Assembly (NCBI GenBank): GCA_022574255.1
Contig: JACZSK010000002.1
Location: 11,199 to 75,198, forward strand
Direction of reading: 5' to 3'
DNA: 64,000 bases
Origin: Pseudomonadota bacterium
Lineage (GTDB): Bacteria; Pseudomonadota; Alphaproteobacteria; Sphingomonadales; SMXR01
Part shown: in pieces, positions 1-64,000 of the stretch
Layout of the letters: every line of letters begins with the position of its first letter
How positions within the stretch are numbered: the first letter of the stretch is position 1
Translations under genes and position numbers: made by a program
Notes under the pieces: model-generated
Database searches by the model: none
Seen by the model: only the letters and a program-made list of their open reading frames with translations
Told to the model about the DNA's origin: nothing

Positions 1-568
1 ATTTGCGCCACAGCAACTCATCCAGATCGTCTTTCACATGGATGTCGATCCCGGCATCCCGGCAAAGCTCGGCGAAGGCCAGTGCACGCGGGCTGCGGCT
101 GCCGTCCGGTTCGGCGATTTCCATGCGTTCCGATGGCCCGCTTTTGACGATCACTCCAGGCTCCAGGATGCTGGCGACAATATAGACCGCGCCGCCAATG
201 GTGCGCCCGCGGCCCAGGATACGCTCGATTATGCCAACGCTTTCAACGCCGTTCTGCAAAGTTACGATGAAAGTATCTTCGCCCATTAAGGGTTTAAGGG
301 CTTCAAGGGCGGCCTCGCTATCGGGCAGCTTGACGCAAAACAAAATCAGGTTTACCGGACCGGCCTGGGCCGGGTCTTCCACCGCCCGTGCTGGATTGAT
401 CAGCGTTTCGCTTTTGCCGTCATCGCCGCTGCGCAGCGCCAGGCCATTCTTGCTGATTGCCTGCAAATGGGCGCCGCGGGCGATGAAGGTCACGTCGACG
501 CCATTCCTGGCCAGCTTCGCGCCATAGAAACCGCCAACACCGCCGGAACCCATTATCGCCACGCGCAT
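1..568 (-). CDS. panE: 2-dehydropantoate 2-reductase (ketopantoate reductase), N-terminal part; the gene runs off the window edge
   Basis: Absent from the ORF track because no stop lies inside the window. Reverse translation from the ATG at 568-566 reads MRVAIMGSGGVGGFYGAKLARNGVDVTFIARGAHLQAISKNGL... This is the GxGxxG Rossmann start typical of ApbA/PanE. The frame stays open to position 1. Confidence 0.7.
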   Translation of the reverse strand, partial: MRVAIMGSGGVGGFYGAKLARNGVDVTFIARGAHLQAISKNGLALRSGDDGKSETLINPARAVEDPAQAGPVNLILFCVKLPDSEAALEALKPLMGEDTFIVTLQNGVESVGIIERILGRGRTIGGAVYIVASILEPGVIVKSGPSERMEIAEPDGSRSPRALAFAELCRDAGIDIHVKDDLDELLWRK

Positions 569-574
569 GATCTC

Positions 575-1780
575 TCAACTCACTTCCCGCTTGGGAAGGT
601 TGACCTGCGTCCGCCGTTCGGCGTTCCAGTAAGATACACAGGGTATCTTGCTCAGGTCGCACCGGTCCCTGTAGCGCTGGGAAATCTCCGTGACCTCATC
701 CATAAGGCCCTCCTCAAGCGTAATCGGGTTGAGGCCCAGTTCAAGGAAGCGTTTGTTGGAAACGTGGAGCTCGTTCTCATCGTCTTCCTTGCGCGGATTC
801 GGCACATATTCGATTTTTGCTCCGGTCAGTTCAGACACCAATTGCGCCAGATCCCTGACACGGTGCGTTTCCGTCATCTGATTGAGGATCAGGACCCTCT
901 CGCCCGATTGCGGCGGATTGCTTATGGCCAGTTCAATGCATCGCACCGTGTCCTGGATATGCACGAAGGCGCGGGTCTGGCCGCCGGTCCCGTGAACCGT
1001 CAGCGGGTAATCCACCGCCGCCTGCATGAGGAACCGGTTAAGCACGGTGCCGTAATCGCCATCATAATCAAACCGGTTGATCAGGCGCTCATCCATCTTG
1101 GTTTCGCTGGTCTGGGTGCCCCAGACGATACCCTGGTGAAGGTCGGTGACTTTGACACCGTCATTCTTGTTATAGAATGCGAACATCAACTGGTCCTGGG
1201 TCTTGGTCATGTGGTAGATGCTGCCCGGATTGGCGGGATAGAGGATTTCCTGATCGATCAGTTCGCCGTCATCGGTTTCCACCTTGATCGGCAGATAACC
1301 CTCCGGAATCTTCATGCCTGCGGTGCCGTAGCCATAGACCCCCATGGTCCCCAGATGCACCAGATGTGCGTTGCTGCCGCTTTCGACGATCGCCGCCAGA
1401 ACGTTGTTCGTGGCGTTCAGATTATTGTCCACTGTATAACGCCTGTGCCAGGCGGATTTCATGGAATATGGTGCGGCCCGCTGCTCGGCGAAATGGATGA
1501 TGGAATCGGGCTTGAAGTCCTTGATCAGGTCGACCAGGCGCACAAAATTCTTTGCCAGGTCCACATGCTCGAAAGTAATCACCCGGTTTGAGACTTCACG
1601 CCATGCCGCCAGGCGTGTGCTCATCGGCTGGATCGGCGTCAGCGACTGCACCTCCAATTCGATATCGATCTTTCTGCGCGACAGGTTGTCGACGATGACA
1701 ACCTCATGGCCCTGGTTGGACAAATGCAGGGCCGTGGGCCATCCGCAAAAGCCGTCTCCGCCTAGTACAAGGATTCGCAT
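575..1780 (-). CDS. sqdB: UDP-sulfoquinovose synthase (SqdB/SQD1-type NAD-dependent epimerase/dehydratase)
   Basis: 401-aa ORF starting MRILVLGGDGFCGWPTALHLSNQGHEVVIVDNLSRRKIDIELEVQSLTPI. The N-terminal signature and the length match my recollection of SqdB/SQD1. Confidence 0.8.
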   Translation of the reverse strand: MRILVLGGDGFCGWPTALHLSNQGHEVVIVDNLSRRKIDIELEVQSLTPIQPMSTRLAAWREVSNRVITFEHVDLAKNFVRLVDLIKDFKPDSIIHFAEQRAAPYSMKSAWHRRYTVDNNLNATNNVLAAIVESGSNAHLVHLGTMGVYGYGTAGMKIPEGYLPIKVETDDGELIDQEILYPANPGSIYHMTKTQDQLMFAFYNKNDGVKVTDLHQGIVWGTQTSETKMDERLINRFDYDGDYGTVLNRFLMQAAVDYPLTVHGTGGQTRAFVHIQDTVRCIELAISNPPQSGERVLILNQMTETHRVRDLAQLVSELTGAKIEYVPNPRKEDDENELHVSNKRFLELGLNPITLEEGLMDEVTEISQRYRDRCDLSKIPCVSYWNAERRTQVNLPKREVS

Positions 1781-1888
1781 GCTTACCTCTTTAATCGATC
1801 GTTCCGGTCATTGTTGTGACGCAGGCGATTGTAACGCATTCTCCTGGTAGTGCATCTTCCAATTGGCAGTAAAAAACCGTCATCGCCG

Positions 1889-3397
1889 CTAATTTTCCAT
1901 CGCCAGGGCAAAATCCGCCACCGCGCGGCGGGTCTCAATGGTCAGGTAATCCTGGGGCGGCATCTCGGGCGCGTCATCACGCACTTTTATGGGCGAAAAA
2001 ATATAATCCGCCAAGGCCCCGGGGTCGTCGGCGTAAATCGCCTGGATATCCTGAACCGACGGGCCGATGAGCTGAATGTCATAAGCATGACAGGCCGAGC
2101 AGATAGCGTACCACGAGCGCATGCCGATATTCTCGCGCATGGCATCCTCGGCATAGACGCTGCCGGTCACCGGCTGGTCCAGCGTCATGCTGCGAATGCT
2201 TCTGGTGGTCTTCGCCGCCTCGTCGCAATTGGCATACTCGGCCATCAGCAGCGTGCGGTAACGCCCGGCGTTGAGGATGCATTTGCCGGTGCCGCCTCCG
2301 GTATCCAGGATATCCGGGCCGCGCGTCTGCAGGTTGGCCAGCATCAGCGCCTTCAGCGCCCCCACCGGGTTGGCGCCGTTGTTGAGCATAAGGTTGTCGA
2401 GGATCGCCACATTGTCCGAGTTGGGCTCGCTGTCGGGATCATTGGAGACCTGCTTCAGGATATCCAGCGAAGTGATCAGGATGCCGACATTATCGTTGTC
2501 GCGGATAATATTGTTCTCGATCACCACGTCATCGCCGGCCATCACCATAATGCCGGTGCCGGGCGGGATATTGGCGACGATAGAGCCCGGCGCGCCGAAA
2601 TTCTCGTGGTTATTCTCGAAGACAAAATTGCCCCGCACGATCACATCGTATGTGGTCTTGATGGGCAGGCCCGGGGTGATGAACACCAGGATGCCACCGG
2701 TATTGTCATAGGCGATATTGCCCTCCACCAGCACGTGGCGGCTGTTCTCTATCTCGATGCCGGCGACATTGCCGTGGACCTCGTTATGCAGCACATCCAC
2801 GTTGTCGGACATGCCGATATAGATGGCGGCGTCGGCTATGCCGGTCAGCAGGTTATGGGCAACCAGGCCATTGCGGCCGAACTGGGGGAAGATGCCGTAA
2901 ATACCGGCGTCGATAATGACATTGCCGCGAATCACGAAGTTGTTACCGGCCTGGCCCATCACGCCGTTGCCCTTGTAGTGGGTGATGCGGAAATTCTCGA
3001 TGGTGATGTTGTCGCCGGAATAAAGAAAAGCGTCGTTGAGGGTGCCGCCACCGTCGAGGGTTGGCCACTCGCCTTCGACCACCACGCCGGTCAGGGTGAT
3101 GCTGTCCTTGTCGATATAGACGGTCTCGCGGTATGTGCCGGGATAGACCTGTATGACATCGCCGGGGGAAGCGCTGTTGACCGCGGCCTGGATCGACTGG
3201 CCATCGGTGACGATGATGCGCTGACCGGTGGATTGTTGCGCCGCAAAGCCCAAGCCTTCGCTGCCCTGGAACAGGGGATTGCTGGTCAGCGAAATTTCGC
3301 TTCCGCCGTCACCCCCACCGCCGAACAGCCAGAGGCCCAAAAGCACCCCGGCGCCCAGCGCCGCAACGGGCGGGAGAATTTTTCCAGGTTTTATCAT
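1889..3397 (-). CDS. Anchored or secreted right-handed parallel beta-helix (NosD/CASH-like) protein fused to a C-terminal mono-haem c-type cytochrome domain
   Basis: Hydrophobic N-terminus (VAALGAGVLLGLWLF). Many G/N/I-rich beta-helix repeats follow (NITIENFRITH, NFVIRGNVII, VDVLHNEVHGN, VLVEGNIAYDN, VIVRGNFVFEN, VVIENNIIRDN). The C-terminus has a CSACH haem-c motif followed by GPS...EMPPQ. Confidence 0.7.
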   Translation of the reverse strand: MIKPGKILPPVAALGAGVLLGLWLFGGGGDGGSEISLTSNPLFQGSEGLGFAAQQSTGQRIIVTDGQSIQAAVNSASPGDVIQVYPGTYRETVYIDKDSITLTGVVVEGEWPTLDGGGTLNDAFLYSGDNITIENFRITHYKGNGVMGQAGNNFVIRGNVIIDAGIYGIFPQFGRNGLVAHNLLTGIADAAIYIGMSDNVDVLHNEVHGNVAGIEIENSRHVLVEGNIAYDNTGGILVFITPGLPIKTTYDVIVRGNFVFENNHENFGAPGSIVANIPPGTGIMVMAGDDVVIENNIIRDNDNVGILITSLDILKQVSNDPDSEPNSDNVAILDNLMLNNGANPVGALKALMLANLQTRGPDILDTGGGTGKCILNAGRYRTLLMAEYANCDEAAKTTRSIRSMTLDQPVTGSVYAEDAMRENIGMRSWYAICSACHAYDIQLIGPSVQDIQAIYADDPGALADYIFSPIKVRDDAPEMPPQDYLTIETRRAVADFALAMEN

Positions 3398-3418
3398 CGC
3401 GTCATCTCCCCCTCGGGT

Positions 3419-4609
3419 CTAATTTACCGGTTCCAGCCCTGACGGCAAGATGGCTGGGCGCGCCGGCATGAAAGCCTGGTCGGTGAGCGCGCCGAGAAAG
3501 TCCACCAGCCGGTCGATCTCGGCGTCGCTCAGCTTGGGCTCCCAGATATGCCAGTGCAGGTTTAGCGTCTCGCCCTCGGGCACCGCGTGGCCACGGCCCT
3601 TGGTATAGAACGCGACCGCTTCCCGTAATGTTTCAAATCGCCCCGAATGCATGTAGGGCCCGGTGCGGGCGATATTGCGCAAGCTCGGCACCCGGAAGCC
3701 GCCCCTCAGCGACGGGTCGCCGGTCGGGTCTTCGGCGCCCACATCGAAGGGCAGCCCCGCCGGCTCCGGCGTGCCGATCACCGCGATCTGCTGGTTGGTG
3801 AACAGGGGCGGCGTGTGGCATTCGGCGCAGCGCGCGACGAAAGAGCGGAATATATTAAGACCCTCGATTTCTCTCTCGCTCAGCGCCGCCGCATGACCAT
3901 GGGCGTAGCGGTCGTAGGGGCTGTTCAGCGACACCAGAGAAGCTTCGAAGGCGGCGAGGGCGCGGTAAACCTCCGCGGCGGTAATTTCACCTCCCGAACG
4001 CCTGAAACCTCTGGCGAAAAGGGCGCGGTAGGCGGGAATGGAATTGAGGGTTTGAAGCAGGTTTTTCTCGGTATTTCCCATCTCTGCAGGGCCGTAAAGC
4101 GGTCCCGGTATCTGCTCTTCCAGCGAGCTCGCGCGGCCGTCCCAGAACAGGCGCTCCATAAAGCCCACATTCCACAGGCTGGGGGCAGAACGGAGCAATC
4201 GACCGCCGCCGATACCAAGACTGCGGGCGCGGCCATCGGCAAAGCCTTTCGCGGGGTCATGACAACTGGCGCAGGCGGTGCTGCTGTCCCTCGACAATAC
4301 CGGATCGAAAAAAAGATAGCGCCCCAGATCGATGACTTGCGGCGAAAACCCGTCGCGCAGGGGCGGCAGCCCGGTCTTCAGTCCGCCGACGCCTTTGTCC
4401 TCCAGGGAAGAATACATCTGGTAGAGCGAGCGCAGCCGGCAGACACCATCTTCGCCGGAAGGGCTTTTTTCAAGGGCGAATCCTGGCGGGCAGCGATTGC
4501 TCAGGGCGAACTGCTGCCCATCATCGGGGTTGGCGCTGGCCGGCATCGCCGCCAGCAACAACAGCCCCGCCAGCAGGCCGATCGCATTCCTGATCCGGTC
4601 GATCACCAT
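3419..4609 (-). CDS. Di-haem cytochrome c peroxidase / MauG family protein
   Basis: Two CxxCH motifs (CASCHDP and CAECHTPPLFTN) in the usual CCP/MauG context. Start placed at MVIDRIRNAIGLLAGLLLLAAMPASA, a signal peptide. The ORF could extend upstream to 4726. Confidence 0.8.
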   Translation of the reverse strand: MVIDRIRNAIGLLAGLLLLAAMPASANPDDGQQFALSNRCPPGFALEKSPSGEDGVCRLRSLYQMYSSLEDKGVGGLKTGLPPLRDGFSPQVIDLGRYLFFDPVLSRDSSTACASCHDPAKGFADGRARSLGIGGGRLLRSAPSLWNVGFMERLFWDGRASSLEEQIPGPLYGPAEMGNTEKNLLQTLNSIPAYRALFARGFRRSGGEITAAEVYRALAAFEASLVSLNSPYDRYAHGHAAALSEREIEGLNIFRSFVARCAECHTPPLFTNQQIAVIGTPEPAGLPFDVGAEDPTGDPSLRGGFRVPSLRNIARTGPYMHSGRFETLREAVAFYTKGRGHAVPEGETLNLHWHIWEPKLSDAEIDRLVDFLGALTDQAFMPARPAILPSGLEPVN

Positions 4610-4625
4610 TCCAGCCACGAGTCTT

Positions 4626-4919
4626 CTAGCCGTGGGCAATCTCTTTTTCCGTAAACAGGTAATCCTTGAGCTCCTTGTCGAAGGACGGATCCTGCCTGCG
4701 AATCCATTCCAGCACCATGGCGGCATGCTCTTTTTCCTCGTCGCGGTTGTGGGCGAGAATAGCCCTCGTTCGCCATTTTCCCCGCCGCCTCAAGTCTGGG
4801 AAACATCCGCGAGCAGCATAGCGACCCGGTCCAAAATTTTCCAGCAGCCCGGCATTGCCGGCACCCCGGCCGGCGCTGCCCGGGTTTCGCAATTTGACCG
4901 CGAAGTTCCTTGAAAACAC
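4626..4919 (-). pseudogene. Encapsulated-ferritin-like (EncFtn / ferritin-like domain) ORF; only the C-terminal half is recognisable
   Basis: The C-terminal ~45 aa, ILAHNRDEEKEHAAMVLEWIRRQDPSFDKELKDYLFTEKEI, resemble EncFtn proteins and include the EEKEH metal-site helix. The N-terminal ~50 codons are R/G-rich with no resemblance, and the expected first helix is not in frame. Confidence 0.4.
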
Positions 4920-5102
4920 CGTTTATCTTGATTCCGCGAATCCGCCCGCGCCTTCAAAGTAGAACGAGTTTCAGGCATACTCGGTATGGTATCAATGTTT
5001 TTTTGCTCGATCCACAAATCATCAGAATACTGCGCGCCGGCGGCCAGGGCGCGCCTGATCCGCCGGCCCATTCGCCGGGCAGCCGGGCATGGGAGAAGTC
5101 AA

Positions 5103-5276
5103 ATGAATCGCGCGACAGTGAGAATCCTGCAGAGCGTGCTTTTGGCCGCCGGTCATTACCAGGGCGCCATAGATGGCCTTCGCGGGCTGCGGTCGAACGC
5201 AGCCGTCGATATCATGCTGGCCGCGCGGGCCGGTCCGATGATTTCCCAAATCCAACCTTCACCAAAGATAGCATAG
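5103..5276 (+). CDS. Small ORF with a peptidoglycan-binding-domain-like segment (possibly a remnant)
   Basis: MNRATVRILQSVLLAAGHYQGAIDGLRGLRSNAAVDIML resembles the PG_binding_1 pattern (LQ..L...GYY.G.IDG.FG..T..AV). It is very short and has no catalytic partner domain. Confidence 0.25.
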   Translation: MNRATVRILQSVLLAAGHYQGAIDGLRGLRSNAAVDIMLAARAGPMISQIQPSPKIA

Positions 5277-5504
5277 AGTTGTTTCGCGGCAATCTGGAGG
5301 CAAATTAATGATCCGGGTGATGATAGCAAAGATTGGGGAAAATAAGGGAGTCTATGAAAAGGGGCCCGGAGATCGCCTTAGGGCGGATATTCCATTCGCC
5401 CGGCATTTCAACTCATAAAAATACCAACTTTTGTCATGCCGTTTTAGCGCTCGATGCTGATACAATTCTCGTCAAGCTTGGTTTGCTCAGGTAACAGGGG
5501 TCGC

Positions 5505-5816
5505 ATGGCATCGGAACAGGAAAATTTCCTCGAGAAAGATCCTGAGTTTTTACAACTTCGGACTTTGTGGTTGAAGATGGCGATCGGTTTTTCGATCTTT
5601 ACCCTGGCTATTTTTGTGGCGTTCATTATCGGTATTATTTCTTTCGCCGACATTGTCGCTGCGCGGCTGTCTGATGGTGGCGTATTGACCGTGGCAATTG
5701 CACTCGCGTTTTTGGTGATTCTGTTGCCTGTTTTTATTGCTGCTGTTTTCATGAGGCGCATGGACCGCACGATTGAGCCCATGAGGGCCAGGCTCGCCAA
5801 AAGGCGCCGGCCATGA
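5505..5816 (+). CDS. DUF485 (YjcH-like) small inner-membrane protein
   Basis: Two hydrophobic helices. Its stop overlaps the start of the downstream symporter by 4 nt (ATGA), as in yjcH-actP pairs. Start set at MASEQENF. Confidence 0.7.
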   Translation: MASEQENFLEKDPEFLQLRTLWLKMAIGFSIFTLAIFVAFIIGIISFADIVAARLSDGGVLTVAIALAFLVILLPVFIAAVFMRRMDRTIEPMRARLAKRRRP

Positions 5817-7360
5817 GCGTCTTGGGCCCCGATATCCTGTTCTTTTTTCTGGTTATTGCGGGTACGCTGGGGATTACATACTGGGCGGCGCGGCGCACGA
5901 AATCGCGAGAGTCATTTTATACCGCGGATCGATCCATAAAGGGCTGGCAAAACGGGCTGGCGATCGCCGGAGATTTTATGTCGGCGGCGACTTTCCTTGG
6001 TATAGTTGGTCTGTTTTCCATCTCTGGTTTTGACGCTTTCATCTATATCCTCGTGCCGCCCTTTGCTTTCGCGATCCTGATTTTCCTGATCGCCGATCGC
6101 TTGCGCAATCTCGGCCGCTATACGTTCGCCGACGTTATATCGTCGCGCCTGGAGGAAAAACCGGCACGGGTTTTTGCCGCCCTCAGCACGCTGATCTCGG
6201 CCATCATGTATCTGGTTGCGCAGGTCGTAGGTGCCGGCGGGCTTATCGAAGTGCTCTTCGGCATAGATTACAGCTATGCAGTGATGATTGTCGGCGCCCT
6301 GATGGTGGTTTATGTGGCGTTCGGCGGAATGCTGGCGACGACCTGGGTGCAGATTACCAAGGCGGTCTTGCTCATGCTCGGCGTCGTTTATCTGGCAATT
6401 GCTACGCTTGACGTTTTCGAATTCAATATCGAAGCACTTTATGCAGCGGCGGTAGCGGCTCATCCTGAGGGCAATGTCCTTGTCTCCCCTGGCGGTCTTA
6501 ACCTGAGCCTGTTGTCGGCATTTTCCCTGGCTGTTGGGTTGTTGTTTGGGCTGGTTGGCTCACCCCATATACTGATGCGCTTCTTCACGGTTGCAAATGC
6601 CCGTCAGGCGCGCGTTTCCGCCTTCACGGCGCTTTTGGTCGTCAGTTTCGTCTTTGTCCTGATTTTTTTCATTATTGGCTACGGTGCCACCGCGTTAGTG
6701 ACCACAAATCCCGAGTTTCTAAAGCCGTCCGGCGCAATAATAGGTGGAAATAATATGATCGCCATTCATCTGTCCAAGGTTCTCGGCGGGGAAATTCTTC
6801 TGGGTATTATCTCGGCGGTAGCTTTCGCGACAATTCTTGCCGTGGTTGCCGGTCTCACGCTGGCCAGCGCCTCGGCGATCTCCCATGACGTCTACGCGCG
6901 GGTAATCCGAAAGGGTCAATCCACTGAAAAAGAAGAGATGTTCGTCTCCCGCATTGCGACCCTGCTGATCGGGCTGGTTGCGATCCTCTTGGGTATAGCG
7001 TTTAAGGGACAAAACATCGCATATCTGGTGGCGTTGGCGCTGGTGGTGGCGGCCAGCGCCAACTTCCCGGTCCTTCTGCTGTCAATTTACTGGAGGGGGC
7101 TGACAACACGGGGTGCGGTAATAGGCGGTTATGTGGGGTTGGGCTCGGCGCTGGCGTTTGTTGTGCTCGGACCAGCCGTATGGGTCGGTGTGCTTGGTAA
7201 TGAGACGCCGGTTTTCCCCTTTGCCTATCCGGCAATTTTTTCGATGACGGCCGCCTTTGTCACGATCTGGCTGGTTTCGGTTCTGGATCGCTCGGAGAGA
7301 TCCAAAATGGACAAAGCGGCTTTCGATGCGCAACAAGTGCAGTCTTTGCTGGGAGACTGA
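5813..7360 (+). CDS. actP: Sodium:solute symporter family, cation/acetate (monocarboxylate) symporter ActP-like
   Basis: 515-aa polytopic membrane protein with SSS-family features, translationally coupled to the DUF485 gene. Confidence 0.75.
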   Translation: MSVLGPDILFFFLVIAGTLGITYWAARRTKSRESFYTADRSIKGWQNGLAIAGDFMSAATFLGIVGLFSISGFDAFIYILVPPFAFAILIFLIADRLRNLGRYTFADVISSRLEEKPARVFAALSTLISAIMYLVAQVVGAGGLIEVLFGIDYSYAVMIVGALMVVYVAFGGMLATTWVQITKAVLLMLGVVYLAIATLDVFEFNIEALYAAAVAAHPEGNVLVSPGGLNLSLLSAFSLAVGLLFGLVGSPHILMRFFTVANARQARVSAFTALLVVSFVFVLIFFIIGYGATALVTTNPEFLKPSGAIIGGNNMIAIHLSKVLGGEILLGIISAVAFATILAVVAGLTLASASAISHDVYARVIRKGQSTEKEEMFVSRIATLLIGLVAILLGIAFKGQNIAYLVALALVVAASANFPVLLLSIYWRGLTTRGAVIGGYVGLGSALAFVVLGPAVWVGVLGNETPVFPFAYPAIFSMTAAFVTIWLVSVLDRSERSKMDKAAFDAQQVQSLLGD

Positions 7361-7370
7361 GGCGACCTGA

Positions 7371-8585
<1,215 letters not shown>

Positions 8586-8609
8586 GGGAGGTTAGTTCTT
8601 GCCCGGTGG

Positions 8610-9398
8610 TCAGATTCCCAGTTTTTGACGCCAGCGCTCGGCTTCCAGGCCACCATCAACAGCAATATTCGCGCCGGTAATCCACGCCGCCGCTTCGGAG
8701 CAAAGAAAGGATACGACGGGTGCTATGTCCCCTGTGGTTCCTGCGCGGCCAATCTCCTCCAGGTCGAGCTTGGCGCGATTCCCGAAAGCATCCATGAAAT
8801 CCTGCAATATGGGTGTCTCAACCGGGCCAGGGCTGACCGAGTTGACCCGGATACCCTTCATTCTCCAAATGCTCGCGGTCACCTTCGTCCAGGCAATCAA
8901 CAGCTCTTTGGAATAAAGATAGCTGAACACATCACTGATATCCTGTTCCCGGCAAAAGGCTTCCAACTCGTCCAGAGATGTCTCCTGCCCCAGTGCCAGG
9001 CCCTTCTTGACGCGCTCGATATCGTCAATCCAGCCGAAACCCGCACCGGATGCCATATTGATGATAGCGCTACCTTCCACCATTTTTTCTGCGGCAAGTT
9101 CAGAGAACCGCCGCAGGCCGAGAAAGTTGACCTTGATGACCCGTGCCCGCCCGGCGCCAGGTGGCAGGCCTGCAATATTGCAAAGCGCATCAATGGCGCC
9201 GGGCAGGTTCGCGGCGGCCGTGTTGATCGAAGAATCATCCAGCAGGTCAAGATGAATGAACTCATCAACATTGCCAGTTTCCCGGGTAATGTCCAAACCA
9301 ATGATCCGCGCGCCCTGCTTTCTCAGCAGTTCGGATGTTTCGGCTCCGATGCCCGATGCTGAGCCGGTTACGACGATAGTCTTACCGTCTAGCGCCAT
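8610..9398 (-). CDS. Short-chain dehydrogenase/reductase (SDR) family oxidoreductase
   Basis: TGSASGIG cofactor motif at the N-terminus; classical SDR length (262 aa). Confidence 0.75.
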   Translation of the reverse strand: MALDGKTIVVTGSASGIGAETSELLRKQGARIIGLDITRETGNVDEFIHLDLLDDSSINTAAANLPGAIDALCNIAGLPPGAGRARVIKVNFLGLRRFSELAAEKMVEGSAIINMASGAGFGWIDDIERVKKGLALGQETSLDELEAFCREQDISDVFSYLYSKELLIAWTKVTASIWRMKGIRVNSVSPGPVETPILQDFMDAFGNRAKLDLEEIGRAGTTGDIAPVVSFLCSEAAAWITGANIAVDGGLEAERWRQKLGI

Positions 9399-9439
9399 TC
9401 TTTAAATTCCTGAGATTGCAGATACATACTGGGAATTTC

Positions 9440-10135
9440 TCAATCGAGATCGTCGATACTGTTTACATATTTTAGCCCGGCCTCCTCAAGCCTGGGGCGC
9501 ATGTCGTACATGTCAATGCTGAGCTCGCCGGCTTTCAGGCGGGCCCGTTTTTCAACTTCGTTTTCTTCGCGTTTTCTCGAGGATGCCAGCACCTCATCTG
9601 CGTGCCGCCGTTCGACGATCACCACACCGTCGTCATCGGCTACCACCACATCGCCCGGGTGAACAAGCTGGCCGGCGATGACGACCGGCACATTAACCGA
9701 GCCCAGCGTTTCCTTAACCGTGCCCTTGGCCGATATGGCACGCGACCAGACCGGGAAGTCCATTTCCGTGAGGTCGCGCACATCGCGCACACCGGCATCT
9801 ATGATCAATGCGCGGATACCGCGCGACTGGCAGGAATGCGCCAGCAGGTCGCCAAACATCCCGTCGGTATTGTCGGCGGTCACGCCAACAACCAGAATGT
9901 CCCCGGCTTGCGCCAGATCGATAGCCACATGGATCATCCAGTTGTCGCCGGGCTGGGCCAGAACGGTCAGTGCACTGCCGGCGACCCGGGCGCCAGTATA
10001 GATGGGCCTCAAATATGGCTTCAACAGTCCGCTGCGCCCTTGCGCTTCGTGAACTGTTGCCACGCCACAGGTGCCGAGACCGTCGATGATCTCTGGATCG
10101 GCGCGTTCAATATTTTTGACAGCTACCGGTTTCAC
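9440..10135 (-). CDS. ligK: 4-carboxy-4-hydroxy-2-oxoadipate aldolase / oxaloacetate decarboxylase (RraA-like fold)
   Basis: RraA/LigK-like sequence ([15 protein letters not shown]..., [24 protein letters not shown]). The GTG start at 10135 overlaps the upstream gene's stop (GTGA). It sits inside the PCA 4,5-cleavage cluster. Confidence 0.8.
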
Positions 10136-10851
10136 AAGAACTCTCCCGTAACCAGTGGAAAGATACGTTGATACGCCTCGCCATATTTCATCGCACGGCC
10201 CGAATTGCGCTTGCCCTGAACGCCCCGCTGCAAAGCGACCCGCGTATAATAGTCCCAAAGATGCTCTTGCCCCGCCATCGCTTCAATGGCTTCGTATTTG
10301 GTATCCCAAACTTCGGTAATGTCGAGGATCACCTCAGGCTTCCAGTTGCATTGTTCGGTCTGGTGCGGCTCGAACAGGAAAAACCCGCTGGCGCCATGCA
10401 CCTCTTCGCCCGGATTATGACCCCAGGCTTGTGCCGTGATGCGTGCCTCCTGGGCTAAATGTGTTGCCATCGGGTGGTCAAAATTATAAGGATCCTCCAG
10501 CGAGTGCGAGAGCGTGAATTCGGGCTGATATTTGCGGTAAATTTCGGTCAGGCGAAACAGATGTTCGTCGGTGGCGCGCATGGGATAATCACCGATATCG
10601 AAAAAGATTGGCTCGCCCCCCAGAATTTTGGCCGCTTTCTCGGCTTCTTTCCGGCGTTCGGTCTTGACCTTCTCCAGCGTCATACCGTCCAGTTTCCAGA
10701 GTTTGGCCGACTCTCCACGTTCGCCGTAGGACAGGCAGACGATCAGAACTTTATAGCCACGCTTGGCGTAGAGGGCGATGGCACCGCCCGCCCGCCACAC
10801 AAAATCCGCAGAATGAGCACTGACAACAAGTGCAGTTTTTTGTTCGCTCAT
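10132..10851 (-). CDS. galB: 4-oxalomesaconate hydratase, GalB type (PIG-L/LmbE zinc-hydrolase fold)
   Basis: Begins [48 protein letters not shown], a PIG-L-like AH(x)D motif. It lies between the ligI and ligK homologues. Confidence 0.65.
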
Positions 10852-10864
10852 AGGTTTTTTCTCC

Positions 10865-11728
10865 CTATTCAAACCCGTAGAGCCGTGCTGGATTGTCGAC
10901 CAGCACCTTGCGCTGCAGCGCCGGCTCTTTGGCAAAAAGTGGCACCAGGTCCACCAGGTCGCCGTCGTCGGGCATCACTTTCACATTTGGATGCGGCCAG
11001 TCGGTCCCCCATATTACCCTGTCTGGCGCTGTTTTGCACAACGCCTCGGCGAATGGTGCAGCATCATGGTAGGGCGCGCCGGTTGCTGAAATTCTCTCGG
11101 CGCCACAGACTTTGACCCACATGTTTTCGCGTTTCATGAATTCAAGCAGGATTTTAAAGGCTGGCTGGTCCAGGCCCTGTTCCACAGGAACACGCGCCAT
11201 ATGATCGATGATCACAGGTAACGAAAATTGGGCGAAAAAATCCTCATACTCGATGAGGTCCCCGGCATTTACATGAATGACCAGGTGCCAGTGCAGGGAA
11301 GTCACGATCTCGACAATCCGCTTCATGGCGCCCAAATCGGGTGCTCCCCCCAGGTGTCTGACAAAATTAAAGCGAACGCCGCGTACGCCTCCCCTGTGCA
11401 GGGCCTCGAACTCGGCCTCTGTGAATTTCTCGTCGGCAATACATACGCCTTTATAGGCGCCGTTGCTGCTGGCGATGGCATCCAGCATGGCCCTGTTATC
11501 GGAGCCGTGACAGCTGGCCTGCACCAGAACCGCACGGTCAATACCCATACGGCTGTGCAGACCTTTCAACGCCTCTTTCGGCGCATCCGGCGGCGTATAT
11601 TTGCGGGCTCGGGCATAGGGGAACCGGTTGCCCGGTCCAAACACATGGCAATGCGCATCGCAGGTGCCCGGAGGCATTGAAAACAGCGGTTTGCGTGGGT
11701 CGGGATGAGGCGGATCGCAATATTTCAT
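10865..11728 (-). CDS. ligI: 2-pyrone-4,6-dicarboxylate lactonase (amidohydrolase family)
   Basis: 287 aa. Has the CDAHCHVFGP motif and a ...WGTDWPHP C-terminal motif typical of LigI. Confidence 0.85.
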   Translation of the reverse strand: MKYCDPPHPDPRKPLFSMPPGTCDAHCHVFGPGNRFPYARARKYTPPDAPKEALKGLHSRMGIDRAVLVQASCHGSDNRAMLDAIASSNGAYKGVCIADEKFTEAEFEALHRGGVRGVRFNFVRHLGGAPDLGAMKRIVEIVTSLHWHLVIHVNAGDLIEYEDFFAQFSLPVIIDHMARVPVEQGLDQPAFKILLEFMKRENMWVKVCGAERISATGAPYHDAAPFAEALCKTAPDRVIWGTDWPHPNVKVMPDDGDLVDLVPLFAKEPALQRKVLVDNPARLYGFE

Positions 11729-11739
11729 TTTCTTTTTTT

Positions 11740-12873
11740 TCAGCTCCTCACAACCTGTCCCGGGTTCTCGTTCCTCCGCCCGCCCCAGATTCTCGAGGGT
11801 AAACAGGCGTTGCCTCTAAAAATCATCCGTGCCGTTCTCAGCAGTCCGGCCTTTTCAACGACGGGCAGGGTGCCGCTCTCATTGACGACCAGCGTCACTG
11901 TGAATTCGCCGGAGGGGTGTTCTACCGACAAGGTTTTCTCCCGGCCTTCAGCAACGACGGCCGTGCCATCAGCCACTGAACCCGGCAACACACAAGCGGT
12001 AGCCACGCTCACCGCGCCCAGCACGCCTACTGCGGCGTGGCAGGTATGCGGGATGAAGGTGCGCGTGGTGACAGCACCGCCATTGCGGGGAGGCGCAATC
12101 AGACACATTTTCGGCACTACTTTTTCTGTGATGTCGCCCAGATTCATCATTGGCCCGGCCTTCTGCCGGATAGCTTCCAAGCGGATTTTTAATTCGTTAT
12201 CTGCATTCAGTTCATCCCGGCTTTCATAGCCGGTCCGGCCGAGATCCCTGGCCCGCATCACCACAACCGGCATGCCGTTGTCGATGCAGGTGACGGGGAT
12301 GCCCTCGATTTCATCCTGCAGGTTCCCGGTCGGCAGCAGCGCCCCGCAGGCCGAACCTGCGGTATCAATAAAATTACAGGCGATCGGCGCTGACGTGCCC
12401 GGAACGCCGTCAATCTGCACATCACCATCATAATTGACCAGCCCGCCAGACGTCTGCACCACCAGCTCAGCCAAATTCCCGCTATTCACCATATGTATCC
12501 GGACCACCGTCTCGCCGTCTGTGGCGTTGACCAGGCCGGTCTCAATCGCAAAGGGGGCAACGCCCGCCAGGATATTACCGCAGTTGGGTGTGTCATCCAC
12601 CCATCCTTCGCCGACGACGATCTGGAGGAATAAATAATCGACGTCGGCATCATCTCTGGCCGACGGACCAACCACGGCGGCTTTGCTGGTCAGCGGGTCG
12701 GCACCCCCAAGACCGTCAATCTGGCGCAGGTCCGCGCCGCCCATAATTGCCAGAACGACAGCCTTTCGCTCGTCGGGGTCAGCCGGCAGGTCAGAGGCCA
12801 GAAAATAAACCCCTTTCGAGCTGCCGCCGCGCATCAGTGCGCAGGGAATTGCAGTTTGGATACCACCCGACAT
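11740..12873 (-). CDS. galD: 4-oxalomesaconate tautomerase (PrpF family; GalD/LigU-like)
   Basis: Contains IPCALMRGGSSKGVYF...NCGNILAGVAPFAIE, a PrpF-family signature. Start chosen at the ATG at 12873 (MSGGIQTAIPC), which has GGGGA 6 nt upstream. The ORF could extend to 12933. Confidence 0.75.
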   Translation of the reverse strand: MSGGIQTAIPCALMRGGSSKGVYFLASDLPADPDERKAVVLAIMGGADLRQIDGLGGADPLTSKAAVVGPSARDDADVDYLFLQIVVGEGWVDDTPNCGNILAGVAPFAIETGLVNATDGETVVRIHMVNSGNLAELVVQTSGGLVNYDGDVQIDGVPGTSAPIACNFIDTAGSACGALLPTGNLQDEIEGIPVTCIDNGMPVVVMRARDLGRTGYESRDELNADNELKIRLEAIRQKAGPMMNLGDITEKVVPKMCLIAPPRNGGAVTTRTFIPHTCHAAVGVLGAVSVATACVLPGSVADGTAVVAEGREKTLSVEHPSGEFTVTLVVNESGTLPVVEKAGLLRTARMIFRGNACLPSRIWGGRRNENPGQVVRS

Positions 12874-12940
12874 CGAGTTTCCCCACCATTCAACGGTTTT
12901 GGGCATATGTAGTGAGATATTCTGTTGCGCCACAAGCTAG

Positions 12941-12955
12941 AACCGGTCTCCGGTT
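12941..12955. promoter_or_regulatory. 6-3-6 palindrome AACCGG-TCT-CCGGTT in the divergent galD / ligAB promoter region
   Basis: Read directly from the sequence. It lies between the galD start (12873) and the ligA start (13116). Confidence 0.3.
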
Positions 12956-13115
12956 GACGCCAATTCTTTTTTCTCCGCAGGCCATGGGAAAATCTGGAAT
13001 TGACCCTGGCGGATACGATTTCTCATCATCTCTCGATCAATTGGGACTTGCCGGTGTCCCGCGCCATTCTATGATGCTGATCTCGCTCGAAAACCATCGG
13101 AAGCACAAGTGGATA

Positions 13116-14349
<1,234 letters not shown>

Positions 14350-14363
14350 CAAGGGTCATATCC

Positions 14364-15314
14364 ATGAAGGTTATTCTCGCAGGTGCCGGCGCATTTGGGA
14401 AAAAACACCTGGACGGCATCCGGAATATCGATGGCGTGGAAGTTGTTTCGCTGGTTGGCAGGCGGCTCGCGCCGACACAGGCAGTGGCGGAGGAATACGG
14501 GATCGGTCATGTGACGACGGATCTGGCCGAAGCGCTGGATCAACCCGGCGTTGGGGCGGCGATCCTGTGCACTCCAACCCAAATGCATGCGGCACAGGCC
14601 ATCCAGTGCATGAGGGTCGGCAAACATGTGCAGATCGAGATTCCCCTGGCTGACAACTGGGAGGATGCGCAAGAAGTGGTTCGGGTACAGAAGGAAACCG
14701 GATTGGTTTGCATGGCTGGTCATACCCGTCGCTTCAACCCCTCCCATCAATGGGTGCACAGCCGTATCAGCCAGGGCGAGCTCAGCGTTCAGCAAATGGA
14801 TGTACAGACCTATTTTTTTCGCCGCAAAAACATCAACGCCGCTGGTGAGCCGCGCAGTTGGACGGATCATCTCTTGTGGCACCATGCGGCGCATACAATC
14901 GATTTGTTTCAGTATCAAACCGGCGAGGAAGTGGTGGTCGCCCACGCCGTACAAGGCCCCCTGCATCCGGATCTGGGCATCGCCCTGGACATGTCAATTC
15001 AGCTGAAAACCACATCGGGCAAAATTTGTACGCTGTCATTGTCATTCAATAATGATGGGCCACTGGGCACAGTCTTCCGTTATATCTGCGATAATGGAAC
15101 CTATATCGCCCGTTATGACGATCTGGTTGATGGCCGGGAAAAACCGGTCGACGTCTCAAAAGTGGACGTCTCGATGAACGGGATTGAATTGCAGGATCGC
15201 GAATTTTTTGCGGCGATTGCCGGCGGCCGCGAGCCGAACTCGAGCGTGGCCATGGTGTTACCCTGTTACAAGACGATCTTTGATCTTGAGCAGTGCCTGA
15301 AGAGCCAGGGCTAG
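14364..15314 (+). CDS. ligC: 4-carboxy-2-hydroxymuconate-6-semialdehyde dehydrogenase (Gfo/Idh/MocA family)
   Basis: MKVILAGAGAFGKKHLDGI... is a Rossmann start of the Gfo/Idh/MocA family. The gene lies directly after ligAB. Confidence 0.8.
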   Translation: MKVILAGAGAFGKKHLDGIRNIDGVEVVSLVGRRLAPTQAVAEEYGIGHVTTDLAEALDQPGVGAAILCTPTQMHAAQAIQCMRVGKHVQIEIPLADNWEDAQEVVRVQKETGLVCMAGHTRRFNPSHQWVHSRISQGELSVQQMDVQTYFFRRKNINAAGEPRSWTDHLLWHHAAHTIDLFQYQTGEEVVVAHAVQGPLHPDLGIALDMSIQLKTTSGKICTLSLSFNNDGPLGTVFRYICDNGTYIARYDDLVDGREKPVDVSKVDVSMNGIELQDREFFAAIAGGREPNSSVAMVLPCYKTIFDLEQCLKSQG

Positions 15315-15321
15315 GGCGAAA

Positions 15322-15978
15322 ATGGGACAGACTGTCAACCTGACCGCGACCGACGGGTTCAGGTTGTCCGCTTATGCTGCAGAACCGGGCGAAACACCCT
15401 GCGGCGGGGTTGTGATTCTGCAGGAAATCTTTGGCCTGACCTCCCATATCCGGCGGGTCGTCGATCAGTATGCTGCAGCGGGATACCGGGCCATTGCACC
15501 AGCCCTGTTCGACCGGATAACACCGGACAGTGTGTTCAGTTACGAAGATCCGCTGCCTGGACGAGATATGGTTGCAGGTCTGGTCAATGCCTGCGTAATG
15601 GCCGATATATCGGCTGCAGTCGACGGGGTGCGTTGTGGGGAGGGCGTGGCCGTGATTGGTTATTGCTGGGGCGGAACCCTCTCTTATCTGGCTGCCAGTG
15701 AGCTCGAAATTGACGCCGCTGCCGCCTATTATGGGACCCGTATCGCCGAAAATCTGGACAAAAGGCCCAACTGCCCCTTCCTGTTTCACTTTGGCCGGCA
15801 CGATAAGCTGGTGTCGATGGCGGATGTGGGTCGTATCCTGGCGGCCAACCCGGGCGCATCCTCCCATGTCTATGATGCCGGTCACGGTTTTAATTGTGAC
15901 GAGCGTGCTTCGCACGATGCGACCAGTGCGTCGCTGGCTCTGGAGCGAACGCTCGGCTTTCTTGCTGAAGTGCTCTGA
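15322..15978 (+). CDS. Dienelactone hydrolase family protein (carboxymethylenebutenolidase-like)
   Basis: 218 aa, with GVVILQEIFGL...GYCWGG... DLH-family motifs. Confidence 0.75.
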   Translation: MGQTVNLTATDGFRLSAYAAEPGETPCGGVVILQEIFGLTSHIRRVVDQYAAAGYRAIAPALFDRITPDSVFSYEDPLPGRDMVAGLVNACVMADISAAVDGVRCGEGVAVIGYCWGGTLSYLAASELEIDAAAAYYGTRIAENLDKRPNCPFLFHFGRHDKLVSMADVGRILAANPGASSHVYDAGHGFNCDERASHDATSASLALERTLGFLAEVL

Positions 15979-15980
15979 TC

Positions 15981-16970
15981 CTAATCGAAGGGAAAGACGC
16001 CGGGCTCTGGTAAAAAATTGTCGGTGAGGCCCTCAATCGCGGTCACGCCCATGTTCCAGCGCGCCTCCTCGGACCCCGCCCCAATGTGTGGAGTCGCCAG
16101 AAAATTTGGCAGATTTAGCAGCTCATCGTCTTCCGGGGGCTCGATTGCAAAAGTGTCAATGGCGGCAGCAGCGATACGACCATCGCCAAGCCGTTCTTTC
16201 AACGCAGCTTCATCAATTATCCGACCGCGTGCGGTATTGATAAGCACACAGTCGGGTCGGAGGCGATCGAGCACCTCGGGTGTATACATCCACAGGGTCT
16301 TGTCGGTCACTGTCAGGTGAATAGACAAGACCTCCGAGCGCTTCAGAAGGTCCTCGAAGGACACTTCCTCGACGCCATACTCGCGGTAAAAGTCCGAATA
16401 ATCCTTGATATCGTTGGCCAGTAATTCACAGTCGAAGGGTTGCAGCAAGCGCACCAGTTCCTTGCCAATCTCCCCACAGCCGTGAATGCCAACCGTCCTG
16501 CCCGTAAGCTGCCTTCCCATGCGCTGCAACGGGCGCTCTCCCCGGCGCATCCTCATATTCCTGTCCGTCACGTGCCTGAGACAGGCAATGGCCATGCAGA
16601 GTGCCAGTTCCGCGACCGAGCGCTTGTTTACGCCCGGTGTCCAGCCCAGTGCCACGCCGTGCTTCTTCATGGCGGCGGGGTCTATCTTGTCAAGGCCGAC
16701 GCCAAGCTTGGAAACCACCTTCAGCTTCGGTAGCGCCGACAACACCCGGTCAGTGATCGGCTCGAAAGAGACGATGGCACCGTCGCAATCCCTGAGATAG
16801 TCGATGGTATCATCTTCCGACCTGTAGTGCGGGATGCACTCGGTATTGATCCGGGCACCCGGATATTTTTCCTCCAGCAATTCGACAAGGCCAGGATGTT
16901 GGCAAAAGGATACTGCCGGCGCCGCCACCCGCACGATTTTGCCGCTTCGCTTCATCGTCCTGTCATCCAC
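15981..16970 (-). CDS. D-isomer-specific 2-hydroxyacid dehydrogenase family (phosphoglycerate dehydrogenase-like)
   Basis: GIHGCGEIGKELVRLL NAD motif and ...TPHIGAGSEEA C-terminal motif. The start may be the internal MKRSGK at 16955. Confidence 0.75.
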   Translation of the reverse strand: MDDRTMKRSGKIVRVAAPAVSFCQHPGLVELLEEKYPGARINTECIPHYRSEDDTIDYLRDCDGAIVSFEPITDRVLSALPKLKVVSKLGVGLDKIDPAAMKKHGVALGWTPGVNKRSVAELALCMAIACLRHVTDRNMRMRRGERPLQRMGRQLTGRTVGIHGCGEIGKELVRLLQPFDCELLANDIKDYSDFYREYGVEEVSFEDLLKRSEVLSIHLTVTDKTLWMYTPEVLDRLRPDCVLINTARGRIIDEAALKERLGDGRIAAAAIDTFAIEPPEDDELLNLPNFLATPHIGAGSEEARWNMGVTAIEGLTDNFLPEPGVFPFD

Positions 16971-17340
16971 AAATGATCAGATTGCCCATTACATTCAAAT
17001 TACTACCCGCTTGGGACTGCGCGCCATGAAAAAATTTCGCCGATGGATCAATTCTCATCCTCTGTTGATGTGTACATTTTCTCATGTACGTTTAATCCCA
17101 AAGCAGAAACTGAGGCGCACAGAATATCTATAACTATTTATAATTATGAAGTTTTTTTATAACGCTAACGAATCCGATAATTATGTTTCACCCGATGACC
17201 CATATACCTGTTATATTTTCTCATAATAGTGAGTGAGATTTACCGGTGGAAACCGGTGCGGCGGGTTATGGAAACAGGGAGTCGTTGTGGGGATGGCGAA
17301 CCGGCAAGCCGGGACAGTCGGCGAAATTGATATCCGAAAA

Positions 17341-18561
17341 ATGAGCTTGAGACATTTTAAGGCGGCGCTCCGCGTTGCCGAGTGCGAAAACGTAACCCGG
17401 GCCGCGGAGAGCCTTGGCCGGTCGCAAACGGCAGTTACCAAAGCGGTGAGTGATCTGGAGCGTCAACTGGGGGTGCGGCTATTCGACCGCTCGGCCAAGG
17501 GGATGATGCCGACAAGCTATGGCAAGGCGCTGGCGCGGCGCATCAATACGGTCAGAAGCGAGTTCCAGAAGGCCGCGCGCGCGCACCTGCGTTTTACGGA
17601 AAATCCGGCCCAATTTGCCCACAACCCCATTTTTTCCATGGATATCAGCCTCAAGCGCTTGTCCGCATTCGTCGCGCTTTTCGATCATGAAGAGGTAGGC
17701 AAGGCAGCAAATTCGGTCGGGCTCAGCACTTCCGCCATATATAGCTCGGTGCGTGAAATGGAGGGATACCTTGGCCTGGCCCTGTTCGAGCGGGCGCCTT
17801 CGGGTGTTTGCGCGACGGACTATGGCCGAATTCTGGCGACCCATGTGAAAATGGCTTTTGCAGAAATCCGGCATGCGCTGGACGACATTGCCAGCCTGCA
17901 GGGCGTTACGCGCGGTGGCGTTGCTATTGGCACACTGCCGCTGTCGCGCTCTGTTATCGTCCCGCGGGCGATTAACCGTCTCCTGAGCGAGCATCCACAA
18001 CTGGATATTTTTACCAGGGACGGGCCATACGATGTTCTTGAGGTGGCACTGAGAAGCGGAGACCTCGACTTTATCCTTGGCGCGTTACGTCCCAAGGAAA
18101 CGATGGCCGACCTGGATACCGAGCCACTATTTGAACTCCGGCTGTCGGTCATTGCTCGCAAGGGACACCCCCTGTCGCGCAAGAAAAAGCTGTCAGTCGC
18201 TGATCTGGATCCTTTGTGCTGGGTTTTGCCGCCCAAGAATACGCCATCGCGCATATTGTTCGACGGGGTGATGGCCGAAGCCGGGATCGACACGCCGGCC
18301 CATTGCATCGAAACCAGCTCACTGGCCACGATTCGAGGCCTGCTGATGGATAGCGACCGGGTGGCCTTGCTGTCCCGGCATCAGATCCATTATGACGAGG
18401 AATACGGGCTCTTGGCGCGGCTGCCGATTGACCTCGACCAAACCTACCGCCCGATAGGCATAACCATGCGCGCCCGGTCGACCCTGTCACCGGCGGCGCA
18501 GCTTTTCCTGGATCATATTCGCGTTGTTGCCAGAGAAACAATGAATGGCGCCGGACGCTAG
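17341..18561 (+). CDS. LysR-type transcriptional regulator with two tandem N-terminal HTH domains
   Basis: HTH 1: MSLRHFKAALRVAECENVTRAAESLGRSQTAVTKAVSDLERQLGVRLFDRS. HTH 2: LKRLSAFVALFDHEEVGKAANSVGLSTSAIYSSVREMEGYLGLALFERA. One LysR substrate-binding domain follows. Alternative starts at 17293 and 17233. Confidence 0.75.
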   Translation: MSLRHFKAALRVAECENVTRAAESLGRSQTAVTKAVSDLERQLGVRLFDRSAKGMMPTSYGKALARRINTVRSEFQKAARAHLRFTENPAQFAHNPIFSMDISLKRLSAFVALFDHEEVGKAANSVGLSTSAIYSSVREMEGYLGLALFERAPSGVCATDYGRILATHVKMAFAEIRHALDDIASLQGVTRGGVAIGTLPLSRSVIVPRAINRLLSEHPQLDIFTRDGPYDVLEVALRSGDLDFILGALRPKETMADLDTEPLFELRLSVIARKGHPLSRKKKLSVADLDPLCWVLPPKNTPSRILFDGVMAEAGIDTPAHCIETSSLATIRGLLMDSDRVALLSRHQIHYDEEYGLLARLPIDLDQTYRPIGITMRARSTLSPAAQLFLDHIRVVARETMNGAGR

Positions 18562-18707
18562 GTCAGCAGCGCAAACTTCTGCAATCAGATCAGGCTAATG
18601 TAACGATTTTTCATAGGCAATTATGGATTTCTCTCTTTTCATGGGTGTCTTGTCGCGCAACGATCAGGAAAAGACAGAGTTGAAAAATTTCGGATTGGGG
18701 AAGTGGT

Positions 18708-19826
18708 GTGACAAAAAAAGAAGTGCCCTTTCGCGCAGACCATGTGGGGAGTTATTTGCGACCGGTGAGGTTGGCTGAGGCCCGTCAACGGTACGCCGAT
18801 GGAAACTGCGACAAAGCCGAATTGCGCGGCATTGAAGACGAATGCATCCGGGAAGTCGTCCGCAATCAGGAAAATGCAGGCCTTAAGGGCATTACCGACG
18901 GTGAGTTTCGTCGCACCTATTTTCATATCGACTTTCTTGAGCGACTTAGTGGTGTCGAGGTCACCTACGGCGAGTTTTCCACGGCCTTCCGCAGGGACGA
19001 CGGTTCGGAAGTCGGTTTCAAGCCGCCGACGATGCATATTACCGACAAGATCAGGCATATGGGCTCAATCCAGGGTGAAGATTTTGATTTTCTCAAATCC
19101 GAAGTTGCCCAGACACCCAAGGTTTGTATTCCGGCACCGTCGATGCTGCATTTCAGGGGCGGGCGTGAGGCAATCTCAAAAGCGGCCTACCCGGACCTCG
19201 AGGAGTTTTTCGAGGATCTGTGTGCGGCCTACAGGGAAGAGATCAACGGGCTGGCCGAACGCGGCTGCCGTTATCTACAGATGGATGACACTAACCTGGC
19301 CTACCTGTGCGATCCCGCTATTCGCCAAAGCACTATTGATCGGGGCGATGATCCTGACGAGCTGGTCCATCTCTATTGCCGGATGGTGAACGAAGCCATC
19401 AGGGACCGCCCTGAAAATATGACTGTTACCGTACATCTGTGCCGCGGAAATTTCAAAAGCGCATGGGTCGCTCAAGGGGGCTATGAGCCGGTCGCCGAGA
19501 TACTGTTCAATGAGATGATGATCGACGGCTTCTTCCTTGAATATGACGACGAAAGATCGGGGGATTTTGCACCGCTCCGATTCATGCCGAAAGACAAGAC
19601 CGTCGTGCTTGGGTTGATGAGTTCAAAGTTTCCCAGGGCCGAAGACAAGGAAGAACTGATCAGACGCATAGAGGAGGCCTCTCAATTTGTGCCGCTGGAG
19701 CAATGTGCCCTGAGCCATCAATGTGGTTTTTCATCTACGGCCCATGGCAATGAAATCAGCGAAGACGATCAGTGGCGAAAGCTGGCGCGCTGTGTGGAAA
19801 CGGCAGGGGAGGTTTGGGGTTTTTGA
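18708..19826 (+). CDS. Cobalamin-independent methionine synthase (MetE C-terminal domain)-like family protein
   Basis: 372 aa starting (GTG)TKKEVPFRADHVGSYLRPVRLAEAR...GEFRRTYFHIDF..., typical of the short MetE-like family. Confidence 0.7.
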   Translation: MTKKEVPFRADHVGSYLRPVRLAEARQRYADGNCDKAELRGIEDECIREVVRNQENAGLKGITDGEFRRTYFHIDFLERLSGVEVTYGEFSTAFRRDDGSEVGFKPPTMHITDKIRHMGSIQGEDFDFLKSEVAQTPKVCIPAPSMLHFRGGREAISKAAYPDLEEFFEDLCAAYREEINGLAERGCRYLQMDDTNLAYLCDPAIRQSTIDRGDDPDELVHLYCRMVNEAIRDRPENMTVTVHLCRGNFKSAWVAQGGYEPVAEILFNEMMIDGFFLEYDDERSGDFAPLRFMPKDKTVVLGLMSSKFPRAEDKEELIRRIEEASQFVPLEQCALSHQCGFSSTAHGNEISEDDQWRKLARCVETAGEVWGF

Positions 19827-19894
19827 TTAGCCGTAATGCCCTGAAGCGTAGTCCAGACAATCTGATATACCTTTAGCAAGGCAAAAACCAGCAA

Positions 19895-20881
19895 GTGAGA
19901 TACAGGAAACTTGGACCCTTTGAGGTCTCGGCGGTCGGCTTGGGCTGTATGAGCATGTCGCACGCTTACGGCATACCGGACCGCGCCAAGGCAGAGCGGG
20001 CACTGCACCATGCGCTGGATGTTGGTTATTGTTTCCTCGATACCGCTGCTCTGTATGGGTTTGGTGCCAATGAGACCCTGCTGGGGGAGGTGATTAGCCG
20101 ACGCCGTGGCGAATTTGTGCTCGCCAGCAAATGTGGCCTCTTTAAAGGGCCCGATGGAAAGCGGGCGATTGATGGCCGGCCCGAGGCGCTGCGCCAGACC
20201 TGCGAGGACAGCCTCCGGCGTCTCAAGACCGACGTAATCGATCTCTATTATTTGCATCGGGTGGACAGAAAGGTGCCGCTCGAAGACAGCATCGGCACGT
20301 TGGCCGACTTGGTTTCAGAGGGCAAAATCAGGACCGTCGGTCTTTCCGAGGTGTCATCGGATACTCTGAGAAAAGCGCATGCAATTTTTCCCATTACCGC
20401 CGTTCAATCTGAATATTCGCTTTGGTCGCGCAAACCGGAAGTTGCTGTGCTGGACGTATGTCAGGACCTGGGCATCGGTTTCGTTGCCTTCAGCCCCCTG
20501 GCACGCGCTTACCTGACCGGCTGGCTGCGGGATATCGATCAATTGGCCGAGACTGACATCCGGCGAAATATGCCGCGGTTCCAGGGCGATAACTTCACTG
20601 CGAATATGAAGCTGCTTAGTGAATTTTCTGAAATTGCGGAGGCGAACAACTGCACCATGGCGCAGTTGGCATTGGCCTGGCTGCTGGCACAGGGCGATTA
20701 TATCATCCCTATTCCCGGCACCAAGCATGCAGAATATGCAGAAGAAAATGCGGGCGCTGTTGATGTGGAGCTTGGCGCGCATGATCTGCAGCGCCTGGAT
20801 CAACTGATCAATGAAAATACTGTTTCTGGCGAGCGCTATGGTCCGGCCATCATGAGCAGCATAGATTCCGAGAACGACTAG
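19895..20881 (+). CDS. Aldo/keto reductase
   Basis: MRYRKLGPFEVSAVGLGCMSMSHAYG...LDTAALYG... are AKR signatures; 328 aa. Confidence 0.85.
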   Translation: MRYRKLGPFEVSAVGLGCMSMSHAYGIPDRAKAERALHHALDVGYCFLDTAALYGFGANETLLGEVISRRRGEFVLASKCGLFKGPDGKRAIDGRPEALRQTCEDSLRRLKTDVIDLYYLHRVDRKVPLEDSIGTLADLVSEGKIRTVGLSEVSSDTLRKAHAIFPITAVQSEYSLWSRKPEVAVLDVCQDLGIGFVAFSPLARAYLTGWLRDIDQLAETDIRRNMPRFQGDNFTANMKLLSEFSEIAEANNCTMAQLALAWLLAQGDYIIPIPGTKHAEYAEENAGAVDVELGAHDLQRLDQLINENTVSGERYGPAIMSSIDSEND

Positions 20882-20903
20882 GGAAGGGCCGTTTCCATGT
20901 TTA

Positions 20904-21359
20904 TCATGCGACGGCAATTTTTCCCAGAATCCGGAACAGTTCGGTGCGTTCCGCCGCCGAGAGCGAAGCAAGTGTTTCCTCGTTGGCTTCCTCGGACGGG
21001 CGCAGGCCCGTTTCAAGCAGTGCCCGGCCCTGGCTGGTCAGGCTGACCAGTAACTGGCGTCGGTCCGCATCGTTGCTTTCGGTCCTGACCAGGCCCCGTT
21101 TCAGCAAGCGGCGGACAAGCCCATGAATATTGGCCGGCTCCATGTCGACCAGCCTGCCAAGCTGGTTCTGGGAGACAGCCCCGTATTCCGCCAGTCGCGC
21201 GAGCGTTGCAAATTGCTGAGCGGTCAGGTCCAGCTTGGCAATATGCCTGTGAAGATTAGCCGTTGCCCGCTGATGGGCCCGCCGAAGCATGTGTCCGGCG
21301 TGGTCCTCGATATGGAATATGTTGCCGAATTCTGCGCCGGAGCGGGTCTCAGTCGACAT
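20904..21359 (-). CDS. MarR family transcriptional regulator
   Basis: 151 aa with a winged-HTH MarR pattern (LTAQQFATLARLAEYGAVSQNQLGRLVDMEPANIHGLVRRLLKRGLV). Its start overlaps the stop of the nitroreductase gene by 11 nt. Confidence 0.85.
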   Translation of the reverse strand: MSTETRSGAEFGNIFHIEDHAGHMLRRAHQRATANLHRHIAKLDLTAQQFATLARLAEYGAVSQNQLGRLVDMEPANIHGLVRRLLKRGLVRTESNDADRRQLLVSLTSQGRALLETGLRPSEEANEETLASLSAAERTELFRILGKIAVA

Positions 21360-22116
21360 TATCGGCGTCCCTGTACATCACCTTGTGGCGTTTTTCGCGG
21401 ATCCAGGTTTCCAGTTCTTCGTCGGTTATGAAGTTATCGGGGTTAAACACATCCCAGTTCATGATTTCGCCGAGTTCTTTTTTCCATCGCTTGTAGGGCG
21501 GCTTCAGCGGCGGGCCGAAACAAAAAATATCCAGCACCGACAGCTCGTCGGGAATGCCCAGCAGCGGCTTCATCGCCTCCTGCGCCTTCTGCTGGCCGAT
21601 GGCGGTTACCCACCAAACGTTATAGCCCAGCGCGGTGGCGGCCAGATGCGCGGACATGGTTGAGGCCGCGACGCTCTGCAGCAGGATCCGTTCGGCGTTT
21701 TCCTTGTACATCCGGTTGAGATCCGATTCGTCGTCTTTCAACACCGGGAAGGCGCTGACATAGCGAAAGTCTGAGGCTACGACGATCAGCCCGGGCGCGG
21801 TCGCCAATCCGGCATAATTTGGCGTCGGGAACTTCATCTTCTTCTTCGCCCTGAAACGCGCTTCTGCGACAAAATAATCAGCAATCTGCCTTTTGACCGC
21901 CGGATCGCGGACGATGATGTAATGCCACGGCTGGGCATTGGCGCCCGACGGGCCGTGTCTTGCCGCCTCCAGGATCAGTTCGAAATGCTCTTCGGGGACC
22001 TGGAAATCAGGATCGAATTGCCGGGTCGTGATACGGTTTCTGACGACCGACATCAGGTTGTCGTATAATTCGCGCCTGCCCAGTGCGGGGGCGTCAATTG
22101 CTTCAGTTTCGGACAT
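21349..22116 (-). CDS. Nitroreductase-superfamily flavoprotein
   Basis: NRITTRQFD...EAARHGPSGANAQPWHYIIV is a nitroreductase-fold signature; 255 aa. It lies 15 nt downstream of the rdhA-like gene. Confidence 0.75.
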   Translation of the reverse strand: MSETEAIDAPALGRRELYDNLMSVVRNRITTRQFDPDFQVPEEHFELILEAARHGPSGANAQPWHYIIVRDPAVKRQIADYFVAEARFRAKKKMKFPTPNYAGLATAPGLIVVASDFRYVSAFPVLKDDESDLNRMYKENAERILLQSVAASTMSAHLAATALGYNVWWVTAIGQQKAQEAMKPLLGIPDELSVLDIFCFGPPLKPPYKRWKKELGEIMNWDVFNPDNFITDEELETWIREKRHKVMYRDADNVD

Positions 22117-22131
22117 GGTTTACCTCTCCTG

Positions 22132-23484
22132 TCAGGGCGCGTTTTTCGGGCTGTTTTCCGGCCTCGTCGCCTCCGCGCCCTTTCTCAGCGCTTCCTTGCG
22201 ATCCACCGGAAAGCATTCCTCAAAATCACCGGGGGGCAGATCTTCGGCGGGATAAATGGCGGTCTTCTGACTTTCCGGGTTGGGCTTGCCGGGCGAGATA
22301 TCGCGCCTGTTCACGCCCTTCTCGGGCAGGATGATCCTGCCGTCGGGTGCGTATTCATGGTCCAGCCACCATTTCTGGCCCTTCACCCGCTTGCCGTTGC
22401 CCAGCACATCGTCCAGCCATACAGCGACCGGGATAAGAACAGGCTTCAGCCACATGGCATTTATACCCAGCCAACTGGCGATGCGAGTAACCAGTGGCCC
22501 GTCTTCTGTGACCACCTTGTTCAGCGGGCAGGTTTTCATGCAGCGCCCACAGGCCGAGCCTTTCTGGTTGGTGATCCGGTATTTGGCGCAATTCTCAACG
22601 TCCGGCTTCCAAATCTCGTAGCCGTTGAACATGATCTTGTCGCCGAAGGAAATGGCGTTGCAGGGGCATTCTCGGGCGCATTTATGGCAATTCCCACAAA
22701 ACTGCTGCAGGCCGAAATCGATCGGCTTGTCACATTCCATCGGCAAATTCGTGGTCACGATGCAAACCTTGGAGCGGGGTCCGATAAAGGGATTGAGCAC
22801 CAGTTCGCCGATGCGGCTGAGTTCTCCCAAGCCGGCCAGCAGCATTAGTGGAATTTGCAGGACTTCGCCATCGGCAGCGGAATGGCACCGCGCCTCATAG
22901 CCCAGCCGGCGGATATAGTTGGCCATGACCGAGCCGACCTCGGCCCCACGCAAGTAAGCGCGATAGCTCTGGGTACCGGAAATCCAGTCGTCACCCGATG
23001 CCCCCTCCATGGTGGCAAAACCCTGGTCGATGACCATGACAATGGCGTATTTGTGCCGAGGTTCAATCTCGTTGCCCTCGATATCGTGGGAATACCAGGC
23101 ATATTCGGGCACTTCGCAAATGCCGACGATGTCCATGTCCAGAAAATAGGCCAGTGATTTAAGGTGCCTGGCCATTTCCTGCGGATCGTCGGTGCCGGGC
23201 GCTATCTCCGGCGCCACATCGCCGTCCTGCATCGGCACGATGACCTTCATCAGGTCTTCCATGGCCGCCGCCAGCGGATATTTGTTAATGAAGCGGGGCC
23301 GCTCCGCCTGGGCCCGCTCGCCCAGATCACCATAAAAAGGACGGCGGAAAAACGAGCCCCGGATCGGCACCCTCGGCACCTTTTCAGCGTCGATCCGGGT
23401 CGTCGGCTGATCAACCCGCTTCACGGTTTCCATCGGGTATTTGCCCAGATGCGGCGCGCGGTGCTTATAGCGAAACAGGCCCAT
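22132..23484 (-). CDS. Reductive dehalogenase (RdhA) family protein, non-respiratory type (no Tat signal, no RdhB partner)
   Basis: Two Fe-S motifs in the RdhA arrangement: CGNCHKCARECPCNAI, then CAKYRITNQKGSACGRCMKTCP (C-X12-C-X2-C-X3-CP). The upstream blocks DMDIVGICEVPEYAWYSHD and KYAIVMVIDQ resemble RdhA/QueG-superfamily cores. Start set at MGLFRYKH (GAGGA 5 nt upstream); the ORF could extend to 23496 or 23538. Confidence 0.6.
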   Translation of the reverse strand: MGLFRYKHRAPHLGKYPMETVKRVDQPTTRIDAEKVPRVPIRGSFFRRPFYGDLGERAQAERPRFINKYPLAAAMEDLMKVIVPMQDGDVAPEIAPGTDDPQEMARHLKSLAYFLDMDIVGICEVPEYAWYSHDIEGNEIEPRHKYAIVMVIDQGFATMEGASGDDWISGTQSYRAYLRGAEVGSVMANYIRRLGYEARCHSAADGEVLQIPLMLLAGLGELSRIGELVLNPFIGPRSKVCIVTTNLPMECDKPIDFGLQQFCGNCHKCARECPCNAISFGDKIMFNGYEIWKPDVENCAKYRITNQKGSACGRCMKTCPLNKVVTEDGPLVTRIASWLGINAMWLKPVLIPVAVWLDDVLGNGKRVKGQKWWLDHEYAPDGRIILPEKGVNRRDISPGKPNPESQKTAIYPAEDLPPGDFEECFPVDRKEALRKGAEATRPENSPKNAP

Positions 23485-23558
23485 CTTCATCCTCATTTTG
23501 TCTGCAAGCACTGGTGACCCGAACGGCAGCAGGAACAACCGGGGTTACGGCGACTCAA

Positions 23559-23584
23559 TTAATTGTTATCATAATAACAATTAA
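23559..23584. promoter_or_regulatory. Perfect inverted repeat TTAATTGTTAT-cata-ATAACAATTAA; candidate operator (MarR?) in an AT-rich promoter region upstream of the rdhA-like gene
   Basis: Read directly: 23559-23569 is the exact reverse complement of 23574-23584. It lies 75-100 nt upstream of the proposed rdhA-like start, in the only AT-rich stretch of the 95-bp intergenic gap. Confidence 0.5.
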
Positions 23585-23633
23585 CATACAAACCAACCCG
23601 CTGATCTGCCGGGATTCCGTTAAATTCAGCTGT

Positions 23634-24866
23634 TCAGGCTGCCGTTCGCTCAGGCTTGGCGGCGAGACCGTATATTTCGGTCCCGGGATGAAAATCGGAC
23701 CAGACGTACCAGAATATCTTGTTGTAATGGGGTACGGCTGCAAGGCGCTGGCCCTTTCGCGCGCCCTTGATGCATTCGCCAGTGGCCGACCATTCGGATT
23801 CGGACTGGTCATCGACAAACCCGCCACCGTTGGCGGCCTGGGTGAAGCTCAGAACCTCACCATCGACCGACCGGTCGAAGACCTGCACATAATCGCCGCC
23901 AAAGTCCGAGGAGACGAGAATCGCCGTATCGCCAAGTTCGTCATTGATGACGGGCTGCTCTTCAAGCGTGGGCAGGGTGTATGTGCGAGTGTCGTCGCCC
24001 ACCTGGACGCCGATCACCATCGACTTCATCGACAACCGGTTGTCCTGATCGTGCTGAAGCGGATAAATCATCACCGGGCTGGCGGGGTCGATCACGTCGG
24101 CGCGGGCCAGCAATTTCAGGTAAAAAACGTCGCGCCATTCTATATTTCGCATCCAGACCGGTGATTCCGGATACAGCGCCTGCCAGGTACTGAGTTTTAC
24201 CGCAACGGTTGGCACCGTCTGCAACTGCAGGTTTTCGTTGCGCGACTGGTTATGCATCTGGATTATCGAGCATTTGTTGGTCTTTTCGTAAAAAACCATA
24301 TTGTTGGCGAGCGCCGCGGTAATGGCGATGTCCGGCTGGCGAAACTTGTCTGCCATGGCGTAGGACATTGAGCTGTGCGCCAGGATGCAGTGGGTCATGA
24401 TAAAGGGTGCGTCGCCGTCGGGCTGGTAGACGATGTGGGGGCGCCGCGCCAGGCGCGAGATGAAGGCCCAGGGTCGGCCCGCGCCGTCGATCACGCCAAC
24501 CACTTCTTCATCGGGGCCGAATTTATCAATCGCCTCATCGAGTGATATGAATTGGGGCTTCTTAATGGGCCGGAACAGCAGCTTGGTATGCATGAAGAAA
24601 CCGAAGGTGAGGACACCCGCATAGGCCGTGATCGCGCCCAGCGTTACTAGGGAGAGGCTGGCTATCGGCCCCGCCTGATATATCGCCGCCGCCATAACGG
24701 CTGCTGAAGCAACGCCCAGCCACATCGCCTTGCCATAAATATACCGGGCGCCAGAATCGCTGGCAGCGATCTGATTTGTATACATTAAAATTCCCAGCGT
24801 GCCGGGCAGCACTGCCAACGCACACATCAAGACCGCCGCACCCGCCAGCCATTCTGCTCCAGTCAT
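23634..24866 (-). CDS. Membrane-anchored DUF3179-like protein
   Basis: About 3-4 N-terminal hydrophobic helices, followed by a soluble domain that resembles my recollection of DUF3179 (PFIMTHCILAHSSMSY..., ...IFWYVWSDFHPGTEIY). Confidence 0.5.
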   Translation of the reverse strand: MTGAEWLAGAAVLMCALAVLPGTLGILMYTNQIAASDSGARYIYGKAMWLGVASAAVMAAAIYQAGPIASLSLVTLGAITAYAGVLTFGFFMHTKLLFRPIKKPQFISLDEAIDKFGPDEEVVGVIDGAGRPWAFISRLARRPHIVYQPDGDAPFIMTHCILAHSSMSYAMADKFRQPDIAITAALANNMVFYEKTNKCSIIQMHNQSRNENLQLQTVPTVAVKLSTWQALYPESPVWMRNIEWRDVFYLKLLARADVIDPASPVMIYPLQHDQDNRLSMKSMVIGVQVGDDTRTYTLPTLEEQPVINDELGDTAILVSSDFGGDYVQVFDRSVDGEVLSFTQAANGGGFVDDQSESEWSATGECIKGARKGQRLAAVPHYNKIFWYVWSDFHPGTEIYGLAAKPERTAA

Positions 24867-24884
24867 CTCTTTTCCTTTCGATCT

Positions 24885-25442
24885 CTAGTTCGATGTTTCT
24901 TCCTTCGCCAGGTCCGCCGCCGCGTTGTTGATTGCGGCAACAGCGGCCTTTACCCAATCCGTTTTCCCAACCCCCTGGGCGGCAAAGTAGGTTCCGATAT
25001 TGGCAAGTGCCACTTGTGCCGCGTCGGAGGACTGTGAATTCATTAGCTCCATTGCACCTGCCGCACCCACGAGCAGCCGCTGTTTCACTCTCTCGGCGGC
25101 CAGCTCGCAGCGTTTTATGGCGTCATAAACAAAACCCGAGCCCGGTGTGTCCGCCGTCAACGCTTTCAATTTTCTGCGCAAGCATCGGATGGGCTTTACA
25201 GCGCCTTCCCGCCAGTCACCGGTGGCTTCCAGCAGGCCGCGGACATCCTCTGTGCTCAGAGATCTTGCTGCGCGAAATCCCATCCAGTAGCAAAACAGCA
25301 TAACGTTGACATCAACCCCGGCCTCATCCTGCAGCCGGAGGCAGTTTTCGCCGACACCGGGCCGACCATAAAGCCTGACCGAATAGCGCCAGAAATCATC
25401 GGCGAGAATATCCTGTTGGTCAGGTTTGGCGGATGCAGACAT
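24885..25442 (-). CDS. DUF2390 / TIGR02444-family protein
   Basis: DFWRYSVRLYGRPGVGENCLRLQDEAGVDVNVMLFCYWMG...IRCLRRKLK matches the remembered DUF2390 pattern. Start set at MSASAKPDQQ; the ORF could extend to 25517. Confidence 0.55.
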   Translation of the reverse strand: MSASAKPDQQDILADDFWRYSVRLYGRPGVGENCLRLQDEAGVDVNVMLFCYWMGFRAARSLSTEDVRGLLEATGDWREGAVKPIRCLRRKLKALTADTPGSGFVYDAIKRCELAAERVKQRLLVGAAGAMELMNSQSSDAAQVALANIGTYFAAQGVGKTDWVKAAVAAINNAAADLAKEETSN

Positions 25443-26907
25443 TCTTGATCTCGGTAAAAAATTCGAGCGCATATTCGCCACCCTCGCGGCCGACACCAGA
25501 TTGCTTGAACCCGCCAAAAGGAGATTTCAGGTCGCGGACAAGCCAACAGTTCACCCAGATCACGCCCGCCTCTATTTTGGAAGCGACGCGGCTTGCCCTG
25601 TCCGCGTCCCCGCTCCAAACCATTGCCGCCAGACCGTACTTGGTGGCGTTTGCCAGGCGCACCACTTCCTCCTCGGTATCGAAGGGCGCCACATGGCTGC
25701 AGGGTCCGAATATTTCCTCTTTAACGGTTCGCGAGTCTTCGGCCAGGCCCGTCCAAATGGTCGGCTGCACCCAGGCGCCCCCGGACAGCTCGGCGTCCAT
25801 ATCCGGAACGCCGCCGCCGGTCACCACCGTGGCACCCTCATTCGCGGCAATCTGGTAATGCTCCAGGACTTTCTCCCGGTGTTCGAGGCTGCTCAGCGGC
25901 CCCAGAGTCGTGGCCGGATCGTTGGGGTCGCCTAAGCGCAAAGCTTCGGCCTTGTCTTTTAGGGCGGCGACGAATTTCTCGAAGATAGGCCGCTCGACGT
26001 ATAAGCGTTCCATGCACAGACATATCTGGCCGCAATTAAAGAAACTGGCGATTGCAGCGCTGGCGACCGCGGCTTCGAAATCGCAATCGGCAAAAATTAT
26101 GCCGGGATTCTTGCCGCCAAGCTCCAGCGACAGTCCCTTCACCGTGCCAGCCGCTGCCCGCATGATCGCTACGCCGGTTTGCGTCTCACCGGTAAAGGTA
26201 ATCCCGTCCACATCCGGGTGGGTGGTCAGATATTCGCCTGCCGAGCCTGGGCCAAATCCATGGACGACGTTATAGACCCCTGCCGGTACGCCGGCGTCGT
26301 TCATCACCTCGGCCAGCAGCGTGGCCGTCATCGGCGTTTCCTCAGACGGCTTGACAATGATTGTGTTGCCAGTGGCCAGCGCCGGCGCCACTTTCCACGA
26401 CATCTGAACGAATGGAATATTCCACGGACAGATCGCGGCAATAACGCCGCGCGGGCTGCGTTCTGGCCGGTTGATCGCGGTGCCGCCATCGGGCAGGAGG
26501 GTGGTGATCTCCGGCAGGGGTTCTACATTGCGGAACATATCCGCAAAGAGTTTAAACTGCTGGGCCGCCCTCGGAATTTCCATTTTAAGGGTGGGCATCC
26601 GGGGTTTCCCGGTATCGAGGACTTCGGCGGCAACGAATTCATCCAGCCGTGCCATGATTCCGTCCGCCACTTTCTCCAACAGCGCCAGCCGCTCATTCTG
26701 CGAAAAATTGCCCCAGTCGCCCTCAAACGCCGCCCGCGCCGCCTTGACGGCCGCATCCACATCAGCCTCGGATGCCTCGTGAACAATCCCCACAACTTCG
26801 TTTGTCGCCGGGTACCGGTTCTCGAAGGTCTTGCCATCGGAGCCCTCTGCGAAGGCGCCATTTATGAAATTGCGCGCCTGGCGAAGATTTCCCTGTTCCA
26901 ATGTCAT
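25420..26907 (-). CDS. NAD(P)-dependent aldehyde dehydrogenase, hydroxymuconic-semialdehyde dehydrogenase-like (XylG/HpaE-like)
   Basis: 495 aa with ELGGKNP, the catalytic FFNCGQICLC, and a C-terminal VWVNCWLVRDLKSPFGGFKQSGVGREGG block typical of this subfamily. Confidence 0.85.
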   Translation of the reverse strand: MTLEQGNLRQARNFINGAFAEGSDGKTFENRYPATNEVVGIVHEASEADVDAAVKAARAAFEGDWGNFSQNERLALLEKVADGIMARLDEFVAAEVLDTGKPRMPTLKMEIPRAAQQFKLFADMFRNVEPLPEITTLLPDGGTAINRPERSPRGVIAAICPWNIPFVQMSWKVAPALATGNTIIVKPSEETPMTATLLAEVMNDAGVPAGVYNVVHGFGPGSAGEYLTTHPDVDGITFTGETQTGVAIMRAAAGTVKGLSLELGGKNPGIIFADCDFEAAVASAAIASFFNCGQICLCMERLYVERPIFEKFVAALKDKAEALRLGDPNDPATTLGPLSSLEHREKVLEHYQIAANEGATVVTGGGVPDMDAELSGGAWVQPTIWTGLAEDSRTVKEEIFGPCSHVAPFDTEEEVVRLANATKYGLAAMVWSGDADRASRVASKIEAGVIWVNCWLVRDLKSPFGGFKQSGVGREGGEYALEFFTEIKNVCIRQT

Positions 26908-27488
26908 GCTGCTCCCCCGTTTCGCTCTATGGGTCCGGTCCAGCGTTTGGCTGTGCCTGCATCGATATCGAAAAGGTCTAGCACCCGCCCCACCGTATGG
27001 TCGATCATATCCTCTATTGTTTCCGGTCGCCCATACATGGCGGGCATTGGCGGTGCGATAATGGCGCCCAACTGCGCCGCCTCATAAAAAAGTTTGCAAT
27101 GGCCCAGATGTAATGGTGTTTCCCTGGGCATCAGAACCAGTCTGCGGCAATCCTTGAGAACCACATCCGCTGCACGCGTCAGCAGATCGTCTGCGTGGGA
27201 GTGAACAATCGACGACAGCGTTTTCATGGAGCAGGCAGCGACGATCATACCGTCGGTTTTGAACGAGCCGCTGGCCAGGCTCGCGGCAACGTTGGAAATC
27301 TTGTGCGCCTCGTCGGCCAGCGCTTCCACATCCGTCGCCCTCCAATCGGTTTCGATGCCTATATTCATCCGCGCGGTCTTGGTCATCACCAGGTGGGTCT
27401 CGACATCATCGATGCCCTTTAGAATTTCCAGCAGGCGAATTCCGTAAATGACCCCGCTGGCTCCCGCAATCCCGATAATCAGTCGCAT
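26904..27488 (-). CDS. ubiX: UbiX-family flavin prenyltransferase (makes prenyl-FMN for UbiD enzymes)
   Basis: MRLIIGIAGASGVIYGIRLLEIL...SMKTLSSI...LVLMPRETPL is a UbiX/Pad1 signature; 194 aa. It overlaps the downstream ALDH start by 4 nt. Confidence 0.85.
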   Translation of the reverse strand: MRLIIGIAGASGVIYGIRLLEILKGIDDVETHLVMTKTARMNIGIETDWRATDVEALADEAHKISNVAASLASGSFKTDGMIVAACSMKTLSSIVHSHADDLLTRAADVVLKDCRRLVLMPRETPLHLGHCKLFYEAAQLGAIIAPPMPAMYGRPETIEDMIDHTVGRVLDLFDIDAGTAKRWTGPIERNGGAA

Positions 27489-28153
27489 GGGTAGCCTCCT
27501 TCAGATTTCATTGTAGCCCGCAACCTGTACATATCCAGAAAGGCTGTAACGACGGCTTCGACCTTCACCTCAATCTGCCTCGAAGAAGGGGGCTCGGTGC
27601 CGATGCAAAGGCGCTCGAGAAACGAACGGTGGATCAGCATGCTGGCAAACCAGGCTGCCGCCGTATCTTCATCGGTGACGCGGAACGAGCCTTCGCCGTT
27701 GCTGTGTTCAAGCAGGAAAACACTCAGGCCCTTGTAAGCCAGGGCAGGGCCGTGATCGTAATAAATACGCCCGATCTCGGGAAAGCGCTGGGCCTCGGCA
27801 ATGACCAGCCTGGCGAGGTCGATATGGCGCTTCGATGTGACCAGATGCAGGAGATGCTCGCCGACATATTGCAGGCCATCCCGCAAACCGAAGCCGGCCA
27901 GGTCGATGCCGCTCATGGCCGTGCTGACTTCGCTCAGAACTTCATCGACCACCGCTTCAAAAAGCCTCTCCTTGTTTTCGAAATGGGCGTAAACAGTAGC
28001 TTTTGATCCGCCAACATGTGCGATTAAAGTATTTATGCTGGCGGCACCGTAGCCGACCTCGAGAAAAAGCTCGACGGCCGCCTCCAGAATAGCATCCCGC
28101 TTTGCCGAAGTCTTTGCGGGGCCAGTCGGTTTTATGGCCTGGATTTGCTGCAT
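27479..28153 (-). CDS. TetR/AcrR family transcriptional regulator
   Basis: N-terminal HTH KRDAILEAAVELFLEVGYGAASINTLIAHVGGSKATVYAHFENKERLF; 224 aa. Confidence 0.85.
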   Translation of the reverse strand: MQQIQAIKPTGPAKTSAKRDAILEAAVELFLEVGYGAASINTLIAHVGGSKATVYAHFENKERLFEAVVDEVLSEVSTAMSGIDLAGFGLRDGLQYVGEHLLHLVTSKRHIDLARLVIAEAQRFPEIGRIYYDHGPALAYKGLSVFLLEHSNGEGSFRVTDEDTAAAWFASMLIHRSFLERLCIGTEPPSSRQIEVKVEAVVTAFLDMYRLRATMKSEGGYPCD

Positions 28154-28239
28154 TACCCGGCTGTCCGGTTACTGGCGCGGCGCTGCATTTCTACTATCCA
28201 AATTTTGGGGCCAGCGCGATTGACGCTCAAAAAGTTTCC

Positions 28240-28269
28240 GTTACAATGTACTGTAACATGCGGTACAGT
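28240..28269. promoter_or_regulatory. Overlapping inverted repeats (GTTACA-N6-TGTAAC and ACTGTA-N8-TACAGT) in the tetR/ubiD divergent intergenic region; candidate TetR operator
   Basis: Read directly from GTTACAATGTACTGTAACATGCGGTACAGT. It lies between the tetR start (28153) and the ubiD start (28326). Confidence 0.35.
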
Positions 28270-28325
28270 TCAACATATTGATTATGTTCAGACAGTCGAT
28301 TACCGATAATTGAAAGGGCGTCGCC

Positions 28326-29840
28326 ATGGGTTCCCACAGCTTTCGTGATTTCATTGAGAAGTTGGAGAAGGAAGGTAATCTGCTGCGGATCACGCCGGAG
28401 GTCGATACTCTGGATGTGATAGGGGCGCTCATCGCGCGCGCCGATTACGAGCATGTAAACAAGGGTCTCTTGTTTGAGAACCCCAAGGGATATGACATCC
28501 CGGTTTTCGCCAATACAATAGGCGCCACCTATGACCGGATTGCCAAGAGCTTTGGCGTCCCGTTGGAGCAGGCGGTACCGGGGGCGTCCCAAAGAATGAT
28601 GGAGGTCATGCAGTCAGGCGGTGTTCCTCCGGTTTTTGTTGAGAACGAGAAAGCGCCCTGCAAGGAAGTGATCTTCACCGGCGACGATATTGATCTCGGG
28701 GCGATTCCAATTCTCAGAATGAACCCCAAGGACGGAACCAAGACCAAGGCCTTTCAGGAGGGCCGCTTTATTTGTGCCGTTGCCGTCTCCAAGCCCGCCG
28801 AAGACGCCTACAACCTCTCTTACCATCGCTTTGAAATTACCGGGAAGGACAAGGGGTCGGTATGGATTTTCCGGGGCACCGGCGACGCCAAGAGTATGGA
28901 GGAGCATTGGGGCGCCAAGATCGATGATCCGTCATCGACGTGGGATCATGACAATGCGCGGCCTTTCCCAATGGCCTATATCATCGGCAGCAGCCCGGAA
29001 ATGATTCTGGCCGGCGCCAACTCGGCTCTGCCTTACAAAAACGATGATTTTGCTTTCGTCGGCGGCCTCACGGGCGAACCGGTGAAATTGGTAAAATGCG
29101 AAACTATCGATGTGGACGTGCCTGCAGACGCAGAAATCGTTATCGAAGGCGTGTTCAAACCCTTCGATTGGGCCATACAGGGGCGCTTCGCCTCATTTAA
29201 CGGTTTTTATGACGATGCGCGCCGCCGCCCCACTTTCCAGGTAACCGCCATTACCATGCGAAAGAAACCGATCTACCAGCATGTTCATATCGGTCGCCCG
29301 CTGAACGAGACCAATAATATTGCCGCTTTTTTCCGTTCGGTGAAGGTATACCAGGATCTGATCAAGGTTTTGCCAAACGTTCGGGACGTCTTTGTCGACC
29401 CGGCCGCCGGCTGCGGTTTCACCGTTCACGTGTCGATCGACAAGAAGCGCGTTGGCGAAGCCAAGATGGCGATGATGCGCGCCTATACGGCGCTGCAAGG
29501 GTTCTGCAAACACGTGTTTGTTTACGATGAAGATATTGATATCCGGAACCCGCACGAACGCGACTGGGCATTGGCCCATCGTTTTATGGCGGACCGGGAT
29601 CTGCTGGTTATTCCCAACGTCCTGGGGATGGCAATCGACCCTCTGGCTCAGGCTCATGCCGGCGCGACAGCGAAGCTGGGTGTACACGACGGGAATTTGG
29701 CCATCCCGATCAACACGCGCAGTTTCATGGGGTTGGATTGCACTGTTCCGCTGGGCCTGAAAGTTATGGATCGCGTTTTGCCGGTCGAGGAGGTGGAGGC
29801 GCGGGTCGACCAGATATGGAATCAGATCGACGCCCGATAG
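28326..29840 (+). CDS. UbiD-family (prenyl-FMN-dependent) aromatic acid decarboxylase
   Basis: 504 aa starting MGSHSFRDFIEKLEKEGNLLRITPEVDTLDVIGALIARA, a typical UbiD N-terminus. ubiX lies in the divergent operon. Confidence 0.85.
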   Translation: MGSHSFRDFIEKLEKEGNLLRITPEVDTLDVIGALIARADYEHVNKGLLFENPKGYDIPVFANTIGATYDRIAKSFGVPLEQAVPGASQRMMEVMQSGGVPPVFVENEKAPCKEVIFTGDDIDLGAIPILRMNPKDGTKTKAFQEGRFICAVAVSKPAEDAYNLSYHRFEITGKDKGSVWIFRGTGDAKSMEEHWGAKIDDPSSTWDHDNARPFPMAYIIGSSPEMILAGANSALPYKNDDFAFVGGLTGEPVKLVKCETIDVDVPADAEIVIEGVFKPFDWAIQGRFASFNGFYDDARRRPTFQVTAITMRKKPIYQHVHIGRPLNETNNIAAFFRSVKVYQDLIKVLPNVRDVFVDPAAGCGFTVHVSIDKKRVGEAKMAMMRAYTALQGFCKHVFVYDEDIDIRNPHERDWALAHRFMADRDLLVIPNVLGMAIDPLAQAHAGATAKLGVHDGNLAIPINTRSFMGLDCTVPLGLKVMDRVLPVEEVEARVDQIWNQIDAR

Positions 29841-29878
29841 ACTGTCGGTCCGCTCAGCCTGCGAAAGTGGAATAGCCC

Positions 29879-30892
29879 ATGCTTAAAGTCGACATCTACA
29901 ATCACTTCATGCCCGAAGTGTATTGGAAAAAAATGATGGAGATTGCGCCGCAATACGAAAATCTGGGCAAACGCGTGCGCAATATACGGATGTTGACGGA
30001 TCTGGATTTCCGCTTTGAGGTGATGGACCGGCACGACGAATATGTTCAGGTGCTGACGGTGAATGCGCCGCCGCCCGAGGCGTTGGCGGGGCCCGACAGA
30101 TCGCCGGAGCTGGCGATCGCGGCCAACGACGGCCTGGCTGAACTTTGTGCAAAATACCCGGATCGCTTTGTCGGTTTTGGCGCAACGATGCCGATGAACA
30201 ATATCGATGCGGCGCTGGACGAGATCGACCGGGCGGTCGACGATCTGGGCGCGCTGGGGGCAGAGATCTATACAAATGTTGCCGGCCGGCCGCTGGACGA
30301 CCCCGAGTTCGAGCCTTTTTTCGCCAGGATGCACGAGCGCGACCTGCCGATCTGGGTGCACCCCGTTCGCGGCGACGAGATGGCGGATTACGCGTCCGAG
30401 GAAAAATCCCGTTACGAGCTGTGGTGGGCTTTTGGCTGGCCCTACGAGACCAGTGCTTTTATGGCGCGGATGGTGCTGTCGGGGCTCATGGAGCGGTATC
30501 CGGGTCTCAAGATGATCACCCATCACATGGGCGGCATGGTGCCCTTCTTCGAGGGCCGGGTTGGCCCGGGACTCGACCAGTTGGGCAAGCGAACCTCGGA
30601 TGAGGATTATTCGGGCGTGCTTGCGGGCCTGTCGAAGCCGCATCTGGAATATTTCAAGGATTTCTACGCCGATACCGCCGTATTCGGTGCGGTAGGTGCG
30701 ACCAAATGCGGTCTGGAGTTTTTCGGCGCAGACCATGTGGTCTTCGCTTCGGATGCGCCCTTCGATCCGGTGCCCGGCCAGTATATTGCCGAGACCATCA
30801 AAATTATCGATGAGCTGGATATCACCGATGAGGACCGGGCAAAAATCTATTACAAAAATGCCGAACGCCTGACCGGCCGCAGCTTTTCGTAA
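29879..30892 (+). CDS. Amidohydrolase_2 (ACMSD / LigW / LigJ-like) family protein
   Basis: 337 aa with MLKVDIYNHFMP... at the N-terminus and ...FASDAPFDP near the C-terminus, typical of the ACMSD-type decarboxylase/hydratase family. Confidence 0.75.
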   Translation: MLKVDIYNHFMPEVYWKKMMEIAPQYENLGKRVRNIRMLTDLDFRFEVMDRHDEYVQVLTVNAPPPEALAGPDRSPELAIAANDGLAELCAKYPDRFVGFGATMPMNNIDAALDEIDRAVDDLGALGAEIYTNVAGRPLDDPEFEPFFARMHERDLPIWVHPVRGDEMADYASEEKSRYELWWAFGWPYETSAFMARMVLSGLMERYPGLKMITHHMGGMVPFFEGRVGPGLDQLGKRTSDEDYSGVLAGLSKPHLEYFKDFYADTAVFGAVGATKCGLEFFGADHVVFASDAPFDPVPGQYIAETIKIIDELDITDEDRAKIYYKNAERLTGRSFS

Positions 30893-30949
30893 TCAGGGCG
30901 CAGGGCATGGTGCCGCTAGACTTGCCCGCCGGGAAGGAGCTGAGCTGAA

Positions 30950-31873
30950 ATGGGGTCGGGCGCATTATACGATCAGTTCGCCGTCTTCATTCAGACCCAC
31001 CGCCTGGATATGCTTTTTTTCTCGGAAGTCATCCCGCCCGCACTGATTGTGATCATGTTCGGCATGGGGTTGTCGTTGACCCTCGTTGACCTGAAACGCG
31101 TGATTATCATGCCAAAGGCGGCGGCCATCGGGTTGACCGGGCAACTGGTGTTCCTGCCCATGCTGGCGTTTGCACTGATCGCTATTTTCCAGCCGGCGCC
31201 GGTGGTGGCGGTCGGCGCTGTCATCCTTGCCGCCTGCCCCGGCGGGGTGACATCCAACGCCTATGTTTTCGCGGCGCGGGCCGATCTTGCCCTCTCGGTC
31301 ATGCTGACGACCATTGCCAGCATCGTCACGGTGTTCACGATCCCGCTGCTGACCGTGGTGGCCTTTGAAGTCTTCATGGCCGACGATGCCGCGTTGCAGC
31401 TGGATTTCTGGCAGGCGGTCTGGACGCTGGCCAAACTAACGGTCCTGCCGGTCGCTGCGGGCATGACCTTCAATGCCATCTGGCCTGAAAAAGCGGCTCG
31501 CTCTGTAAATGTTTTTCGTCATATTTCCCTGGCGCTGTTAATCAGCATCGTCGTCGTTGCAGTCCTGGGCAGCCTGCAGGACTTCAGGGAGAATATTGCA
31601 GAGGCGGGAATGCTGGCCGTGGCGCTGAATATTACCGCCATGACAACCGGCTATCTGGCGGCCCGGTTGTTCAGGCTTTCCCGGCTGCAAAGCGTGACCA
31701 TTATATTCGAGATCGGTGTGCAGAATCTGGCGCTGGCGACCCTGGTAACGCTGACGCTTTTGAACCGGCCCGATCTTTTTGTCTTCACCATAGTTTATGG
31801 CATGGTCATGAAGTTCACGGCGATCAGTCTTTTGGCGTTGGCGCCACGCCTGATGGCCGGCGAACAGCGCTAG
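30950..31873 (+). CDS. Bile acid:sodium symporter (BASS) family transporter
   Basis: Polytopic membrane protein of ~300 aa with BASS-like helices (IMFGMGLSLTLVDLKRV...CPGGVTSN). The start is uncertain. Confidence 0.7.
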   Translation: MGSGALYDQFAVFIQTHRLDMLFFSEVIPPALIVIMFGMGLSLTLVDLKRVIIMPKAAAIGLTGQLVFLPMLAFALIAIFQPAPVVAVGAVILAACPGGVTSNAYVFAARADLALSVMLTTIASIVTVFTIPLLTVVAFEVFMADDAALQLDFWQAVWTLAKLTVLPVAAGMTFNAIWPEKAARSVNVFRHISLALLISIVVVAVLGSLQDFRENIAEAGMLAVALNITAMTTGYLAARLFRLSRLQSVTIIFEIGVQNLALATLVTLTLLNRPDLFVFTIVYGMVMKFTAISLLALAPRLMAGEQR

Positions 31874-31879
31874 TGGCCA

Positions 31880-31914
31880 GAAAAAGGACGGCACCGGTTA
31901 TCCCGATGCCGCCC
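31880..31914 (-). terminator. Probable rho-independent terminator after TonB receptor 1
   Basis: On the minus strand: GGGCGGCA-loop-TGCCGTCC (8-bp stem with one mismatch) followed by TTTTTCT, about 55 nt after the stop at 31969. Confidence 0.45.
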
Positions 31915-31968
31915 TTCTCGGCAAAATTCACAGTGCCGGCTCGCTAACAAGACCGGCGCCATATTGGG

Positions 31969-34428
31969 TCAGAAAACGTACCCGATCCTGAACCCCCACT
32001 GGCGTGGTGGCTGATAGGTCGTCAGATCGACACCGAGAGCCAGGAAGGGTATTGAAATCAGGATATCCCCGATCTGGTCTTCGTTGGTGGCGTTGGTCAC
32101 AAAGCCCTCCAGATAAATTTGTTCACTGGCGCTTTCCCAGCGCAGACGGAGGTCCAGATTAGAGTAGGAATCTCCCTGCGCATCCAGCCCGTTATCAACA
32201 TCGAAGAACTGGCTGCCCTGATAATGGAAGTCTGCCCGGAAGGTTACGCTGCCCATCTCTTCAGACAGATCGAACCTTTTTTGCGCGCCAATCGACAAGG
32301 TCAGCTTCGGTGAGCGGCTCAACCTGTTGCCCGCAAAATTGGTTGGCGGCGGTCCCAGAACGCCCGGCCCCGAAGGTGCCCGCGGATTGGTCGGATCAAC
32401 CAGGAAGGGGAACAGCGGAAGCTTTGGCGGCGAGAAGGGAAAATCGTCAAACTGCGCGTCCAGCAATCCCAGTGAGAAATTGATCTCCATCGATTCGCTC
32501 AGCAACACAAGTCCCTCGACTTCAATGCCCTTGATCGTTGCCGAGGCCGCGTTCACGATCTCGGCGCCGGTGGAACCGAAGGTCTGAACCTGGATATCCT
32601 TATAATCGTTGTAAAAGGCAGCGAAGTTTAGCTGGATGCGATCATTGAACTGCGTTTTGACACCGATCTCGAAGACGTCGTTGGTTTCGGGATTATATAC
32701 CGCGGTTGCCGGGTTGCCGTTCAGGTTGATGCCGCCCGACTTGTAGCCCCGTGAATATGACCCGTAGAGCAGCAAATCGTCCTTCGGCCGCCAATCGATT
32801 GAAATCTTGCCCGAGGGCTCGTTCCACTTATCGCCAACTGGCGCATTATCGATGATCGTAGCCTTGTCAAACGACGGGAATGGGCTCAGCAGGCTGATTA
32901 TAGCGTCCTTCTCGTCCCAGCTCCAGCGACCGCCGACAGTGACCTGTAATGCATCAGTCAGGTCGTAGGATGCCTGGGAGAAAACTGCATAGGACGTCGC
33001 CTCAACGCTGCCGCCGACTTTGAAGCCGGCATCCCGGCCCAGCAACGCGCCGAACAGATCGAAATCAGAGTTAAAGATGGTCGAGATACGGGTCGCGTCC
33101 TCGGTAAAGAAATAGGCTCCGACAATCCACTCCAAAGCCCCGCCGCTCGCCGAGGCCAGTTGGAACTCCTGCGAGAACTGATCCTGGGTTTCGTCCAGCT
33201 GGATGTCCATGATCGGTGCGTCCGAACCATCAAGGTCGATGAAGTTGAAGAAAGATGTTTCACCGTAGGACGTGATCGATTTGAACGTGACGTTATCCAG
33301 GTCCCAGGTCAGCGTCGCGTTGATATTCAGGAAATCCTGTTTCACCGATTCCGGTGTGTCCTTGGACACCCGGTTGGGCACCAGATCGTTCAATGAAGCA
33401 TCCGATGGCTTGGGTCCCGCCGGGAATACGGTAAAGCCGAAGAAATTCTCGATATCGGCGATGCTGTTGATACCCTGGGCCGCCAGAATGGCGTTGATAT
33501 CGGGACGATTGAAAAAGGCGTCGCTGAAAATCGTCTGCAGGTAAAAGTTGGGCACGCCGGCAAAATCCCTGAAACCAGGGGGCAGGGGCGGGAAGGAATC
33601 GGTCGCCGTTCGGAAGGGCAGGCGCAGTTCGTGGGTGGATCCGACGCCGTTGACCTCGGCATAGGTTGCTCCAACCGTCAGCTCGATATTTTCAGCCGGG
33701 TTGAAGCGCACGGCGCCACGCAGGGTTATCGTATCCGAATCGTTTGCATTGGTACCACTGGCGATCAAGTTGCGCTGGTAGCCGTCGCTGTCTTCAAATG
33801 ACGCGCTGAACCGGGCTGCAGCTTTCTCGCCCATCGGTACATTCAATGTGCCACGGGCCTGGAAATGCTGGAAGCGGCCGTATCCCGCTTCAAACTTGCC
33901 CTCGTATTCATCGGTAGGCTTCTTGGTGATGAAATTAATCGAGCCGCCGGTCGTATTGCGCCCATACAGGGTACCCTGTGGTCCGCGAAGCACCTCCATG
34001 CGCTCCAGGTCCCAAAAGTTAAAAACGCTGGCAACCGGGCGGCCGATGTAAACGCCGTCCAGGTGAATCGCGACGCCGGGGTCGCCGCCGGCCGTCGTAT
34101 TGGTGTGGCCAATGCCGCGGATTGCCACCGTCGCTGAGCTGGTGAAATTGCCGAATTGCAGGTTCGGGACATAGTTCATCAGATCGTCCACACTCTCGAT
34201 CTGACTTCGCTCCAGCCTGCTGGCATCAAACGCGGTGATGGCGATCGGCACGTCCTGAACGCTTTCAGTCCGCTTCTGGGCGGTTACCAGAATTTCCTCT
34301 ATTTCCTGCGCCGCTACCGCTTTGGCCAAACCGAGTGTGCCGCCGCAGAGCGCCATCCCCAGTATGAGGTGTGACGTTCTTCCAATAAGAGTTGACTTTC
34401 GCTTTGTGCTCACCGTCGTCCTCCCCAA
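31969..34428 (-). CDS. TonB-dependent outer-membrane receptor (TBDR 1)
   Basis: 819 aa with a signal peptide, a plug region (EEILVTAQKRTESVQDVPIAITA) and a C-terminal ...RQWGFRIGYVF beta-barrel terminus. Confidence 0.9.
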   Translation of the reverse strand: MGRTTVSTKRKSTLIGRTSHLILGMALCGGTLGLAKAVAAQEIEEILVTAQKRTESVQDVPIAITAFDASRLERSQIESVDDLMNYVPNLQFGNFTSSATVAIRGIGHTNTTAGGDPGVAIHLDGVYIGRPVASVFNFWDLERMEVLRGPQGTLYGRNTTGGSINFITKKPTDEYEGKFEAGYGRFQHFQARGTLNVPMGEKAAARFSASFEDSDGYQRNLIASGTNANDSDTITLRGAVRFNPAENIELTVGATYAEVNGVGSTHELRLPFRTATDSFPPLPPGFRDFAGVPNFYLQTIFSDAFFNRPDINAILAAQGINSIADIENFFGFTVFPAGPKPSDASLNDLVPNRVSKDTPESVKQDFLNINATLTWDLDNVTFKSITSYGETSFFNFIDLDGSDAPIMDIQLDETQDQFSQEFQLASASGGALEWIVGAYFFTEDATRISTIFNSDFDLFGALLGRDAGFKVGGSVEATSYAVFSQASYDLTDALQVTVGGRWSWDEKDAIISLLSPFPSFDKATIIDNAPVGDKWNEPSGKISIDWRPKDDLLLYGSYSRGYKSGGINLNGNPATAVYNPETNDVFEIGVKTQFNDRIQLNFAAFYNDYKDIQVQTFGSTGAEIVNAASATIKGIEVEGLVLLSESMEINFSLGLLDAQFDDFPFSPPKLPLFPFLVDPTNPRAPSGPGVLGPPPTNFAGNRLSRSPKLTLSIGAQKRFDLSEEMGSVTFRADFHYQGSQFFDVDNGLDAQGDSYSNLDLRLRWESASEQIYLEGFVTNATNEDQIGDILISIPFLALGVDLTTYQPPRQWGFRIGYVF

Positions 34429-34534
34429 GTGCTACGAATCAACTATGATTTTGCCTGGGCGGACGTCGCCTGATTCGCTAACGGCGACTCTTGCTGCTTG
34501 ATCTACCAATCCCCGAACCATGCAGCAGATGGCG

Positions 34535-34566
34535 CTTACCCAAATGTCTTACCCAAATGTAAATGT
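34535..34566. repeat. Tandem direct repeat CTTACCCAAATGT x2 plus a partial AAATGT
   Basis: Read directly; about 110-140 nt upstream of the TBDR 1 start codon. Confidence 0.6.
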
Positions 34567-34659
34567 CACGGGCACTCTATACCCAAGCTGGCCGGACGGA
34601 CCATGGGCGACGCCGATTTCTCATAACATTTTGACGATTAATCCACCGGGAGCCGAAGG

Positions 34660-34680
34660 GGCATTGTCGCGTTAACCTGG
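34660..34680. repeat. Extra solo copy of the IS6-type terminal inverted repeat (GGCATTGTCGCGTTAACCTGG)
   Basis: It lies 11 nt outside the left IR of the IS, in the same orientation, and matches it at about 17 of 20 positions. Confidence 0.55.
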
Positions 34681-34691
34681 CTGGTGCGCGG

Positions 34692-35498
34692 GGCATTGTC
34701 ACATTAACTGGACTGGCCCTTGGGCATCTCAGCAGGCTAACATCCGCGGATGCAAAACATTTCCTTCACGCGCCACCGTTTTCCACCTGAAGTTATTCGC
34801 CATGCCGTCTGGCTCTATGCCCGATTCACGCTGAGTTATAGGGATGTTGAGGACCTGCTCGCAGAGCGCGGCCTGGATATTTCCTGCGAGACCGCCCGGC
34901 GCTGGTTTCTGAAGTTTGGCGGATCGATCGCCTGCAATCTGCGGCGGACGCGCCCGACCCCCAGCGACTATTGGCATCTGGATGAAATGGTTATTGTGAT
35001 CCGGGGAAAGCGATACTGGCTTTGGCGCGCTGTCGATAATGAAGGTGAGGCGCTCGACTTTCTTGTGCAGCGAAAACGCACCGCCAGGGCGGCTTTGAAA
35101 CTGATGCGGAAACTATTGAAGAAACAGGGATGGTCGCCAACCCGGATCGTTACCGACAAGCTCAAATCCTATCACGTCGCTTTCAGGATTCTCGGCCTGA
35201 CTGCGGAACACATCGATAACAAGCGAGCCAATAATCGTGCCGAGAACTCGCACCAGCCGGTGCGACGACGGGAGCGGAAAATGCAGAGGTTCAAATCCTC
35301 AGTACCCGCACAGCGTTTTCTCAACATTCAGTCCGCCACCTACAACACCTTCTACTTCCCGCGCCACATCATCAACCGCCCCACCTTCAAACAATGTCGA
35401 GCCGAAGCATTCGATGTATGGGAAAGCGCCGCCATGGCCGCGTGAAGAATCTCGGCCAACAATGCCTGTGTCCGAAGCCAACTTAACGTGACAATGCC
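34692..35498 (+). mobile_element. IS6-family insertion sequence (~807 bp)
   Basis: IRL is GGCATTGTCACATTAACTGG (34692-34711). The reverse complement of IRR is GGCATTGTCACGTTAAGTTGG (35478-35498). A single transposase ORF lies between them. The flanking 8-mers differ (GTGCGCGG vs GAATGGAG), so there is no target-site duplication. Confidence 0.8.
34750..35445 (+). CDS. IS6-family (IS26-like) DDE transposase
   Basis: 231 aa: FTRHRFPPEVIRHAVWLYARFTLSYRDVEDLLAERG...YWHLDEMVIVIRGKRYWLWRAVD...TDKLKSY...NNRAENSHQPVRRRERKMQRFKS, a typical IS6 transposase. Confidence 0.9.
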   Translation: MQNISFTRHRFPPEVIRHAVWLYARFTLSYRDVEDLLAERGLDISCETARRWFLKFGGSIACNLRRTRPTPSDYWHLDEMVIVIRGKRYWLWRAVDNEGEALDFLVQRKRTARAALKLMRKLLKKQGWSPTRIVTDKLKSYHVAFRILGLTAEHIDNKRANNRAENSHQPVRRRERKMQRFKSSVPAQRFLNIQSATYNTFYFPRHIINRPTFKQCRAEAFDVWESAAMAA

Positions 35499-36018
35499 GA
35501 ATGGAGACAACCGCGGTAAAACGGCTAATTCCGCGAACGGAGACGGTCTTCGCCGGTGTGTATGCGGCTGAGGCCCCGGCACAGCAGGGGTTTGCGGGAA
35601 TTGTGCTGGGAGACTAGAATACGCCAGACTGGCTGGCGGGCGAGAGACTCTGGCATAAATTCCGCGAATCTTCGGCCCCCTTAGCTCTCAAAAATGCGAC
35701 TTTGCCGAATTACCACGTATCTTACCATGGATTTCTTGGGGTGGAATTTCACAGCCACACGCTAATAGAATCTCGGCAAAATTAGTAGGAAGGGGACCTA
35801 GCCGCAATCTTCGATCTGAAAATTGCCAACGTTACAAAATTAGCACTTTGTGTCTTACCGAACGGGTCGGGCTCGATCCCAACTTTATCTGCTTTTCTGC
35901 TGAGGGTTCTCCCAGCGACGGCTTGGCCGGTTTTCTTGGTCCAGAGATCCGGAATATTTTAAAGTATATCGCATCAGCGCATACCAACGGAATCGCTCGG
36001 GACTGAGCGTGCCACAAC

Positions 36019-37869
36019 CTATTCTTTCAGGGTCGGATGCTCCTGTCCGGCACCGAGTTCAGCGTCCAACACCTTTCCGATCAGCAGCACATTTTCCTCA
36101 CCAAACAACGGCCCCCAGACGCTGAAGCCGAATGGAACGCGGTGCAGCGCTGCCCCATCACCCTGCGGTGCCTCGCCAAAGAGAGCGCGGCTCGGGATTT
36201 TGACAAAGCCCGCGCGAAACGACAATTCCGGCTGCCCGGTACAATTTGTCACAAGGCCCATATTGCCGCCGTAGGTGGGCCCGATAAGCGCGTCCACCAG
36301 CGTAAACAGGTCGTGTATAACGCCCATAACCTGCCGCCGGAACCTGTCGATATTGACCAGATCAACAGCGGAGACCAGGCGCGCGGACCGCCAATAGTTG
36401 GGCCAGGAAACATCTTCCTGCCATCTCAATTCATCGTCGCGGCCGGACAGGGTCAATTCCTCGAACGCGGAGGCGGATTCCGCCGCCAGTATCTGGCCCA
36501 GAGAAGCGTAAGGCAGGTCCGGCAAGTCAACTTCAACAAGATCGAGACCTGCGCTTCGCGCCGCCTCCAGCGCCGCCCGATCAACATCGGTCGCCGTATC
36601 TTCAAACCATGCTGGGATATATCCAACACGAAGGTCGCGTGCCGATCGCCCGCCATCATATTCGAACCCGACGTCGAGTGATGACGGGTCGGAGACATCA
36701 AAGCCGTTGATTGCGGCCAGGACGAGCGCCGTATCTTCAACCGATCGGCAGATGGTCCCAATCTTGTCCATTGACCAGGACAGCGGCATGGCACCGGTGC
36801 GTGGAACACGTCCAAAGGTAGGCCTGAGTCCGGTTACACCGCATCGGTTGGCCGGCTCCACGATGGACCCCCATGTTTCTGTACCTATGGAAAACCCAAC
36901 CAAACCGGCAGCGGTCGACGATGCTGAGCCGGCGCTTGATCCGGAGGAACCTTCCTCAATGTTCCAGGGGTTGCGGGTCTGGCCACCGAACCAGATGTCG
37001 CCGTAAGCGAGGGCACCGAGCGTGGTTTTGCCAAGAAGTACCGCTCCCGCATCGCGCAACTTGCTGGTCACTACGCCATCTGTGCTGGCGATCCGATCCT
37101 TGTAGGGAACCGCCCCCCAGGTGGTCCGGATACCGGAGGTATCCATAAGGTCTTTCATGGCGTAGGGAATACCGTGCAGCGGGCCCCGATAGCTTCCGGT
37201 GGCGATTTCAGCATCTGCTTCAGCCGCCTGGGCGCGTGCCAGATCCCCGGTCACGGTGACAAAGCATTCCAGTTTCGGCGCATATCGGGCAATGCGGGCA
37301 AGGTAAAGCTCGGTCAACTCGCGGCTGGATATCTGTCTGGTGCGCACCCAGTGGGCCAGATGCGTCAAAGACGCGAAAGCAATATCCTCTTCAGCGGCAG
37401 GCAGGCTGCTTTTCACGACATCGACTTTAACGGCGTTGGCCTGTGCGCCATAATCCTTGCCCGGCAGACGCGGGTCAAATGCCATCGCGGGCGCTACGGC
37501 CAGAGGTATTCTCAATTTACGTGCGTCGATAACTGCGTCGATCTGGTCATCGATAGAGGTCAGAACCTGTCGGCGCTCAGCGCGCGTATAGGCAAGGCCC
37601 ATGACACGCTCGGCGCCCTGTATATCCGTCGCAGTAATGCCGTGCCCGGTACTTAAGCCAGCGTTTCCACCCGCCTTTTCTGCCGGAGAACTGCCTTCGC
37701 CTTCCGGCTCATTCTCGGGTCCGCATCCCGACAACGCCATGGCTCCCGCTACCGCAATACCCGCCACAGACCCCTGAAGCACCGAGCGTCTGGTCGTTCC
37801 CGGCGACTGGTTGGTCGCAGCAACGTCCTGCCCCGATTCGGCCTGTGTGGCAATTTCCTCGTCTGCCAT
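36019..37869 (-). CDS. Amidase-signature family amidase with Tat signal and lipobox
   Basis: TRRSVLQGSVAGIAVAGAMALSGC is a twin-arginine motif plus an LSGC lipobox. The amidase-signature block is GSSGSSAGSASSTAAGLVGFSIGTETWGSIVEPA. Confidence 0.85.
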   Translation of the reverse strand: MADEEIATQAESGQDVAATNQSPGTTRRSVLQGSVAGIAVAGAMALSGCGPENEPEGEGSSPAEKAGGNAGLSTGHGITATDIQGAERVMGLAYTRAERRQVLTSIDDQIDAVIDARKLRIPLAVAPAMAFDPRLPGKDYGAQANAVKVDVVKSSLPAAEEDIAFASLTHLAHWVRTRQISSRELTELYLARIARYAPKLECFVTVTGDLARAQAAEADAEIATGSYRGPLHGIPYAMKDLMDTSGIRTTWGAVPYKDRIASTDGVVTSKLRDAGAVLLGKTTLGALAYGDIWFGGQTRNPWNIEEGSSGSSAGSASSTAAGLVGFSIGTETWGSIVEPANRCGVTGLRPTFGRVPRTGAMPLSWSMDKIGTICRSVEDTALVLAAINGFDVSDPSSLDVGFEYDGGRSARDLRVGYIPAWFEDTATDVDRAALEAARSAGLDLVEVDLPDLPYASLGQILAAESASAFEELTLSGRDDELRWQEDVSWPNYWRSARLVSAVDLVNIDRFRRQVMGVIHDLFTLVDALIGPTYGGNMGLVTNCTGQPELSFRAGFVKIPSRALFGEAPQGDGAALHRVPFGFSVWGPLFGEENVLLIGKVLDAELGAGQEHPTLKE

Positions 37870-38015
37870 GATTTTCCCCCAAAAATTCGATCCGCATCCC
37901 GGCGACATTGCGCGCCCCTGACCTCCACAGACCGCTTACGATTAGACTGAAAATATCCTATCATATCAGGCTGAAAATCGGCAGGGTTTGGCAGGAACAG
38001 GGACTTCTCCGGCGG

Positions 38016-39644
38016 ATGCAGAAAAAACGGGTATTGGTAGTCGGGGGTGGCTCCGCCGGCTGGATGGCGGCAGCTTATTTGAATGCCGCTCTGAACAGAA
38101 AAGGACAAAAAGCCGTCGATATTTGCCTTGTTGAATCGCCGGATATTCCGCGTATTTCGGTGGGCGAGGCAACGATCCCGAGCATTCGTCACCTGTTGAG
38201 CGTCATGGGCATTGATGAAATCGAATTCATGAAGGCCACGGACGCTTCCTTCAAGCAATCGATAAAATACGTCAACTGGCTGCAAAAAGATGACCACGCC
38301 TATTATCACCCTTTTTCGCGCAACCGGGTTTTCCCCCTCGATCACTCCGGGCCGGACTGGCTGAAAAGCGACAGATCGATCCCCTTCATGGAAACGGCGT
38401 CAGTCCAGCCCGGCATTTGCGAGATGGGGCTGGCCCCCAAGATGCTTGAAAAATGGGACTTTGGACCGCCGCTCTCGTACGCCTATCACATGAATGCTCA
38501 GAAATTTGCCGATTACTTGCGGGACCTTTCAGCCGAGCGCGGCGTCACCCACATTCTGGAGAATGTTGTCGAGGTGGAGATGAAGGAGAATGGGCACATA
38601 GCCGCCGTCAAGACCAGGGACGGCAAACGGTTGGAGGCCGATCTCTTTATCGATTGCACCGGCTTCGCGGCGATCCTGATCGAGAAAAATCTGAAGATCG
38701 GTTTTGAGGATTGTTCGCAGTGGTTGCTGTGCGATCGGGCCGTCACCATGCATGTGCCTTATGAGCATCATTATCCGGGATACGTTCGCCCCTATACCAC
38801 AGCAACCGCACTGAGTGCCGGTTGGGTGTGGGAAATCCCGCTCTCGAGCCTGAAGTCGGTGGGCTATGTCCACTCCAGCCAGTTCATCAGTAAAGACGAA
38901 GCGGAGCGGGAGTTACGCGCCTTTGAGGGGGCGTATACGGATGGCCTGTCTGCGCGGTTCATAGATTTCAGGGTTGGGCGGCGCAAAAAGGCATGGGTGG
39001 CCAATTGCGTGGCAATCGGGCTGTCGGGTGGCTTTATCGAGCCTCTGGAATCAACAGGACTTTACCTGAGCGATCTGGCGGCGGTCATGCTGGCCGAGCA
39101 TTTCCCGTTCGGTGACGACTGGGAGCCGCTGGCCATGCGGTTTAACCGCATCATGTCGAACCGCTTTTACGAAATTCTCGATTTCATCAACATGCATTAC
39201 TGCCTGACGCGCCGAACAGGCACCGAATTCTGGCGGGAAGTCGGACGGCCCGAACGCGTCGTACCGCGCCTGCAGGCGAAGCTGGATTTCTGGAAAATCA
39301 AGCCGCCATCGGGCCAGGATTTTGAGGATCCGTTTTTCCCTGGCCAATCCGGCAAGAACCAGAGGGCAGACAGTCACGGGGGCGATATGCGCGCGGCCAT
39401 AGACACCGCCGGCCTGTGGAACCACGAGAGTTACGAATGCATCCTTTATGGCATGGACTTTATGAGCGATTATTACCGAGAACAATACGGAGAGGACCGC
39501 CCCCCGGCGGTGGTGCCTAAACATGTGTCGGCCCGGCTGCGCGCAGCGCCACACAAGTTGCCGCGACATGATGTCTGGTTGAAAGAAATGGTAGGAATGT
39601 CCGAATATCAGGGGCCGGCCAATCCAGGTTCTGTTTGGGGTTAG
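38016..39644 (+). CDS. Flavin-dependent halogenase homologue (tryptophan-halogenase family), paralogue 1
   Basis: Motifs present: GGGSAGW, SVGEATIPS, ATDASFKQSIKYVNW (conserved Lys), GWVWEIPL (WxWxIP) and GGFIEPLESTG. It carries a 28-aa insertion near the C-terminus relative to paralogues 2 and 3. Confidence 0.85.
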   Translation: MQKKRVLVVGGGSAGWMAAAYLNAALNRKGQKAVDICLVESPDIPRISVGEATIPSIRHLLSVMGIDEIEFMKATDASFKQSIKYVNWLQKDDHAYYHPFSRNRVFPLDHSGPDWLKSDRSIPFMETASVQPGICEMGLAPKMLEKWDFGPPLSYAYHMNAQKFADYLRDLSAERGVTHILENVVEVEMKENGHIAAVKTRDGKRLEADLFIDCTGFAAILIEKNLKIGFEDCSQWLLCDRAVTMHVPYEHHYPGYVRPYTTATALSAGWVWEIPLSSLKSVGYVHSSQFISKDEAERELRAFEGAYTDGLSARFIDFRVGRRKKAWVANCVAIGLSGGFIEPLESTGLYLSDLAAVMLAEHFPFGDDWEPLAMRFNRIMSNRFYEILDFINMHYCLTRRTGTEFWREVGRPERVVPRLQAKLDFWKIKPPSGQDFEDPFFPGQSGKNQRADSHGGDMRAAIDTAGLWNHESYECILYGMDFMSDYYREQYGEDRPPAVVPKHVSARLRAAPHKLPRHDVWLKEMVGMSEYQGPANPGSVWG

Positions 39645-39694
39645 ATGGTACAGGGCTCTTGGTCAGGTTTTTGACTGGTACAGGATTTTAACAA

Positions 39695-41248
39695 ATGGCT
39701 ACAAAGCGGATTGTGATTGTTGGTGGGGGTTCCGCAGGCTGGATCACAGCAGCTTATATGAATGCCGCCATGAATGTCGGTGGCCGCAAGGTCGTGGATA
39801 TCACCCTTATTGAATCGCCCGACGTGCCCCGAATCGCCGTCGGCGAGGCCACCGTGCCAACGATCCGCCAGGTCGTGCAGACGCTTGGTCTTGACGAAAT
39901 AGAATTCATGAAAGCGACCGATGCCACGTTTAAGCAGGGCATCAAATTTATCAACTGGCTGGACAATTACGGTGAGCAATTTTATCACCAGTTCAGCCGC
40001 TACAATCCGGACGCCGTCGACCAGTTTGGTATGGACTGGCTGAAAAGCGACAGGACCATTCCTTTCGCTGATACGGTATCCGCCCAACCCACACTTTGCG
40101 AAATGCATCTGTCGCCGAAGCTGCTCGGCCCCCAGCAGATGCAATTGCCAGTTACCTATGCCTATCACCTGAACGCACTGAAACTGGCCGACTATTTGCG
40201 CGACTTCGCGGTCGCCAGAGGCGTCACCCATCTTATGGACAACGTTACCAAAGTGGAGATGACCGAAGATGGGCGCATAGCCGCAGTCCAGACCCGGAAT
40301 GGCGAGCGCCATGAAGGAGATATCTTTGTCGATTGCACAGGGTTCGCCGCGCTACTGATCGAAAAAGAGCTGGATGTTGGCTGGGATGATTATTCGGACT
40401 GGCTGTTTTGCGACCGGGCCGTGGTGATGCAGGTGCCGTATGAAACCTTTTATCCCGGCTTTGTCCGCTCGGTTACCATGTCGACGGCCCTAAGTTCCGG
40501 ATGGGTCTGGGACATTCCGCTTATAAACCGCCGGGGCGTAGGCTATGTTTATTCCAGCAAATTCATCTCCGATGATGCGGCCGAAGCGGAACTCCGCCAA
40601 TACGAAGGAGCTCACGCGGACGATCTGTCTACGCGCATCGTTCCATTCAAGGTCGGACAGCGAAAAGAGACATGGGTTTCAAACTGCGTTGCGATCGGAC
40701 TGTCAGGGGGTTTTCTGGAGCCGCTGGAATCGACGGGGCTTTATCTGGCCCAGTTCGCTGCTCTTACTTTGGCCGAATATTTTCCGCATGACGGCGACAT
40801 GGAACCGCTGGCCGATCACTACAATACGATCATGTCAGACCGCTTCCACGAAATCCTTAATTTTTTAAATCTGCATTACTGCATGACGCGGCGAAGCGAT
40901 ACCGAGTTCTGGCAGGAGGTAGCCCGTCCGGAACGCATCCTGCCGTCGCTTCAGGAAAAGCTCGAATTCTGGAAAATCAAACCGCCATCGCGTGGTGATT
41001 TCAAGGACCAGTTTACGCTGTTTTCGTATCAAAACCACGAGCTCATCCTGTACGGCTTGGATTTCCTGAAGGATCACTATGCCGAGAAATACAATCACGA
41101 TCTCGCGGCTACCGAAATTCCGGAATTTATTGCCCGGCGCGTCGAAGGCATGCAAAGGCAATTGCCCCCGCATGAATTGTGGCTGCAGCAAAATCTCGGC
41201 ATGCCGGAGTATAATAAGCCAGGAAAATATGGATCGGTTTGGGATTAG
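39695..41248 (+). CDS. Flavin-dependent halogenase homologue, paralogue 2
   Basis: 517 aa with GGGSAGW, AVGEATVPT, ATDATFKQGIKFINW, GWVWDIPL and GGFLEPLESTG. Confidence 0.85.
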   Translation: MATKRIVIVGGGSAGWITAAYMNAAMNVGGRKVVDITLIESPDVPRIAVGEATVPTIRQVVQTLGLDEIEFMKATDATFKQGIKFINWLDNYGEQFYHQFSRYNPDAVDQFGMDWLKSDRTIPFADTVSAQPTLCEMHLSPKLLGPQQMQLPVTYAYHLNALKLADYLRDFAVARGVTHLMDNVTKVEMTEDGRIAAVQTRNGERHEGDIFVDCTGFAALLIEKELDVGWDDYSDWLFCDRAVVMQVPYETFYPGFVRSVTMSTALSSGWVWDIPLINRRGVGYVYSSKFISDDAAEAELRQYEGAHADDLSTRIVPFKVGQRKETWVSNCVAIGLSGGFLEPLESTGLYLAQFAALTLAEYFPHDGDMEPLADHYNTIMSDRFHEILNFLNLHYCMTRRSDTEFWQEVARPERILPSLQEKLEFWKIKPPSRGDFKDQFTLFSYQNHELILYGLDFLKDHYAEKYNHDLAATEIPEFIARRVEGMQRQLPPHELWLQQNLGMPEYNKPGKYGSVWD

Positions 41249-41277
41249 GGTAACTTGCCGCCAACAACTGTTAGCCG

Positions 41278-41312
41278 TTATTCATAGCCAGTAAACCGCG
41301 CAGTCCCGGCTC
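41278..41312 (-). pseudogene. Fossil 3' end of a sulfotransferase gene (relic of a segmental duplication)
   Basis: TTATTCATAGCCAGTAAACCGCGCAGTCCCGG aligns with the 3' end of the intact sulfotransferase at 42927-42960 (TTATTCATAGCCCAGTAAGTTCCGCAGTCCCGG), apart from a 1-nt indel. It occupies the same position relative to a halogenase stop codon. Confidence 0.6.
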
Positions 41313-41343
41313 CATACGGGGCTAAGCAGAAGGATAAATTCTT

Positions 41344-42897
41344 ATGACTCCAAAGCGCGTCGTTATAGTAGGTGGAGGCACTGCGGGCTGGGTCACGGCC
41401 TCGAATATGAATGGGGCGTTGAACAGGGACGGTCAAAAGGTTGTCGACATTACCCTGATCGAATCGCCGGATATCCCCCGTATCGCGGTGGGCGAGGCAA
41501 CGTTTCCGACGATTCACCAAATTCTGTTCAACCTTAGTCTCGATGAGACGGAGTTCATGAAGGCGACCGACGCCACCTACAAGCACAGCATCAAGTTCGC
41601 AAACTGGCTGTATAACGAGGGCGAGCATTATCACCACCAGTTCAGCCGCTATAACCCAGAGGCTGTGGATCACTATGGGGCGGACTGGCTAAAGAGTGAC
41701 AGGACAATTCTGTTTGCAGACACGGTTTCTGCTCAACCGGCGATTTGTGATCAACACCTGTCCCCCAAACTCATTGGTACCCGGCAATTTCAAAACCCTT
41801 TGACCTACGCGTTTCACTTGAACGCCCTGAAATTCGCCGATTATCTCAGAGACGTCGCTACGGCCAATGGCGTGACCCATCATCTTGAAAACATGACCGA
41901 AGTCGAAATGACCGATGACGGCAACATCGCCGCGGTAAATACAGACAGGGGCAATCGCTATGAAGCCGACCTGTTTATTGACTGCACCGGTTTCTCCGCG
42001 CTGCTGATCGAAAAAAAGTTGGGTATTGAATGGGATGATTTTTCGCAATGGCTACTCTGCGATCGCGCATTGGTGATGCAGGTGCCATATGAGACCTATT
42101 ATCCCGGTTTTGTCCGGTCTGGAACGATTGCCACCGCCCTGAACGCAGGGTGGATTTGGGATATCCCGCTGATTAACAGGCGCGGTGTCGGCTACGTCTA
42201 TTCCAGCCAGTTTATTTCAGACGATGAAGCGGAGCTCGAGTTACGGCGATATGAGGGAGCACATTCGGACGACCTGCCAACCCGCATCGTACCCTTCAAG
42301 GCGGGTTGTCGAAAGCAAACCTGGGCCAAGAATTGCGTGGCCATCGGTCTGTCAGGCGGTTTCCTCGAACCGCTGGAATCAACGGGTATTTACCTCGTGC
42401 AGCTTGCCGCTATGACGCTGGCGGAATTCTTCCCCCATCATGGTCACATGGAGGAGCTGGCGGACAAGTTCAATGGCCTCATGTCCGACCGTTTTGAAGA
42501 GATCCTCGGTTTCCTCAATATGCATTACTGCCTGACGCGGCGAACAGACACTGAGTTCTGGTTAGAAATAGCAAGGCCCGAGCGCATCCTGCCGGCGCTT
42601 CAGGAGAGGCTGGATCTGTGGAGAATCAAGCCGGTTTCGAAAGGTGATTTCAAGGATCTGTGCTCGGCATTTTCGTATCAGAATCATGAACTGGTCCTCT
42701 TTGGCATGGATTTCGCGCGCGACTATTACGCCGAGATATATGGTGATGACCTGTCAGCAGCGGAAATACCGGAAGTTATAGTGAAGCGCCTCGAGGGCAT
42801 GCAAAGGCAATTACCTCCGCATGAATTGTGGCTGCAACAGACGCTGGGCATGCCGGAGTATAAGAAGCCAAAACAACGTGGGTCGGTATGGGATTAG
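41344..42897 (+). CDS. Flavin-dependent halogenase homologue, paralogue 3
   Basis: 517 aa and collinear with paralogue 2, without gaps by eye. Motifs: GGGTAGW, ATDATYKHSIKFANW, GWIWDIPL, GGFLEPLESTG. Confidence 0.85.
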   Translation: MTPKRVVIVGGGTAGWVTASNMNGALNRDGQKVVDITLIESPDIPRIAVGEATFPTIHQILFNLSLDETEFMKATDATYKHSIKFANWLYNEGEHYHHQFSRYNPEAVDHYGADWLKSDRTILFADTVSAQPAICDQHLSPKLIGTRQFQNPLTYAFHLNALKFADYLRDVATANGVTHHLENMTEVEMTDDGNIAAVNTDRGNRYEADLFIDCTGFSALLIEKKLGIEWDDFSQWLLCDRALVMQVPYETYYPGFVRSGTIATALNAGWIWDIPLINRRGVGYVYSSQFISDDEAELELRRYEGAHSDDLPTRIVPFKAGCRKQTWAKNCVAIGLSGGFLEPLESTGIYLVQLAAMTLAEFFPHHGHMEELADKFNGLMSDRFEEILGFLNMHYCLTRRTDTEFWLEIARPERILPALQERLDLWRIKPVSKGDFKDLCSAFSYQNHELVLFGMDFARDYYAEIYGDDLSAAEIPEVIVKRLEGMQRQLPPHELWLQQTLGMPEYKKPKQRGSVWD

Positions 42898-42926
42898 AGG
42901 TGCCTGCCGTCGGCGAGCGTTAGTCC

Positions 42927-43715
42927 TTATTCATAGCCCAGTAAGTTCCGCAGTCCCGGAACCGTCATATCAACCATCTTCTTTTGAATATCCGGCAGTT
43001 CATCGGGAACCTCGACGACGACCCCGGTCAGGTTTTCACGGGCCGTTCCGCTTTGTTCGCGGTCAGACCCGACGCGCACGCGCTCGCGCCAGTCGTCCGG
43101 GACCGGGTCAATGCCGCAATCGTCGAACAATTGCAAAAAGAATTCTTCGGCTTCATCGCTGTCCAGGTTTGTCACATTTTCCACCAGGTTTTCAAATTTG
43201 ACAAGAACGGCCTTCGCCCCCAGCCATGAGACACAATTGTGCAGGTAAATTTCCTGCAGCATCGGCACCTTCCGATGAATGCCGAAAATCATCATATTCA
43301 ACAGCTCTTCCACGGTAATCCGGTTGTTTTTGATGTGATTGAGAGACCCCTGGAATTCATCGGACATAAAAAAGCGCGCCCGGGCCAGCACCCAGTCATA
43401 GGGATCGCGCGCCAGCAGGATCTGCCGCGTGTCCCTCAGAAACAGCGCGGATTCGTCCGAAAACAGTAAATGTCCCCAACTCAACGTCGGCTTATCCTTG
43501 TTCCAGGCAACCTTGTCAACCTTCATTGAGGGAATCTGGATGAAGCCGCTCTTGTAATGCTGATTGAGCGGCACGAACATCCGCATGATGTTGCGCATGA
43601 GGTGAGAACCGCTTTTTGGAACGCTGTTCAGGAACAGCGGCTGTTTTAACCTGTTATGCTCAAAATTCGCATTCTGCTCGTTCAGGTTATCCTTTTTGAG
43701 TTTGATCCTGGGCAT
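42927..43715 (-). CDS. Cytoplasmic sulfotransferase (PAPS-dependent type)
   Basis: 262 aa. NSVPKSGSHLMRN resembles the 5'-phosphosulfate-binding loop (PKxGTT-like). LLARDPYDWVLARARF resembles the 3'-phosphate-binding RDP.D..(S/A) motif. Confidence 0.65.
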   Translation of the reverse strand: MPRIKLKKDNLNEQNANFEHNRLKQPLFLNSVPKSGSHLMRNIMRMFVPLNQHYKSGFIQIPSMKVDKVAWNKDKPTLSWGHLLFSDESALFLRDTRQILLARDPYDWVLARARFFMSDEFQGSLNHIKNNRITVEELLNMMIFGIHRKVPMLQEIYLHNCVSWLGAKAVLVKFENLVENVTNLDSDEAEEFFLQLFDDCGIDPVPDDWRERVRVGSDREQSGTARENLTGVVVEVPDELPDIQKKMVDMTVPGLRNLLGYE

Positions 43716-43761
43716 AAACCGTTCACCTGTATTACTTTTTAGTTAACAAGAATCATCCGGC

Positions 43762-43795
43762 AAAAAAAGATGCGCCGACCAGAAGGCCGGCGCAT
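43762..43795 (-). terminator. Rho-independent terminator after TonB receptor 2
   Basis: Minus strand reads ATGCGCCGGCCTTCTGGTCGGCGCAT (GC-rich hairpin) followed by CTTTTTTTG, about 30 nt after the stop at 43827. Confidence 0.7.
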
Positions 43796-43826
43796 TCTAT
43801 CCCTTTTCCCGATTTACTCAACCAAA

Positions 43827-46800
43827 TCAGAATTTCTTTGTAACCTGGAAGAAGATTCGGCGACCTTCCCAATCATACTGGGAAAAGAAAGGCGACGCAC
43901 CCACCACATTGATGTTCGAGCCAACGTTTGATATCGATGGCGGATCCTTGGCGAAAAGGTTGGACACACCGAGCCTCGCCGTGAAACCGTTAGGCAATTC
44001 ACGGGCGAGCGAAACGTTGTGATAAAAGACAGCCGGGATTTCGATATCAATGTCATAATCAACCTCGGCGGGAAGGTCCGTAAAGAAAGTAACTGTGCTG
44101 CCGCCATTATCCTCGACATTAGAGGTACTGCCTACACCCCGGATTCCCCAGGTTCCCGACCACGGTCCCTTCGTTCCTGTGAAGATCAGGTTGCCGACCC
44201 ATTTCGGATCACCCGCCAGACCGTTCTTGTCTTCCGGAAAGCCGGTGAACAATTCGATCGAATCCTTGGTGGTGATCGTATGCTGGGTATCAATTCTCAA
44301 ATGGATCCCCCAGGGCAACTCGGTTTGGAATGTTGCGGCAATATCCACGCCCCGGTGTTTCTGGACCGCGATATTGACGAACTGGTCCCGCACCTGGGTA
44401 ACCGCACCGGGCAGTGGTTGATCCTGAGGCGTGCGAGTAAAGAGGTCGCACAACGGATCGGTCGGGAAGTTGGGCGAATCATAACAGCCGAAGACGATAT
44501 TTGCCCCCCCAAGCACCGTAACCTCATCCCTTATCTCGATCCGGAAATAATCGACCGAGATCTGAAGGTCAGCAAAACTCGGCGACCAGACAAAGCCTAT
44601 ATTCGATGAGGTCGAGGTTTCGGCTTCCAATGTGCCCAAACCACCGCCGGTGAGGACAGTACCGGTTATCGATGCGGTATGATCAAACGGAATTCCATCT
44701 GCAGCGCAGTTGTCCGCCTGCCTCTGAGTTATATTGCCATCACCCAGCCCTTGACCCCAGAGGAAGCAGGGATCAAGAAGTGATTGCCGCACTTGTGTGG
44801 CCTCGTCCTCCAGGAACAGCTCAAACAGCGCCGGTGTCCTGAAGGATGTGCCCCTTGTCGCCCTGATGCGAATCTCGGGCGTAACAGACCAATTCAGGCC
44901 AACCTTATAGGTCAACCCGTCGCCGGACAGGTTGACGTCGGTGTAGCGAACCGAAGCGCTCACCGAAAACCTTTCAATCAGTGGTTTGCCGACCAGCAAA
45001 GGGATATCAACCTCTGCAAATACCGCCCTGGTATTCTGTTCGCCCGCGGTGATGCGGGCGGCCCCCGAGCCCCACACGTTGCCGGCCTGGGCGGCGTCGC
45101 CCGGCGTATCGTTGAGGCTGTCGTGACGATAATGGACGCCAAACGCGGCACCTACCGGTCCGGCGGGCATATCAAACAGGTCGCCCGTCACCGCCGCGTC
45201 GAAAGAATATTGTTCGTAAACGGTTGTACCGGTTTCGTCAGCCAACAGGAAGTCACGCTCCGCCTGGGTGAGGTTACCCCGCATGTTCTCAGGGTTCAGC
45301 CAGTCGACATTCACGCATTGTATGTTGGCGATCACATTGCCGTCGACGTCAAGCCGGTCAAAATCCGCACAGCCGGCGCCCCCGAGACCAGTTCCTCCGC
45401 CCCATCCTACTGGGTTATTGGACCACACCGAATCATTCCAGATAAACTGGCCCCAGTATTCGGCATCCGACTTCGAAAATTGCCCGGAAACATCGAAATC
45501 CCAGCCCGATTCGCCGATGTTTCCCTTCAGGCCTGCTACGCCGCGGAAGTAATCGATTGTGTTGCTGTTATCGAAATGGTCGATAACCGGCGTCGGGCTG
45601 AACCATTGCGCGCCGGTCCAGCCGTCGGACAGCGGCCCGCCGGAATCCGGTGTCAGGTAATAATCATAGAAGTTGAAATTATCATTATAAATATATGACC
45701 AGTACTGCGCATAATGGTTCTCGTAATTTTCACGGCGATTGAAAAGTGCCTCGGCATACAGGGTCATATCGTTTGTGAGCTCGTACTCGCCCTCCGCCAT
45801 GATCGTGAATCGTTCGGTATAGGGGATCAGGGATTCTTCATCCTGGAAGGGATGATCAGAATCCTGGAGCGCCAGCGAGGCACGATCATAACCCACAGGG
45901 AACCAGCCCGGAGGCGTGTTCATATGGGTGGGATTGGCCGGGTCCGCCAAGTCGTTGACTGACGGCAGGCCCGCAGCAGCAAGAGCCCCGTCAAAATCAA
46001 ATTGAACAAGAGTTACCGGCTCCGGCAAGTTCGTTGTTCCGTCACCCTCGGGGTGGGTTCCTGCATAATCATAGGTCCAGACATGGCCCCACGACCAGTC
46101 TGAGCAGCGGAACTCGCCCGTCCTGGGATCAACCAAGTCAGCGCGTTCGCCGGTTTGCTGGTCAAAGATCTTGTTTTCGCCACAAGCGAAATAATCACGG
46201 TCGCCCTTGGCCAGTTCTTCCCTGCGGTAATAGTCGGCGGTAACGCGGAAATTGCCGCGGTCAAAAACCTTCCCGTACGACCCGCTGATGCGAAACTCCT
46301 CGCCACCACCTTTAAGGGGCACTGATCCGTAGGCGTCAAGCGTGCCGCCATCTTGTTTCTTGGTGATGATGTTGATAACGCCGGCAACGGCGTCCGACCC
46401 GTAAATCGACGAGGCGCCGTCTTTGAGAATCTCGATCCGCTCGATGACCGACAACGGCAATACGTTGAAGTCAAACGCCGAAACACTGCCGCGAATGCCG
46501 GCGGGACCCGCCCGGCGCCCGTTCAGCAGCACCAGCGTGCGGTTTGAGCCAAGGCCACGCAACGAAATCGTCTCCACCCCTGCACCGCCGGGCGTAGAGC
46601 CGCTGTTGTTGCCAAACGCCGTCGAGATGGCTGAAGTCAACTGGGGTGAGCCGGCCGCGATCGTCGTCGACCGCAGCAGCGAGGCAACATCAGAGAAACC
46701 AAGTGGCGCAGCCTCATCGGCAAAGATCACATCCATCGGCGCGGCGCTCTCAAAACCGCTTCTTTTGATCCGCGACCCGGTGACGACAACTTCTTCAATC

Positions 46801-46952
46801 ATGTCATCGTCTGCAGCCGCAGCGTCCTGGTCCTGCGCCATTGTCGGCACGGAAAGAACAAGGCTGCCGATCAGCGCGGTGCCACCGAGCAAGGCGGTCC
46901 GCCAATTACGTCGATCATCCTCGCCATCAAAGTCGTCATTAATCCTGGCCAT
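43827..46952 (-). CDS. TonB-dependent outer-membrane receptor, large (TBDR 2)
   Basis: 1041 aa with a signal peptide, a plug region (EEVVVTGSRIKRSGFESAAPMDVI) and a C-terminal ...RRIFFQVTKKF barrel terminus. Confidence 0.9.
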   Translation of the reverse strand: MARINDDFDGEDDRRNWRTALLGGTALIGSLVLSVPTMAQDQDAAAADDDMIEEVVVTGSRIKRSGFESAAPMDVIFADEAAPLGFSDVASLLRSTTIAAGSPQLTSAISTAFGNNSGSTPGGAGVETISLRGLGSNRTLVLLNGRRAGPAGIRGSVSAFDFNVLPLSVIERIEILKDGASSIYGSDAVAGVINIITKKQDGGTLDAYGSVPLKGGGEEFRISGSYGKVFDRGNFRVTADYYRREELAKGDRDYFACGENKIFDQQTGERADLVDPRTGEFRCSDWSWGHVWTYDYAGTHPEGDGTTNLPEPVTLVQFDFDGALAAAGLPSVNDLADPANPTHMNTPPGWFPVGYDRASLALQDSDHPFQDEESLIPYTERFTIMAEGEYELTNDMTLYAEALFNRRENYENHYAQYWSYIYNDNFNFYDYYLTPDSGGPLSDGWTGAQWFSPTPVIDHFDNSNTIDYFRGVAGLKGNIGESGWDFDVSGQFSKSDAEYWGQFIWNDSVWSNNPVGWGGGTGLGGAGCADFDRLDVDGNVIANIQCVNVDWLNPENMRGNLTQAERDFLLADETGTTVYEQYSFDAAVTGDLFDMPAGPVGAAFGVHYRHDSLNDTPGDAAQAGNVWGSGAARITAGEQNTRAVFAEVDIPLLVGKPLIERFSVSASVRYTDVNLSGDGLTYKVGLNWSVTPEIRIRATRGTSFRTPALFELFLEDEATQVRQSLLDPCFLWGQGLGDGNITQRQADNCAADGIPFDHTASITGTVLTGGGLGTLEAETSTSSNIGFVWSPSFADLQISVDYFRIEIRDEVTVLGGANIVFGCYDSPNFPTDPLCDLFTRTPQDQPLPGAVTQVRDQFVNIAVQKHRGVDIAATFQTELPWGIHLRIDTQHTITTKDSIELFTGFPEDKNGLAGDPKWVGNLIFTGTKGPWSGTWGIRGVGSTSNVEDNGGSTVTFFTDLPAEVDYDIDIEIPAVFYHNVSLARELPNGFTARLGVSNLFAKDPPSISNVGSNINVVGASPFFSQYDWEGRRIFFQVTKKF

Positions 46953-47190
46953 TATTTACAGCCTCCCTGGACTCACATCCTACTGCCCCAGCAAAATTGC
47001 AGAGTGTGAGCGACTTCAACACTGTTGGAGACGAGTAAAAAAAAGCCCCGAACACCAACCCTAACACCTTGGGCGCCAATTTATTGCGGCGCCTCATATT
47101 GTTATTTTTTCTGATCGCGGTGCTTCCCGTGTAACTTTATGATACCCCGCAGGCAAACACCGCAACTTAATTACACTGGCAGCCAGAACG

Positions 47191-47262
47191 GTCGTTTGTC
47201 AATGCAAAATAATAGTCGTTTGTCAATGCAAAATAATGGTCGTTTATCAATGCAAAATAATG
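47191..47262. repeat. Three head-to-tail 24-bp direct repeats (GTCGTTTGTCAATGCAAAATAATR)
   Basis: Units at 47191-47214, 47215-47238 and 47239-47262 differ at 1-2 positions only. They lie in the 556-bp gap between the halogenase 4 stop and the TBDR 2 start. Confidence 0.9.
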
Positions 47263-47508
47263 TGGGCACAAGATTTAGCCCTGGAAGATCAGACGGGCCG
47301 TCAAGGTGTATTTCAGCGACTAGCGAAGGAATACGAGATGACGACGCAATGACGTTCGTGGTTACCTAGTTCCCTCTCCCTGATCTGACACTTCTGCCAC
47401 ACGTTCTTGAGGGGCACTTAAGTCGGCGGGACCTGGTGCCGAACCGGCAGGCGGGCCAACCACGTCGTCGAGGATTTCGCGCATCTCCCGCCAGGAACGA
47501 GTCCTGGT

Positions 47509-49089
47509 TTATGAGCCCCGCGCCGGAGCCTTTCGAAAGCCTGTGCTGTAAGCGGTATCGACGAGCGCCCGATGATCGGGCAGGGCGGCCAGCCCGCCAC
47601 GCGCGAGGCTATCCAGCTCCAGCGAGCGTTGTCGCGCTTCCGGCCATCTGCGAAAGCGATGTTCCTGGTCGGCGAGATCGGGAAGGTAATCCATTCCGTA
47701 AAGAACCTGCAGGTGTCCGGCCAGGCCGAAAATGTTTGCATTGGCGGAGAATTCGAGCAGGCCGGGGACGCGGTAGCGCCAGCTTTCCAGTTTGTCCCTC
47801 AGCGTATCGGTCAGTGTTTCATCGCGCTGGTTGTCTATCCAGAAATCGGTGTCTGTGCGGCGGCTCAGCGCATAATGCAGTTTGATGAAGTCGATAATGT
47901 CAACGTAGGAATCATTCATCGCATCGTTAAATTGCTTGGCCGCCAGCGACATCTTCTCGGTCGGCGGAAAATAATCGACCAAATATCTGAGGGACACATC
48001 CAGGATATGGATCCCGGTCGATTCCAGGGGCTCAAGAAAGCCCGCTGACAGCCCTATTGAAACACAGTTTTTGAACCACTGCTGGCGCCTTAGGCCGGTG
48101 CGCATCTTTAGGCGCCGCATTTTGACGTTCGACGCTTGTTCACCGAGATAGCCGGCGAGCACTTCTTCTGCGCGCGCGTCGTCGGTATATCTGCTCGAAT
48201 AGACATATCCTGCACCGCGGCGGTCGCTGAGCGGGATATCCCATATCCAACCGTTTTCCTGCGCGGTGGCGATCGTGAATGGTGGAATCGCCTGCCCCGG
48301 ATCGGTGAACGGAATTTGGCAGGCTATTGCCCGGTCGCAAAAAATCTTATCCGAAAGGCTGTCAAAACCCACGCCCATCGCTTTTTCGATTATGTATGCT
48401 CCGAAACCTGTGCAATCGAGGTACAGGTCGGCGGTAAGTTCTCCATGTTCCTCGGTGTCCAAGGCGGCGATGGAGCCGTCCTCCGCCAGCCGGACATTCT
48501 TGACCGTGCCGACCAGGTGTTCGACTCCGCTTGCACATCCGACCTTTTTCAGCAGCCCGACAAGCAGCCCGGCGTCAAAGTGGTAGGCATACTGCATTGG
48601 TCCGCCGAATTGGAAGCCGTCGGTTTTTTTCGGGCCGCGGCCGGCGTCACAGATTCGTCCTTCGATCATCGAAAAATCAACGAAGCTCTTTCCTATGGAA
48701 TCGCGGGCGATGACCCAATAAGGCGCCATTAACTCCTGCAACTGCTGGCCGAATCGGCCCGCCTCGCCAAAGACATGATAATAACTGTCTGGTCGACCGC
48801 CAGCCTCCCTTCCCAGCCACTGGTCAAACCTGATTCCCAACTTGAAAGTGGCGGAGGTCGCCCGCATGAATTCGGCCTCATCCAGGCCCAGACTGGCGAT
48901 CACGGTCCTGACCGGGGGCACGGTCGCCTCGCCAACACCGACGGTTTCGATTTCACTGGATTCAATCAGCGTGATCCGCGGGCCATCCGGTTGGTCTGAG
49001 CCCAGATTCCGCGCCAGATAGGCAGCGGCAAGCCAACCCGAAGTGCCGCCGCCGACGATGACAATATGCTCGATCCTTGTCAAAAACAT
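47509..49089 (-). CDS. Flavin-dependent halogenase homologue, paralogue 4 (most divergent)
   Basis: Motifs: GGGTSGW, GVGEATVPP, ATSATFKLGIRFDQW, GWIWDIPL, AGFLEPLESTG. Start set at MFLTRIEHIVIVGGG. Confidence 0.8.
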   Translation of the reverse strand: MFLTRIEHIVIVGGGTSGWLAAAYLARNLGSDQPDGPRITLIESSEIETVGVGEATVPPVRTVIASLGLDEAEFMRATSATFKLGIRFDQWLGREAGGRPDSYYHVFGEAGRFGQQLQELMAPYWVIARDSIGKSFVDFSMIEGRICDAGRGPKKTDGFQFGGPMQYAYHFDAGLLVGLLKKVGCASGVEHLVGTVKNVRLAEDGSIAALDTEEHGELTADLYLDCTGFGAYIIEKAMGVGFDSLSDKIFCDRAIACQIPFTDPGQAIPPFTIATAQENGWIWDIPLSDRRGAGYVYSSRYTDDARAEEVLAGYLGEQASNVKMRRLKMRTGLRRQQWFKNCVSIGLSAGFLEPLESTGIHILDVSLRYLVDYFPPTEKMSLAAKQFNDAMNDSYVDIIDFIKLHYALSRRTDTDFWIDNQRDETLTDTLRDKLESWRYRVPGLLEFSANANIFGLAGHLQVLYGMDYLPDLADQEHRFRRWPEARQRSLELDSLARGGLAALPDHRALVDTAYSTGFRKAPARGS

Positions 49090-49422
49090 CCTCCAACAAA
49101 AGCGACCGCCCGTCGCAATTTGCATCCATTACTAGATACCGGCACATGCTTGGGAGCGCAAAGAGATTCCTTGCTTACCGATCACGCGCTCCTGTTTTGG
49201 GCGGTATTAATGGTCCTGATTCAAAGACTTAAGCTTTGGCGCGCCGGACAGGATAAAAATGAGAACTTTTCGGTGGCGGTTGTGCAGAGGGCCGCCAAAG
49301 CGTCAGATAGCAGTCAGAATATGATGGCAAAGTGGTTCGTCGATCAAGCCCGGAATGGGTCTGCCTCCAGCTAAAAGCCGACCCTTCCGGTTCCAAAGAT
49401 TTTGACGGGCCTCGCGGTGCAG

Positions 49423-51456
49423 TCAACCCCCTTTGACGTAGGTGGCGTACCAGTCCAGATAGCGCTCATAGCGGTCCCTGATGAAGCTGGGCCGCCTAAA
49501 GCCGTGGAACTCGCCTGGATAGACGACCAGCTGCGTTGCGATGCCCCGTCGACGCAGCACCTGATAAAGCTGTTCAGAATTCATGATTGGAACGTTCCAG
49601 TCCTCTTTTCCACCCAATATCAACGTCGGCGTCTCGACTTTATCGAGAGCATTAAAGGGGGAGAGCTTTTCCCACAATTCACGATTCTCCCAAGGCAAGC
49701 CAAGCTCCGCCTCCCAAATCTGCTGATAGATATCGTGGCCATAATTGGCAACATAAAGCACTTCGCTGGCACCCGTGATGGCGCCCTTGAAGCGGTTGGT
49801 TTTAGTGATCACGTAGTTGGTCAGCATGCCGCCGTATGACCATCCCCCGACCCCGAGCCGCTCGGCATCGGCGTAGCCCGCGCCGATGGCATAATCGACC
49901 GCGGCCATAACGTCCTGGTAATCGAGATTGCCCCAGTCCTGAAATATGCCGAGGGAGAAGTCCTGACCATAACCGCTGGAGCCCCGGGGATTGGCCATGA
50001 CCACCACATAACCGTTCGCCGCGAACAACTGGGCGTCCGCGTGGAAGGAAATATCATATTGGCCAACGGGCCCACCGTGGATGCGCAGAAGTGTTGGATA
50101 GGTTTTTTTCGGATTGTATCCGGGCGGCGTATAAATAAAGCCCTCGATTTCGGTCCCGTCGGCGCTGGGGAAGGTCACGCTCCTGACTTTGGCCAGAGTC
50201 AGGGCGCTCAGCAATTCAGTATTCGTCTGGGTCAATTGGTTGAGGCTATCGCCCTCCAGAATGAAAATCTCCTCGGGGTGATTCGGCGCTCGAGTCAGGG
50301 CCGCGATCGCACCGCCGGAATGCAGGTTGAAGGAACGAACACTCACTTCACCGCTGATCGGCCGCGCTATTTCACCCGTAGCCAGGTCAAGCCGCGCCAG
50401 GTGATTTTCGCCGCTGTCTTCCAGCCGGAACCATATGGCGTCGCCCTCAACATCGAAGACCGGCGCTCTTACATTGCGATCAAGATCGACTGTCAAAACC
50501 CTGGCCTCGCCCCCGGAGGCCGGGATCATCGCCAGATGATTCGTCGCATACCATAAAATCTCCGGTTGGGTGACCGTGACATAGGCCAGAGTCTTGCCGT
50601 TACGGCTCCAGGCCGGTGAGTAATCCGACCCGGGGTTTGTGGTGACCCTGCGGGCGGTCCTTGTTTTCTCGCTACCCTCCGCCGAAACCACCCAGATATC
50701 CGTGTTATTATTTCTATCCGGTTCTTCTGTACGGTTCGAGACGAAGGCAATTTCGCTGCCGTCGGGGCTCCAGACCGGCTCCGAATCGTCGTAATCGTCA
50801 AATGTGATCTGTAAAGGCTCTGCGTCCCGGCCCTCAACCAGATAGAGATGGGTGCGCGAGCGATCGAGATAACCGACATAATCTTTCTTGAAGTGAAGTC
50901 GGTCGATGACCCAGGGCAGCGGGATTTCCTCCTTGCGTTTTTCTTTCTGCTCGGCCAGCAATCTTTCGGCTTCACTTTGATCCTTGATAACCAGCAACAT
51001 CTTCTGGCCGTCGGGAGACCAGTGAAACTCGCTCACGCCCTGTGGGACATTGGTATATTGCTGCGCCTCGCCGCCGCGGCGATCGAGCGTCCATACCTGC
51101 GTCTTTTCTTCTTCGGTTTTAGCCGCCAGGAAACCAAGAATTTTTCCGTCGGGGCTCCAGCGCGGGCTCGATGCGGAATAATCGTTCGCGGTCAACTGAA
51201 CGACCTCATCGCCATCGCGGGAGACCATAAAGATTTGCGTCGATTCGGCATCTTTCTTCAGATCGTTCCGCGTGACCGTATAGGCGACCCAGTGCCCGTC
51301 CGGACTGATCTGCGGGTCGGCGACCCGTTTCAGCGCAAGGATATCGTCGATGGTCAGACTGCGTTGAGCGTCCGCTTCCTGCGAACAACCCAAAATTCCA
51401 AGATTCAATACCAGCAGCACAGTGAGAATACGAGATACAGATAAATCAACAGACAT
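49423..51456 (-). CDS. S9-family serine peptidase (prolyl oligopeptidase / acylaminoacyl-peptidase-like) with N-terminal beta-propeller; lipoprotein signal
   Basis: LNLGILGC lipobox. Repeated ...SPDG..(I/V)A(F/Y)... propeller blades. GGWSYGG nucleophile elbow and a C-terminal alpha/beta-hydrolase domain. Confidence 0.85.
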   Translation of the reverse strand: MSVDLSVSRILTVLLVLNLGILGCSQEADAQRSLTIDDILALKRVADPQISPDGHWVAYTVTRNDLKKDAESTQIFMVSRDGDEVVQLTANDYSASSPRWSPDGKILGFLAAKTEEEKTQVWTLDRRGGEAQQYTNVPQGVSEFHWSPDGQKMLLVIKDQSEAERLLAEQKEKRKEEIPLPWVIDRLHFKKDYVGYLDRSRTHLYLVEGRDAEPLQITFDDYDDSEPVWSPDGSEIAFVSNRTEEPDRNNNTDIWVVSAEGSEKTRTARRVTTNPGSDYSPAWSRNGKTLAYVTVTQPEILWYATNHLAMIPASGGEARVLTVDLDRNVRAPVFDVEGDAIWFRLEDSGENHLARLDLATGEIARPISGEVSVRSFNLHSGGAIAALTRAPNHPEEIFILEGDSLNQLTQTNTELLSALTLAKVRSVTFPSADGTEIEGFIYTPPGYNPKKTYPTLLRIHGGPVGQYDISFHADAQLFAANGYVVVMANPRGSSGYGQDFSLGIFQDWGNLDYQDVMAAVDYAIGAGYADAERLGVGGWSYGGMLTNYVITKTNRFKGAITGASEVLYVANYGHDIYQQIWEAELGLPWENRELWEKLSPFNALDKVETPTLILGGKEDWNVPIMNSEQLYQVLRRRGIATQLVVYPGEFHGFRRPSFIRDRYERYLDWYATYVKGG

Positions 51457-51769
51457 TATGAACCTTCCAAAAATCAAAAATATTTCCTCAAGCGCGGTGA
51501 CAGGAAAATCCCGTCAGAACTGGGGGGAACCTACAGCGTCAGGCCAACAATATTAAAGGTAAAAACTCCATGTTCTTCAATTATGGACTTGCCCGAACGG
51601 CTTAAATATTGGGAACTTCGCCAAATTGGTTTCATGACCTGACTGGCTGCCCTTGCTCCTTCGCTAGGAATGCGGGTATGGCTCATATAACCACTAAGCC
51701 CAGAATGACCGAGTTGAATGCGTCCAAATCTTTGCTTCACGATATCTTTGGGCGCGTCTTTGCCATCTT

Positions 51770-52670
51770 TGCCGAAATGAAACCCGGGCTGGCGAGCGAG
51801 CCGTCACCGTTCACACCCCTATGTACATTGAAATTGGGTGAGATCTGCCAGAAATTCCTGCCGCCTGGAGTGTTCAACGTGATCAGCGGTGGCGACGACC
51901 TCGGCAAGTGGATGACGGCACACCCGGGCATCAACAAGATCGCATTCACCGGTCACACGGATACCGGCAAGCACGTCATGCGTTCGGCTGCGGACAATCT
52001 GAAACGCCTGACACTCGAACTTGGTGGTAACGATCCCGCTATTGTGCTGCCGGACGTTGATCCCGAAACGGTCGCACCTGAATTGTTCTGGGGCGCGCAT
52101 CAGAATAACGGACAATTCTGCAACTCGATCAAGCGTGTCTATATCCACGAGGATGTGTATGACGATGTGCGCGATGCGTTGGTCGAATTCGCCAAGGGAA
52201 TGAAAGTTGGCAATGGCGCTGATGCAGACACTGCCTTGGGGCCGATCCAGAATCTGCCTCAGTACGAAAAGGTCAACGAGTATATCGATGACTGCGCGGA
52301 GAACGGATACACATTCGCGATTGGCGGCGAGGTCGATAAAGGCGCCGAAGGCTGATTTATTCCGACCACGCTGATCGACAATCCTCCCGAGGACTCACGT
52401 ATCGTAACGGAAGAACCGTTCGGGCCTATTGTGCCTTTGCTGAAATGGTCGGATGAGGAAGATGTCATTCAAAGGGCCAATGACACGCGGTATGGTCTGG
52501 GCGCCTCGGTATGGGGCAAGGATCAGGATTCGGTGCAGCGTATCGGCGGCCACAAGGAATCCGGAATCGGCTGCGAGAATTCTTTGCATGGGTTGATGGA
52601 GTACACAAACTGGCACACAATTACCCCAAACAAGAACTGGGGCAAAGGAGCGGCGGACAAGGCGGCTTAG
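51770..52670 (+). pseudogene. Aldehyde dehydrogenase pseudogene: 5'-truncated, in-frame TGA, C-terminal internal deletion
   Basis: ALDH similarity begins only at ...KPGLASEPSPFTPL..., which is roughly a third of the way into a typical ALDH. ELGGNDP and GQFCNSIKR are present. A TGA at 52353-52355 interrupts ...GAEG*FIPTTLIDNPPEDSRIVTEEPFGPIVPLLKW... in the same frame. The VW.N....PFGG block is shortened to SVWGKDQDSVQRIGGHKESGIG. Confidence 0.75.
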
Positions 52671-52698
52671 GGCGCTTGGCGAGGGGCAGTCAATAACC

Positions 52699-53038
52699 CT
52701 ACCTAGGCGGCTCCCAGCCAATCGGGGTCTCCACGCCGATGACCCCGGTGAACTTCATGGTTTTGCCGCGAATATAGATCGCGTATTGCCCTGACCCAAA
52801 CTTGTCCCGAATATCCTCCACCAGGCCCTCGTAAGGGCAGCATTTGCGGATAAACTTTCCGACGGGGCGGGCAATCCACAGCCTTGTAGACGTATACCTT
52901 CAGCCGCTGGTCGCCCTTGTAGAGGATCGCCGTCAGTTCTTCCTCCAGGTGATAGTCGCCCGTGTAGACGTAAGGCAGCTTGCGCCTGCGCTTGGGCTTT
53001 TTCTTAGCGTTCTTGGGCTTGTTCTTGGGGGTTTTCAT
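52699..53038 (-). pseudogene. Small basic hypothetical protein gene with an apparent frameshift
   Basis: Frame 1 reads MKTPKNKPKNAKKKPKRRRKLPYVYTGDYHLEEELTAILYKGDQRLKVYVYKAV and then turns R/G/P-rich. From about 52885, the next frame reads WIARPVGKFIRKCCPYEGLVEDIRDKFGSGQYAIYIRGKTMKFTGVIGVETPIGWEPPR and stops at 52699. That second reading looks like genuine coding sequence. Confidence 0.4.
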
Positions 53039-53126
53039 AGGACTTCTCCTGTATTTCCTTCGTTGTGTGGCGATTGTGTGGCCTGGATTTTGCCAACGTG
53101 TGTCAATTGTGTGCAGATTGTGCGGT

Positions 53127-53339
53127 CTACTGGCTTGTACATGTGTGGCCGTCCGAACCAGTTTCTTCGAGCAAGCGCTGCCAGCGCTCGGCGGCCTTGC
53201 GCGAAATCAGGGTTCTTCGGCCCGCCTTGAAGAATTTCAGGCGACCGGATTTGAATTCCAGATAAACGAAGCTGCGCGAGACGCCATACGCCTGGCAGAA
53301 GGACTTGATGTTGTAGGCCTGGATTTCGACGTGTGACAC
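53127..53339 (-). CDS. AlpA/excisionase-family small HTH DNA-binding protein
   Basis: 70 aa. YNIKSFCQAYGVSRSFVYLEFKSGRLKFFKAGRRTLISRKAAERW fits the excisionase/AlpA HTH pattern. It lies near the integrase gene. Confidence 0.6.
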   Translation of the reverse strand: MSHVEIQAYNIKSFCQAYGVSRSFVYLEFKSGRLKFFKAGRRTLISRKAAERWQRLLEETGSDGHTCTSQ

Positions 53340-53437
53340 GATGCTGTTCTTTCCATAGATGTCCGATGGAGAGAAAATGAGCCTTCAGCGCAAGTTTGGC
53401 AAAAAAGGAACTTTTCCGAATAATTCTTCGAAAAAGT

Positions 53438-54211
53438 TCACTTCGGGTCCAATGTGTATTTGCGGTGATCGTCGGGGCGCAGTTTGGACACGGTACCTGA
53501 CTTGATTTTCTTTTGCAGCAGCACCGAGCCCAGTGTTTCCACTATTTTGTTAGGTGCACGAGGGGGCAGAGGGTCGTCTGCAGGCTCAAAATACGGCTCC
53601 AGCATGCCAAAGATGCGAAGCAATACATAGGTTTGCTCCGATATCCTCCGTTCCGGACTGTAAAGCTGGTCAGACTGCTCAGGTGTCAGGAGTTTTCCAT
53701 CTTCTGTCATGGTGAGCGGTAAATCCGAAGGTTCCAGGATCGAAGCTCCGATATTCATGACTTCCGCAAAAGTATGGAGGTCATCTTGTTCGTCAGGCGA
53801 GCAGTTCAGGGCAATGGTTTCAACGCCAATGCGGAGCCCCTTTAGGTCAGGATCGGCGGCGGCTTCTGTCGCCAGTTTGCGCAACTTCTTTGCCATGGCA
53901 GCACGCCGTTTTTGACGAATGTTCCAACTCTCGTTCTCACGCTCCCATTCCAGCGGCAACAGCGCGATACGGCGACGCAAGATTTTGATATCCCGGACCT
54001 TCAAGCCGTGCTTTTTCAGCTTTTTGAATACTGGAGCGAGGCGCTTGCCCGCTTTGAGGCGGCGATAACTGTCCGCGACCTCCAGAGGCACGGAATCAAC
54101 GAAAGTAGCATGGCGATCTATGCTCGGAAGCAAATCTTCCAGCAGTAAATCGAGAGCGCGTTCGCCGTCTTTTTTCGCTTTGCCCTTAGGTTTGGCACGC
54201 TTTTTGGTCAT
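53438..54211 (-). CDS. Hypothetical protein (islet cargo)
   Basis: 257-aa ORF with a basic N-terminus. I recognise no family. It sits 11 nt downstream of the integrase gene on the same strand. Confidence 0.45.
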   Translation of the reverse strand: MTKKRAKPKGKAKKDGERALDLLLEDLLPSIDRHATFVDSVPLEVADSYRRLKAGKRLAPVFKKLKKHGLKVRDIKILRRRIALLPLEWERENESWNIRQKRRAAMAKKLRKLATEAAADPDLKGLRIGVETIALNCSPDEQDDLHTFAEVMNIGASILEPSDLPLTMTEDGKLLTPEQSDQLYSPERRISEQTYVLLRIFGMLEPYFEPADDPLPPRAPNKIVETLGSVLLQKKIKSGTVSKLRPDDHRKYTLDPK

Positions 54212-54222
54212 TGGTCTTGTGT

Positions 54223-55440
54223 TCAGCTTCGCGCCGAGCGGAAAGGCAGCACCTTGGCGCCACCTTCGATAGCATCAAGATGATTGGCCCAAGTCTGCAT
54301 CATTTCGGTTCGCTCGGCGATATATTCGGCCCGGTTGTAAGCCGCCCGCACCGCATTGCGTTCGTTGTGGGCCAACTGGCGTTCGATCACGTCGCCCCTA
54401 AAGCCCATTTCGTTGAGGATTGTGCTGGCAACAGCGCGGAAACCATGCCCGGTCATCCTGCCCTTGTAGCCAAGCCGATAAAGGGCGAAGAGCATGGTAT
54501 TGTTGCTGATGGGTTTGCGCGGTGACAGGCCAGAAAAAACATACGGGCCAACCGTCCGAATTTTCAGAAGCTCTTTCAGTATCGCGACCGCCTGGCGGGA
54601 GAGCGGCACGACATGTTCGTCGCGCATTTTCATGCGCTCTGCCGGAATGATCCAGAGCGCCTCGTCCAGATCAATTTCTGTCCACTCGGCGCGGATCAGT
54701 TCGCTGGTGCGCACAAATGTCAGCGCCAGAAGTTGCAGTGCCAACTTTGTCTGCTGAGTTCCTCTTCCGTCATCATATGTGGCAATGGCCCGCATCAGAT
54801 TGGGCAGCTCATCGGATTTCACTGCCGGTTGGTGCCCGCGCTTATGGGGGGTCAATGCACCTCTCAAATCCATTGCGACATTTCGTGTACAGCGCCCGGT
54901 GACGATGCCGTAGCGGAAAACCTGCCCGCAGACCTGCAAAACACGGTGTGCAAGATCATGGGCGCCACGGGCTTCGATCTTGCGCATCGCGGCCAGAAGC
55001 TCCGGCGCATCAATCTCGGCGATTGGCCGTCGCCCCAGCTGAGGGAACGAGTTCTTTTCAAGACGTCGCAACACATCCGCCGCGTGGTGCGGCACCCAGA
55101 GATGCTTTTGCTTGCCGTGCCATTCGCGGGCCACAGCCTCGAAGGAATTCGCGGCGGCGTTTTTTGCGCGTATCTTTTCGGCCCGGCGCTCGGCGGCAGG
55201 GTCCAGGTTATCGTCGAGCCGTCTGAGTTCCACGTCGCGGCGTCTTCGGGCATCCTTCAAGCCGATCCTCGGATAGACCCCAAGCGAAAGACATTTCTCT
55301 TTCCCCGCCAGCGAATAGCGCAACCGCCAATATTTTTTGCCGTCAGCAAAGACCCAAAGGTAAAGGCCGCCGGAATCTGGCAGCTTCTTGATTTTTTTGC
55401 CTTCGCTGGTGGCGTGTCTGCATTTTACGTCGCTCAGCAT
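54223..55440 (-). CDS. int: Tyrosine recombinase / phage-type integrase (P4-like, with DUF4102-type N-terminal arm-binding domain)
   Basis: The N-terminus LPDSGGLYLWVFADGKKYWRLRYSLAGKEKCLSLGVYP is typical of tRNA-targeting integrases. The C-terminus has ...HGFRAVASTILNE...ERQLAHNERNAVRAAYNRAEY catalytic motifs. Confidence 0.9.
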   Translation of the reverse strand: MLSDVKCRHATSEGKKIKKLPDSGGLYLWVFADGKKYWRLRYSLAGKEKCLSLGVYPRIGLKDARRRRDVELRRLDDNLDPAAERRAEKIRAKNAAANSFEAVAREWHGKQKHLWVPHHAADVLRRLEKNSFPQLGRRPIAEIDAPELLAAMRKIEARGAHDLAHRVLQVCGQVFRYGIVTGRCTRNVAMDLRGALTPHKRGHQPAVKSDELPNLMRAIATYDDGRGTQQTKLALQLLALTFVRTSELIRAEWTEIDLDEALWIIPAERMKMRDEHVVPLSRQAVAILKELLKIRTVGPYVFSGLSPRKPISNNTMLFALYRLGYKGRMTGHGFRAVASTILNEMGFRGDVIERQLAHNERNAVRAAYNRAEYIAERTEMMQTWANHLDAIEGGAKVLPFRSARS

Positions 55441-55478
55441 TGCGTTCGAATCCCGTTGTAACTTCTACTCCTACCACG

Positions 55479-55510
55479 AAAGTTACCACAGTTTAGCACA
55501 AAGTTACCAC
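55479..55510. repeat. Direct repeats AAAGTTACCAC (x2, 21 bp apart) between the integrase gene and the tRNA; candidate arm-type recombinase sites
   Basis: Copies at 55479-55489 and 55500-55510, with a related CTACCAC at 55471-55477. Confidence 0.35.
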
Positions 55511-55615
55511 GGACACAATGAGACGAAAATAGACAAAAATCGCCTGTTTTTTGCTCTATATCGTTGTATTTATTGAATTATACGGGACGGGCCTGGACGC
55601 TGGTGGACAAGTTGG

Positions 55616-55705
55616 TGGCGGAGCGAGAGGGATTCGAACCCTCGAAGGGCTTGCACCCTTACACGCTTTCCAAGCGTGCGCCTTAAGCCACTCGGCCACC
55701 GCTCC
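55616..55705 (-). tRNA. tRNA-Ser (anticodon GGA), CCA encoded
   Basis: Minus strand: GGAGCGGTGGCCGAGTGGCTTAAGGCGCACGCTTGGAAAGCGTGTAAGGGTGCAAGCCCTTCGAGGGTTCGAATCCCTCTCGCTCCGCCA. It folds with a 7-bp acceptor stem, anticodon stem CACGC/GCGTG with loop TTGGAAA, a long variable arm and a GGTTCGAATCC T-loop. Confidence 0.9.
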
Positions 55706-55789
55706 ATTTGCCTCACCGGCACGGCACTATAGCTATCAAGAGGAATGGCGCAAGCGCAACGCGCCGGGCGGACATCCCCCCCGGTATCG

Positions 55790-57592
55790 TTATCTGTCGT
55801 CCATCTTGAGCGCTGCAATGAAGGCCTCGTGGGGAATGTCGACCTTGCCGAAGGTGCGCATGCGTTTCTTGCCCTTCTTCTGCTTGTCCAGGAGCTTGCG
55901 TTTGCGCGACACGTCGCCGCCATAGCATTTGGCGGTGACATCCTTGCGCATGGCGCTGATGGTCTCGCGGGCAATGATTTTGCCGCCGATCGCCGCCTGG
56001 ATGGGTATCTTGAACAGGGCGCGCGGAATCAGGTCTTTCAGCCGTGCACAGAGCGCCCGGCCCTTGGCGTCGGCCTTGGAGCGATGCACCATGATGGACA
56101 ACGCGTCGATGCTTTCGCCATTGACCAGTATGGTCATTTTCACCAGATCGCCCTGGCGGTAATCGGCGACGTGATAATCGAAGCTGGCGTAGCCCCGGCT
56201 GATCGATTTCAGCCGGTCATAGAAATCATAAACCACTTCATTGAGGGGCAGCAGATAGACCAGCATCGCCCGGCTGCCGGCATAGGTCAGCTGCTGTTGC
56301 TCGCCGCGCTTGTCCTGGCACAGCTTGAGAATGCCGCCGAGATATTCGTCGGGCGTCAGGATGGTCGCTTCAATCCACGGCTCTTCGATGTGGCTGATAT
56401 ACACCGGGTCCGGCATATCGGCGGGATTGTGCAGTTCCCTGACTTCGCCCTTGTTCATATGAACCCGGTAAACAACGCTGGGCGCCGTGGTTATCAGGTC
56501 CAGGTCGAACTCGCGGGCCAGCCGCTGCTGGATGATCTCCAGATGCAACAGCCCTAGAAAACCGCAGCGGAACCCGAACCCGAGAGCCGCCGAAGTTTCC
56601 GGCTCGAACTCGAAGCTGGCGTCGTTGAGGCGCAGTTTCTTCAGACTCTCGCGCAGATGCTCGTAATCGGCGGCGTCGGCGGGGAACAGCCCGCAGAAGA
56701 CCACCGAACGCACCGGCTTGAAACCGGCGAGGGGCGTGGCCACCGGGTTTTTCACATCGGTGATGGTGTCGCCCACATGGGTGTCCGCCACTTCCTTGAT
56801 GGCGGCGGTGAGGAAACCAATCTCGCCCGGCCCCAGCGCCTCGACGGGGGTGACCTTGGGCGTAAACACGCCAACCCGCTCGACCAGATGTTCGGTACCC
56901 GCGGCCATCATTTTGACCTTCTGGCCTTTTTTCAACACGCCATCGATAATCCTGACCAGGATAACAACACCCAGATAGGCATCGTACCAGCTGTCAACCA
57001 GCAGCGCCTTCAGGGGCGCATCGGCGTCTCCCTTGGGCGCCGGCAGGCGGTGGACCAAGGCTTCCAGAACCTCGTGTATGCCCTCGCCCGTTTTGGCCGA
57101 ACATTCGACGGCATCCGATGCGTCTAGGCCCACCACATCCTCGATTTGCTGGCGCACCTGCGCCGGCTCGGCGGCGGGCAGGTCGATCTTGTTCAGGACA
57201 GAGATGATCTCGTGGTCGTTGTCGATCGCCTTGTAGACATTGGCCAGCGTCTGGGCCTCGACCCCCTGGCTGGCATCGACCACCAGCAGAGACCCTTCGC
57301 ATGCGGCCAGCGAACGGCTGACTTCATAGGCGAAATCCACATGGCCCGGCGTGTCCATCAGGTTCAGCACATAGGTCTCGCCATTGTCGGCGGTGTAATT
57401 CAGGCGCACCGTCTGGGCCTTGATGGTAATGCCGCGCTCGCGCTCCAGCTCCATGGTGTCCAGAACCTGCTCGGTCATTTCGCGGGCGCTCAGCCCCCCA
57501 CAAATCTGGATCAGGCGGTCGGCCAGCGTCGATTTCCCATGGTCGATATGGGCGATGATGGCGAAGTTTCTGATTTTTTCGGGCGTTTGCAT
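55790..57592 (-). CDS. lepA: Elongation factor 4 (translational GTPase LepA)
   Basis: [23 protein letters not shown]...DTPGHVDF...NKIDL G-domain motifs, with full-length LepA collinearity. Confidence 0.95.
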
Positions 57593-57698
57593 GGCGCACA
57601 TGTATCACCCGGCTGCCGCCGCGCCAAGGGGTGGATTTTGCCTGAAGCAGGCCGGCAATGTGGAGGTGAAGCAGCGGCTCAGGCGGAGCGGGAGGAGC

Positions 57699-58706
57699 CT
57701 ACCAGTTGGACATCATCGGTGGTCCGTCTTCTTTCTTGTAGCCCAGTGTGCGCCACAGTCTTAGCGTGCCGTCGGTGAGCAACTTCGAGCGCCGCGCCCA
57801 AAACTCGGCTTCCTGCAGCAGGGTGTCGACCAGCGCCGTGCCGTCTTTATCCTTGGTCAGTTCGGCGATCACCTTGTCGGCGCCGGACCAGGCGTTGGCG
57901 ATCAGGTGAATTTGCTGATCCGATATATCCTCATGCACCCGCACGCTGTATCCGGCTGTCGTAACCAGTTCTTTCAACGCTTCCTCGGTTATCGGATAAA
58001 CTTTCCCACGCTCTGATTCCTTCCATTCGAGGTAAGCGTCGCTGGTCACCACGCTCTCACTGCCAAGCACGTAGTCGGTAATCAGGATCAGCCCGTCGGG
58101 CTTCGTGGCCTCAAAGGTCGCGCCCATCAGGCCCTTCTTGTTTTCCACAAGAAAAAGATACTCCTTGGCCAGCACCCGGTCGAACTTGCGGCCGAAATCA
58201 GTGCTGCCATCGGCCACATAAACATGGAGGTCGGCCTTCTTGGACATGCCGGCCTTAAGCGACATCTCGTTGCCGGCCTCAACCAGATGCTCGGATTCCT
58301 CGTAACCCGAAACCCAAACCCCGAATTTATCGGCCAGGGTGCGCGCTGGTCCGCCCAGACCGGCGCCCAGGCACATCATGCTCATCTTGGGGCTGAGGGC
58401 CAGAAGCTTGGACATGGTGACAATATGCTCGGGCCCGCCGGGGCCGCAATAACCCTTACCCCAGATATATTGCGCGATATCCACACGCTTCTCGTTCCAT
58501 GGATCGACGGGGATATCGTCCTTGGGCTTTTTCGCTGTTTTTTCCGGCGCCTCTTTCCTGGGTGCGGCAGGCGGCGCGCTGGCCTCTTCCTCTTGGTTCT
58601 GAGTGGCCAAATAGGCATCCCTGACCTCGTCGGAATCGTAACCTTCCCACCAGGCCTTGAGCTTGAGCTTCAAGGGGATCTTTTCTTTTGCCTCAGTTGC
58701 CATCAA
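57699..58706 (-). CDS. Class I SAM-dependent methyltransferase with a charged low-complexity N-terminal extension
   Basis: MCLGAGLGGPARTLA resembles the motif I glycine-rich loop. The first ~70 aa are rich in K, E, P and A. Confidence 0.6.
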   Translation of the reverse strand: MMATEAKEKIPLKLKLKAWWEGYDSDEVRDAYLATQNQEEEASAPPAAPRKEAPEKTAKKPKDDIPVDPWNEKRVDIAQYIWGKGYCGPGGPEHIVTMSKLLALSPKMSMMCLGAGLGGPARTLADKFGVWVSGYEESEHLVEAGNEMSLKAGMSKKADLHVYVADGSTDFGRKFDRVLAKEYLFLVENKKGLMGATFEATKPDGLILITDYVLGSESVVTSDAYLEWKESERGKVYPITEEALKELVTTAGYSVRVHEDISDQQIHLIANAWSGADKVIAELTKDKDGTALVDTLLQEAEFWARRSKLLTDGTLRLWRTLGYKKEDGPPMMSNW

Positions 58707-58735
58707 TCTCTGTCCGTAAAGGCGTCATACACCGG

Positions 58736-59041
58736 CTAACCGTCCTTTAACATGTGCCCGGTGATGCTCTTCAGCGCGTAGGTCGCCGAGGATTCATCGA
58801 AGTCTACCTGCAGCGCCACGCCGCTGGGCGTGTGCCGCACAACGCGTCCCTTGATCACGTTCCCCTCGCCATCATCCAGCGCTATCTTTGTGCCCACTTC
58901 GGGCTTCTCGGTCGTGGCGATCTGCAGGCCGCCATAGGACACGTCAATGACCTGCACCACATGGGTCACGCCGGCGATGGTCGCCACCGTTGTGCGGCCA
59001 ATATTAAACCGGGTCGTTCTGCGCCGTTCGTCCAAGGCCAT
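58736..59041 (-). CDS. PilZ-domain protein (putative c-di-GMP receptor)
   Basis: RRRTTRF ... DVSYGGLQI matches the RxxxR / DxSxxG PilZ motifs. Start set at MALDERRR. Confidence 0.6.
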   Translation of the reverse strand: MALDERRRTTRFNIGRTTVATIAGVTHVVQVIDVSYGGLQIATTEKPEVGTKIALDDGEGNVIKGRVVRHTPSGVALQVDFDESSATYALKSITGHMLKDG

Positions 59042-59247
59042 CTCCCTTTCCGGGTTGCCCGAAAGCCCGCCAAACCGGGCCTTCACCGGGCATTTCCCGG
59101 CGACCGGGCCTGGTCCACGCGAAAAAGCGCGCGCCAGGCACGAATCTGCGCCAATCATGGCAAACAAACGGTAAAATTAGCGTTTACTTGTCAGGGTCTG
59201 GACTCAATTACCGGTGAGGACTGTGCCGCAGCAAAACTTGCCAGACC

Positions 59248-61653
59248 CTAGCGAAGTCTGGCGCCGGTCGCCTTGGCTGCGGCGGCAACAATGCTCTCTG
59301 CAATGCCCTCGATGTCCGCGTCGGTATAGGTGCGCTCGGTGGGCTCAAGAAGTACGTTGATGGCAATCGACTTCTTGCCTTCTTCAAGACCCTCGCCCTC
59401 GAACACATCGAACACACCAACGCGGCGGATATGGGCCTTGTCGGCTCCGCGGACCGCGCTCACCAAGTCGCCTGCCGTCACCGACCGGTCGACAACAAAA
59501 GCAAAGTCACGCTCCACGCGCTGCAGGTCCGACGCCTCCAGAGCCGCCCGGGTGCGGGTTTTGCGCGCGCGGGGCTGGGGAACAGCGTCCAGATACACTT
59601 CAAAGCCAACGGCCGCGCCGCGCAGTCCCATGGCGTTGCAAATTTTCGGGTGAATCTCGCCATAGACCGCCAGAACCACCTTCGGCCCCAGCCGCAACGT
59701 GCCGGATCGGCCCGGGTGGTACCAATCGGGGGCGTCCCCCATAACCTTCAGCTTGTCCACCGGCGCGCCAGCGGCTTGCAGCGCGGCCAGGGCGTCGGCC
59801 TTGGCGTCGAACAGGTCGGTGGGCCGGGTTTCCGCCGCCCAGTGCCGGGCGCGGCGCGGCCCGGCGCGCAGACCCGCAGCCACCGTTGACTGGCCTGTCG
59901 CCGTGCGATCCCTGTATTGCGGTCCCACCTCGAACAATGCCGGCGTGGATTCACCGCGGTCCTGGTTGCGCTTCGCCGCCGCAAGCAGGTTGGGAATTAT
60001 GGTCGGCCGCATCAGGTCAAGCTCCGAACTGATGGGATTCTCCAGCAGCATCGAGACATTGATCTCGCCAAGCAATTTCGCATCCTCCGACGACATGAAA
60101 GACCAGGTCACGCATTCCACCAGCCCCTCCACCGCCAGGCGCCGCCGCACCGCGCGCACCCGGCGCTGGGCCAGCGACAGCGTCGGTTTGGCCACGGCAC
60201 TGGCGCGGGGCAGGTCAACAACCGGGATGGCGTCATAGCCGTGAACGCGGATGACTTCCTCCACCAGGTCGGCCTGGCCCTCAATATCACAGCGCCAACT
60301 GGGCACCGCAACCTGCCAGCTGCCGGCCTTTGCTTTTTTCGCGCCAAAGCCCAGGCGCTTCAGAATATCAATGGACGCGCTGGCCTCCAGCGCCAGGCCG
60401 CCCAATGTCGCCACGCGGTCGGGGTTGAAGGATATGCTGCGCGCGGTGCCGGGTATTTCGCCGGCGATCACCAGATCGCTGGCCTCGCCGCCGCAAATTT
60501 CCAGTATCAGCGCCGTTGCCTGTTCCATGCCGGGCACCACGAAGGCAGGGTCAACACCGCGCTCAAAGCGATAGCGTGCGTCACTCTCTATGCCCAGCCG
60601 GCGTCCGGTCATGGCCGTGCGCAGGGGGTCGAACAATGCCGCCTCGACAAACACCTCGCTGGTATTCCCGTCACAGCCGGTGCTCTCGCCGCCCATCACG
60701 CCGCCCAGGCCGATGGCGCCGGAATCGTCGGCAATGGCACATTCGGTTCCGCTCAGCTGATAGGTCTCGCCATCCAGCGCCAGTAGTTTTTCGCCCTTTT
60801 CGGCCATGCGCGCGCGAACGTTCCCGGTGAGTTTGCCGACGTCATAAACATGCAGGGGCCGGCCCCGGTCAAAGGTGATGTAGTTGGTAATATCGACCAG
60901 CGCCGATATGGGTCGCAGCCCGACAGCTTTAAGGCGGCGCTGCATCCAGCCGGGGCTGGAGCCGTTGGTTATGCCGCGGACCAGCCGTCCGACGAACAAC
61001 GGACAGGCGTCGGCATGTTCCTTGTCGAAATCCAGGGCCACCTGAACGCTGCTCTTGAATTTGCCCTTCACCGGCTTTGGCGCGGTATCTTTCAGCTTGC
61101 CCATGCCGGCGGCGGCCAGGTCGCGGGCGATGCCATGCACGCCCAGGCAATCCTGCCGGTTGGGGGTGATGGCGATTTCAATCACCGGGTCGTCCAGCCC
61201 GGCCAACGCGGCATAAGACGCGCCGATGGGGGCATCCGCATCCAGCTCGATAATTCCGTCGTGCGCGTCCGACAATTCCATCTCGCGCTCGGAACAGAGC
61301 ATGCCGTTTGACTGGACACCGCGAATTTTGACCGGCTTCAGGTCCAGCCCGGTGCCGGGAATATGGCTGCCCGTTGGCGCGAAAACGCCCTTCATCCCCT
61401 TGCGTGCATTCGGCGCGCCGCAGACCACCTGCAGAATCTCGCTGCCGGTATCCACCTGGCAAACCTGCAACCGGTCGGCATCGGGGTGTTTCTCCGCCTT
61501 CACCACCAGTCCCACAATAAAGGGCGCCAGCGCTTCAGCCGGATCATGGACATCTTCCACCTCCAGACCCAGCGCTGTCAGCTTGTCGGTCAATGCCTCC
61601 AGCGAGGCGTCAAAATCGAGATAATCGCGCAGCCATCCGACGGTGAATTTCAT
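59248..61653 (-). CDS. pheT: Phenylalanine--tRNA ligase beta subunit
   Basis: 801 aa starting [33 protein letters not shown]..., typical of PheT. It overlaps the pheS stop by 4 nt. Confidence 0.95.
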
Positions 61654-62732
61654 CGGCTGAGCCCCCCGCCAAGGGTTGGAATGTCCAGCGCCGCAAAGCC
61701 GTAATGGCGCAGCCAGCGCAGGTCAGAGTCGAAGAAGGCGCGCAGATCGTTCATGCCGTATTTGAGCATCGCCAGCCGGTCGATACCGCAACCGAAGGCA
61801 AAGCCCTGGTAGCGCTCCGGGTCCAGGTCGCAATATTCCAGCACCTTGGGATTGACCATGCCGCAGCCCAGTATTTCCAGCCAGTCGTCGCCCTCGCCGA
61901 CGCGCAGCTCGCCATCTTTGAAGACGCAGCGGATATCCACTTCAGCCGAGGGTTCGGTGAAGGGGAAATAGCTGGGGCGGAAGCGCATCTCCACGTCATC
62001 GACCTCGAAAAAAGCGGAAACGAAGGCCTCCAGGCAGCCTTTCAGATGCCCCATATGGGTTGATTCGTCGATCACCAGCCCTTCAACCTGATGAAACATG
62101 GGCGTGTGGGTGGCGTCTGAATCAGAGCGATAGGTGCGCCCCGGCGCGATAATGCGGATCGGCGGCTTTTGGGAGGACATGGTCCTGATCTGCACCGGCG
62201 ATGTGTGTGTGCGCAGCACCATGCGCTCACCACCCTCCTCGGCGGGCAGATAAAAAGTATCATGCATCTGCCTTGCGGGATGCTCGGGCGGCATGTTCAG
62301 CGCCGTGAAATTGTGAAAATCATCTTCGATGTCGGGGCCCTCGGCAACCGCGAAGCCCATGTCGGCGAAAATCTCGCAAATTTCGTCCAGAACCTGCGAG
62401 ACCGGGTGAATACGGCCCTCGGGACCGGGCCTGACCGGCAGCGAAACGTCCAGGGTCTCTTCCGAGATGCGCGCCGCCAGCGCCGCCGCCTCCAGGTCGG
62501 TTTTGCGCGCCGCGATCATCTCGCCGATCCGGGTTTTCAGGCCGTTCATCAACGGGCCTTCGGTCTGGCGTTCCTCGGGGCTCATCCGCCCGAGAGTTTT
62601 CATCAGATCGGTGATGGCGCCCTTCTTGCCCAGCGCGCGGATGCGCAGCTGCTCCAGCGCGTCAATATCCGCGGCGCCGGTGATGGCGCTGGTCAGTTCC
62701 GTTTCCAGAGTTTCAATTGTTTTCTTGGTCAT
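61650..62732 (-). CDS. pheS: Phenylalanine--tRNA ligase alpha subunit
   Basis: ...[11 protein letters not shown]...[11 protein letters not shown]...[16 protein letters not shown]... are class II aaRS motifs. Start set at [10 protein letters not shown]; the ORF could extend to 62780. Confidence 0.95.
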
Positions 62733-62786
62733 GCTGCTACTTCGCGGTGTTCCCCTGGCGCATACAAGCATTTGGCGCATACAAAC

Positions 62787-62818
62787 AAAAGGGGGGCCTT
62801 CAGGAAAGCCCCCTTTTT
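62787..62818 (-). terminator. GC-rich hairpin flanked by A/T runs between rplT and pheS (terminator or attenuator)
   Basis: GGGGGC-cttcaggaaa-GCCCCC, with AAAA on one side and TTTTT on the other. It lies 59 nt after the rplT stop on the minus strand. Confidence 0.55.
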
Positions 62819-62876
62819 AATTTTCCCTTAATCTGGTCCGTACGGGCAGGACCGCGCGGGAGGCCATTCTGGACTA

Positions 62877-63242
62877 TCAGGTCTGTTTGGGGAGGGCTGC
62901 CTGGGCCTTGTCCACCAGCGCTTTGAAGGCGGCCGCTTCGCTCACTGCCAATTCAGCCAGCACTTTGCGATCAACTTCAATTCCGGCCAGCTTCAGGCCG
63001 TGCATAAATCGCCCGTAGATCAGGCCGTGGGCGCGCGACCCGGCATTGATGCGCTGAATCCACAGCGCCCGGAAATTGCGCTTCTTGGTGCGCCTGTCGC
63101 GGTAGGCGTATTGCAGGCTTTTCTCGACAGCCTGCTTGGCCACCCGGATGGTGTTTTTACGACGGCCACGGAATCCCTTGGCCTGTTTGATAACTTTCTT
63201 GTGGCGGGCGTGGCTGGTGACGCCCCTCTTGACGCGTGCCAT
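62877..63242 (-). CDS. rplT: 50S ribosomal protein L20
   Basis: [51 protein letters not shown]... Confidence 0.95.
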
Positions 63243-63285
63243 GATGCGGTCTCCTTGATTCTGGTCTGCGGGCTAGGTCGCCCGG

Positions 63286-63483
63286 CTAGGCATAGGGCAT
63301 GAACTTTTTCACAATCTTGGCGTCTGGCTTGGACAGGTTTGCCTTGCCACGCAAATTGCGAATTTGCTTGTTCGTGCGTTTGATCATGCCGTGTTGCTTG
63401 CCACGTTGCGCCGCGCGGACCTTGCCGCTGGCGGTCAGCGAGAATCGCTTCTTGGCACCGCTCTTCGTCTTCATTTTGGGCAT
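63286..63483 (-). CDS. rpmI: 50S ribosomal protein L35
   Basis: [46 protein letters not shown]... (65 aa). The longer ORF reaching 63813 is an artefactual extension. Confidence 0.9.
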
Positions 63484-63709
63484 TTGCATTCCTTTTTTAC
63501 TGGTTTTATCTGGCCGGGCCTGGACCCGGCGGGTGTTGAACGCTTCTGGACGGCCTCGGCATGCCCTACATGGCCGGACCATCCGTTCAGGAGCGGCGTT
63601 ATAGCTGGCGGACCGTGGTCTGGCAAGCTTTTCCGGCGGCGACGACCGAGATATTTCCGGGCGAACTCGGCGCTTGCCTGGGCCCCGCCTATGCTGTCTG
63701 ATCGCGGCG

Positions 63710-64000
63710 ATGTCTGCATATAAATTTGCCGCCAGGATTCTGGCCTTTTTGGCGCTGACGCTGGTTCTGGTGGCGGCGTACCCGCTTGTGCCACAGGCGA
63801 GTGCAGAAGACACCCCGTCACCCTTGTTGTGGAAGGTCGAGAAGGGCGGCGCGACGCTCTATCTGTTCGGCACCTTTCACCTGCTGCAGCCCGACACCCG
63901 CTGGCTGAATTCCGGCATCACCGAAGCGCTGGATTCGGCTGACGAACTGGTGCTGGAAATAACCGAAGAGCAGGCCGACGTGAATCTTGTCGCCTTTCTC
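63710..64000 (+). CDS. TraB/GumN-family protein, N-terminal part; runs off the window edge
   Basis: Absent from the ORF track because there is no stop in the window. [62 protein letters not shown]... is a signal peptide followed by the LW.V....(Y)L(F)GT(I/F)H motif. Confidence 0.55.

Follow-up and report, generated by a model that had tools for sequence, protein, structure and literature searches.

Three close-packed minus-strand genes, rdhA, a nitroreductase-fold gene and marR, form a real operon in the 64,000-nucleotide stretch of DNA analysed here (hereafter the window). The RdhA is a known enzyme class in stripped-down, one-domain form: its sequence and its structural model make it very probably a reductive dehalogenase of the catabolic NpRdhA/BhbA clade and not an epoxyqueuosine reductase (QueG). 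The nitroreductase, judged by its sequence, appears to belong, with nothing to set it apart, to a widespread family of uncharacterised FMN oxidoreductases, and it seems to have joined the operon recently and in this narrow lineage only. As a whole, we are inclined to read the locus as an autorepressed operon of a catabolic RdhA and an accessory nitroreductase. The transcription unit, probably autorepressed by MarR, lies in a MAG of an uncultured member of the Pseudomonadota, inside an island of genes for the aerobic catabolism of hydroxybenzoate and protocatechuate.

Organization and conservation of the locus

Table 1. Features of the window discussed in the text
Feature	Position	Strand	Product or description	Evidence
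pobA	7404-8585	+	4-hydroxybenzoate 3-monooxygenase	TIGR02360 equivalog 655.5 bits (cutoff 538.7)
Remaining 4,5-cleavage genes	9440-15314		Candidate LigK, GalB-like hydratase, LigI, LigU, LigC	Pfam-inferred names
ligAB	13071-14349	+	Protocatechuate 4,5-dioxygenase	Pfam LigA, LigB; PRK13366 541 bits
marR	20904-21359	-	MarR-family winged-helix regulator, 151 aa	PF12802, PF01047
Nitroreductase-fold gene	21349-22116	-	Nitroreductase-superfamily FMN flavoprotein, 255 aa	PF00881 90.5 bits
rdhA	22132-23484	-	Predicted cytoplasmic single-domain catabolic reductive dehalogenase, 450 aa	TIGR02486, NpRdhA match
Palindrome	23559-23584	.	Candidate MarR operator, perfect 11+11 bp, TTAATTGTTAT-CATA-ATAACAATTAA	
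DUF3179 gene	23634-24866	-	DUF3179 protein, 410 aa	PF11376 124 bits
DUF2390/TIGR02444 gene	24885-25472	-	DUF2390/TIGR02444 protein	PF09523 96 bits; TIGR02444 88.8 bits, above cutoff

The original prediction had the nitroreductase gene starting 15 nt downstream of rdhA and its stop overlapping the marR start, and both were borne out, the gap being 15 nt and the overlap 11 nt (ATGTCGACTGA). Thus marR is translationally coupled to the nitroreductase gene, and its co-transcription with rdhA is supported. The rdhA-like ORF covers 22132-23538 if read from TTG. We assigned the start to the third ATG, which has a GAGGA ribosome-binding site and lines up with the start codons of two relatives; in one of these an in-frame TAA comes just before the start.

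Gene order and the 15-nt gap are identical in two further lineages (L083 and L174) despite dS of 0.6-1.5, and dN/dS across the operon comparisons of the three is 0.05-0.14, indicating strong purifying selection. For rdhA the ratio is 0.055-0.094, and for the nitroreductase gene 0.054-0.070. The DUF3179 gene directly upstream of rdhA keeps its position and orientation in both lineages and is missing from all other rdhA loci examined; the N-terminus of its product has three hydrophobic, likely transmembrane, segments as read by eye from the translation. Together with the DUF2390/TIGR02444 gene, which is also found in both, it makes up a co-conserved upstream block.

The catabolic genes of the window confirm the aerobic-type setting claimed at the outset. 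Since PobA and LigAB are encoded along with the other steps of protocatechuate 4,5-cleavage, catabolism of halogenated 4-hydroxybenzoates is indicated. The remaining cleavage genes belong to the Pfam families RraA-like, PIG-L, Amidohydro_2, PrpF and GFO_IDH_MocA/OxRdtase_C, of which the PIG-L-family protein may be the GalB-like hydratase. A PcaQ-like LysR regulator and UbiD/UbiX are also encoded in the window.

Identity and architecture of the RdhA

Comparison with models of both families, suggested with the original prediction, placed the RdhA above the reductive dehalogenase cutoff by a narrow 3 bits or so (TIGR02486, 163.2 bits, cutoff 160.35) and far below that of the QueG equivalog (TIGR00276, 26.7 bits, cutoff 200). 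The match to NpRdhA reaches 560 bits (E = 3e-167), covering NpRdhA residues 253-686 only, compared with 89 bits for PceA, and identity to NpRdhA over the catalytic part is 52% globally and about 60% locally. The AF2 model agrees with the sequence, having a TMq of 0.87 to NpRdhA (6ZXU/4RAS; rmsd about 2.5 A), compared with a TM-score of 0.45-0.52 for PceA and of about 0.3 for QueG. QueG itself is ruled out by these scores. The fold likeness to cobalamin-bound NpRdhA predicts that the protein binds a corrinoid.

The pair of RdhA-style Fe-S motifs reported for the approximately 450-aa ORF is real, with all eight cysteines in place (C263-x2-C266-x2-C269-x3-C273-P and C299-x12-C312-x2-C315-x3-C319-P). 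They align to NpRdhA C512-C568 and do not vary between the window protein and 27 single-domain homologues; the same is true of S173, Y177, K239 and R303, the counterparts of NpRdhA S422, Y426, K488 and R552. The proposed alignment to NpRdhA therefore upheld the Fe-S, catalytic and hydroxyl-binding residues, but several residues of the pocket have changed (P311I, A419G, M423Y, N452A and K307R), so the actual substrate may differ from that of NpRdhA. It could be argued from these changes, from the 3-bit margin and from the very large and mostly uncharacterised marine family to which the protein belongs that it is some other class-III cobalamin reductase, QueG-like or acting on a non-halogenated substrate. 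We regard this as highly improbable, as the residues handling the halogen and the hydroxyl are invariant, a 4-hydroxybenzoate pathway lies alongside and the QueG scores are far too low.

No Tat leader was found when the RdhA N-terminus was read directly; the sole RR (residues 47-48) sits in a conserved active-site segment, FFRR, matching NpRdhA F290/F291, and lacks a hydrophobic h-region after it. Neither does a small rdhB-like ORF adjoin rdhA, the neighbours being the nitroreductase and DUF3179 genes. Both absences had been claimed correctly, but the stress laid on them was overstated, as they are the defining norm of the characterised catabolic, cytosolic RdhAs NpRdhA, BhbA and JtRdhA (PMC10463259). 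The unusual feature is that both the vestigial N-terminal domain and a C-terminal reductase domain are absent. The protein begins where the catalytic unit of NpRdhA begins and ends at most 4 residues from the NpRdhA C-terminus. When the window was searched, the vestigial domain of NpRdhA aligned to RdhA residues 1-255 only, with no remnant found elsewhere in the 64 kb, and no C-terminal PDOR-type reductase, flavin, NAD or 2Fe-2S domain was found in the RdhA. In a tree, 29 such short forms are monophyletic, forming a single-domain clade of about 445 aa from Rhodospirillales and Sphingomonadales MAGs of the Pseudomonadota; no other group stands closer to the two-domain NpRdhA type.

A hydrophobic stretch had been noted after the Fe-S region. 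The stretch is real (residues 331-361), but it is a clade-wide feature and no substitute for an anchor: it is interrupted by K and P, the Kyte-Doolittle mean over 19 residues peaks at 1.55, AlphaFold renders it as helix-kink-helix, and it is present in nearly all single-domain and most two-domain homologues, NpRdhA being the exception.

The vestigial domain makes NpRdhA a monomer, and the window RdhA, which lacks it, is therefore by analogy probably a homodimer like the respiratory PceA. In the cytoplasm it would carry cobalamin and two [4Fe-4S] clusters and follow an NpRdhA-like mechanism, for which the residue roles have been described (PMC7565698). An ortho-halogenated phenolic acid would be held through its hydroxyl by Ser173, Lys239 and Arg303 with the halogen on the cobalt, an electron would arrive at the cobalt site via the two Fe-S clusters, and Tyr177 would protonate the carbon. 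Likely substrates would be 3-bromo- or 3,5-dibromo-4-hydroxybenzoate or similar compounds, with Arg62 in place of the carboxylate-binding Lys307 of NpRdhA. From the gene context, the 4-hydroxybenzoate product would then be hydroxylated by PobA and cleaved by LigAB. Because the protein lacks a reductase domain, an external reductant is needed.

MarR and its candidate operator

The regulator scores 46.2 bits against PF12802 (cutoff 27) and 43.2 bits against PF01047 (cutoff 24.6). Its nearest NCBIfam models are the aromatic-acid regulators Saro_0803, BagL/FevM and HpaR, all below cutoff. The palindrome lies about 75-100 nt upstream of the rdhA start, overlaps a TATGAT hexamer resembling a -10 element, is unique in the window and had 0 matches in 100 shuffles; its core (GTTATNNNNATAAC) occurs once. 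A 14-bp core (GTTATTATGATAAC) is invariant in the otherwise diverged intergenic regions of the window, L083 and L174, while BLAST finds no alignment in the rest of the rdhA upstream spacer of the three. Going by position and conservation, the palindrome is likely the MarR operator. Its end, 23584, is also the right-hand end of the region under study.

Control of the operon by MarR is thus somewhat favoured, although TetR and LysR genes are also nearby, which counts against the link between this regulator and the palindrome. MarR would sit on the palindrome over the -10 region and be freed by a phenolic acid. The pairing of marR with rdhA is not new, as MarR/IclR regulators near cytosolic rdhA genes have already been described (PMC12219181).

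The nitroreductase-fold protein

The score against PF00881 is well above the gathering score of 23.5, the AF2 model has a pLDDT of 82, and all 50 listed PDB neighbours of the model are nitroreductase-superfamily or nitroreductase-like flavoproteins. The protein carries N-terminal R-x-T-x-R and PSGANxQPW stretches, which we take to be FMN-binding signatures, a conserved basic segment of its own (E85-R87-R89-K93-K95-Y101) and a C-terminal extension of roughly 50 aa. The best PDB match is an uncharacterised Geobacter protein (4DN2, 26% identity). Of the IYD, BluB and Nfs clades named in the proposed check, it lies outside BluB and Nfs and probably outside IYD. Every NCBIfam equivalog falls below cutoff, and BluB (TIGR02476, 58 against 150 bits), NfsB (NF008275, 46.4 against 227) and NfsA (NF008033, 21.7 against 223) were each rejected on the curated models. 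Its own family is large, with over 120 clusters that are at least 71% identical to it. Homologues at 72-78% identity are found stand-alone or in unrelated operons with a TonB receptor/TPP enzyme, a dimethylglycine-dehydrogenase-like protein or an aldolase.

Tentatively, the nitroreductase would still do what its family does in general, reducing small molecules or flavins with NAD(P)H, and would serve the pathway as an accessory; we take such a small-molecule reductase as the default. It might keep halo-quinones or electrophilic by-products reduced, or supply reducing equivalents indirectly, and it would not be a dedicated protein partner docking on RdhA. Against this default counts the tight, long-kept translational coupling, which also fits a direct functional partnership.

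It is rather unlikely, but deserves consideration, that the adjacency has no meaning for the pathway and the nitroreductase is a passenger or an electrophile-stress gene co-transcribed under MarR. Modules of MarR and a nitroreductase for stress occur in other bacteria, the linkage to rdhA is limited to one narrow clade, and in several unrelated operons a member of the family is the 3'-terminal gene. Neither is the protein specialised in sequence: rdhA-linked members are no more diverged than unlinked ones (73.6% and 72.3% identity), and just one family-conserved residue is altered in the linked clade. Against a passenger, however, counts that the block has kept its exact spacing while synonymous sites diverged substantially. 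Moreover, the unlinked homologues have no MarR partner in the contexts examined, and so the nitroreductase gene was not brought in together with marR as one module.

A dedicated electron donor was among the roles originally offered; as the partner of this minimal RdhA we consider it unlikely. The FMN would take hydride from NAD(P)H and release electrons one by one to the distal [4Fe-4S] cluster, and the pair would then be a two-component, ferredoxin-independent counterpart of the self-sufficient BhbA and JtRdhA. Such a donor would suit an RdhA without a reductase domain, and besides the RdhA itself no ferredoxin, ORF with a 2Fe-2S or Rieske motif or other reductase is detectable in the 64 kb. 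The adjacency, with its spacing and order, is kept under strong purifying selection in the three diverged lineages, the self-sufficient relatives also take their electrons via an FMN domain, and which donor serves NpRdhA in the cell has yet to be established (PMC10463259). However, the gene is found at none of about 30 other single-domain and none of 135 two-domain rdhA loci, leaving the donor role without comparative support. Distant nitroreductase-fold neighbours occur at 2 of these approximately 165 loci, by a rough estimate about the level of chance. The family is also widespread without rdhA, and the rdhA-linked clade is unspecialised. In addition, enzymes of the nitroreductase fold as a rule deliver electrons strictly in pairs and suppress the semiquinone, and a 2Fe-2S mediator is missing.

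A role in cofactor maturation, also put forward earlier, is very unlikely. The nitroreductase would act as a BluB-type dimethylbenzimidazole synthase or, like CblC, strip the upper ligand from scavenged cobalamin before the cofactor is loaded into RdhA, which requires cobalamin lacking that ligand. BluB is the top NCBIfam match with a near full-length alignment, it is among the structural neighbours (2ISJ, TMq 0.61, 23% identity), and automatic annotation names some of the homologues DMB synthase. The curated BluB model nevertheless failed, MMACHC/CblC is not among the 50 listed structural matches, no cobalamin genes or riboswitch were found in the 64-kb window, and none occur in six homologue contexts. 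Scarcely credible is the suggestion of a second, flavin-dependent dehalogenase of the IYD type for mono-halogenated products: IYD structures share the fold and are among the PDB sequence matches, but they match weakly (31-33 bits) at query residues 27-94 only, ending before the IYD substrate lid with its Glu/Tyr/Lys, none is among the 50 listed structural neighbours, and the family lives in settings unrelated to halogen chemistry.

Comparison with known systems

The nitroreductase shares its fold with 4DN2, BluB, NfsA/NfsB and IYD, and no solved structure is more than 26% identical to it. The respiratory RdhAs (PceA, 4UQU; PceA2B2, 8Q4H) have, like the window RdhA, one cobalamin-binding core and a two-cluster ferredoxin domain; the window protein differs in lacking a Tat leader and RdhB, and identity is 19-23%. 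In architecture it resembles the 'simplified' cytosolic RdhAs of Desulfobacterota and Chloroflexota, which are likewise single-domain proteins with no vestigial domain, Tat leader or rdhB (PMC12219181). A cytosolic form of this kind was therefore already described. Those proteins, however, are on average 395 aa long and stem from phyla rich in anaerobes (PMC12219181), whereas the clade of the window is about 445 aa long and belongs to the Pseudomonadota.

NpRdhA from Nitratireductor pacificus pht-3B (4RAS, 6ZXU) is also cytoplasmic, with no Tat leader, rdhB or fused reductase, but it has a vestigial N-terminal duplicate of roughly 245 residues, a hallmark of catabolic RdhAs in the literature, which the window RdhA lacks. 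The helix pair after the Fe-S domain is 8 residues longer and more hydrophobic in the window protein. The gene neighbours differ too, being a ferredoxin reductase and two ferredoxins for NpRdhA (PMC10463259) and the nitroreductase and MarR in the window. BhbA of Comamonas sp. 7D-2 and JtRdhA, both self-sufficient, have the catabolic clade and chemistry in common with the window RdhA, while the PDOR-type reductase domain, by description the feature of their subclass, is missing here. BhbA sends 4-hydroxybenzoate into PobA and protocatechuate 4,5-cleavage (PMC10463259), and the same downstream pathway is encoded in the window.

The operon and its reductive dehalogenase

The original prediction described an rdhA-like, a nitroreductase and a marR gene at 20904-23584, with the nitroreductase gene 15 nt downstream of rdhA and its stop overlapping the start of marR. 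This layout was confirmed as three tightly spaced minus-strand ORFs (see the table of features), the overlap being 11 nt and the nitroreductase gene having a AGGAGAGG ribosome-binding site, and the finding is real and, as far as the sequence goes, was read correctly. In the rdhA-like frame, which extends up to a TTG at 23538, the third ATG (23484) has GAGGA ahead of it and lines up with the position where translation starts in two diverged relatives; in one of these an in-frame TAA comes just before that codon. On these grounds the gene was set at 450 codons for amino acids.

Assignment of the product to the catabolic clade of reductive dehalogenases (RdhA), and its catabolic role, are well supported. 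It scored 163.2 bits against the reductive dehalogenase model TIGR02486 (NCBIfam), just over the cutoff of 160.35, and its closest entry in the protein collection was 93% identical. In the PDB search the top match was NpRdhA, the crystallised catabolic enzyme of Nitratireductor pacificus pht-3B (E = 3e-167, query residues 26-460 pairing only with NpRdhA 253-686); a second, weak match was to the N-terminal half of the same protein. The AlphaFold model (pLDDT 79) gave a TMq of 0.87 to NpRdhA, 0.45-0.52 to respiratory PceA and about 0.3 to QueG. Best homology to QueG, which would have spoken against a dehalogenase, was not borne out (QueG model: 26.7 bits, cutoff 200); the ORF is an RdhA of the catabolic clade.

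The Fe-S motif pair is as first described (C263-x2-C-x2-C-x3-CP and C299-x12-C-x2-C-x3-CP). Alignment with NpRdhA, whose sequence was taken from its own genome contig (L067), showed the catalytic and Fe-S residues kept and several pocket positions changed. All eight Fe-S cysteines are retained in the window RdhA and in 27 single-domain homologues (about 445 aa), and so are S422, Y426, K488 and R552 (NpRdhA numbering), defined crystallographically as hydroxyl-binding or proton-donating residues (PMC7565698). The hydrophobic pocket departs from NpRdhA at P311I, A419G, M423Y and N452A, and the carboxylate-binding K307 is replaced by Arg. As predicted, there is no twin-arginine leader, the sole RR lying within the conserved active-site FFRR (NpRdhA F290/F291), and no small rdhB-like gene next to rdhA; both absences are ordinary for the catabolic class. 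The hydrophobic stretch pointed out earlier (residues 331-361) is present, but it is common to nearly all single-domain and most two-domain homologues, with NpRdhA as the outlier. A membrane anchor confined to the window RdhA, as a substitute for a separate anchor protein, was rejected: the stretch is widespread, Lys and Pro residues break it up, and its Kyte-Doolittle mean is 1.55.

Coordinates of the features in the window and in homologue loci or contigs (L-numbers; L083 and L174 are the loci of the two diverged relatives with the same gene block)
Location	Feature	Position	Strand
Window	region of the SDR gene, pobA and symporter	6500-9423	
Window	PcaQ-like LysR	17233-18561	+
Window	core MetE-like gene	18708-19826	+
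Window	marR	20904-21359	-
Window	nitroreductase gene	21349-22116	-
Window	rdhA	22132-23484	-
Window	palindrome	23559-23584	
Window	DUF3179 gene	23634-24866	-
Window	ubiD	28326-29840	
Window	ubiD, segment differing in length	28517-28990	
Window	TonB-dependent receptor	31969-34428	-
Window	IS6/IS240-family transposase	34750-35445	+
Window	halogenase-like gene	37908-39644	+
Window	halogenase-like gene	39695-41248	+
Window	halogenase-like gene	41344-42897	+
Window	TonB-dependent receptor	43827-46952	-
Window	halogenase-like gene	47509-49125	-
Window	tyrosine integrase	54223-55440	-
Window	tRNA-Ser(GGA)	55616-55705	-
L083	region of the SDR gene after marR	6396-6867	
L174	region of the SDR gene after marR	6067-7779	
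L081 (ENA scaffold)	ubiD, segment differing in length	1499-1600	
L006	core MetE-like gene	320-1447	
L043	core MetE-like gene	2048-3151	
L045	core MetE-like gene	1157-2248	
L090 (Breoghania)	core MetE-like gene	4341-5372	
L065 (Burkholderiales MAG)	two-domain rdhA locus with nitroreductase gene	8099-9619	
L137 (metagenome contig)	two-domain rdhA locus with nitroreductase gene	6133-6831	
L091	TonB receptor, TPP enzyme, nitroreductase	2122-6768	
L177	TonB receptor, TPP enzyme, nitroreductase	121-5768	

Minimal single-domain architecture

The main ORF is a known enzyme class in minimal architecture. In NpRdhA a vestigial N-domain mimics the PceA dimer interface and keeps the protein monomeric, and a C-terminal reductase domain is also present in most catabolic RdhAs (Fisher et al.); in contrast, the window RdhA has neither. 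Its residue 1 pairs with the start of each repeat unit in NpRdhA, and a search of the window with the vestigial domain of NpRdhA matched solely RdhA residues 1-255 (28% identity, E = 1e-27), with no separate remnant elsewhere in the window. In the database search, proteins 419-457 aa long and 68-93% identical to the window RdhA formed about 29 clusters, followed by hundreds of two-domain proteins of about 730 aa at about 60% identity, and the short RdhAs were monophyletic in a neighbour-joining tree of 122 sequences. The architecture is not new in kind, since single-domain RdhAs of a "simplified cytosolic type" have already been noted in Desulfobacterota and Chloroflexota (PMC12219181); no description of the Pseudomonadota single-domain clade adjoining NpRdhA was found in the literature searched. 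By analogy with PceA, the window RdhA is predicted to be a homodimer. The NpRdhA clade thus holds a coherent group of about 445 aa without vestigial and reductase domains, predicted to be the smallest working unit of the clade, and this group offers a natural way to ask whether the vestigial domain does no more than stand in for a dimer partner. Within a family of importance for bioremediation and the marine halogen cycle, catabolic RdhAs are the soluble members that tolerate oxygen.

Regulation

Between rdhA and its upstream neighbour, a spacer of 149 bp holds a perfect 11+11 palindrome, which is unique in the window and had no match in shuffles. The coding DNA of the two relatives is 81-85% identical to the window and the spacers are otherwise unalignable by BLAST, with the 14-bp palindrome core GTTATTATGATAAC, which includes a -10-like TATGAT, invariant across all three. 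We infer that the palindrome is a MarR operator, at which repression would be relieved by a phenolic ligand. A scan for consensus promoters and terminators gave nothing above chance on the minus strand, and neither a cobalamin riboswitch nor any other Rfam family was found in the window, a tRNA being the sole match.

The nitroreductase and its tie to rdhA

The nitroreductase gene product is a clear PF00881 member (90.5 bits) from a family of 255-aa proteins that is very well conserved: more than 120 clusters from Alpha- and Gammaproteobacteria share at least 71% identity, and the members have in common a conserved basic segment and an extension at the C-terminus. No solved structure is close to the model of the window protein (pLDDT 82); the nearest, 4DN2, an uncharacterised Geobacter nitroreductase-superfamily structure, is 26% identical; the literature searched held nothing informative on 4DN2 or on DUF3179.

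We compared 80 genome loci and 80 metagenome loci with rdhA homologues, with individual look-ups added. Apart from the contigs of the window itself, the order DUF2390-DUF3179-rdhA-nitroreductase-marR was seen solely in L083 (RdhA 93% identical to that of the window) and in L174 (nitroreductase 89% identical). The nitroreductase block was absent from all of the roughly 30 other single-domain loci (71-80% identity) and from all 135 two-domain loci, and no sampled rdhA locus outside the window's lineage showed conserved synteny with nitroreductase or marR. The more sensitive phmmer search detected distant nitroreductase-fold neighbours at two and MarR-like neighbours at five of about 165 rdhA loci, by rough estimate about the chance level. 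At the two nitroreductase-fold loci, L065 and L137, both with a two-domain rdhA, the neighbour is a nitroreductase-family gene from another subfamily (PF00881, 79 bits), placed 0.2-3 kb 3' of rdhA.

Homologues of the window nitroreductase (72-78% identity) were found in six unrelated contexts, among them after a TonB receptor and TPP enzyme (twice), after a dimethylglycine-dehydrogenase-like gene, beside an HpcH aldolase, and alone, with no common theme except the arrangement seen twice. In that sole repeated context, on two independent contigs, the gene lies directly 3' of a 633-aa TPP-dependent enzyme, by a 791-aa TonB-dependent receptor. The rdhA-linked nitroreductases show no extra divergence, being 73.6% identical to the unlinked ones, which are 72.3% identical to each other, and a single family-conserved residue is changed in the linked proteins. 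The nitroreductase is a recent recruit, presumably keeping generic family properties, and the rdhA operon containing it is a narrow-lineage variant of uncertain meaning; no report of rdhA, nitroreductase and MarR combined was found in the literature searched.

Most economically, the protein is read as an accessory FMN oxidoreductase that depends on NAD(P)H and acts on small molecules. Its substrates would be halo-quinones or other electrophiles that halophenol metabolism gives rise to, or else free flavin serving as a diffusible reductant. Nitroreductase-family quinone reductases occur in chlorophenol clusters (e.g., tcpB), and MarR-controlled nitroreductases of Bacillus respond to quinones.

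It is rather improbable, in our judgement, that the nitroreductase is a dedicated electron donor which together with the single-domain RdhA forms a two-component, ferredoxin-independent, NAD(P)H-driven dehalogenase. The block has been kept with identical 15-nt spacing in three lineages over a synonymous divergence of 0.6-1.5 for rdhA, nitroreductase and marR (0.2-0.5 for the DUF3179 gene) at a dN/dS of 0.05-0.14, and no ferredoxin, 2Fe-2S or Rieske ORF was found in the 64-kb window; however, the idea has no comparative-genomic support and needs one-electron chemistry unusual for the nitroreductase fold. It is nevertheless the consequential reading, since no physiological donor is on record for catabolic RdhAs without a fused reductase, and reconstitution with NpRdhA-linked ferredoxins failed (PMC10463259). 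If true, it would give the first physiological donor for such an enzyme and an unprecedented nitroreductase-fold-to-Fe-S electron-transfer pair, with the corollary that the single-domain form would be the pre-duplication architecture, a PceA-like homodimer. The operon supplies one concrete, cheaply testable donor candidate.

BluB/CblC-like and iodotyrosine deiodinase (IYD)-like roles are unlikely. Among the clades named in the original prediction, BluB (58 bits, cutoff 150), NfsB (46, cutoff 227) and NfsA (22, cutoff 223) were rejected since the curated models are all far under cutoff, a RutE-like model reached 35 bits (cutoff 152), and IYD structures match residues 27-94 only, a weak N-terminal similarity of 31-33 bits. 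A detached vestigial domain can be dismissed, as BLASTP against NpRdhA residues 1-252 gave E = 5.9 and thus no similarity.

Genomic context and the probable catabolic pathway

An 87-kb metagenome scaffold (ENA) matches the window at 99.5% identity, and the proteins have been deposited under a Pseudomonadota MAG. The marR-distal side carries genes for an AKR, a MetE-like protein, a PcaQ-like LysR, a 2-hydroxyacid dehydrogenase, a dienelactone hydrolase, LigAB (protocatechuate 4,5-cleavage), an SDR, a PobA equivalog (655 bits, cutoff 539) and a sodium:solute symporter, together with Pfam families that fit, and on family membership are putatively named, LigC, LigU, LigI, a GalB-like hydratase (PIG-L) and LigK (RraA-like). 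Upstream on the same strand are DUF3179, DUF2390, a 2-hydroxymuconic-semialdehyde dehydrogenase equivalog, UbiX and TetR, and divergent from this block are UbiD and an amidohydrolase. In L083 and L174 the gene after marR is the SDR that adjoins pobA and the symporter in the window, so that the rdhA block there abuts the pobA region directly, whereas a segment of about 11 kb (lig, LysR, MetE-like, AKR) separates the two in the window only.

In each of the three related lineages the DUF3179 gene is the next gene upstream of rdhA, an arrangement seen at no other rdhA locus. Reading the translation by eye, its N-terminus has three hydrophobic, likely transmembrane, segments and then a positively charged flank, and the soluble domain is therefore probably cytoplasmic. 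DUF3179 figures in reviews as an occasional selenoprotein family. The PcaQ-like LysR (422 aa in the metagenome gene call) matches HTH_1 (PF00126) twice, at about 39-97 and again at about 140-200, which suggests a duplicated N-terminal DNA-binding domain or a mis-set start. The core MetE-like gene is a short form (Meth_synt_2; PRK06520 at 452 bits); three other loci have such a gene (37-53% identity) no more than 5 kb from an rdhA homologue, and in Breoghania one is two genes from a nitroreductase homologue. Core-MetE enzymes can use methylcobalamin, and a B12 link is possible. The ubiD gene is an intact 504-aa ORF in the window and is called as a 279-aa fragment in the ENA scaffold, which has about 100 bp in place of a 474-bp segment of the window, through either strain-level variation or an assembly difference.

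Four paralogous flavin-dependent halogenase-like genes of the Trp_halogenase family (PF04820, 434-451 bits) were found 15-25 kb from rdhA, with two TonB-dependent receptor genes interspersed. The tyrosine integrase adjoins tRNA-Ser(GGA), beyond which lie the housekeeping genes lepA and pheST, and the IS6/IS240-family transposase sits deeper inside. The stretch with the catabolic and halogenase genes may constitute a genomic island inserted at this tRNA.

Gene context and the conserved hydroxyl triad point to a halogenated 4-hydroxybenzoate or a close analogue as the most likely RdhA substrate. If the nitroreductase is irrelevant, the locus would be one more catabolic rdhA cassette by a hydroxybenzoate pathway. 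In the bromoxynil pathway of BhbA, a self-sufficient relative of NpRdhA, dehalogenation yields 4-hydroxybenzoate, which is then processed by PobA and protocatechuate 4,5-cleavage (PMC10463259), and the gene set of the window follows the same logic.

Follow-up and report, generated by a model that had tools for sequence, protein, structure and literature searches.

Results and Discussion

A mobile receptor module enlarged in the present copy

The gene block described here, between 36.0 and 51.5 kb of the window (the whole 64,000-nucleotide stretch of DNA analysed), is a real feature, an expanded version of a module that is widespread and laterally mobile. The core of the module consists of the gene for a TonB-dependent receptor (TBDR) of ~1000–1050 residues and, next on that strand, the gene for STL, a cytoplasmic protein of 262 residues with a predicted sulfotransferase fold; a halogenase of the HalA-type clade is the commonest add-on to this pair. 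The present copy has gained the halogenases HalB, HalC and HalD as well as two periplasm-facing lipoprotein hydrolases. Modules of this kind were noted by comparative genomics in 2010, have had no experimental follow-up since and are still uncharacterised.

A sequence-only reading had placed in the block four intact halogenase genes, the receptor TBDR2, STL, a Tat-lipoprotein amidase and a lipoprotein S9 peptidase. All were found where it had put them, and profile searches returned Trp_halogenase (PF04820), Amidase (PF01425) and Peptidase_S9-type (PF00326) matches. Domain profiles also matched the IS6 transposase and second receptor, TBDR1, that it had described upstream. Every ORF of ≥100 aa between 36.0 and 51.5 kb was assigned, and none encodes an NRPS/PKS, carrier protein, reductase, transporter or regulator, in agreement with that reading. 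Its view of the whole block as one system is not supported in that form, since the conserved unit is a TBDR and a sulfotransferase, which one specific halogenase clade may or may not join; TBDR1 lies outside this unit.

A pattern scan of species-representative genomes confirmed at least 533 stretches encoding STL relatives, and STL homologues form ~2950 clusters (90% identity) at 56–80% identity in two proteobacterial classes. We compared 82 related loci, 50 of which have full flanks and 66 of which were parsed for gene order and neighbours. An orthologue of TBDR2 (41–57% identical) adjoins STL in 74 of the 82 loci. Among the 50 loci with full flanks, 49 have it within 6 kb of STL, and in 36 it immediately precedes STL on the same strand (median gap, 96 bp); the order TBDR then STL is seen in 48 of the 66 parsed loci. 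A HalA-type halogenase is located within 8 kb in 32 of the 50 full-flank loci, and about a third of them have no halogenase. In eight loci the halogenase gene starts 3–30 bp after STL, a spacing indicative of co-transcription. Other additions are Asp/Asn beta-hydroxylases (17 loci) and more Sulfotransfer_3 enzymes (15 loci), often fused to TPR repeats; many loci, such as those of Kordiimonas pumila and Hyphococcus, consist of the receptor and STL alone. The adjacency of halogenase, TBDR and sulfotransferase, on which the sequence-only reading had staked its proposal, is strongly conserved in Alpha- and Gammaproteobacteria.

Could the arrangement have arisen by island- or IS-mediated shuffling of genes that do not cooperate? 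The surroundings are mosaic, with an IS6 element at 34750–35445, a truncated aldehyde dehydrogenase gene (Aldedh) at 51609–52355 and an integrase gene (54223–55440) beside a tRNA-Ser gene, and some adjacencies may therefore be accidental; the associations of the amidase and of HalD are indeed not conserved. However, the TBDR2-STL-HalA linkage is kept across two proteobacterial classes with operon-like spacing, which refutes this explanation for the core genes, and one relative of HalD with 80% identity again adjoins two other halogenases, a TBDR and a 262-aa gene. As an account of the arrangement, accidental assembly is highly improbable.

The receptor and its sulfotransferase-fold partner

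TBDR2 (43827..46952, minus strand), the first gene of the core pair, encodes a 1041-aa outer-membrane receptor with Plug (PF07715) and barrel (PF00593) domains, a signal peptide, a TonB-box-like EEVVVTGSRI and a C-terminal Phe. Its PDB matches are restricted to the plug domain, and no NCBIfam subfamily cutoff was reached. A 24-bp tandem repeat in three copies (47190..47262; TRF score 132) sits 240–310 bp upstream, each unit containing TTGACA; three matches were observed against 0.02 expected by chance, and two copies are present at this locus in another metagenome assembly. Between TBDR2 and STL, the top site of a consensus scan is a terminator-like hairpin with a T-run (43770..43795, minus strand), whose 11-bp stem has 8 GC pairs and precedes CTTTTTTT; by this consensus match it is possibly an attenuator.

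STL (42927..43715, minus strand) is the second gene of the pair and encodes 262 aa without a signal peptide. Its earlier assignment as a sulfotransferase is the one soft point of the gene identifications. Pfam gave only sub-threshold Sulfotransfer_1/2 matches (E 0.1–0.17; 12–13 bits against a cutoff of 22), NCBIfam gave none, and the STL family has no Pfam model. The predicted fold and conserved motifs, in contrast, favor the assignment. All PDB matches of the AlphaFold model (pLDDT 88.8) are PAPS sulfotransferases (SULT7A1, SULT1C2, StaL and Teg12; E 1e-5, TM ~0.55), and PK(S/C)G(S/T)H, SWGH and RDPxxWxLAR are invariant in the homologues (n = 31). Residues K33 (the P-loop Lys), H81 and R102 are likewise invariant with SULT-like spacing, and we take SULT1A1 K48, H108 and R130 to be their counterparts. 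Distant members of the family score above the PF00685 cutoff. Modeling thus predicts a PAPS-sulfotransferase fold for STL.

Four halogenases of differing origin

The four halogenases match PF04820 over the whole profile with E values of 7e-130 to 5e-135 (cutoff 21 bits): HalA (542 aa; 38016..39644, plus strand; 2e-131), HalB (517 aa; 39695..41248, plus strand; 5e-135), HalC (517 aa; 41344..42897, plus strand) and HalD (526 aa; 47509..49089, minus strand; 2e-132). The hallmarks previously picked out by eye were all recovered in each ORF by regex check, namely GGG(S/T)(A/S)GW, the Lys of A(S/T)(F/Y)K..I(K/R)(F/Y)..W, GW(V/I)W(E/D)IP and GF(I/L)EPLEST. With all catalytic motifs present, the enzymes appear catalytically competent by motif content.

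HalA is 59–69% identical to the STL-adjacent halogenases of 41 loci and is nested within the STL-linked clade in an NJ tree; it belongs to the STL-linked orthogroup and is the module's usual halogenase. HalB is sister to that clade and shares 72.5% identity with HalC and 56% with HalA. Profile, hallmarks, identity and tree identify HalC as a tandem duplicate of HalB, and the two are lineage-specific, HalA-like duplicates gained by this copy. HalD is a distant paralogue, 34–40% identical to the other three, that can be aligned from end to end with PDB 9lu2, 9ltb and 2pyx. Its inclusion in a common system is not borne out, as relatives at 54–58% identity stand alone amid housekeeping genes in other Alphaproteobacteria; HalD was recruited from an otherwise free-standing clade.

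Accessory hydrolases

The S9 (prolyl-oligopeptidase family) serine peptidase (49423..51456, minus strand) is an exported lipoprotein with lipobox LGILGC. It matches PF00326 at 9e-52, carries PD40 propeller domains and aligns to PDB 8wt1 at 2e-90; its best NCBIfam match is Dpp5 (284 bits, under its cutoff). The propeller of this family admits oligopeptides only. The amidase-signature enzyme (36019..37869, minus strand; PF01425 at 2e-72) is a Tat-exported lipoprotein with motif RRSVLQG and lipobox LSGC, and its top PDB matches include Pam, a periplasmic peptide amidase (1m21, 5ac3). Neither hydrolase can be retained as a regular part of the system. S9 genes accompany the core in 9 of the 82 loci, three of these ordered Hal-S9-TBDR-STL, and recur in four lineages, some lying 13–89 bp from, or overlapping, a halogenase gene; the S9 peptidase is an occasional module accessory. 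An amidase relative is found in a single locus of the 82 (L037), and this enzyme is almost unique to the window.

Import and tailoring, or decoration of an endogenous molecule?

A fundamental question is how an outer-membrane receptor would cooperate with cytoplasmic tailoring enzymes. Our best guess, held tentatively, is uptake by the TBDR followed by periplasmic trimming and cytoplasmic halogenation and sulfation. TBDR2 would pump an exogenous oligopeptide-like or aromatic organic compound, rather than an iron chelate, across the outer membrane, and the S9 peptidase and amidase would trim it in the periplasm. An unlinked transporter would take the product into the cytoplasm. There, an electron-rich aromatic ring and a hydroxyl group would be targets for the halogenases, using FADH2, O2 and Br-/Cl-, and for the PAPS-dependent sulfotransferase; this could serve to inactivate or trap the compound, or to turn it into a signal or a defence compound. 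We infer this direction, and peptide uptake in particular is pointed to by the receptor as first gene, by the S9 peptidases recurring in four lineages, and by the export and lipoprotein signals of both hydrolases together with the resemblance of the amidase to a periplasmic peptide amidase. The argument for a peptide nevertheless rests mostly on these two enzymes, which occur in 9 and 1 of the 82 loci, respectively. Across the family, no inner-membrane transporter gene is linked (a multi-TM neighbour occurs in only 7 of 66 loci, none recurrent), and delivery to the cytoplasmic enzymes is therefore an assumption of the import model. Also against this model, it is hard to see what a cell would gain from using PAPS and FADH2 on an imported nutrient, and the characterised relatives of the tailoring enzymes (StaL/Teg12, PrnA/RebH) are all biosynthetic.

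The main rival, which we consider rather unlikely, is biosynthesis with re-uptake (Iyer et al. 2010, PMC2938197), a published prediction whereby an endogenous amino-acid-derived molecule is decorated by the halogenases, the sulfotransferase and, elsewhere, beta-hydroxylases, secreted, and recaptured by the receptor, possibly as a metal complex or signal. The conserved enzymes are all cytoplasmic tailoring enzymes with biosynthetic relatives, the beta-hydroxylases and Sulfotransfer_3 enzymes of related loci resemble a decoration toolkit, and the missing transporter suits an endogenous substrate equally well. However, the block lacks a scaffold enzyme and carrier protein, and no NRPS/PKS, scaffold-forming enzyme, carrier protein or exporter recurs in the family, nor any conserved small ORF or precursor-like peptide in the 82 related loci; the locus is therefore no classical biosynthetic cluster, as had been proposed. 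Fur boxes showed no excess over shuffled controls in 64 TBDR2 upstream regions, which speaks against a siderophore system and against this rival. The many loci reduced to receptor and STL, and exported oligopeptidases within the operon, are also hard to fit into such a route.

An alternative hypothesis, to which we give little credence, is that protein side chains are modified before export by STL and the halogenases, joined in other loci by hydroxylases and sulfotransferases fused to TPR repeats; the target could be the co-encoded receptor or another envelope protein. A strict one-to-one operon of receptor and enzyme, receptor first, would need no importer, exporter, precursor or regulator; TPR repeats mediate protein interaction; and other unexplained pairs of a receptor gene and a cytoplasmic oxygenase gene exist (fiu-ybiX, piuA-piuC). 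Yet we know of no halogenated or sulfated bacterial outer-membrane protein, a search for a receptor motif that follows enzyme presence found none, and no halogenase is present in a third of the full-flank loci. Iyer et al. (PMC2938197) make the case that the enzyme families concerned modify peptides, whereas the related BrvH and Xcc4156 brominate small indoles in vitro (PMC7336383).

Comparison with known systems

The association of halogenases with TBDRs is in general not new. Iyer, Abhiman, de Souza and Aravind (NAR, 2010; PMC2938197) described TonB-receptor/Trp-halogenase/SapC/JmjC-2OGFeDO neighbourhoods in Alpha- and Gammaproteobacteria, mentioned variants with classical 2OG dioxygenases and sulfotransferases, and predicted a siderophore role. 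As here, one to several Trp-halogenase homologues with the Lys intact adjoin a TonB receptor, NRPS is not obligatory, and sporadic distribution suggests lateral transfer. In contrast, SapC and JmjC are not recurrent partners in our 82 loci (neighbour genes Pfam-scanned in part), since only the families named above recur; the receptor's constant partner is instead STL, whose separate family of 262-aa sulfotransferase-fold proteins Pfam does not model; and the window has four halogenases and two exported hydrolases. The receptors carry no Fur-box signal, which argues against the siderophore prediction.

The halogenases share Pfam family and catalytic motifs with the BrvH/Xcc4156/2PYX/9LU2/9LTB type, 'tryptophan halogenases' that do not take free tryptophan. 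Native substrates of such enzymes, BrvH and Xcc4156 among them, are reported to be unknown (PMC7336383, PMC7754283). The structures 9lu2, 9ltb and 2pyx are the best PDB matches of HalB and HalD, and 9lu2 that of HalA, all at only moderate identity; alignment of HalA with Trp halogenases ends at about residue 410–445 of 542. STL shares its predicted fold with SULT/StaL/Teg12 PAPS sulfotransferases (PF00685), and a P-loop-like PKxG(T/S), a His after a beta-strand and a pre-helix RxP follow in the same order at similar spacing, but its Pfam score is under the cutoff, and profile-profile alignment to the neighbouring Sulfotransfer_3 enzymes covers the P-loop only (12% probability).

In alphaproteobacterial loci of the lasso-peptide isopeptidase AtxE2 (S9 family), an S9 enzyme adjoins a TonB receptor as here, and such loci are interpreted as importing and cleaving a peptide natural product. 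The window's S9 peptidase has only a secondary NCBIfam match to that family (174 bits, far under the 400-bit cutoff; Dpp5 is better), and lasso-peptide genes and a sigma/anti-sigma pair are absent. The pyrrolnitrin (prnABCD) and rebeccamycin (reb) clusters share Trp_halogenase-family enzymes with the window. Unlike them, the present cluster has no pathway partner, scaffold enzyme, carrier protein or dedicated flavin reductase, and is organised around a receptor.

Conservation of the receptor, sulfotransferase and halogenase genes

A pattern built on the alignment of STL (the 262-aa sulfotransferase-fold protein of the window) was scanned against one genome per species and gave at least 533 confirmed stretches; the best 80 of these were joined with loci reached by exact-protein look-ups to give a comparison set of 82 non-redundant loci. 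Within this set of best matches and look-ups, an orthologue of TBDR2, the window's 1041-aa TonB-dependent receptor, lies no more than 6 kb away in 74 of the 82 loci and shares 41–57% identity with it. When the comparison is confined to the 50 loci flanked on each side by 5 kb or more, the receptor is found in 49 and a halogenase within 8 kb in 32, such that the adjacency of halogenase, receptor and sulfotransferase described in the sequence-only reading is kept in related genomes. The receptor stands directly upstream of STL on the same strand in 36 of these 50 loci, separated from it by a median of 96 bp. Two arrangements dominate, one in which receptor, STL and halogenase(s) follow one another, with an STL-to-halogenase gap of 3–30 bp in eight loci, and one in which a receptor–halogenase unit is divergent from STL. 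Three Porticoccaceae/Cellvibrionales loci have the order halogenase, S9 peptidase, receptor, STL, with gaps of 13–89 bp or overlapping ORFs, compared with S9 peptidase, HalD, receptor, STL on the minus strand of the window. The conserved unit is a receptor–sulfotransferase core plus a dedicated halogenase clade, with operon-like spacing and sometimes in the form of one tight operon.

Which genes accompany this unit? Clustering of neighbor families, based on a greedy non-overlapping gene set from the 82 loci, revealed Asp/Asn β-hydroxylase homologues (Asp_Arg_Hydrox, PF05118), some of them TPR-fused, in 17 loci, TPR–Sulfotransfer_3 proteins in 10, S9 peptidases in 9 and a 323-aa Sulfotransfer_3 protein in 5, while a relative of the window's amidase is present in just one other locus. 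A direct profile tie between STL and the neighboring Sulfotransfer_3 enzymes was rejected, as hhalign gave 12% probability and aligned the P-loop alone. Aldehyde dehydrogenases (Aldedh) occur in 8 loci at only 26–42% identity to the window fragment, and were rejected as a conserved partner because the superfamily is heterogeneous. No NRPS/PKS, SapC, JmjC, regulator or transporter family is recurrent in the 82 loci, and linked membrane proteins are rare, with at least five predicted spans found within four genes of STL in 7 of 66 parsed loci. Among ORFs outside the called genes of the 82 loci and the window, no 18–95-aa family of the kind expected for a RiPP precursor is common to more than four loci.

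Two irregularities were noted in the comparison set. The TBDR2 orthologue is broken into three to five consecutive ORFs in L020, L025, L027 and L069, which are either frameshift errors of long-read assemblies or pseudogenes. A receptor–sulfotransferase pair with 51% and 60% identity is also present at 6863–10786 of L041, a Vicinamibacterales metagenome bin assigned to Acidobacteriota, and points either to transfer between phyla or to misbinning.

Gene content and surroundings of the window block

In the window, the S9 peptidase, HalD, TBDR2 and STL genes follow one another on the minus strand, HalA, HalB and HalC on the plus strand converge on STL, and the amidase gene is divergent from HalA. 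An ORF scan and profile searches uphold the gene list of the sequence-only reading, in which STL is the sole uncertain identification, and reveal no further ORF of 100 aa or more in the 36.0–51.5 kb interval. They agree with the earlier description of a block lacking NRPS/PKS, and extend it in that the block holds no ligase or other scaffold-forming enzyme and no precursor peptide gene. The positions of an IS6 element (34750–35445) and of the second TonB receptor, TBDR1 (31969–34428), to the left of the block were likewise recovered by profile searches. The earlier assignment of two exported hydrolases also stands: the amidase (minus strand, 36019–37908, likely start 37869; PF01425, 245 bits) carries a twin-arginine motif, RRSVLQG, followed by a lipobox, LSGC, and the S9 peptidase (minus strand, 49423–51456; PF00326, 176 bits) carries the lipobox LGILGC. 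Both enzymes pass the Pfam cutoffs and bear predicted export signals.

Of the terminator-like hairpins in the region, that between TBDR2 and STL is the strongest. A 24-bp tandem repeat, ATTATTTTGCATTGACAAACGACC on the minus strand, contains TTGACA and is present in three copies at 47190–47262, 240–310 bp upstream of TBDR2. The window's contig derives from a metagenome-assembled genome, and the same locus in a second metagenome assembly (L002) has two copies, from which it follows that the repeat number is polymorphic; the repeat may serve as an array of operators or promoters. An Rfam E-value scan of 30–56 kb for riboswitches and known RNAs returned tRNA-Ser only. No PLSDB match indicative of a plasmid origin was obtained by megablast of the block or tblastn of STL.

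The right flank consists of a truncated aldehyde dehydrogenase gene and an integrase gene adjoining tRNA-Ser(GGA), followed by lepA and pheST. The stretch at 51609–55705, with the aldehyde dehydrogenase fragment (profile positions 161–341 only), an unannotated 257-aa ORF and the tyrosine integrase by the tRNA, resembles the boundary of an integrated element. As for the limits of such an island, the tRNA-Ser 3' end and the integrase-proximal sequence are not repeated elsewhere in the window, and no att repeat was found inside it. On the left, beside TBDR1, 25420–31873 holds plus-strand genes for a UbiD decarboxylase, an Amidohydro_2 protein and an SBF-family transporter, and minus-strand genes for a TetR regulator, a UbiX-type flavoprotein and an aldehyde dehydrogenase; the set resembles an operon for the uptake and decarboxylation of aromatic acids and has no relation to the conserved module. 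Minus-strand genes at 21349–25517 encode a nitroreductase, a 468-aa protein with a 4Fe-4S dicluster motif, and DUF3179 and DUF2390 proteins.

The four halogenases

HalA (38016–39644), HalB (39695–41248) and HalC (41344–42897) on the plus strand and HalD (47509–49089) on the minus strand all give whole-model matches to Pfam Trp_halogenase (PF04820) of 434–451 bits against a cutoff of 21, with E-values of about 1e-130 to 1e-135. Regular-expression searches located in all four the GGGxxGW form of the GxGxxG dinucleotide loop, the catalytic Lys equivalent to K79 of PrnA, the GWxWxIP block and GF(I/L)EPLEST with its Glu, in agreement with the earlier claim that every hallmark is retained. By these motifs the four proteins are members of the flavin-dependent halogenase family with intact catalytic motifs and predicted activity.

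The four are nonetheless not equivalent. Identity is 72.5% between HalB and HalC, 55–56% between HalA and either of these, and 34–40% between HalD and the other three. In a neighbor-joining tree of the window halogenases and 52 halogenases of related loci, HalA, which represents the usual halogenase of the module, falls within the STL-linked clade, HalB and HalC come out as a sister pair, and HalD branches outside as an outgroup. The PDB matches of HalB and HalD are led by 9lu2, 9ltb and 2pyx, and that of HalA by 9lu2, with BrvH (6frl) and Xcc4156 (6y1w) also among the matches of the window halogenases. Alignments of HalA to the free-tryptophan halogenases PrnA, PyrH and Thal, a type with a conserved tryptophan-binding module at the C-terminus, end at about residues 409–445 of 542, and full-length PDB alignments of HalD are limited to 9lu2, 9ltb and 2pyx. 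In Kordiimonas aquimaris, Stakelama marina and one metagenome contig, HalD relatives of 54–58% identity stand alone amid housekeeping genes, whereas an 80%-identity relative is grouped with a 995-aa receptor, a 262-aa gene and two more halogenases. Based on this difference in setting, HalD was recruited to the module within the lineage of the window.

The solitary HalD-type genes (L089 8001–9563, L090 8001–9608 and L091 8001–9560) have no receptor or tailoring partner; that of Kordiimonas (L089) adjoins hisG/hisD and an EPSP synthase gene and that of Stakelama (L091) a purL-type gene, a core-genome setting for a lone halogenase.

STL as a putative sulfotransferase

STL scores below the Pfam cutoff of 22 bits for both Sulfotransfer_1 (11.7 bits) and Sulfotransfer_2 (13.1 bits), and neither NCBIfam nor a PDB sequence search yielded anything useful for its identification. 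Its family is large and very uniform, comprising about 2950 clusters at 90% identity (373 at 50%) from Alpha- and Gammaproteobacteria with 56–80% identity. An alignment of 31 members shows the invariant motifs PK(S/C)G(S/T)H, SWGH, RDPxxWxLAR and SGTAREN, in which residues P32, K33, G35 and H37 of the 5'-phosphosulfate loop, PKxG(T/S)x, and R102, D103 and P104 of the 3'-phosphate RxP motif are invariant. An AlphaFold model built on this alignment (pLDDT 88.8) gave 69 Foldseek matches in the PDB at E ≤ 0.001; all 50 of the matches listed are sulfotransferase-family structures, retinol dehydratase included, with probability 1.00 and TM of about 0.5–0.57, and cytosolic SULTs and the glycopeptide sulfotransferases StaL and Teg12 are among the fold matches. 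Distant relatives, defined as proteins matching the STL profile at E-values of 1e-17 to 1e-44, pass the Sulfotransfer_1 (PF00685) cutoff themselves (P0229, 33 bits; P0262, 35; P0266, 32; P0231, 29.5; P0161, 26). Taken together, the family motifs, the fold matches of the model and the relatives that pass the cutoff argue that STL is a divergent PAPS-type sulfotransferase with putative activity. The earlier naming of a 262-aa sulfotransferase is upheld by fold, motifs and intermediate sequences, although not by the protein's own Pfam score. No signal peptide was detected in STL.

Fusions were observed among the distant relatives (P0229, P0233, P0250, P0262 and P0266), the partners including TPR repeats, an FkbM methyltransferase or a second, Stf0-type sulfotransferase. 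P0250 is fused to a radical-SAM/B12-binding domain, and the sulfotransferase match itself is absent from it.

TBDR2 and the direction of substrate flow

TBDR2 (minus strand, 43827–46952) is a TonB-dependent receptor by its plug (PF07715), barrel domain (PF00593), signal peptide and C-terminal aromatic residue, a terminal Phe. Is it a siderophore receptor? All NCBIfam siderophore-receptor models score far under their cutoffs on TBDR2, with the best-matching stretches confined to the plug region. The regions upstream of 64 TBDR2 orthologues show no excess of Fur boxes, the best match reaching at most 13 of 19 positions and equaling shuffled controls; this search for iron regulation was confined to the Fur box. 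A search of these regions for k-mers returned low-complexity words only. The sub-cutoff subfamily scores and the absent Fur-box excess argue against a siderophore-type TonB receptor system.

A classical secondary-metabolite gene cluster or RiPP cluster was also rejected, as a scaffold-forming enzyme or precursor gene is neither present in the window block nor recurrent in the 82 loci. We tentatively favor a path in which the receptor would take up an exogenous peptide-like or aromatic compound, which would be trimmed in the periplasm and then halogenated and sulfated in the cytoplasm. The rationale is that the first gene is invariably the receptor, that exported oligopeptidases recur within the operon in several lineages, that scaffold enzyme and exporter are absent, and that the 64 receptor upstream regions lack a Fur-box signal. 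The main weakness of uptake is the missing inner-membrane step, together with the cost in PAPS and FADH2. The receptor–sulfotransferase core, its halogenase clade, the operon-like spacing, the intact motifs and the export signals of the two hydrolases are observed, and the flow of substrate is inferred from them. The published alternative, that a decorated amino-acid derivative is made by the cell and recaptured by the receptor (PMC2938197), appears unlikely to us. Modules without importer, exporter, scaffold enzyme or precursor gene would also be accounted for if the sulfotransferase, the halogenases and, elsewhere, the TPR-fused hydroxylases had no small-molecule substrate and modified, while still in the cytoplasm, side chains of the co-encoded receptor or of some other envelope protein that is later exported. 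We regard such protein modification as very improbable; if true, it would be the first case of sulfation or halogenation of an outer-membrane protein in bacteria.

Comparison with known systems

Genes annotated as tryptophan halogenases lie beside TonB receptors in hundreds of marine and soil proteobacterial genomes, and the question of their native substrates has stood since at least 2010. The present analysis narrows this problem to a compact, strongly conserved unit of receptor, 262-aa sulfotransferase and HalA-type halogenase and parts core genes from passengers, and what it chiefly offers is a more sharply drawn, testable definition of the module. Cultured strains carrying the unit can be named, so that genetic and metabolomic tests are now practical: Alteromonas sediminis U0105 (L057), Kangiella shandongensis PI (L082), Marinicella sediminis F2 (L075) and Arsukibacterium indicum SM2107 (L088) have the receptor and STL together with one or two halogenases, and Kordiimonas pumila (L006) and Hyphococcus sp. 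DH-69 (L023) have the receptor–STL pair alone. Whichever way substrate flows, the outcome would be either a new class of TonB-dependent uptake or a new route by which organohalogens and organosulfates form in seawater and sediments.

In the literature found on the function of receptor-linked halogenases, Iyer et al. 2010 is accompanied only by structural or in-vitro work, with no experimental follow-up, and for BrvH and the Xanthomonas halogenases the native substrates are described as unknown (PMC7336383). Iyer et al. described TonB-receptor/Trp-halogenase/SapC/JmjC neighborhoods, mentioned variants with 2OG dioxygenases and sulfotransferases, and predicted a halogenated, siderophore-like product (PMC2938197). 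As in those neighborhoods, where they number one to three, Trp-halogenase genes adjoin a TonB receptor here and are kept across genomes. However, SapC and the JmjC/cupin dioxygenase are absent from the window, and Asp_Arg_Hydrox (PF05118) is the only recurrent dioxygenase in the related loci. The window locus is a real and moderately interesting variant of an already described, uncharacterized kind, built around the STL family, which has no Pfam model, instead of SapC/JmjC, and with four halogenases and two exported hydrolases attached.
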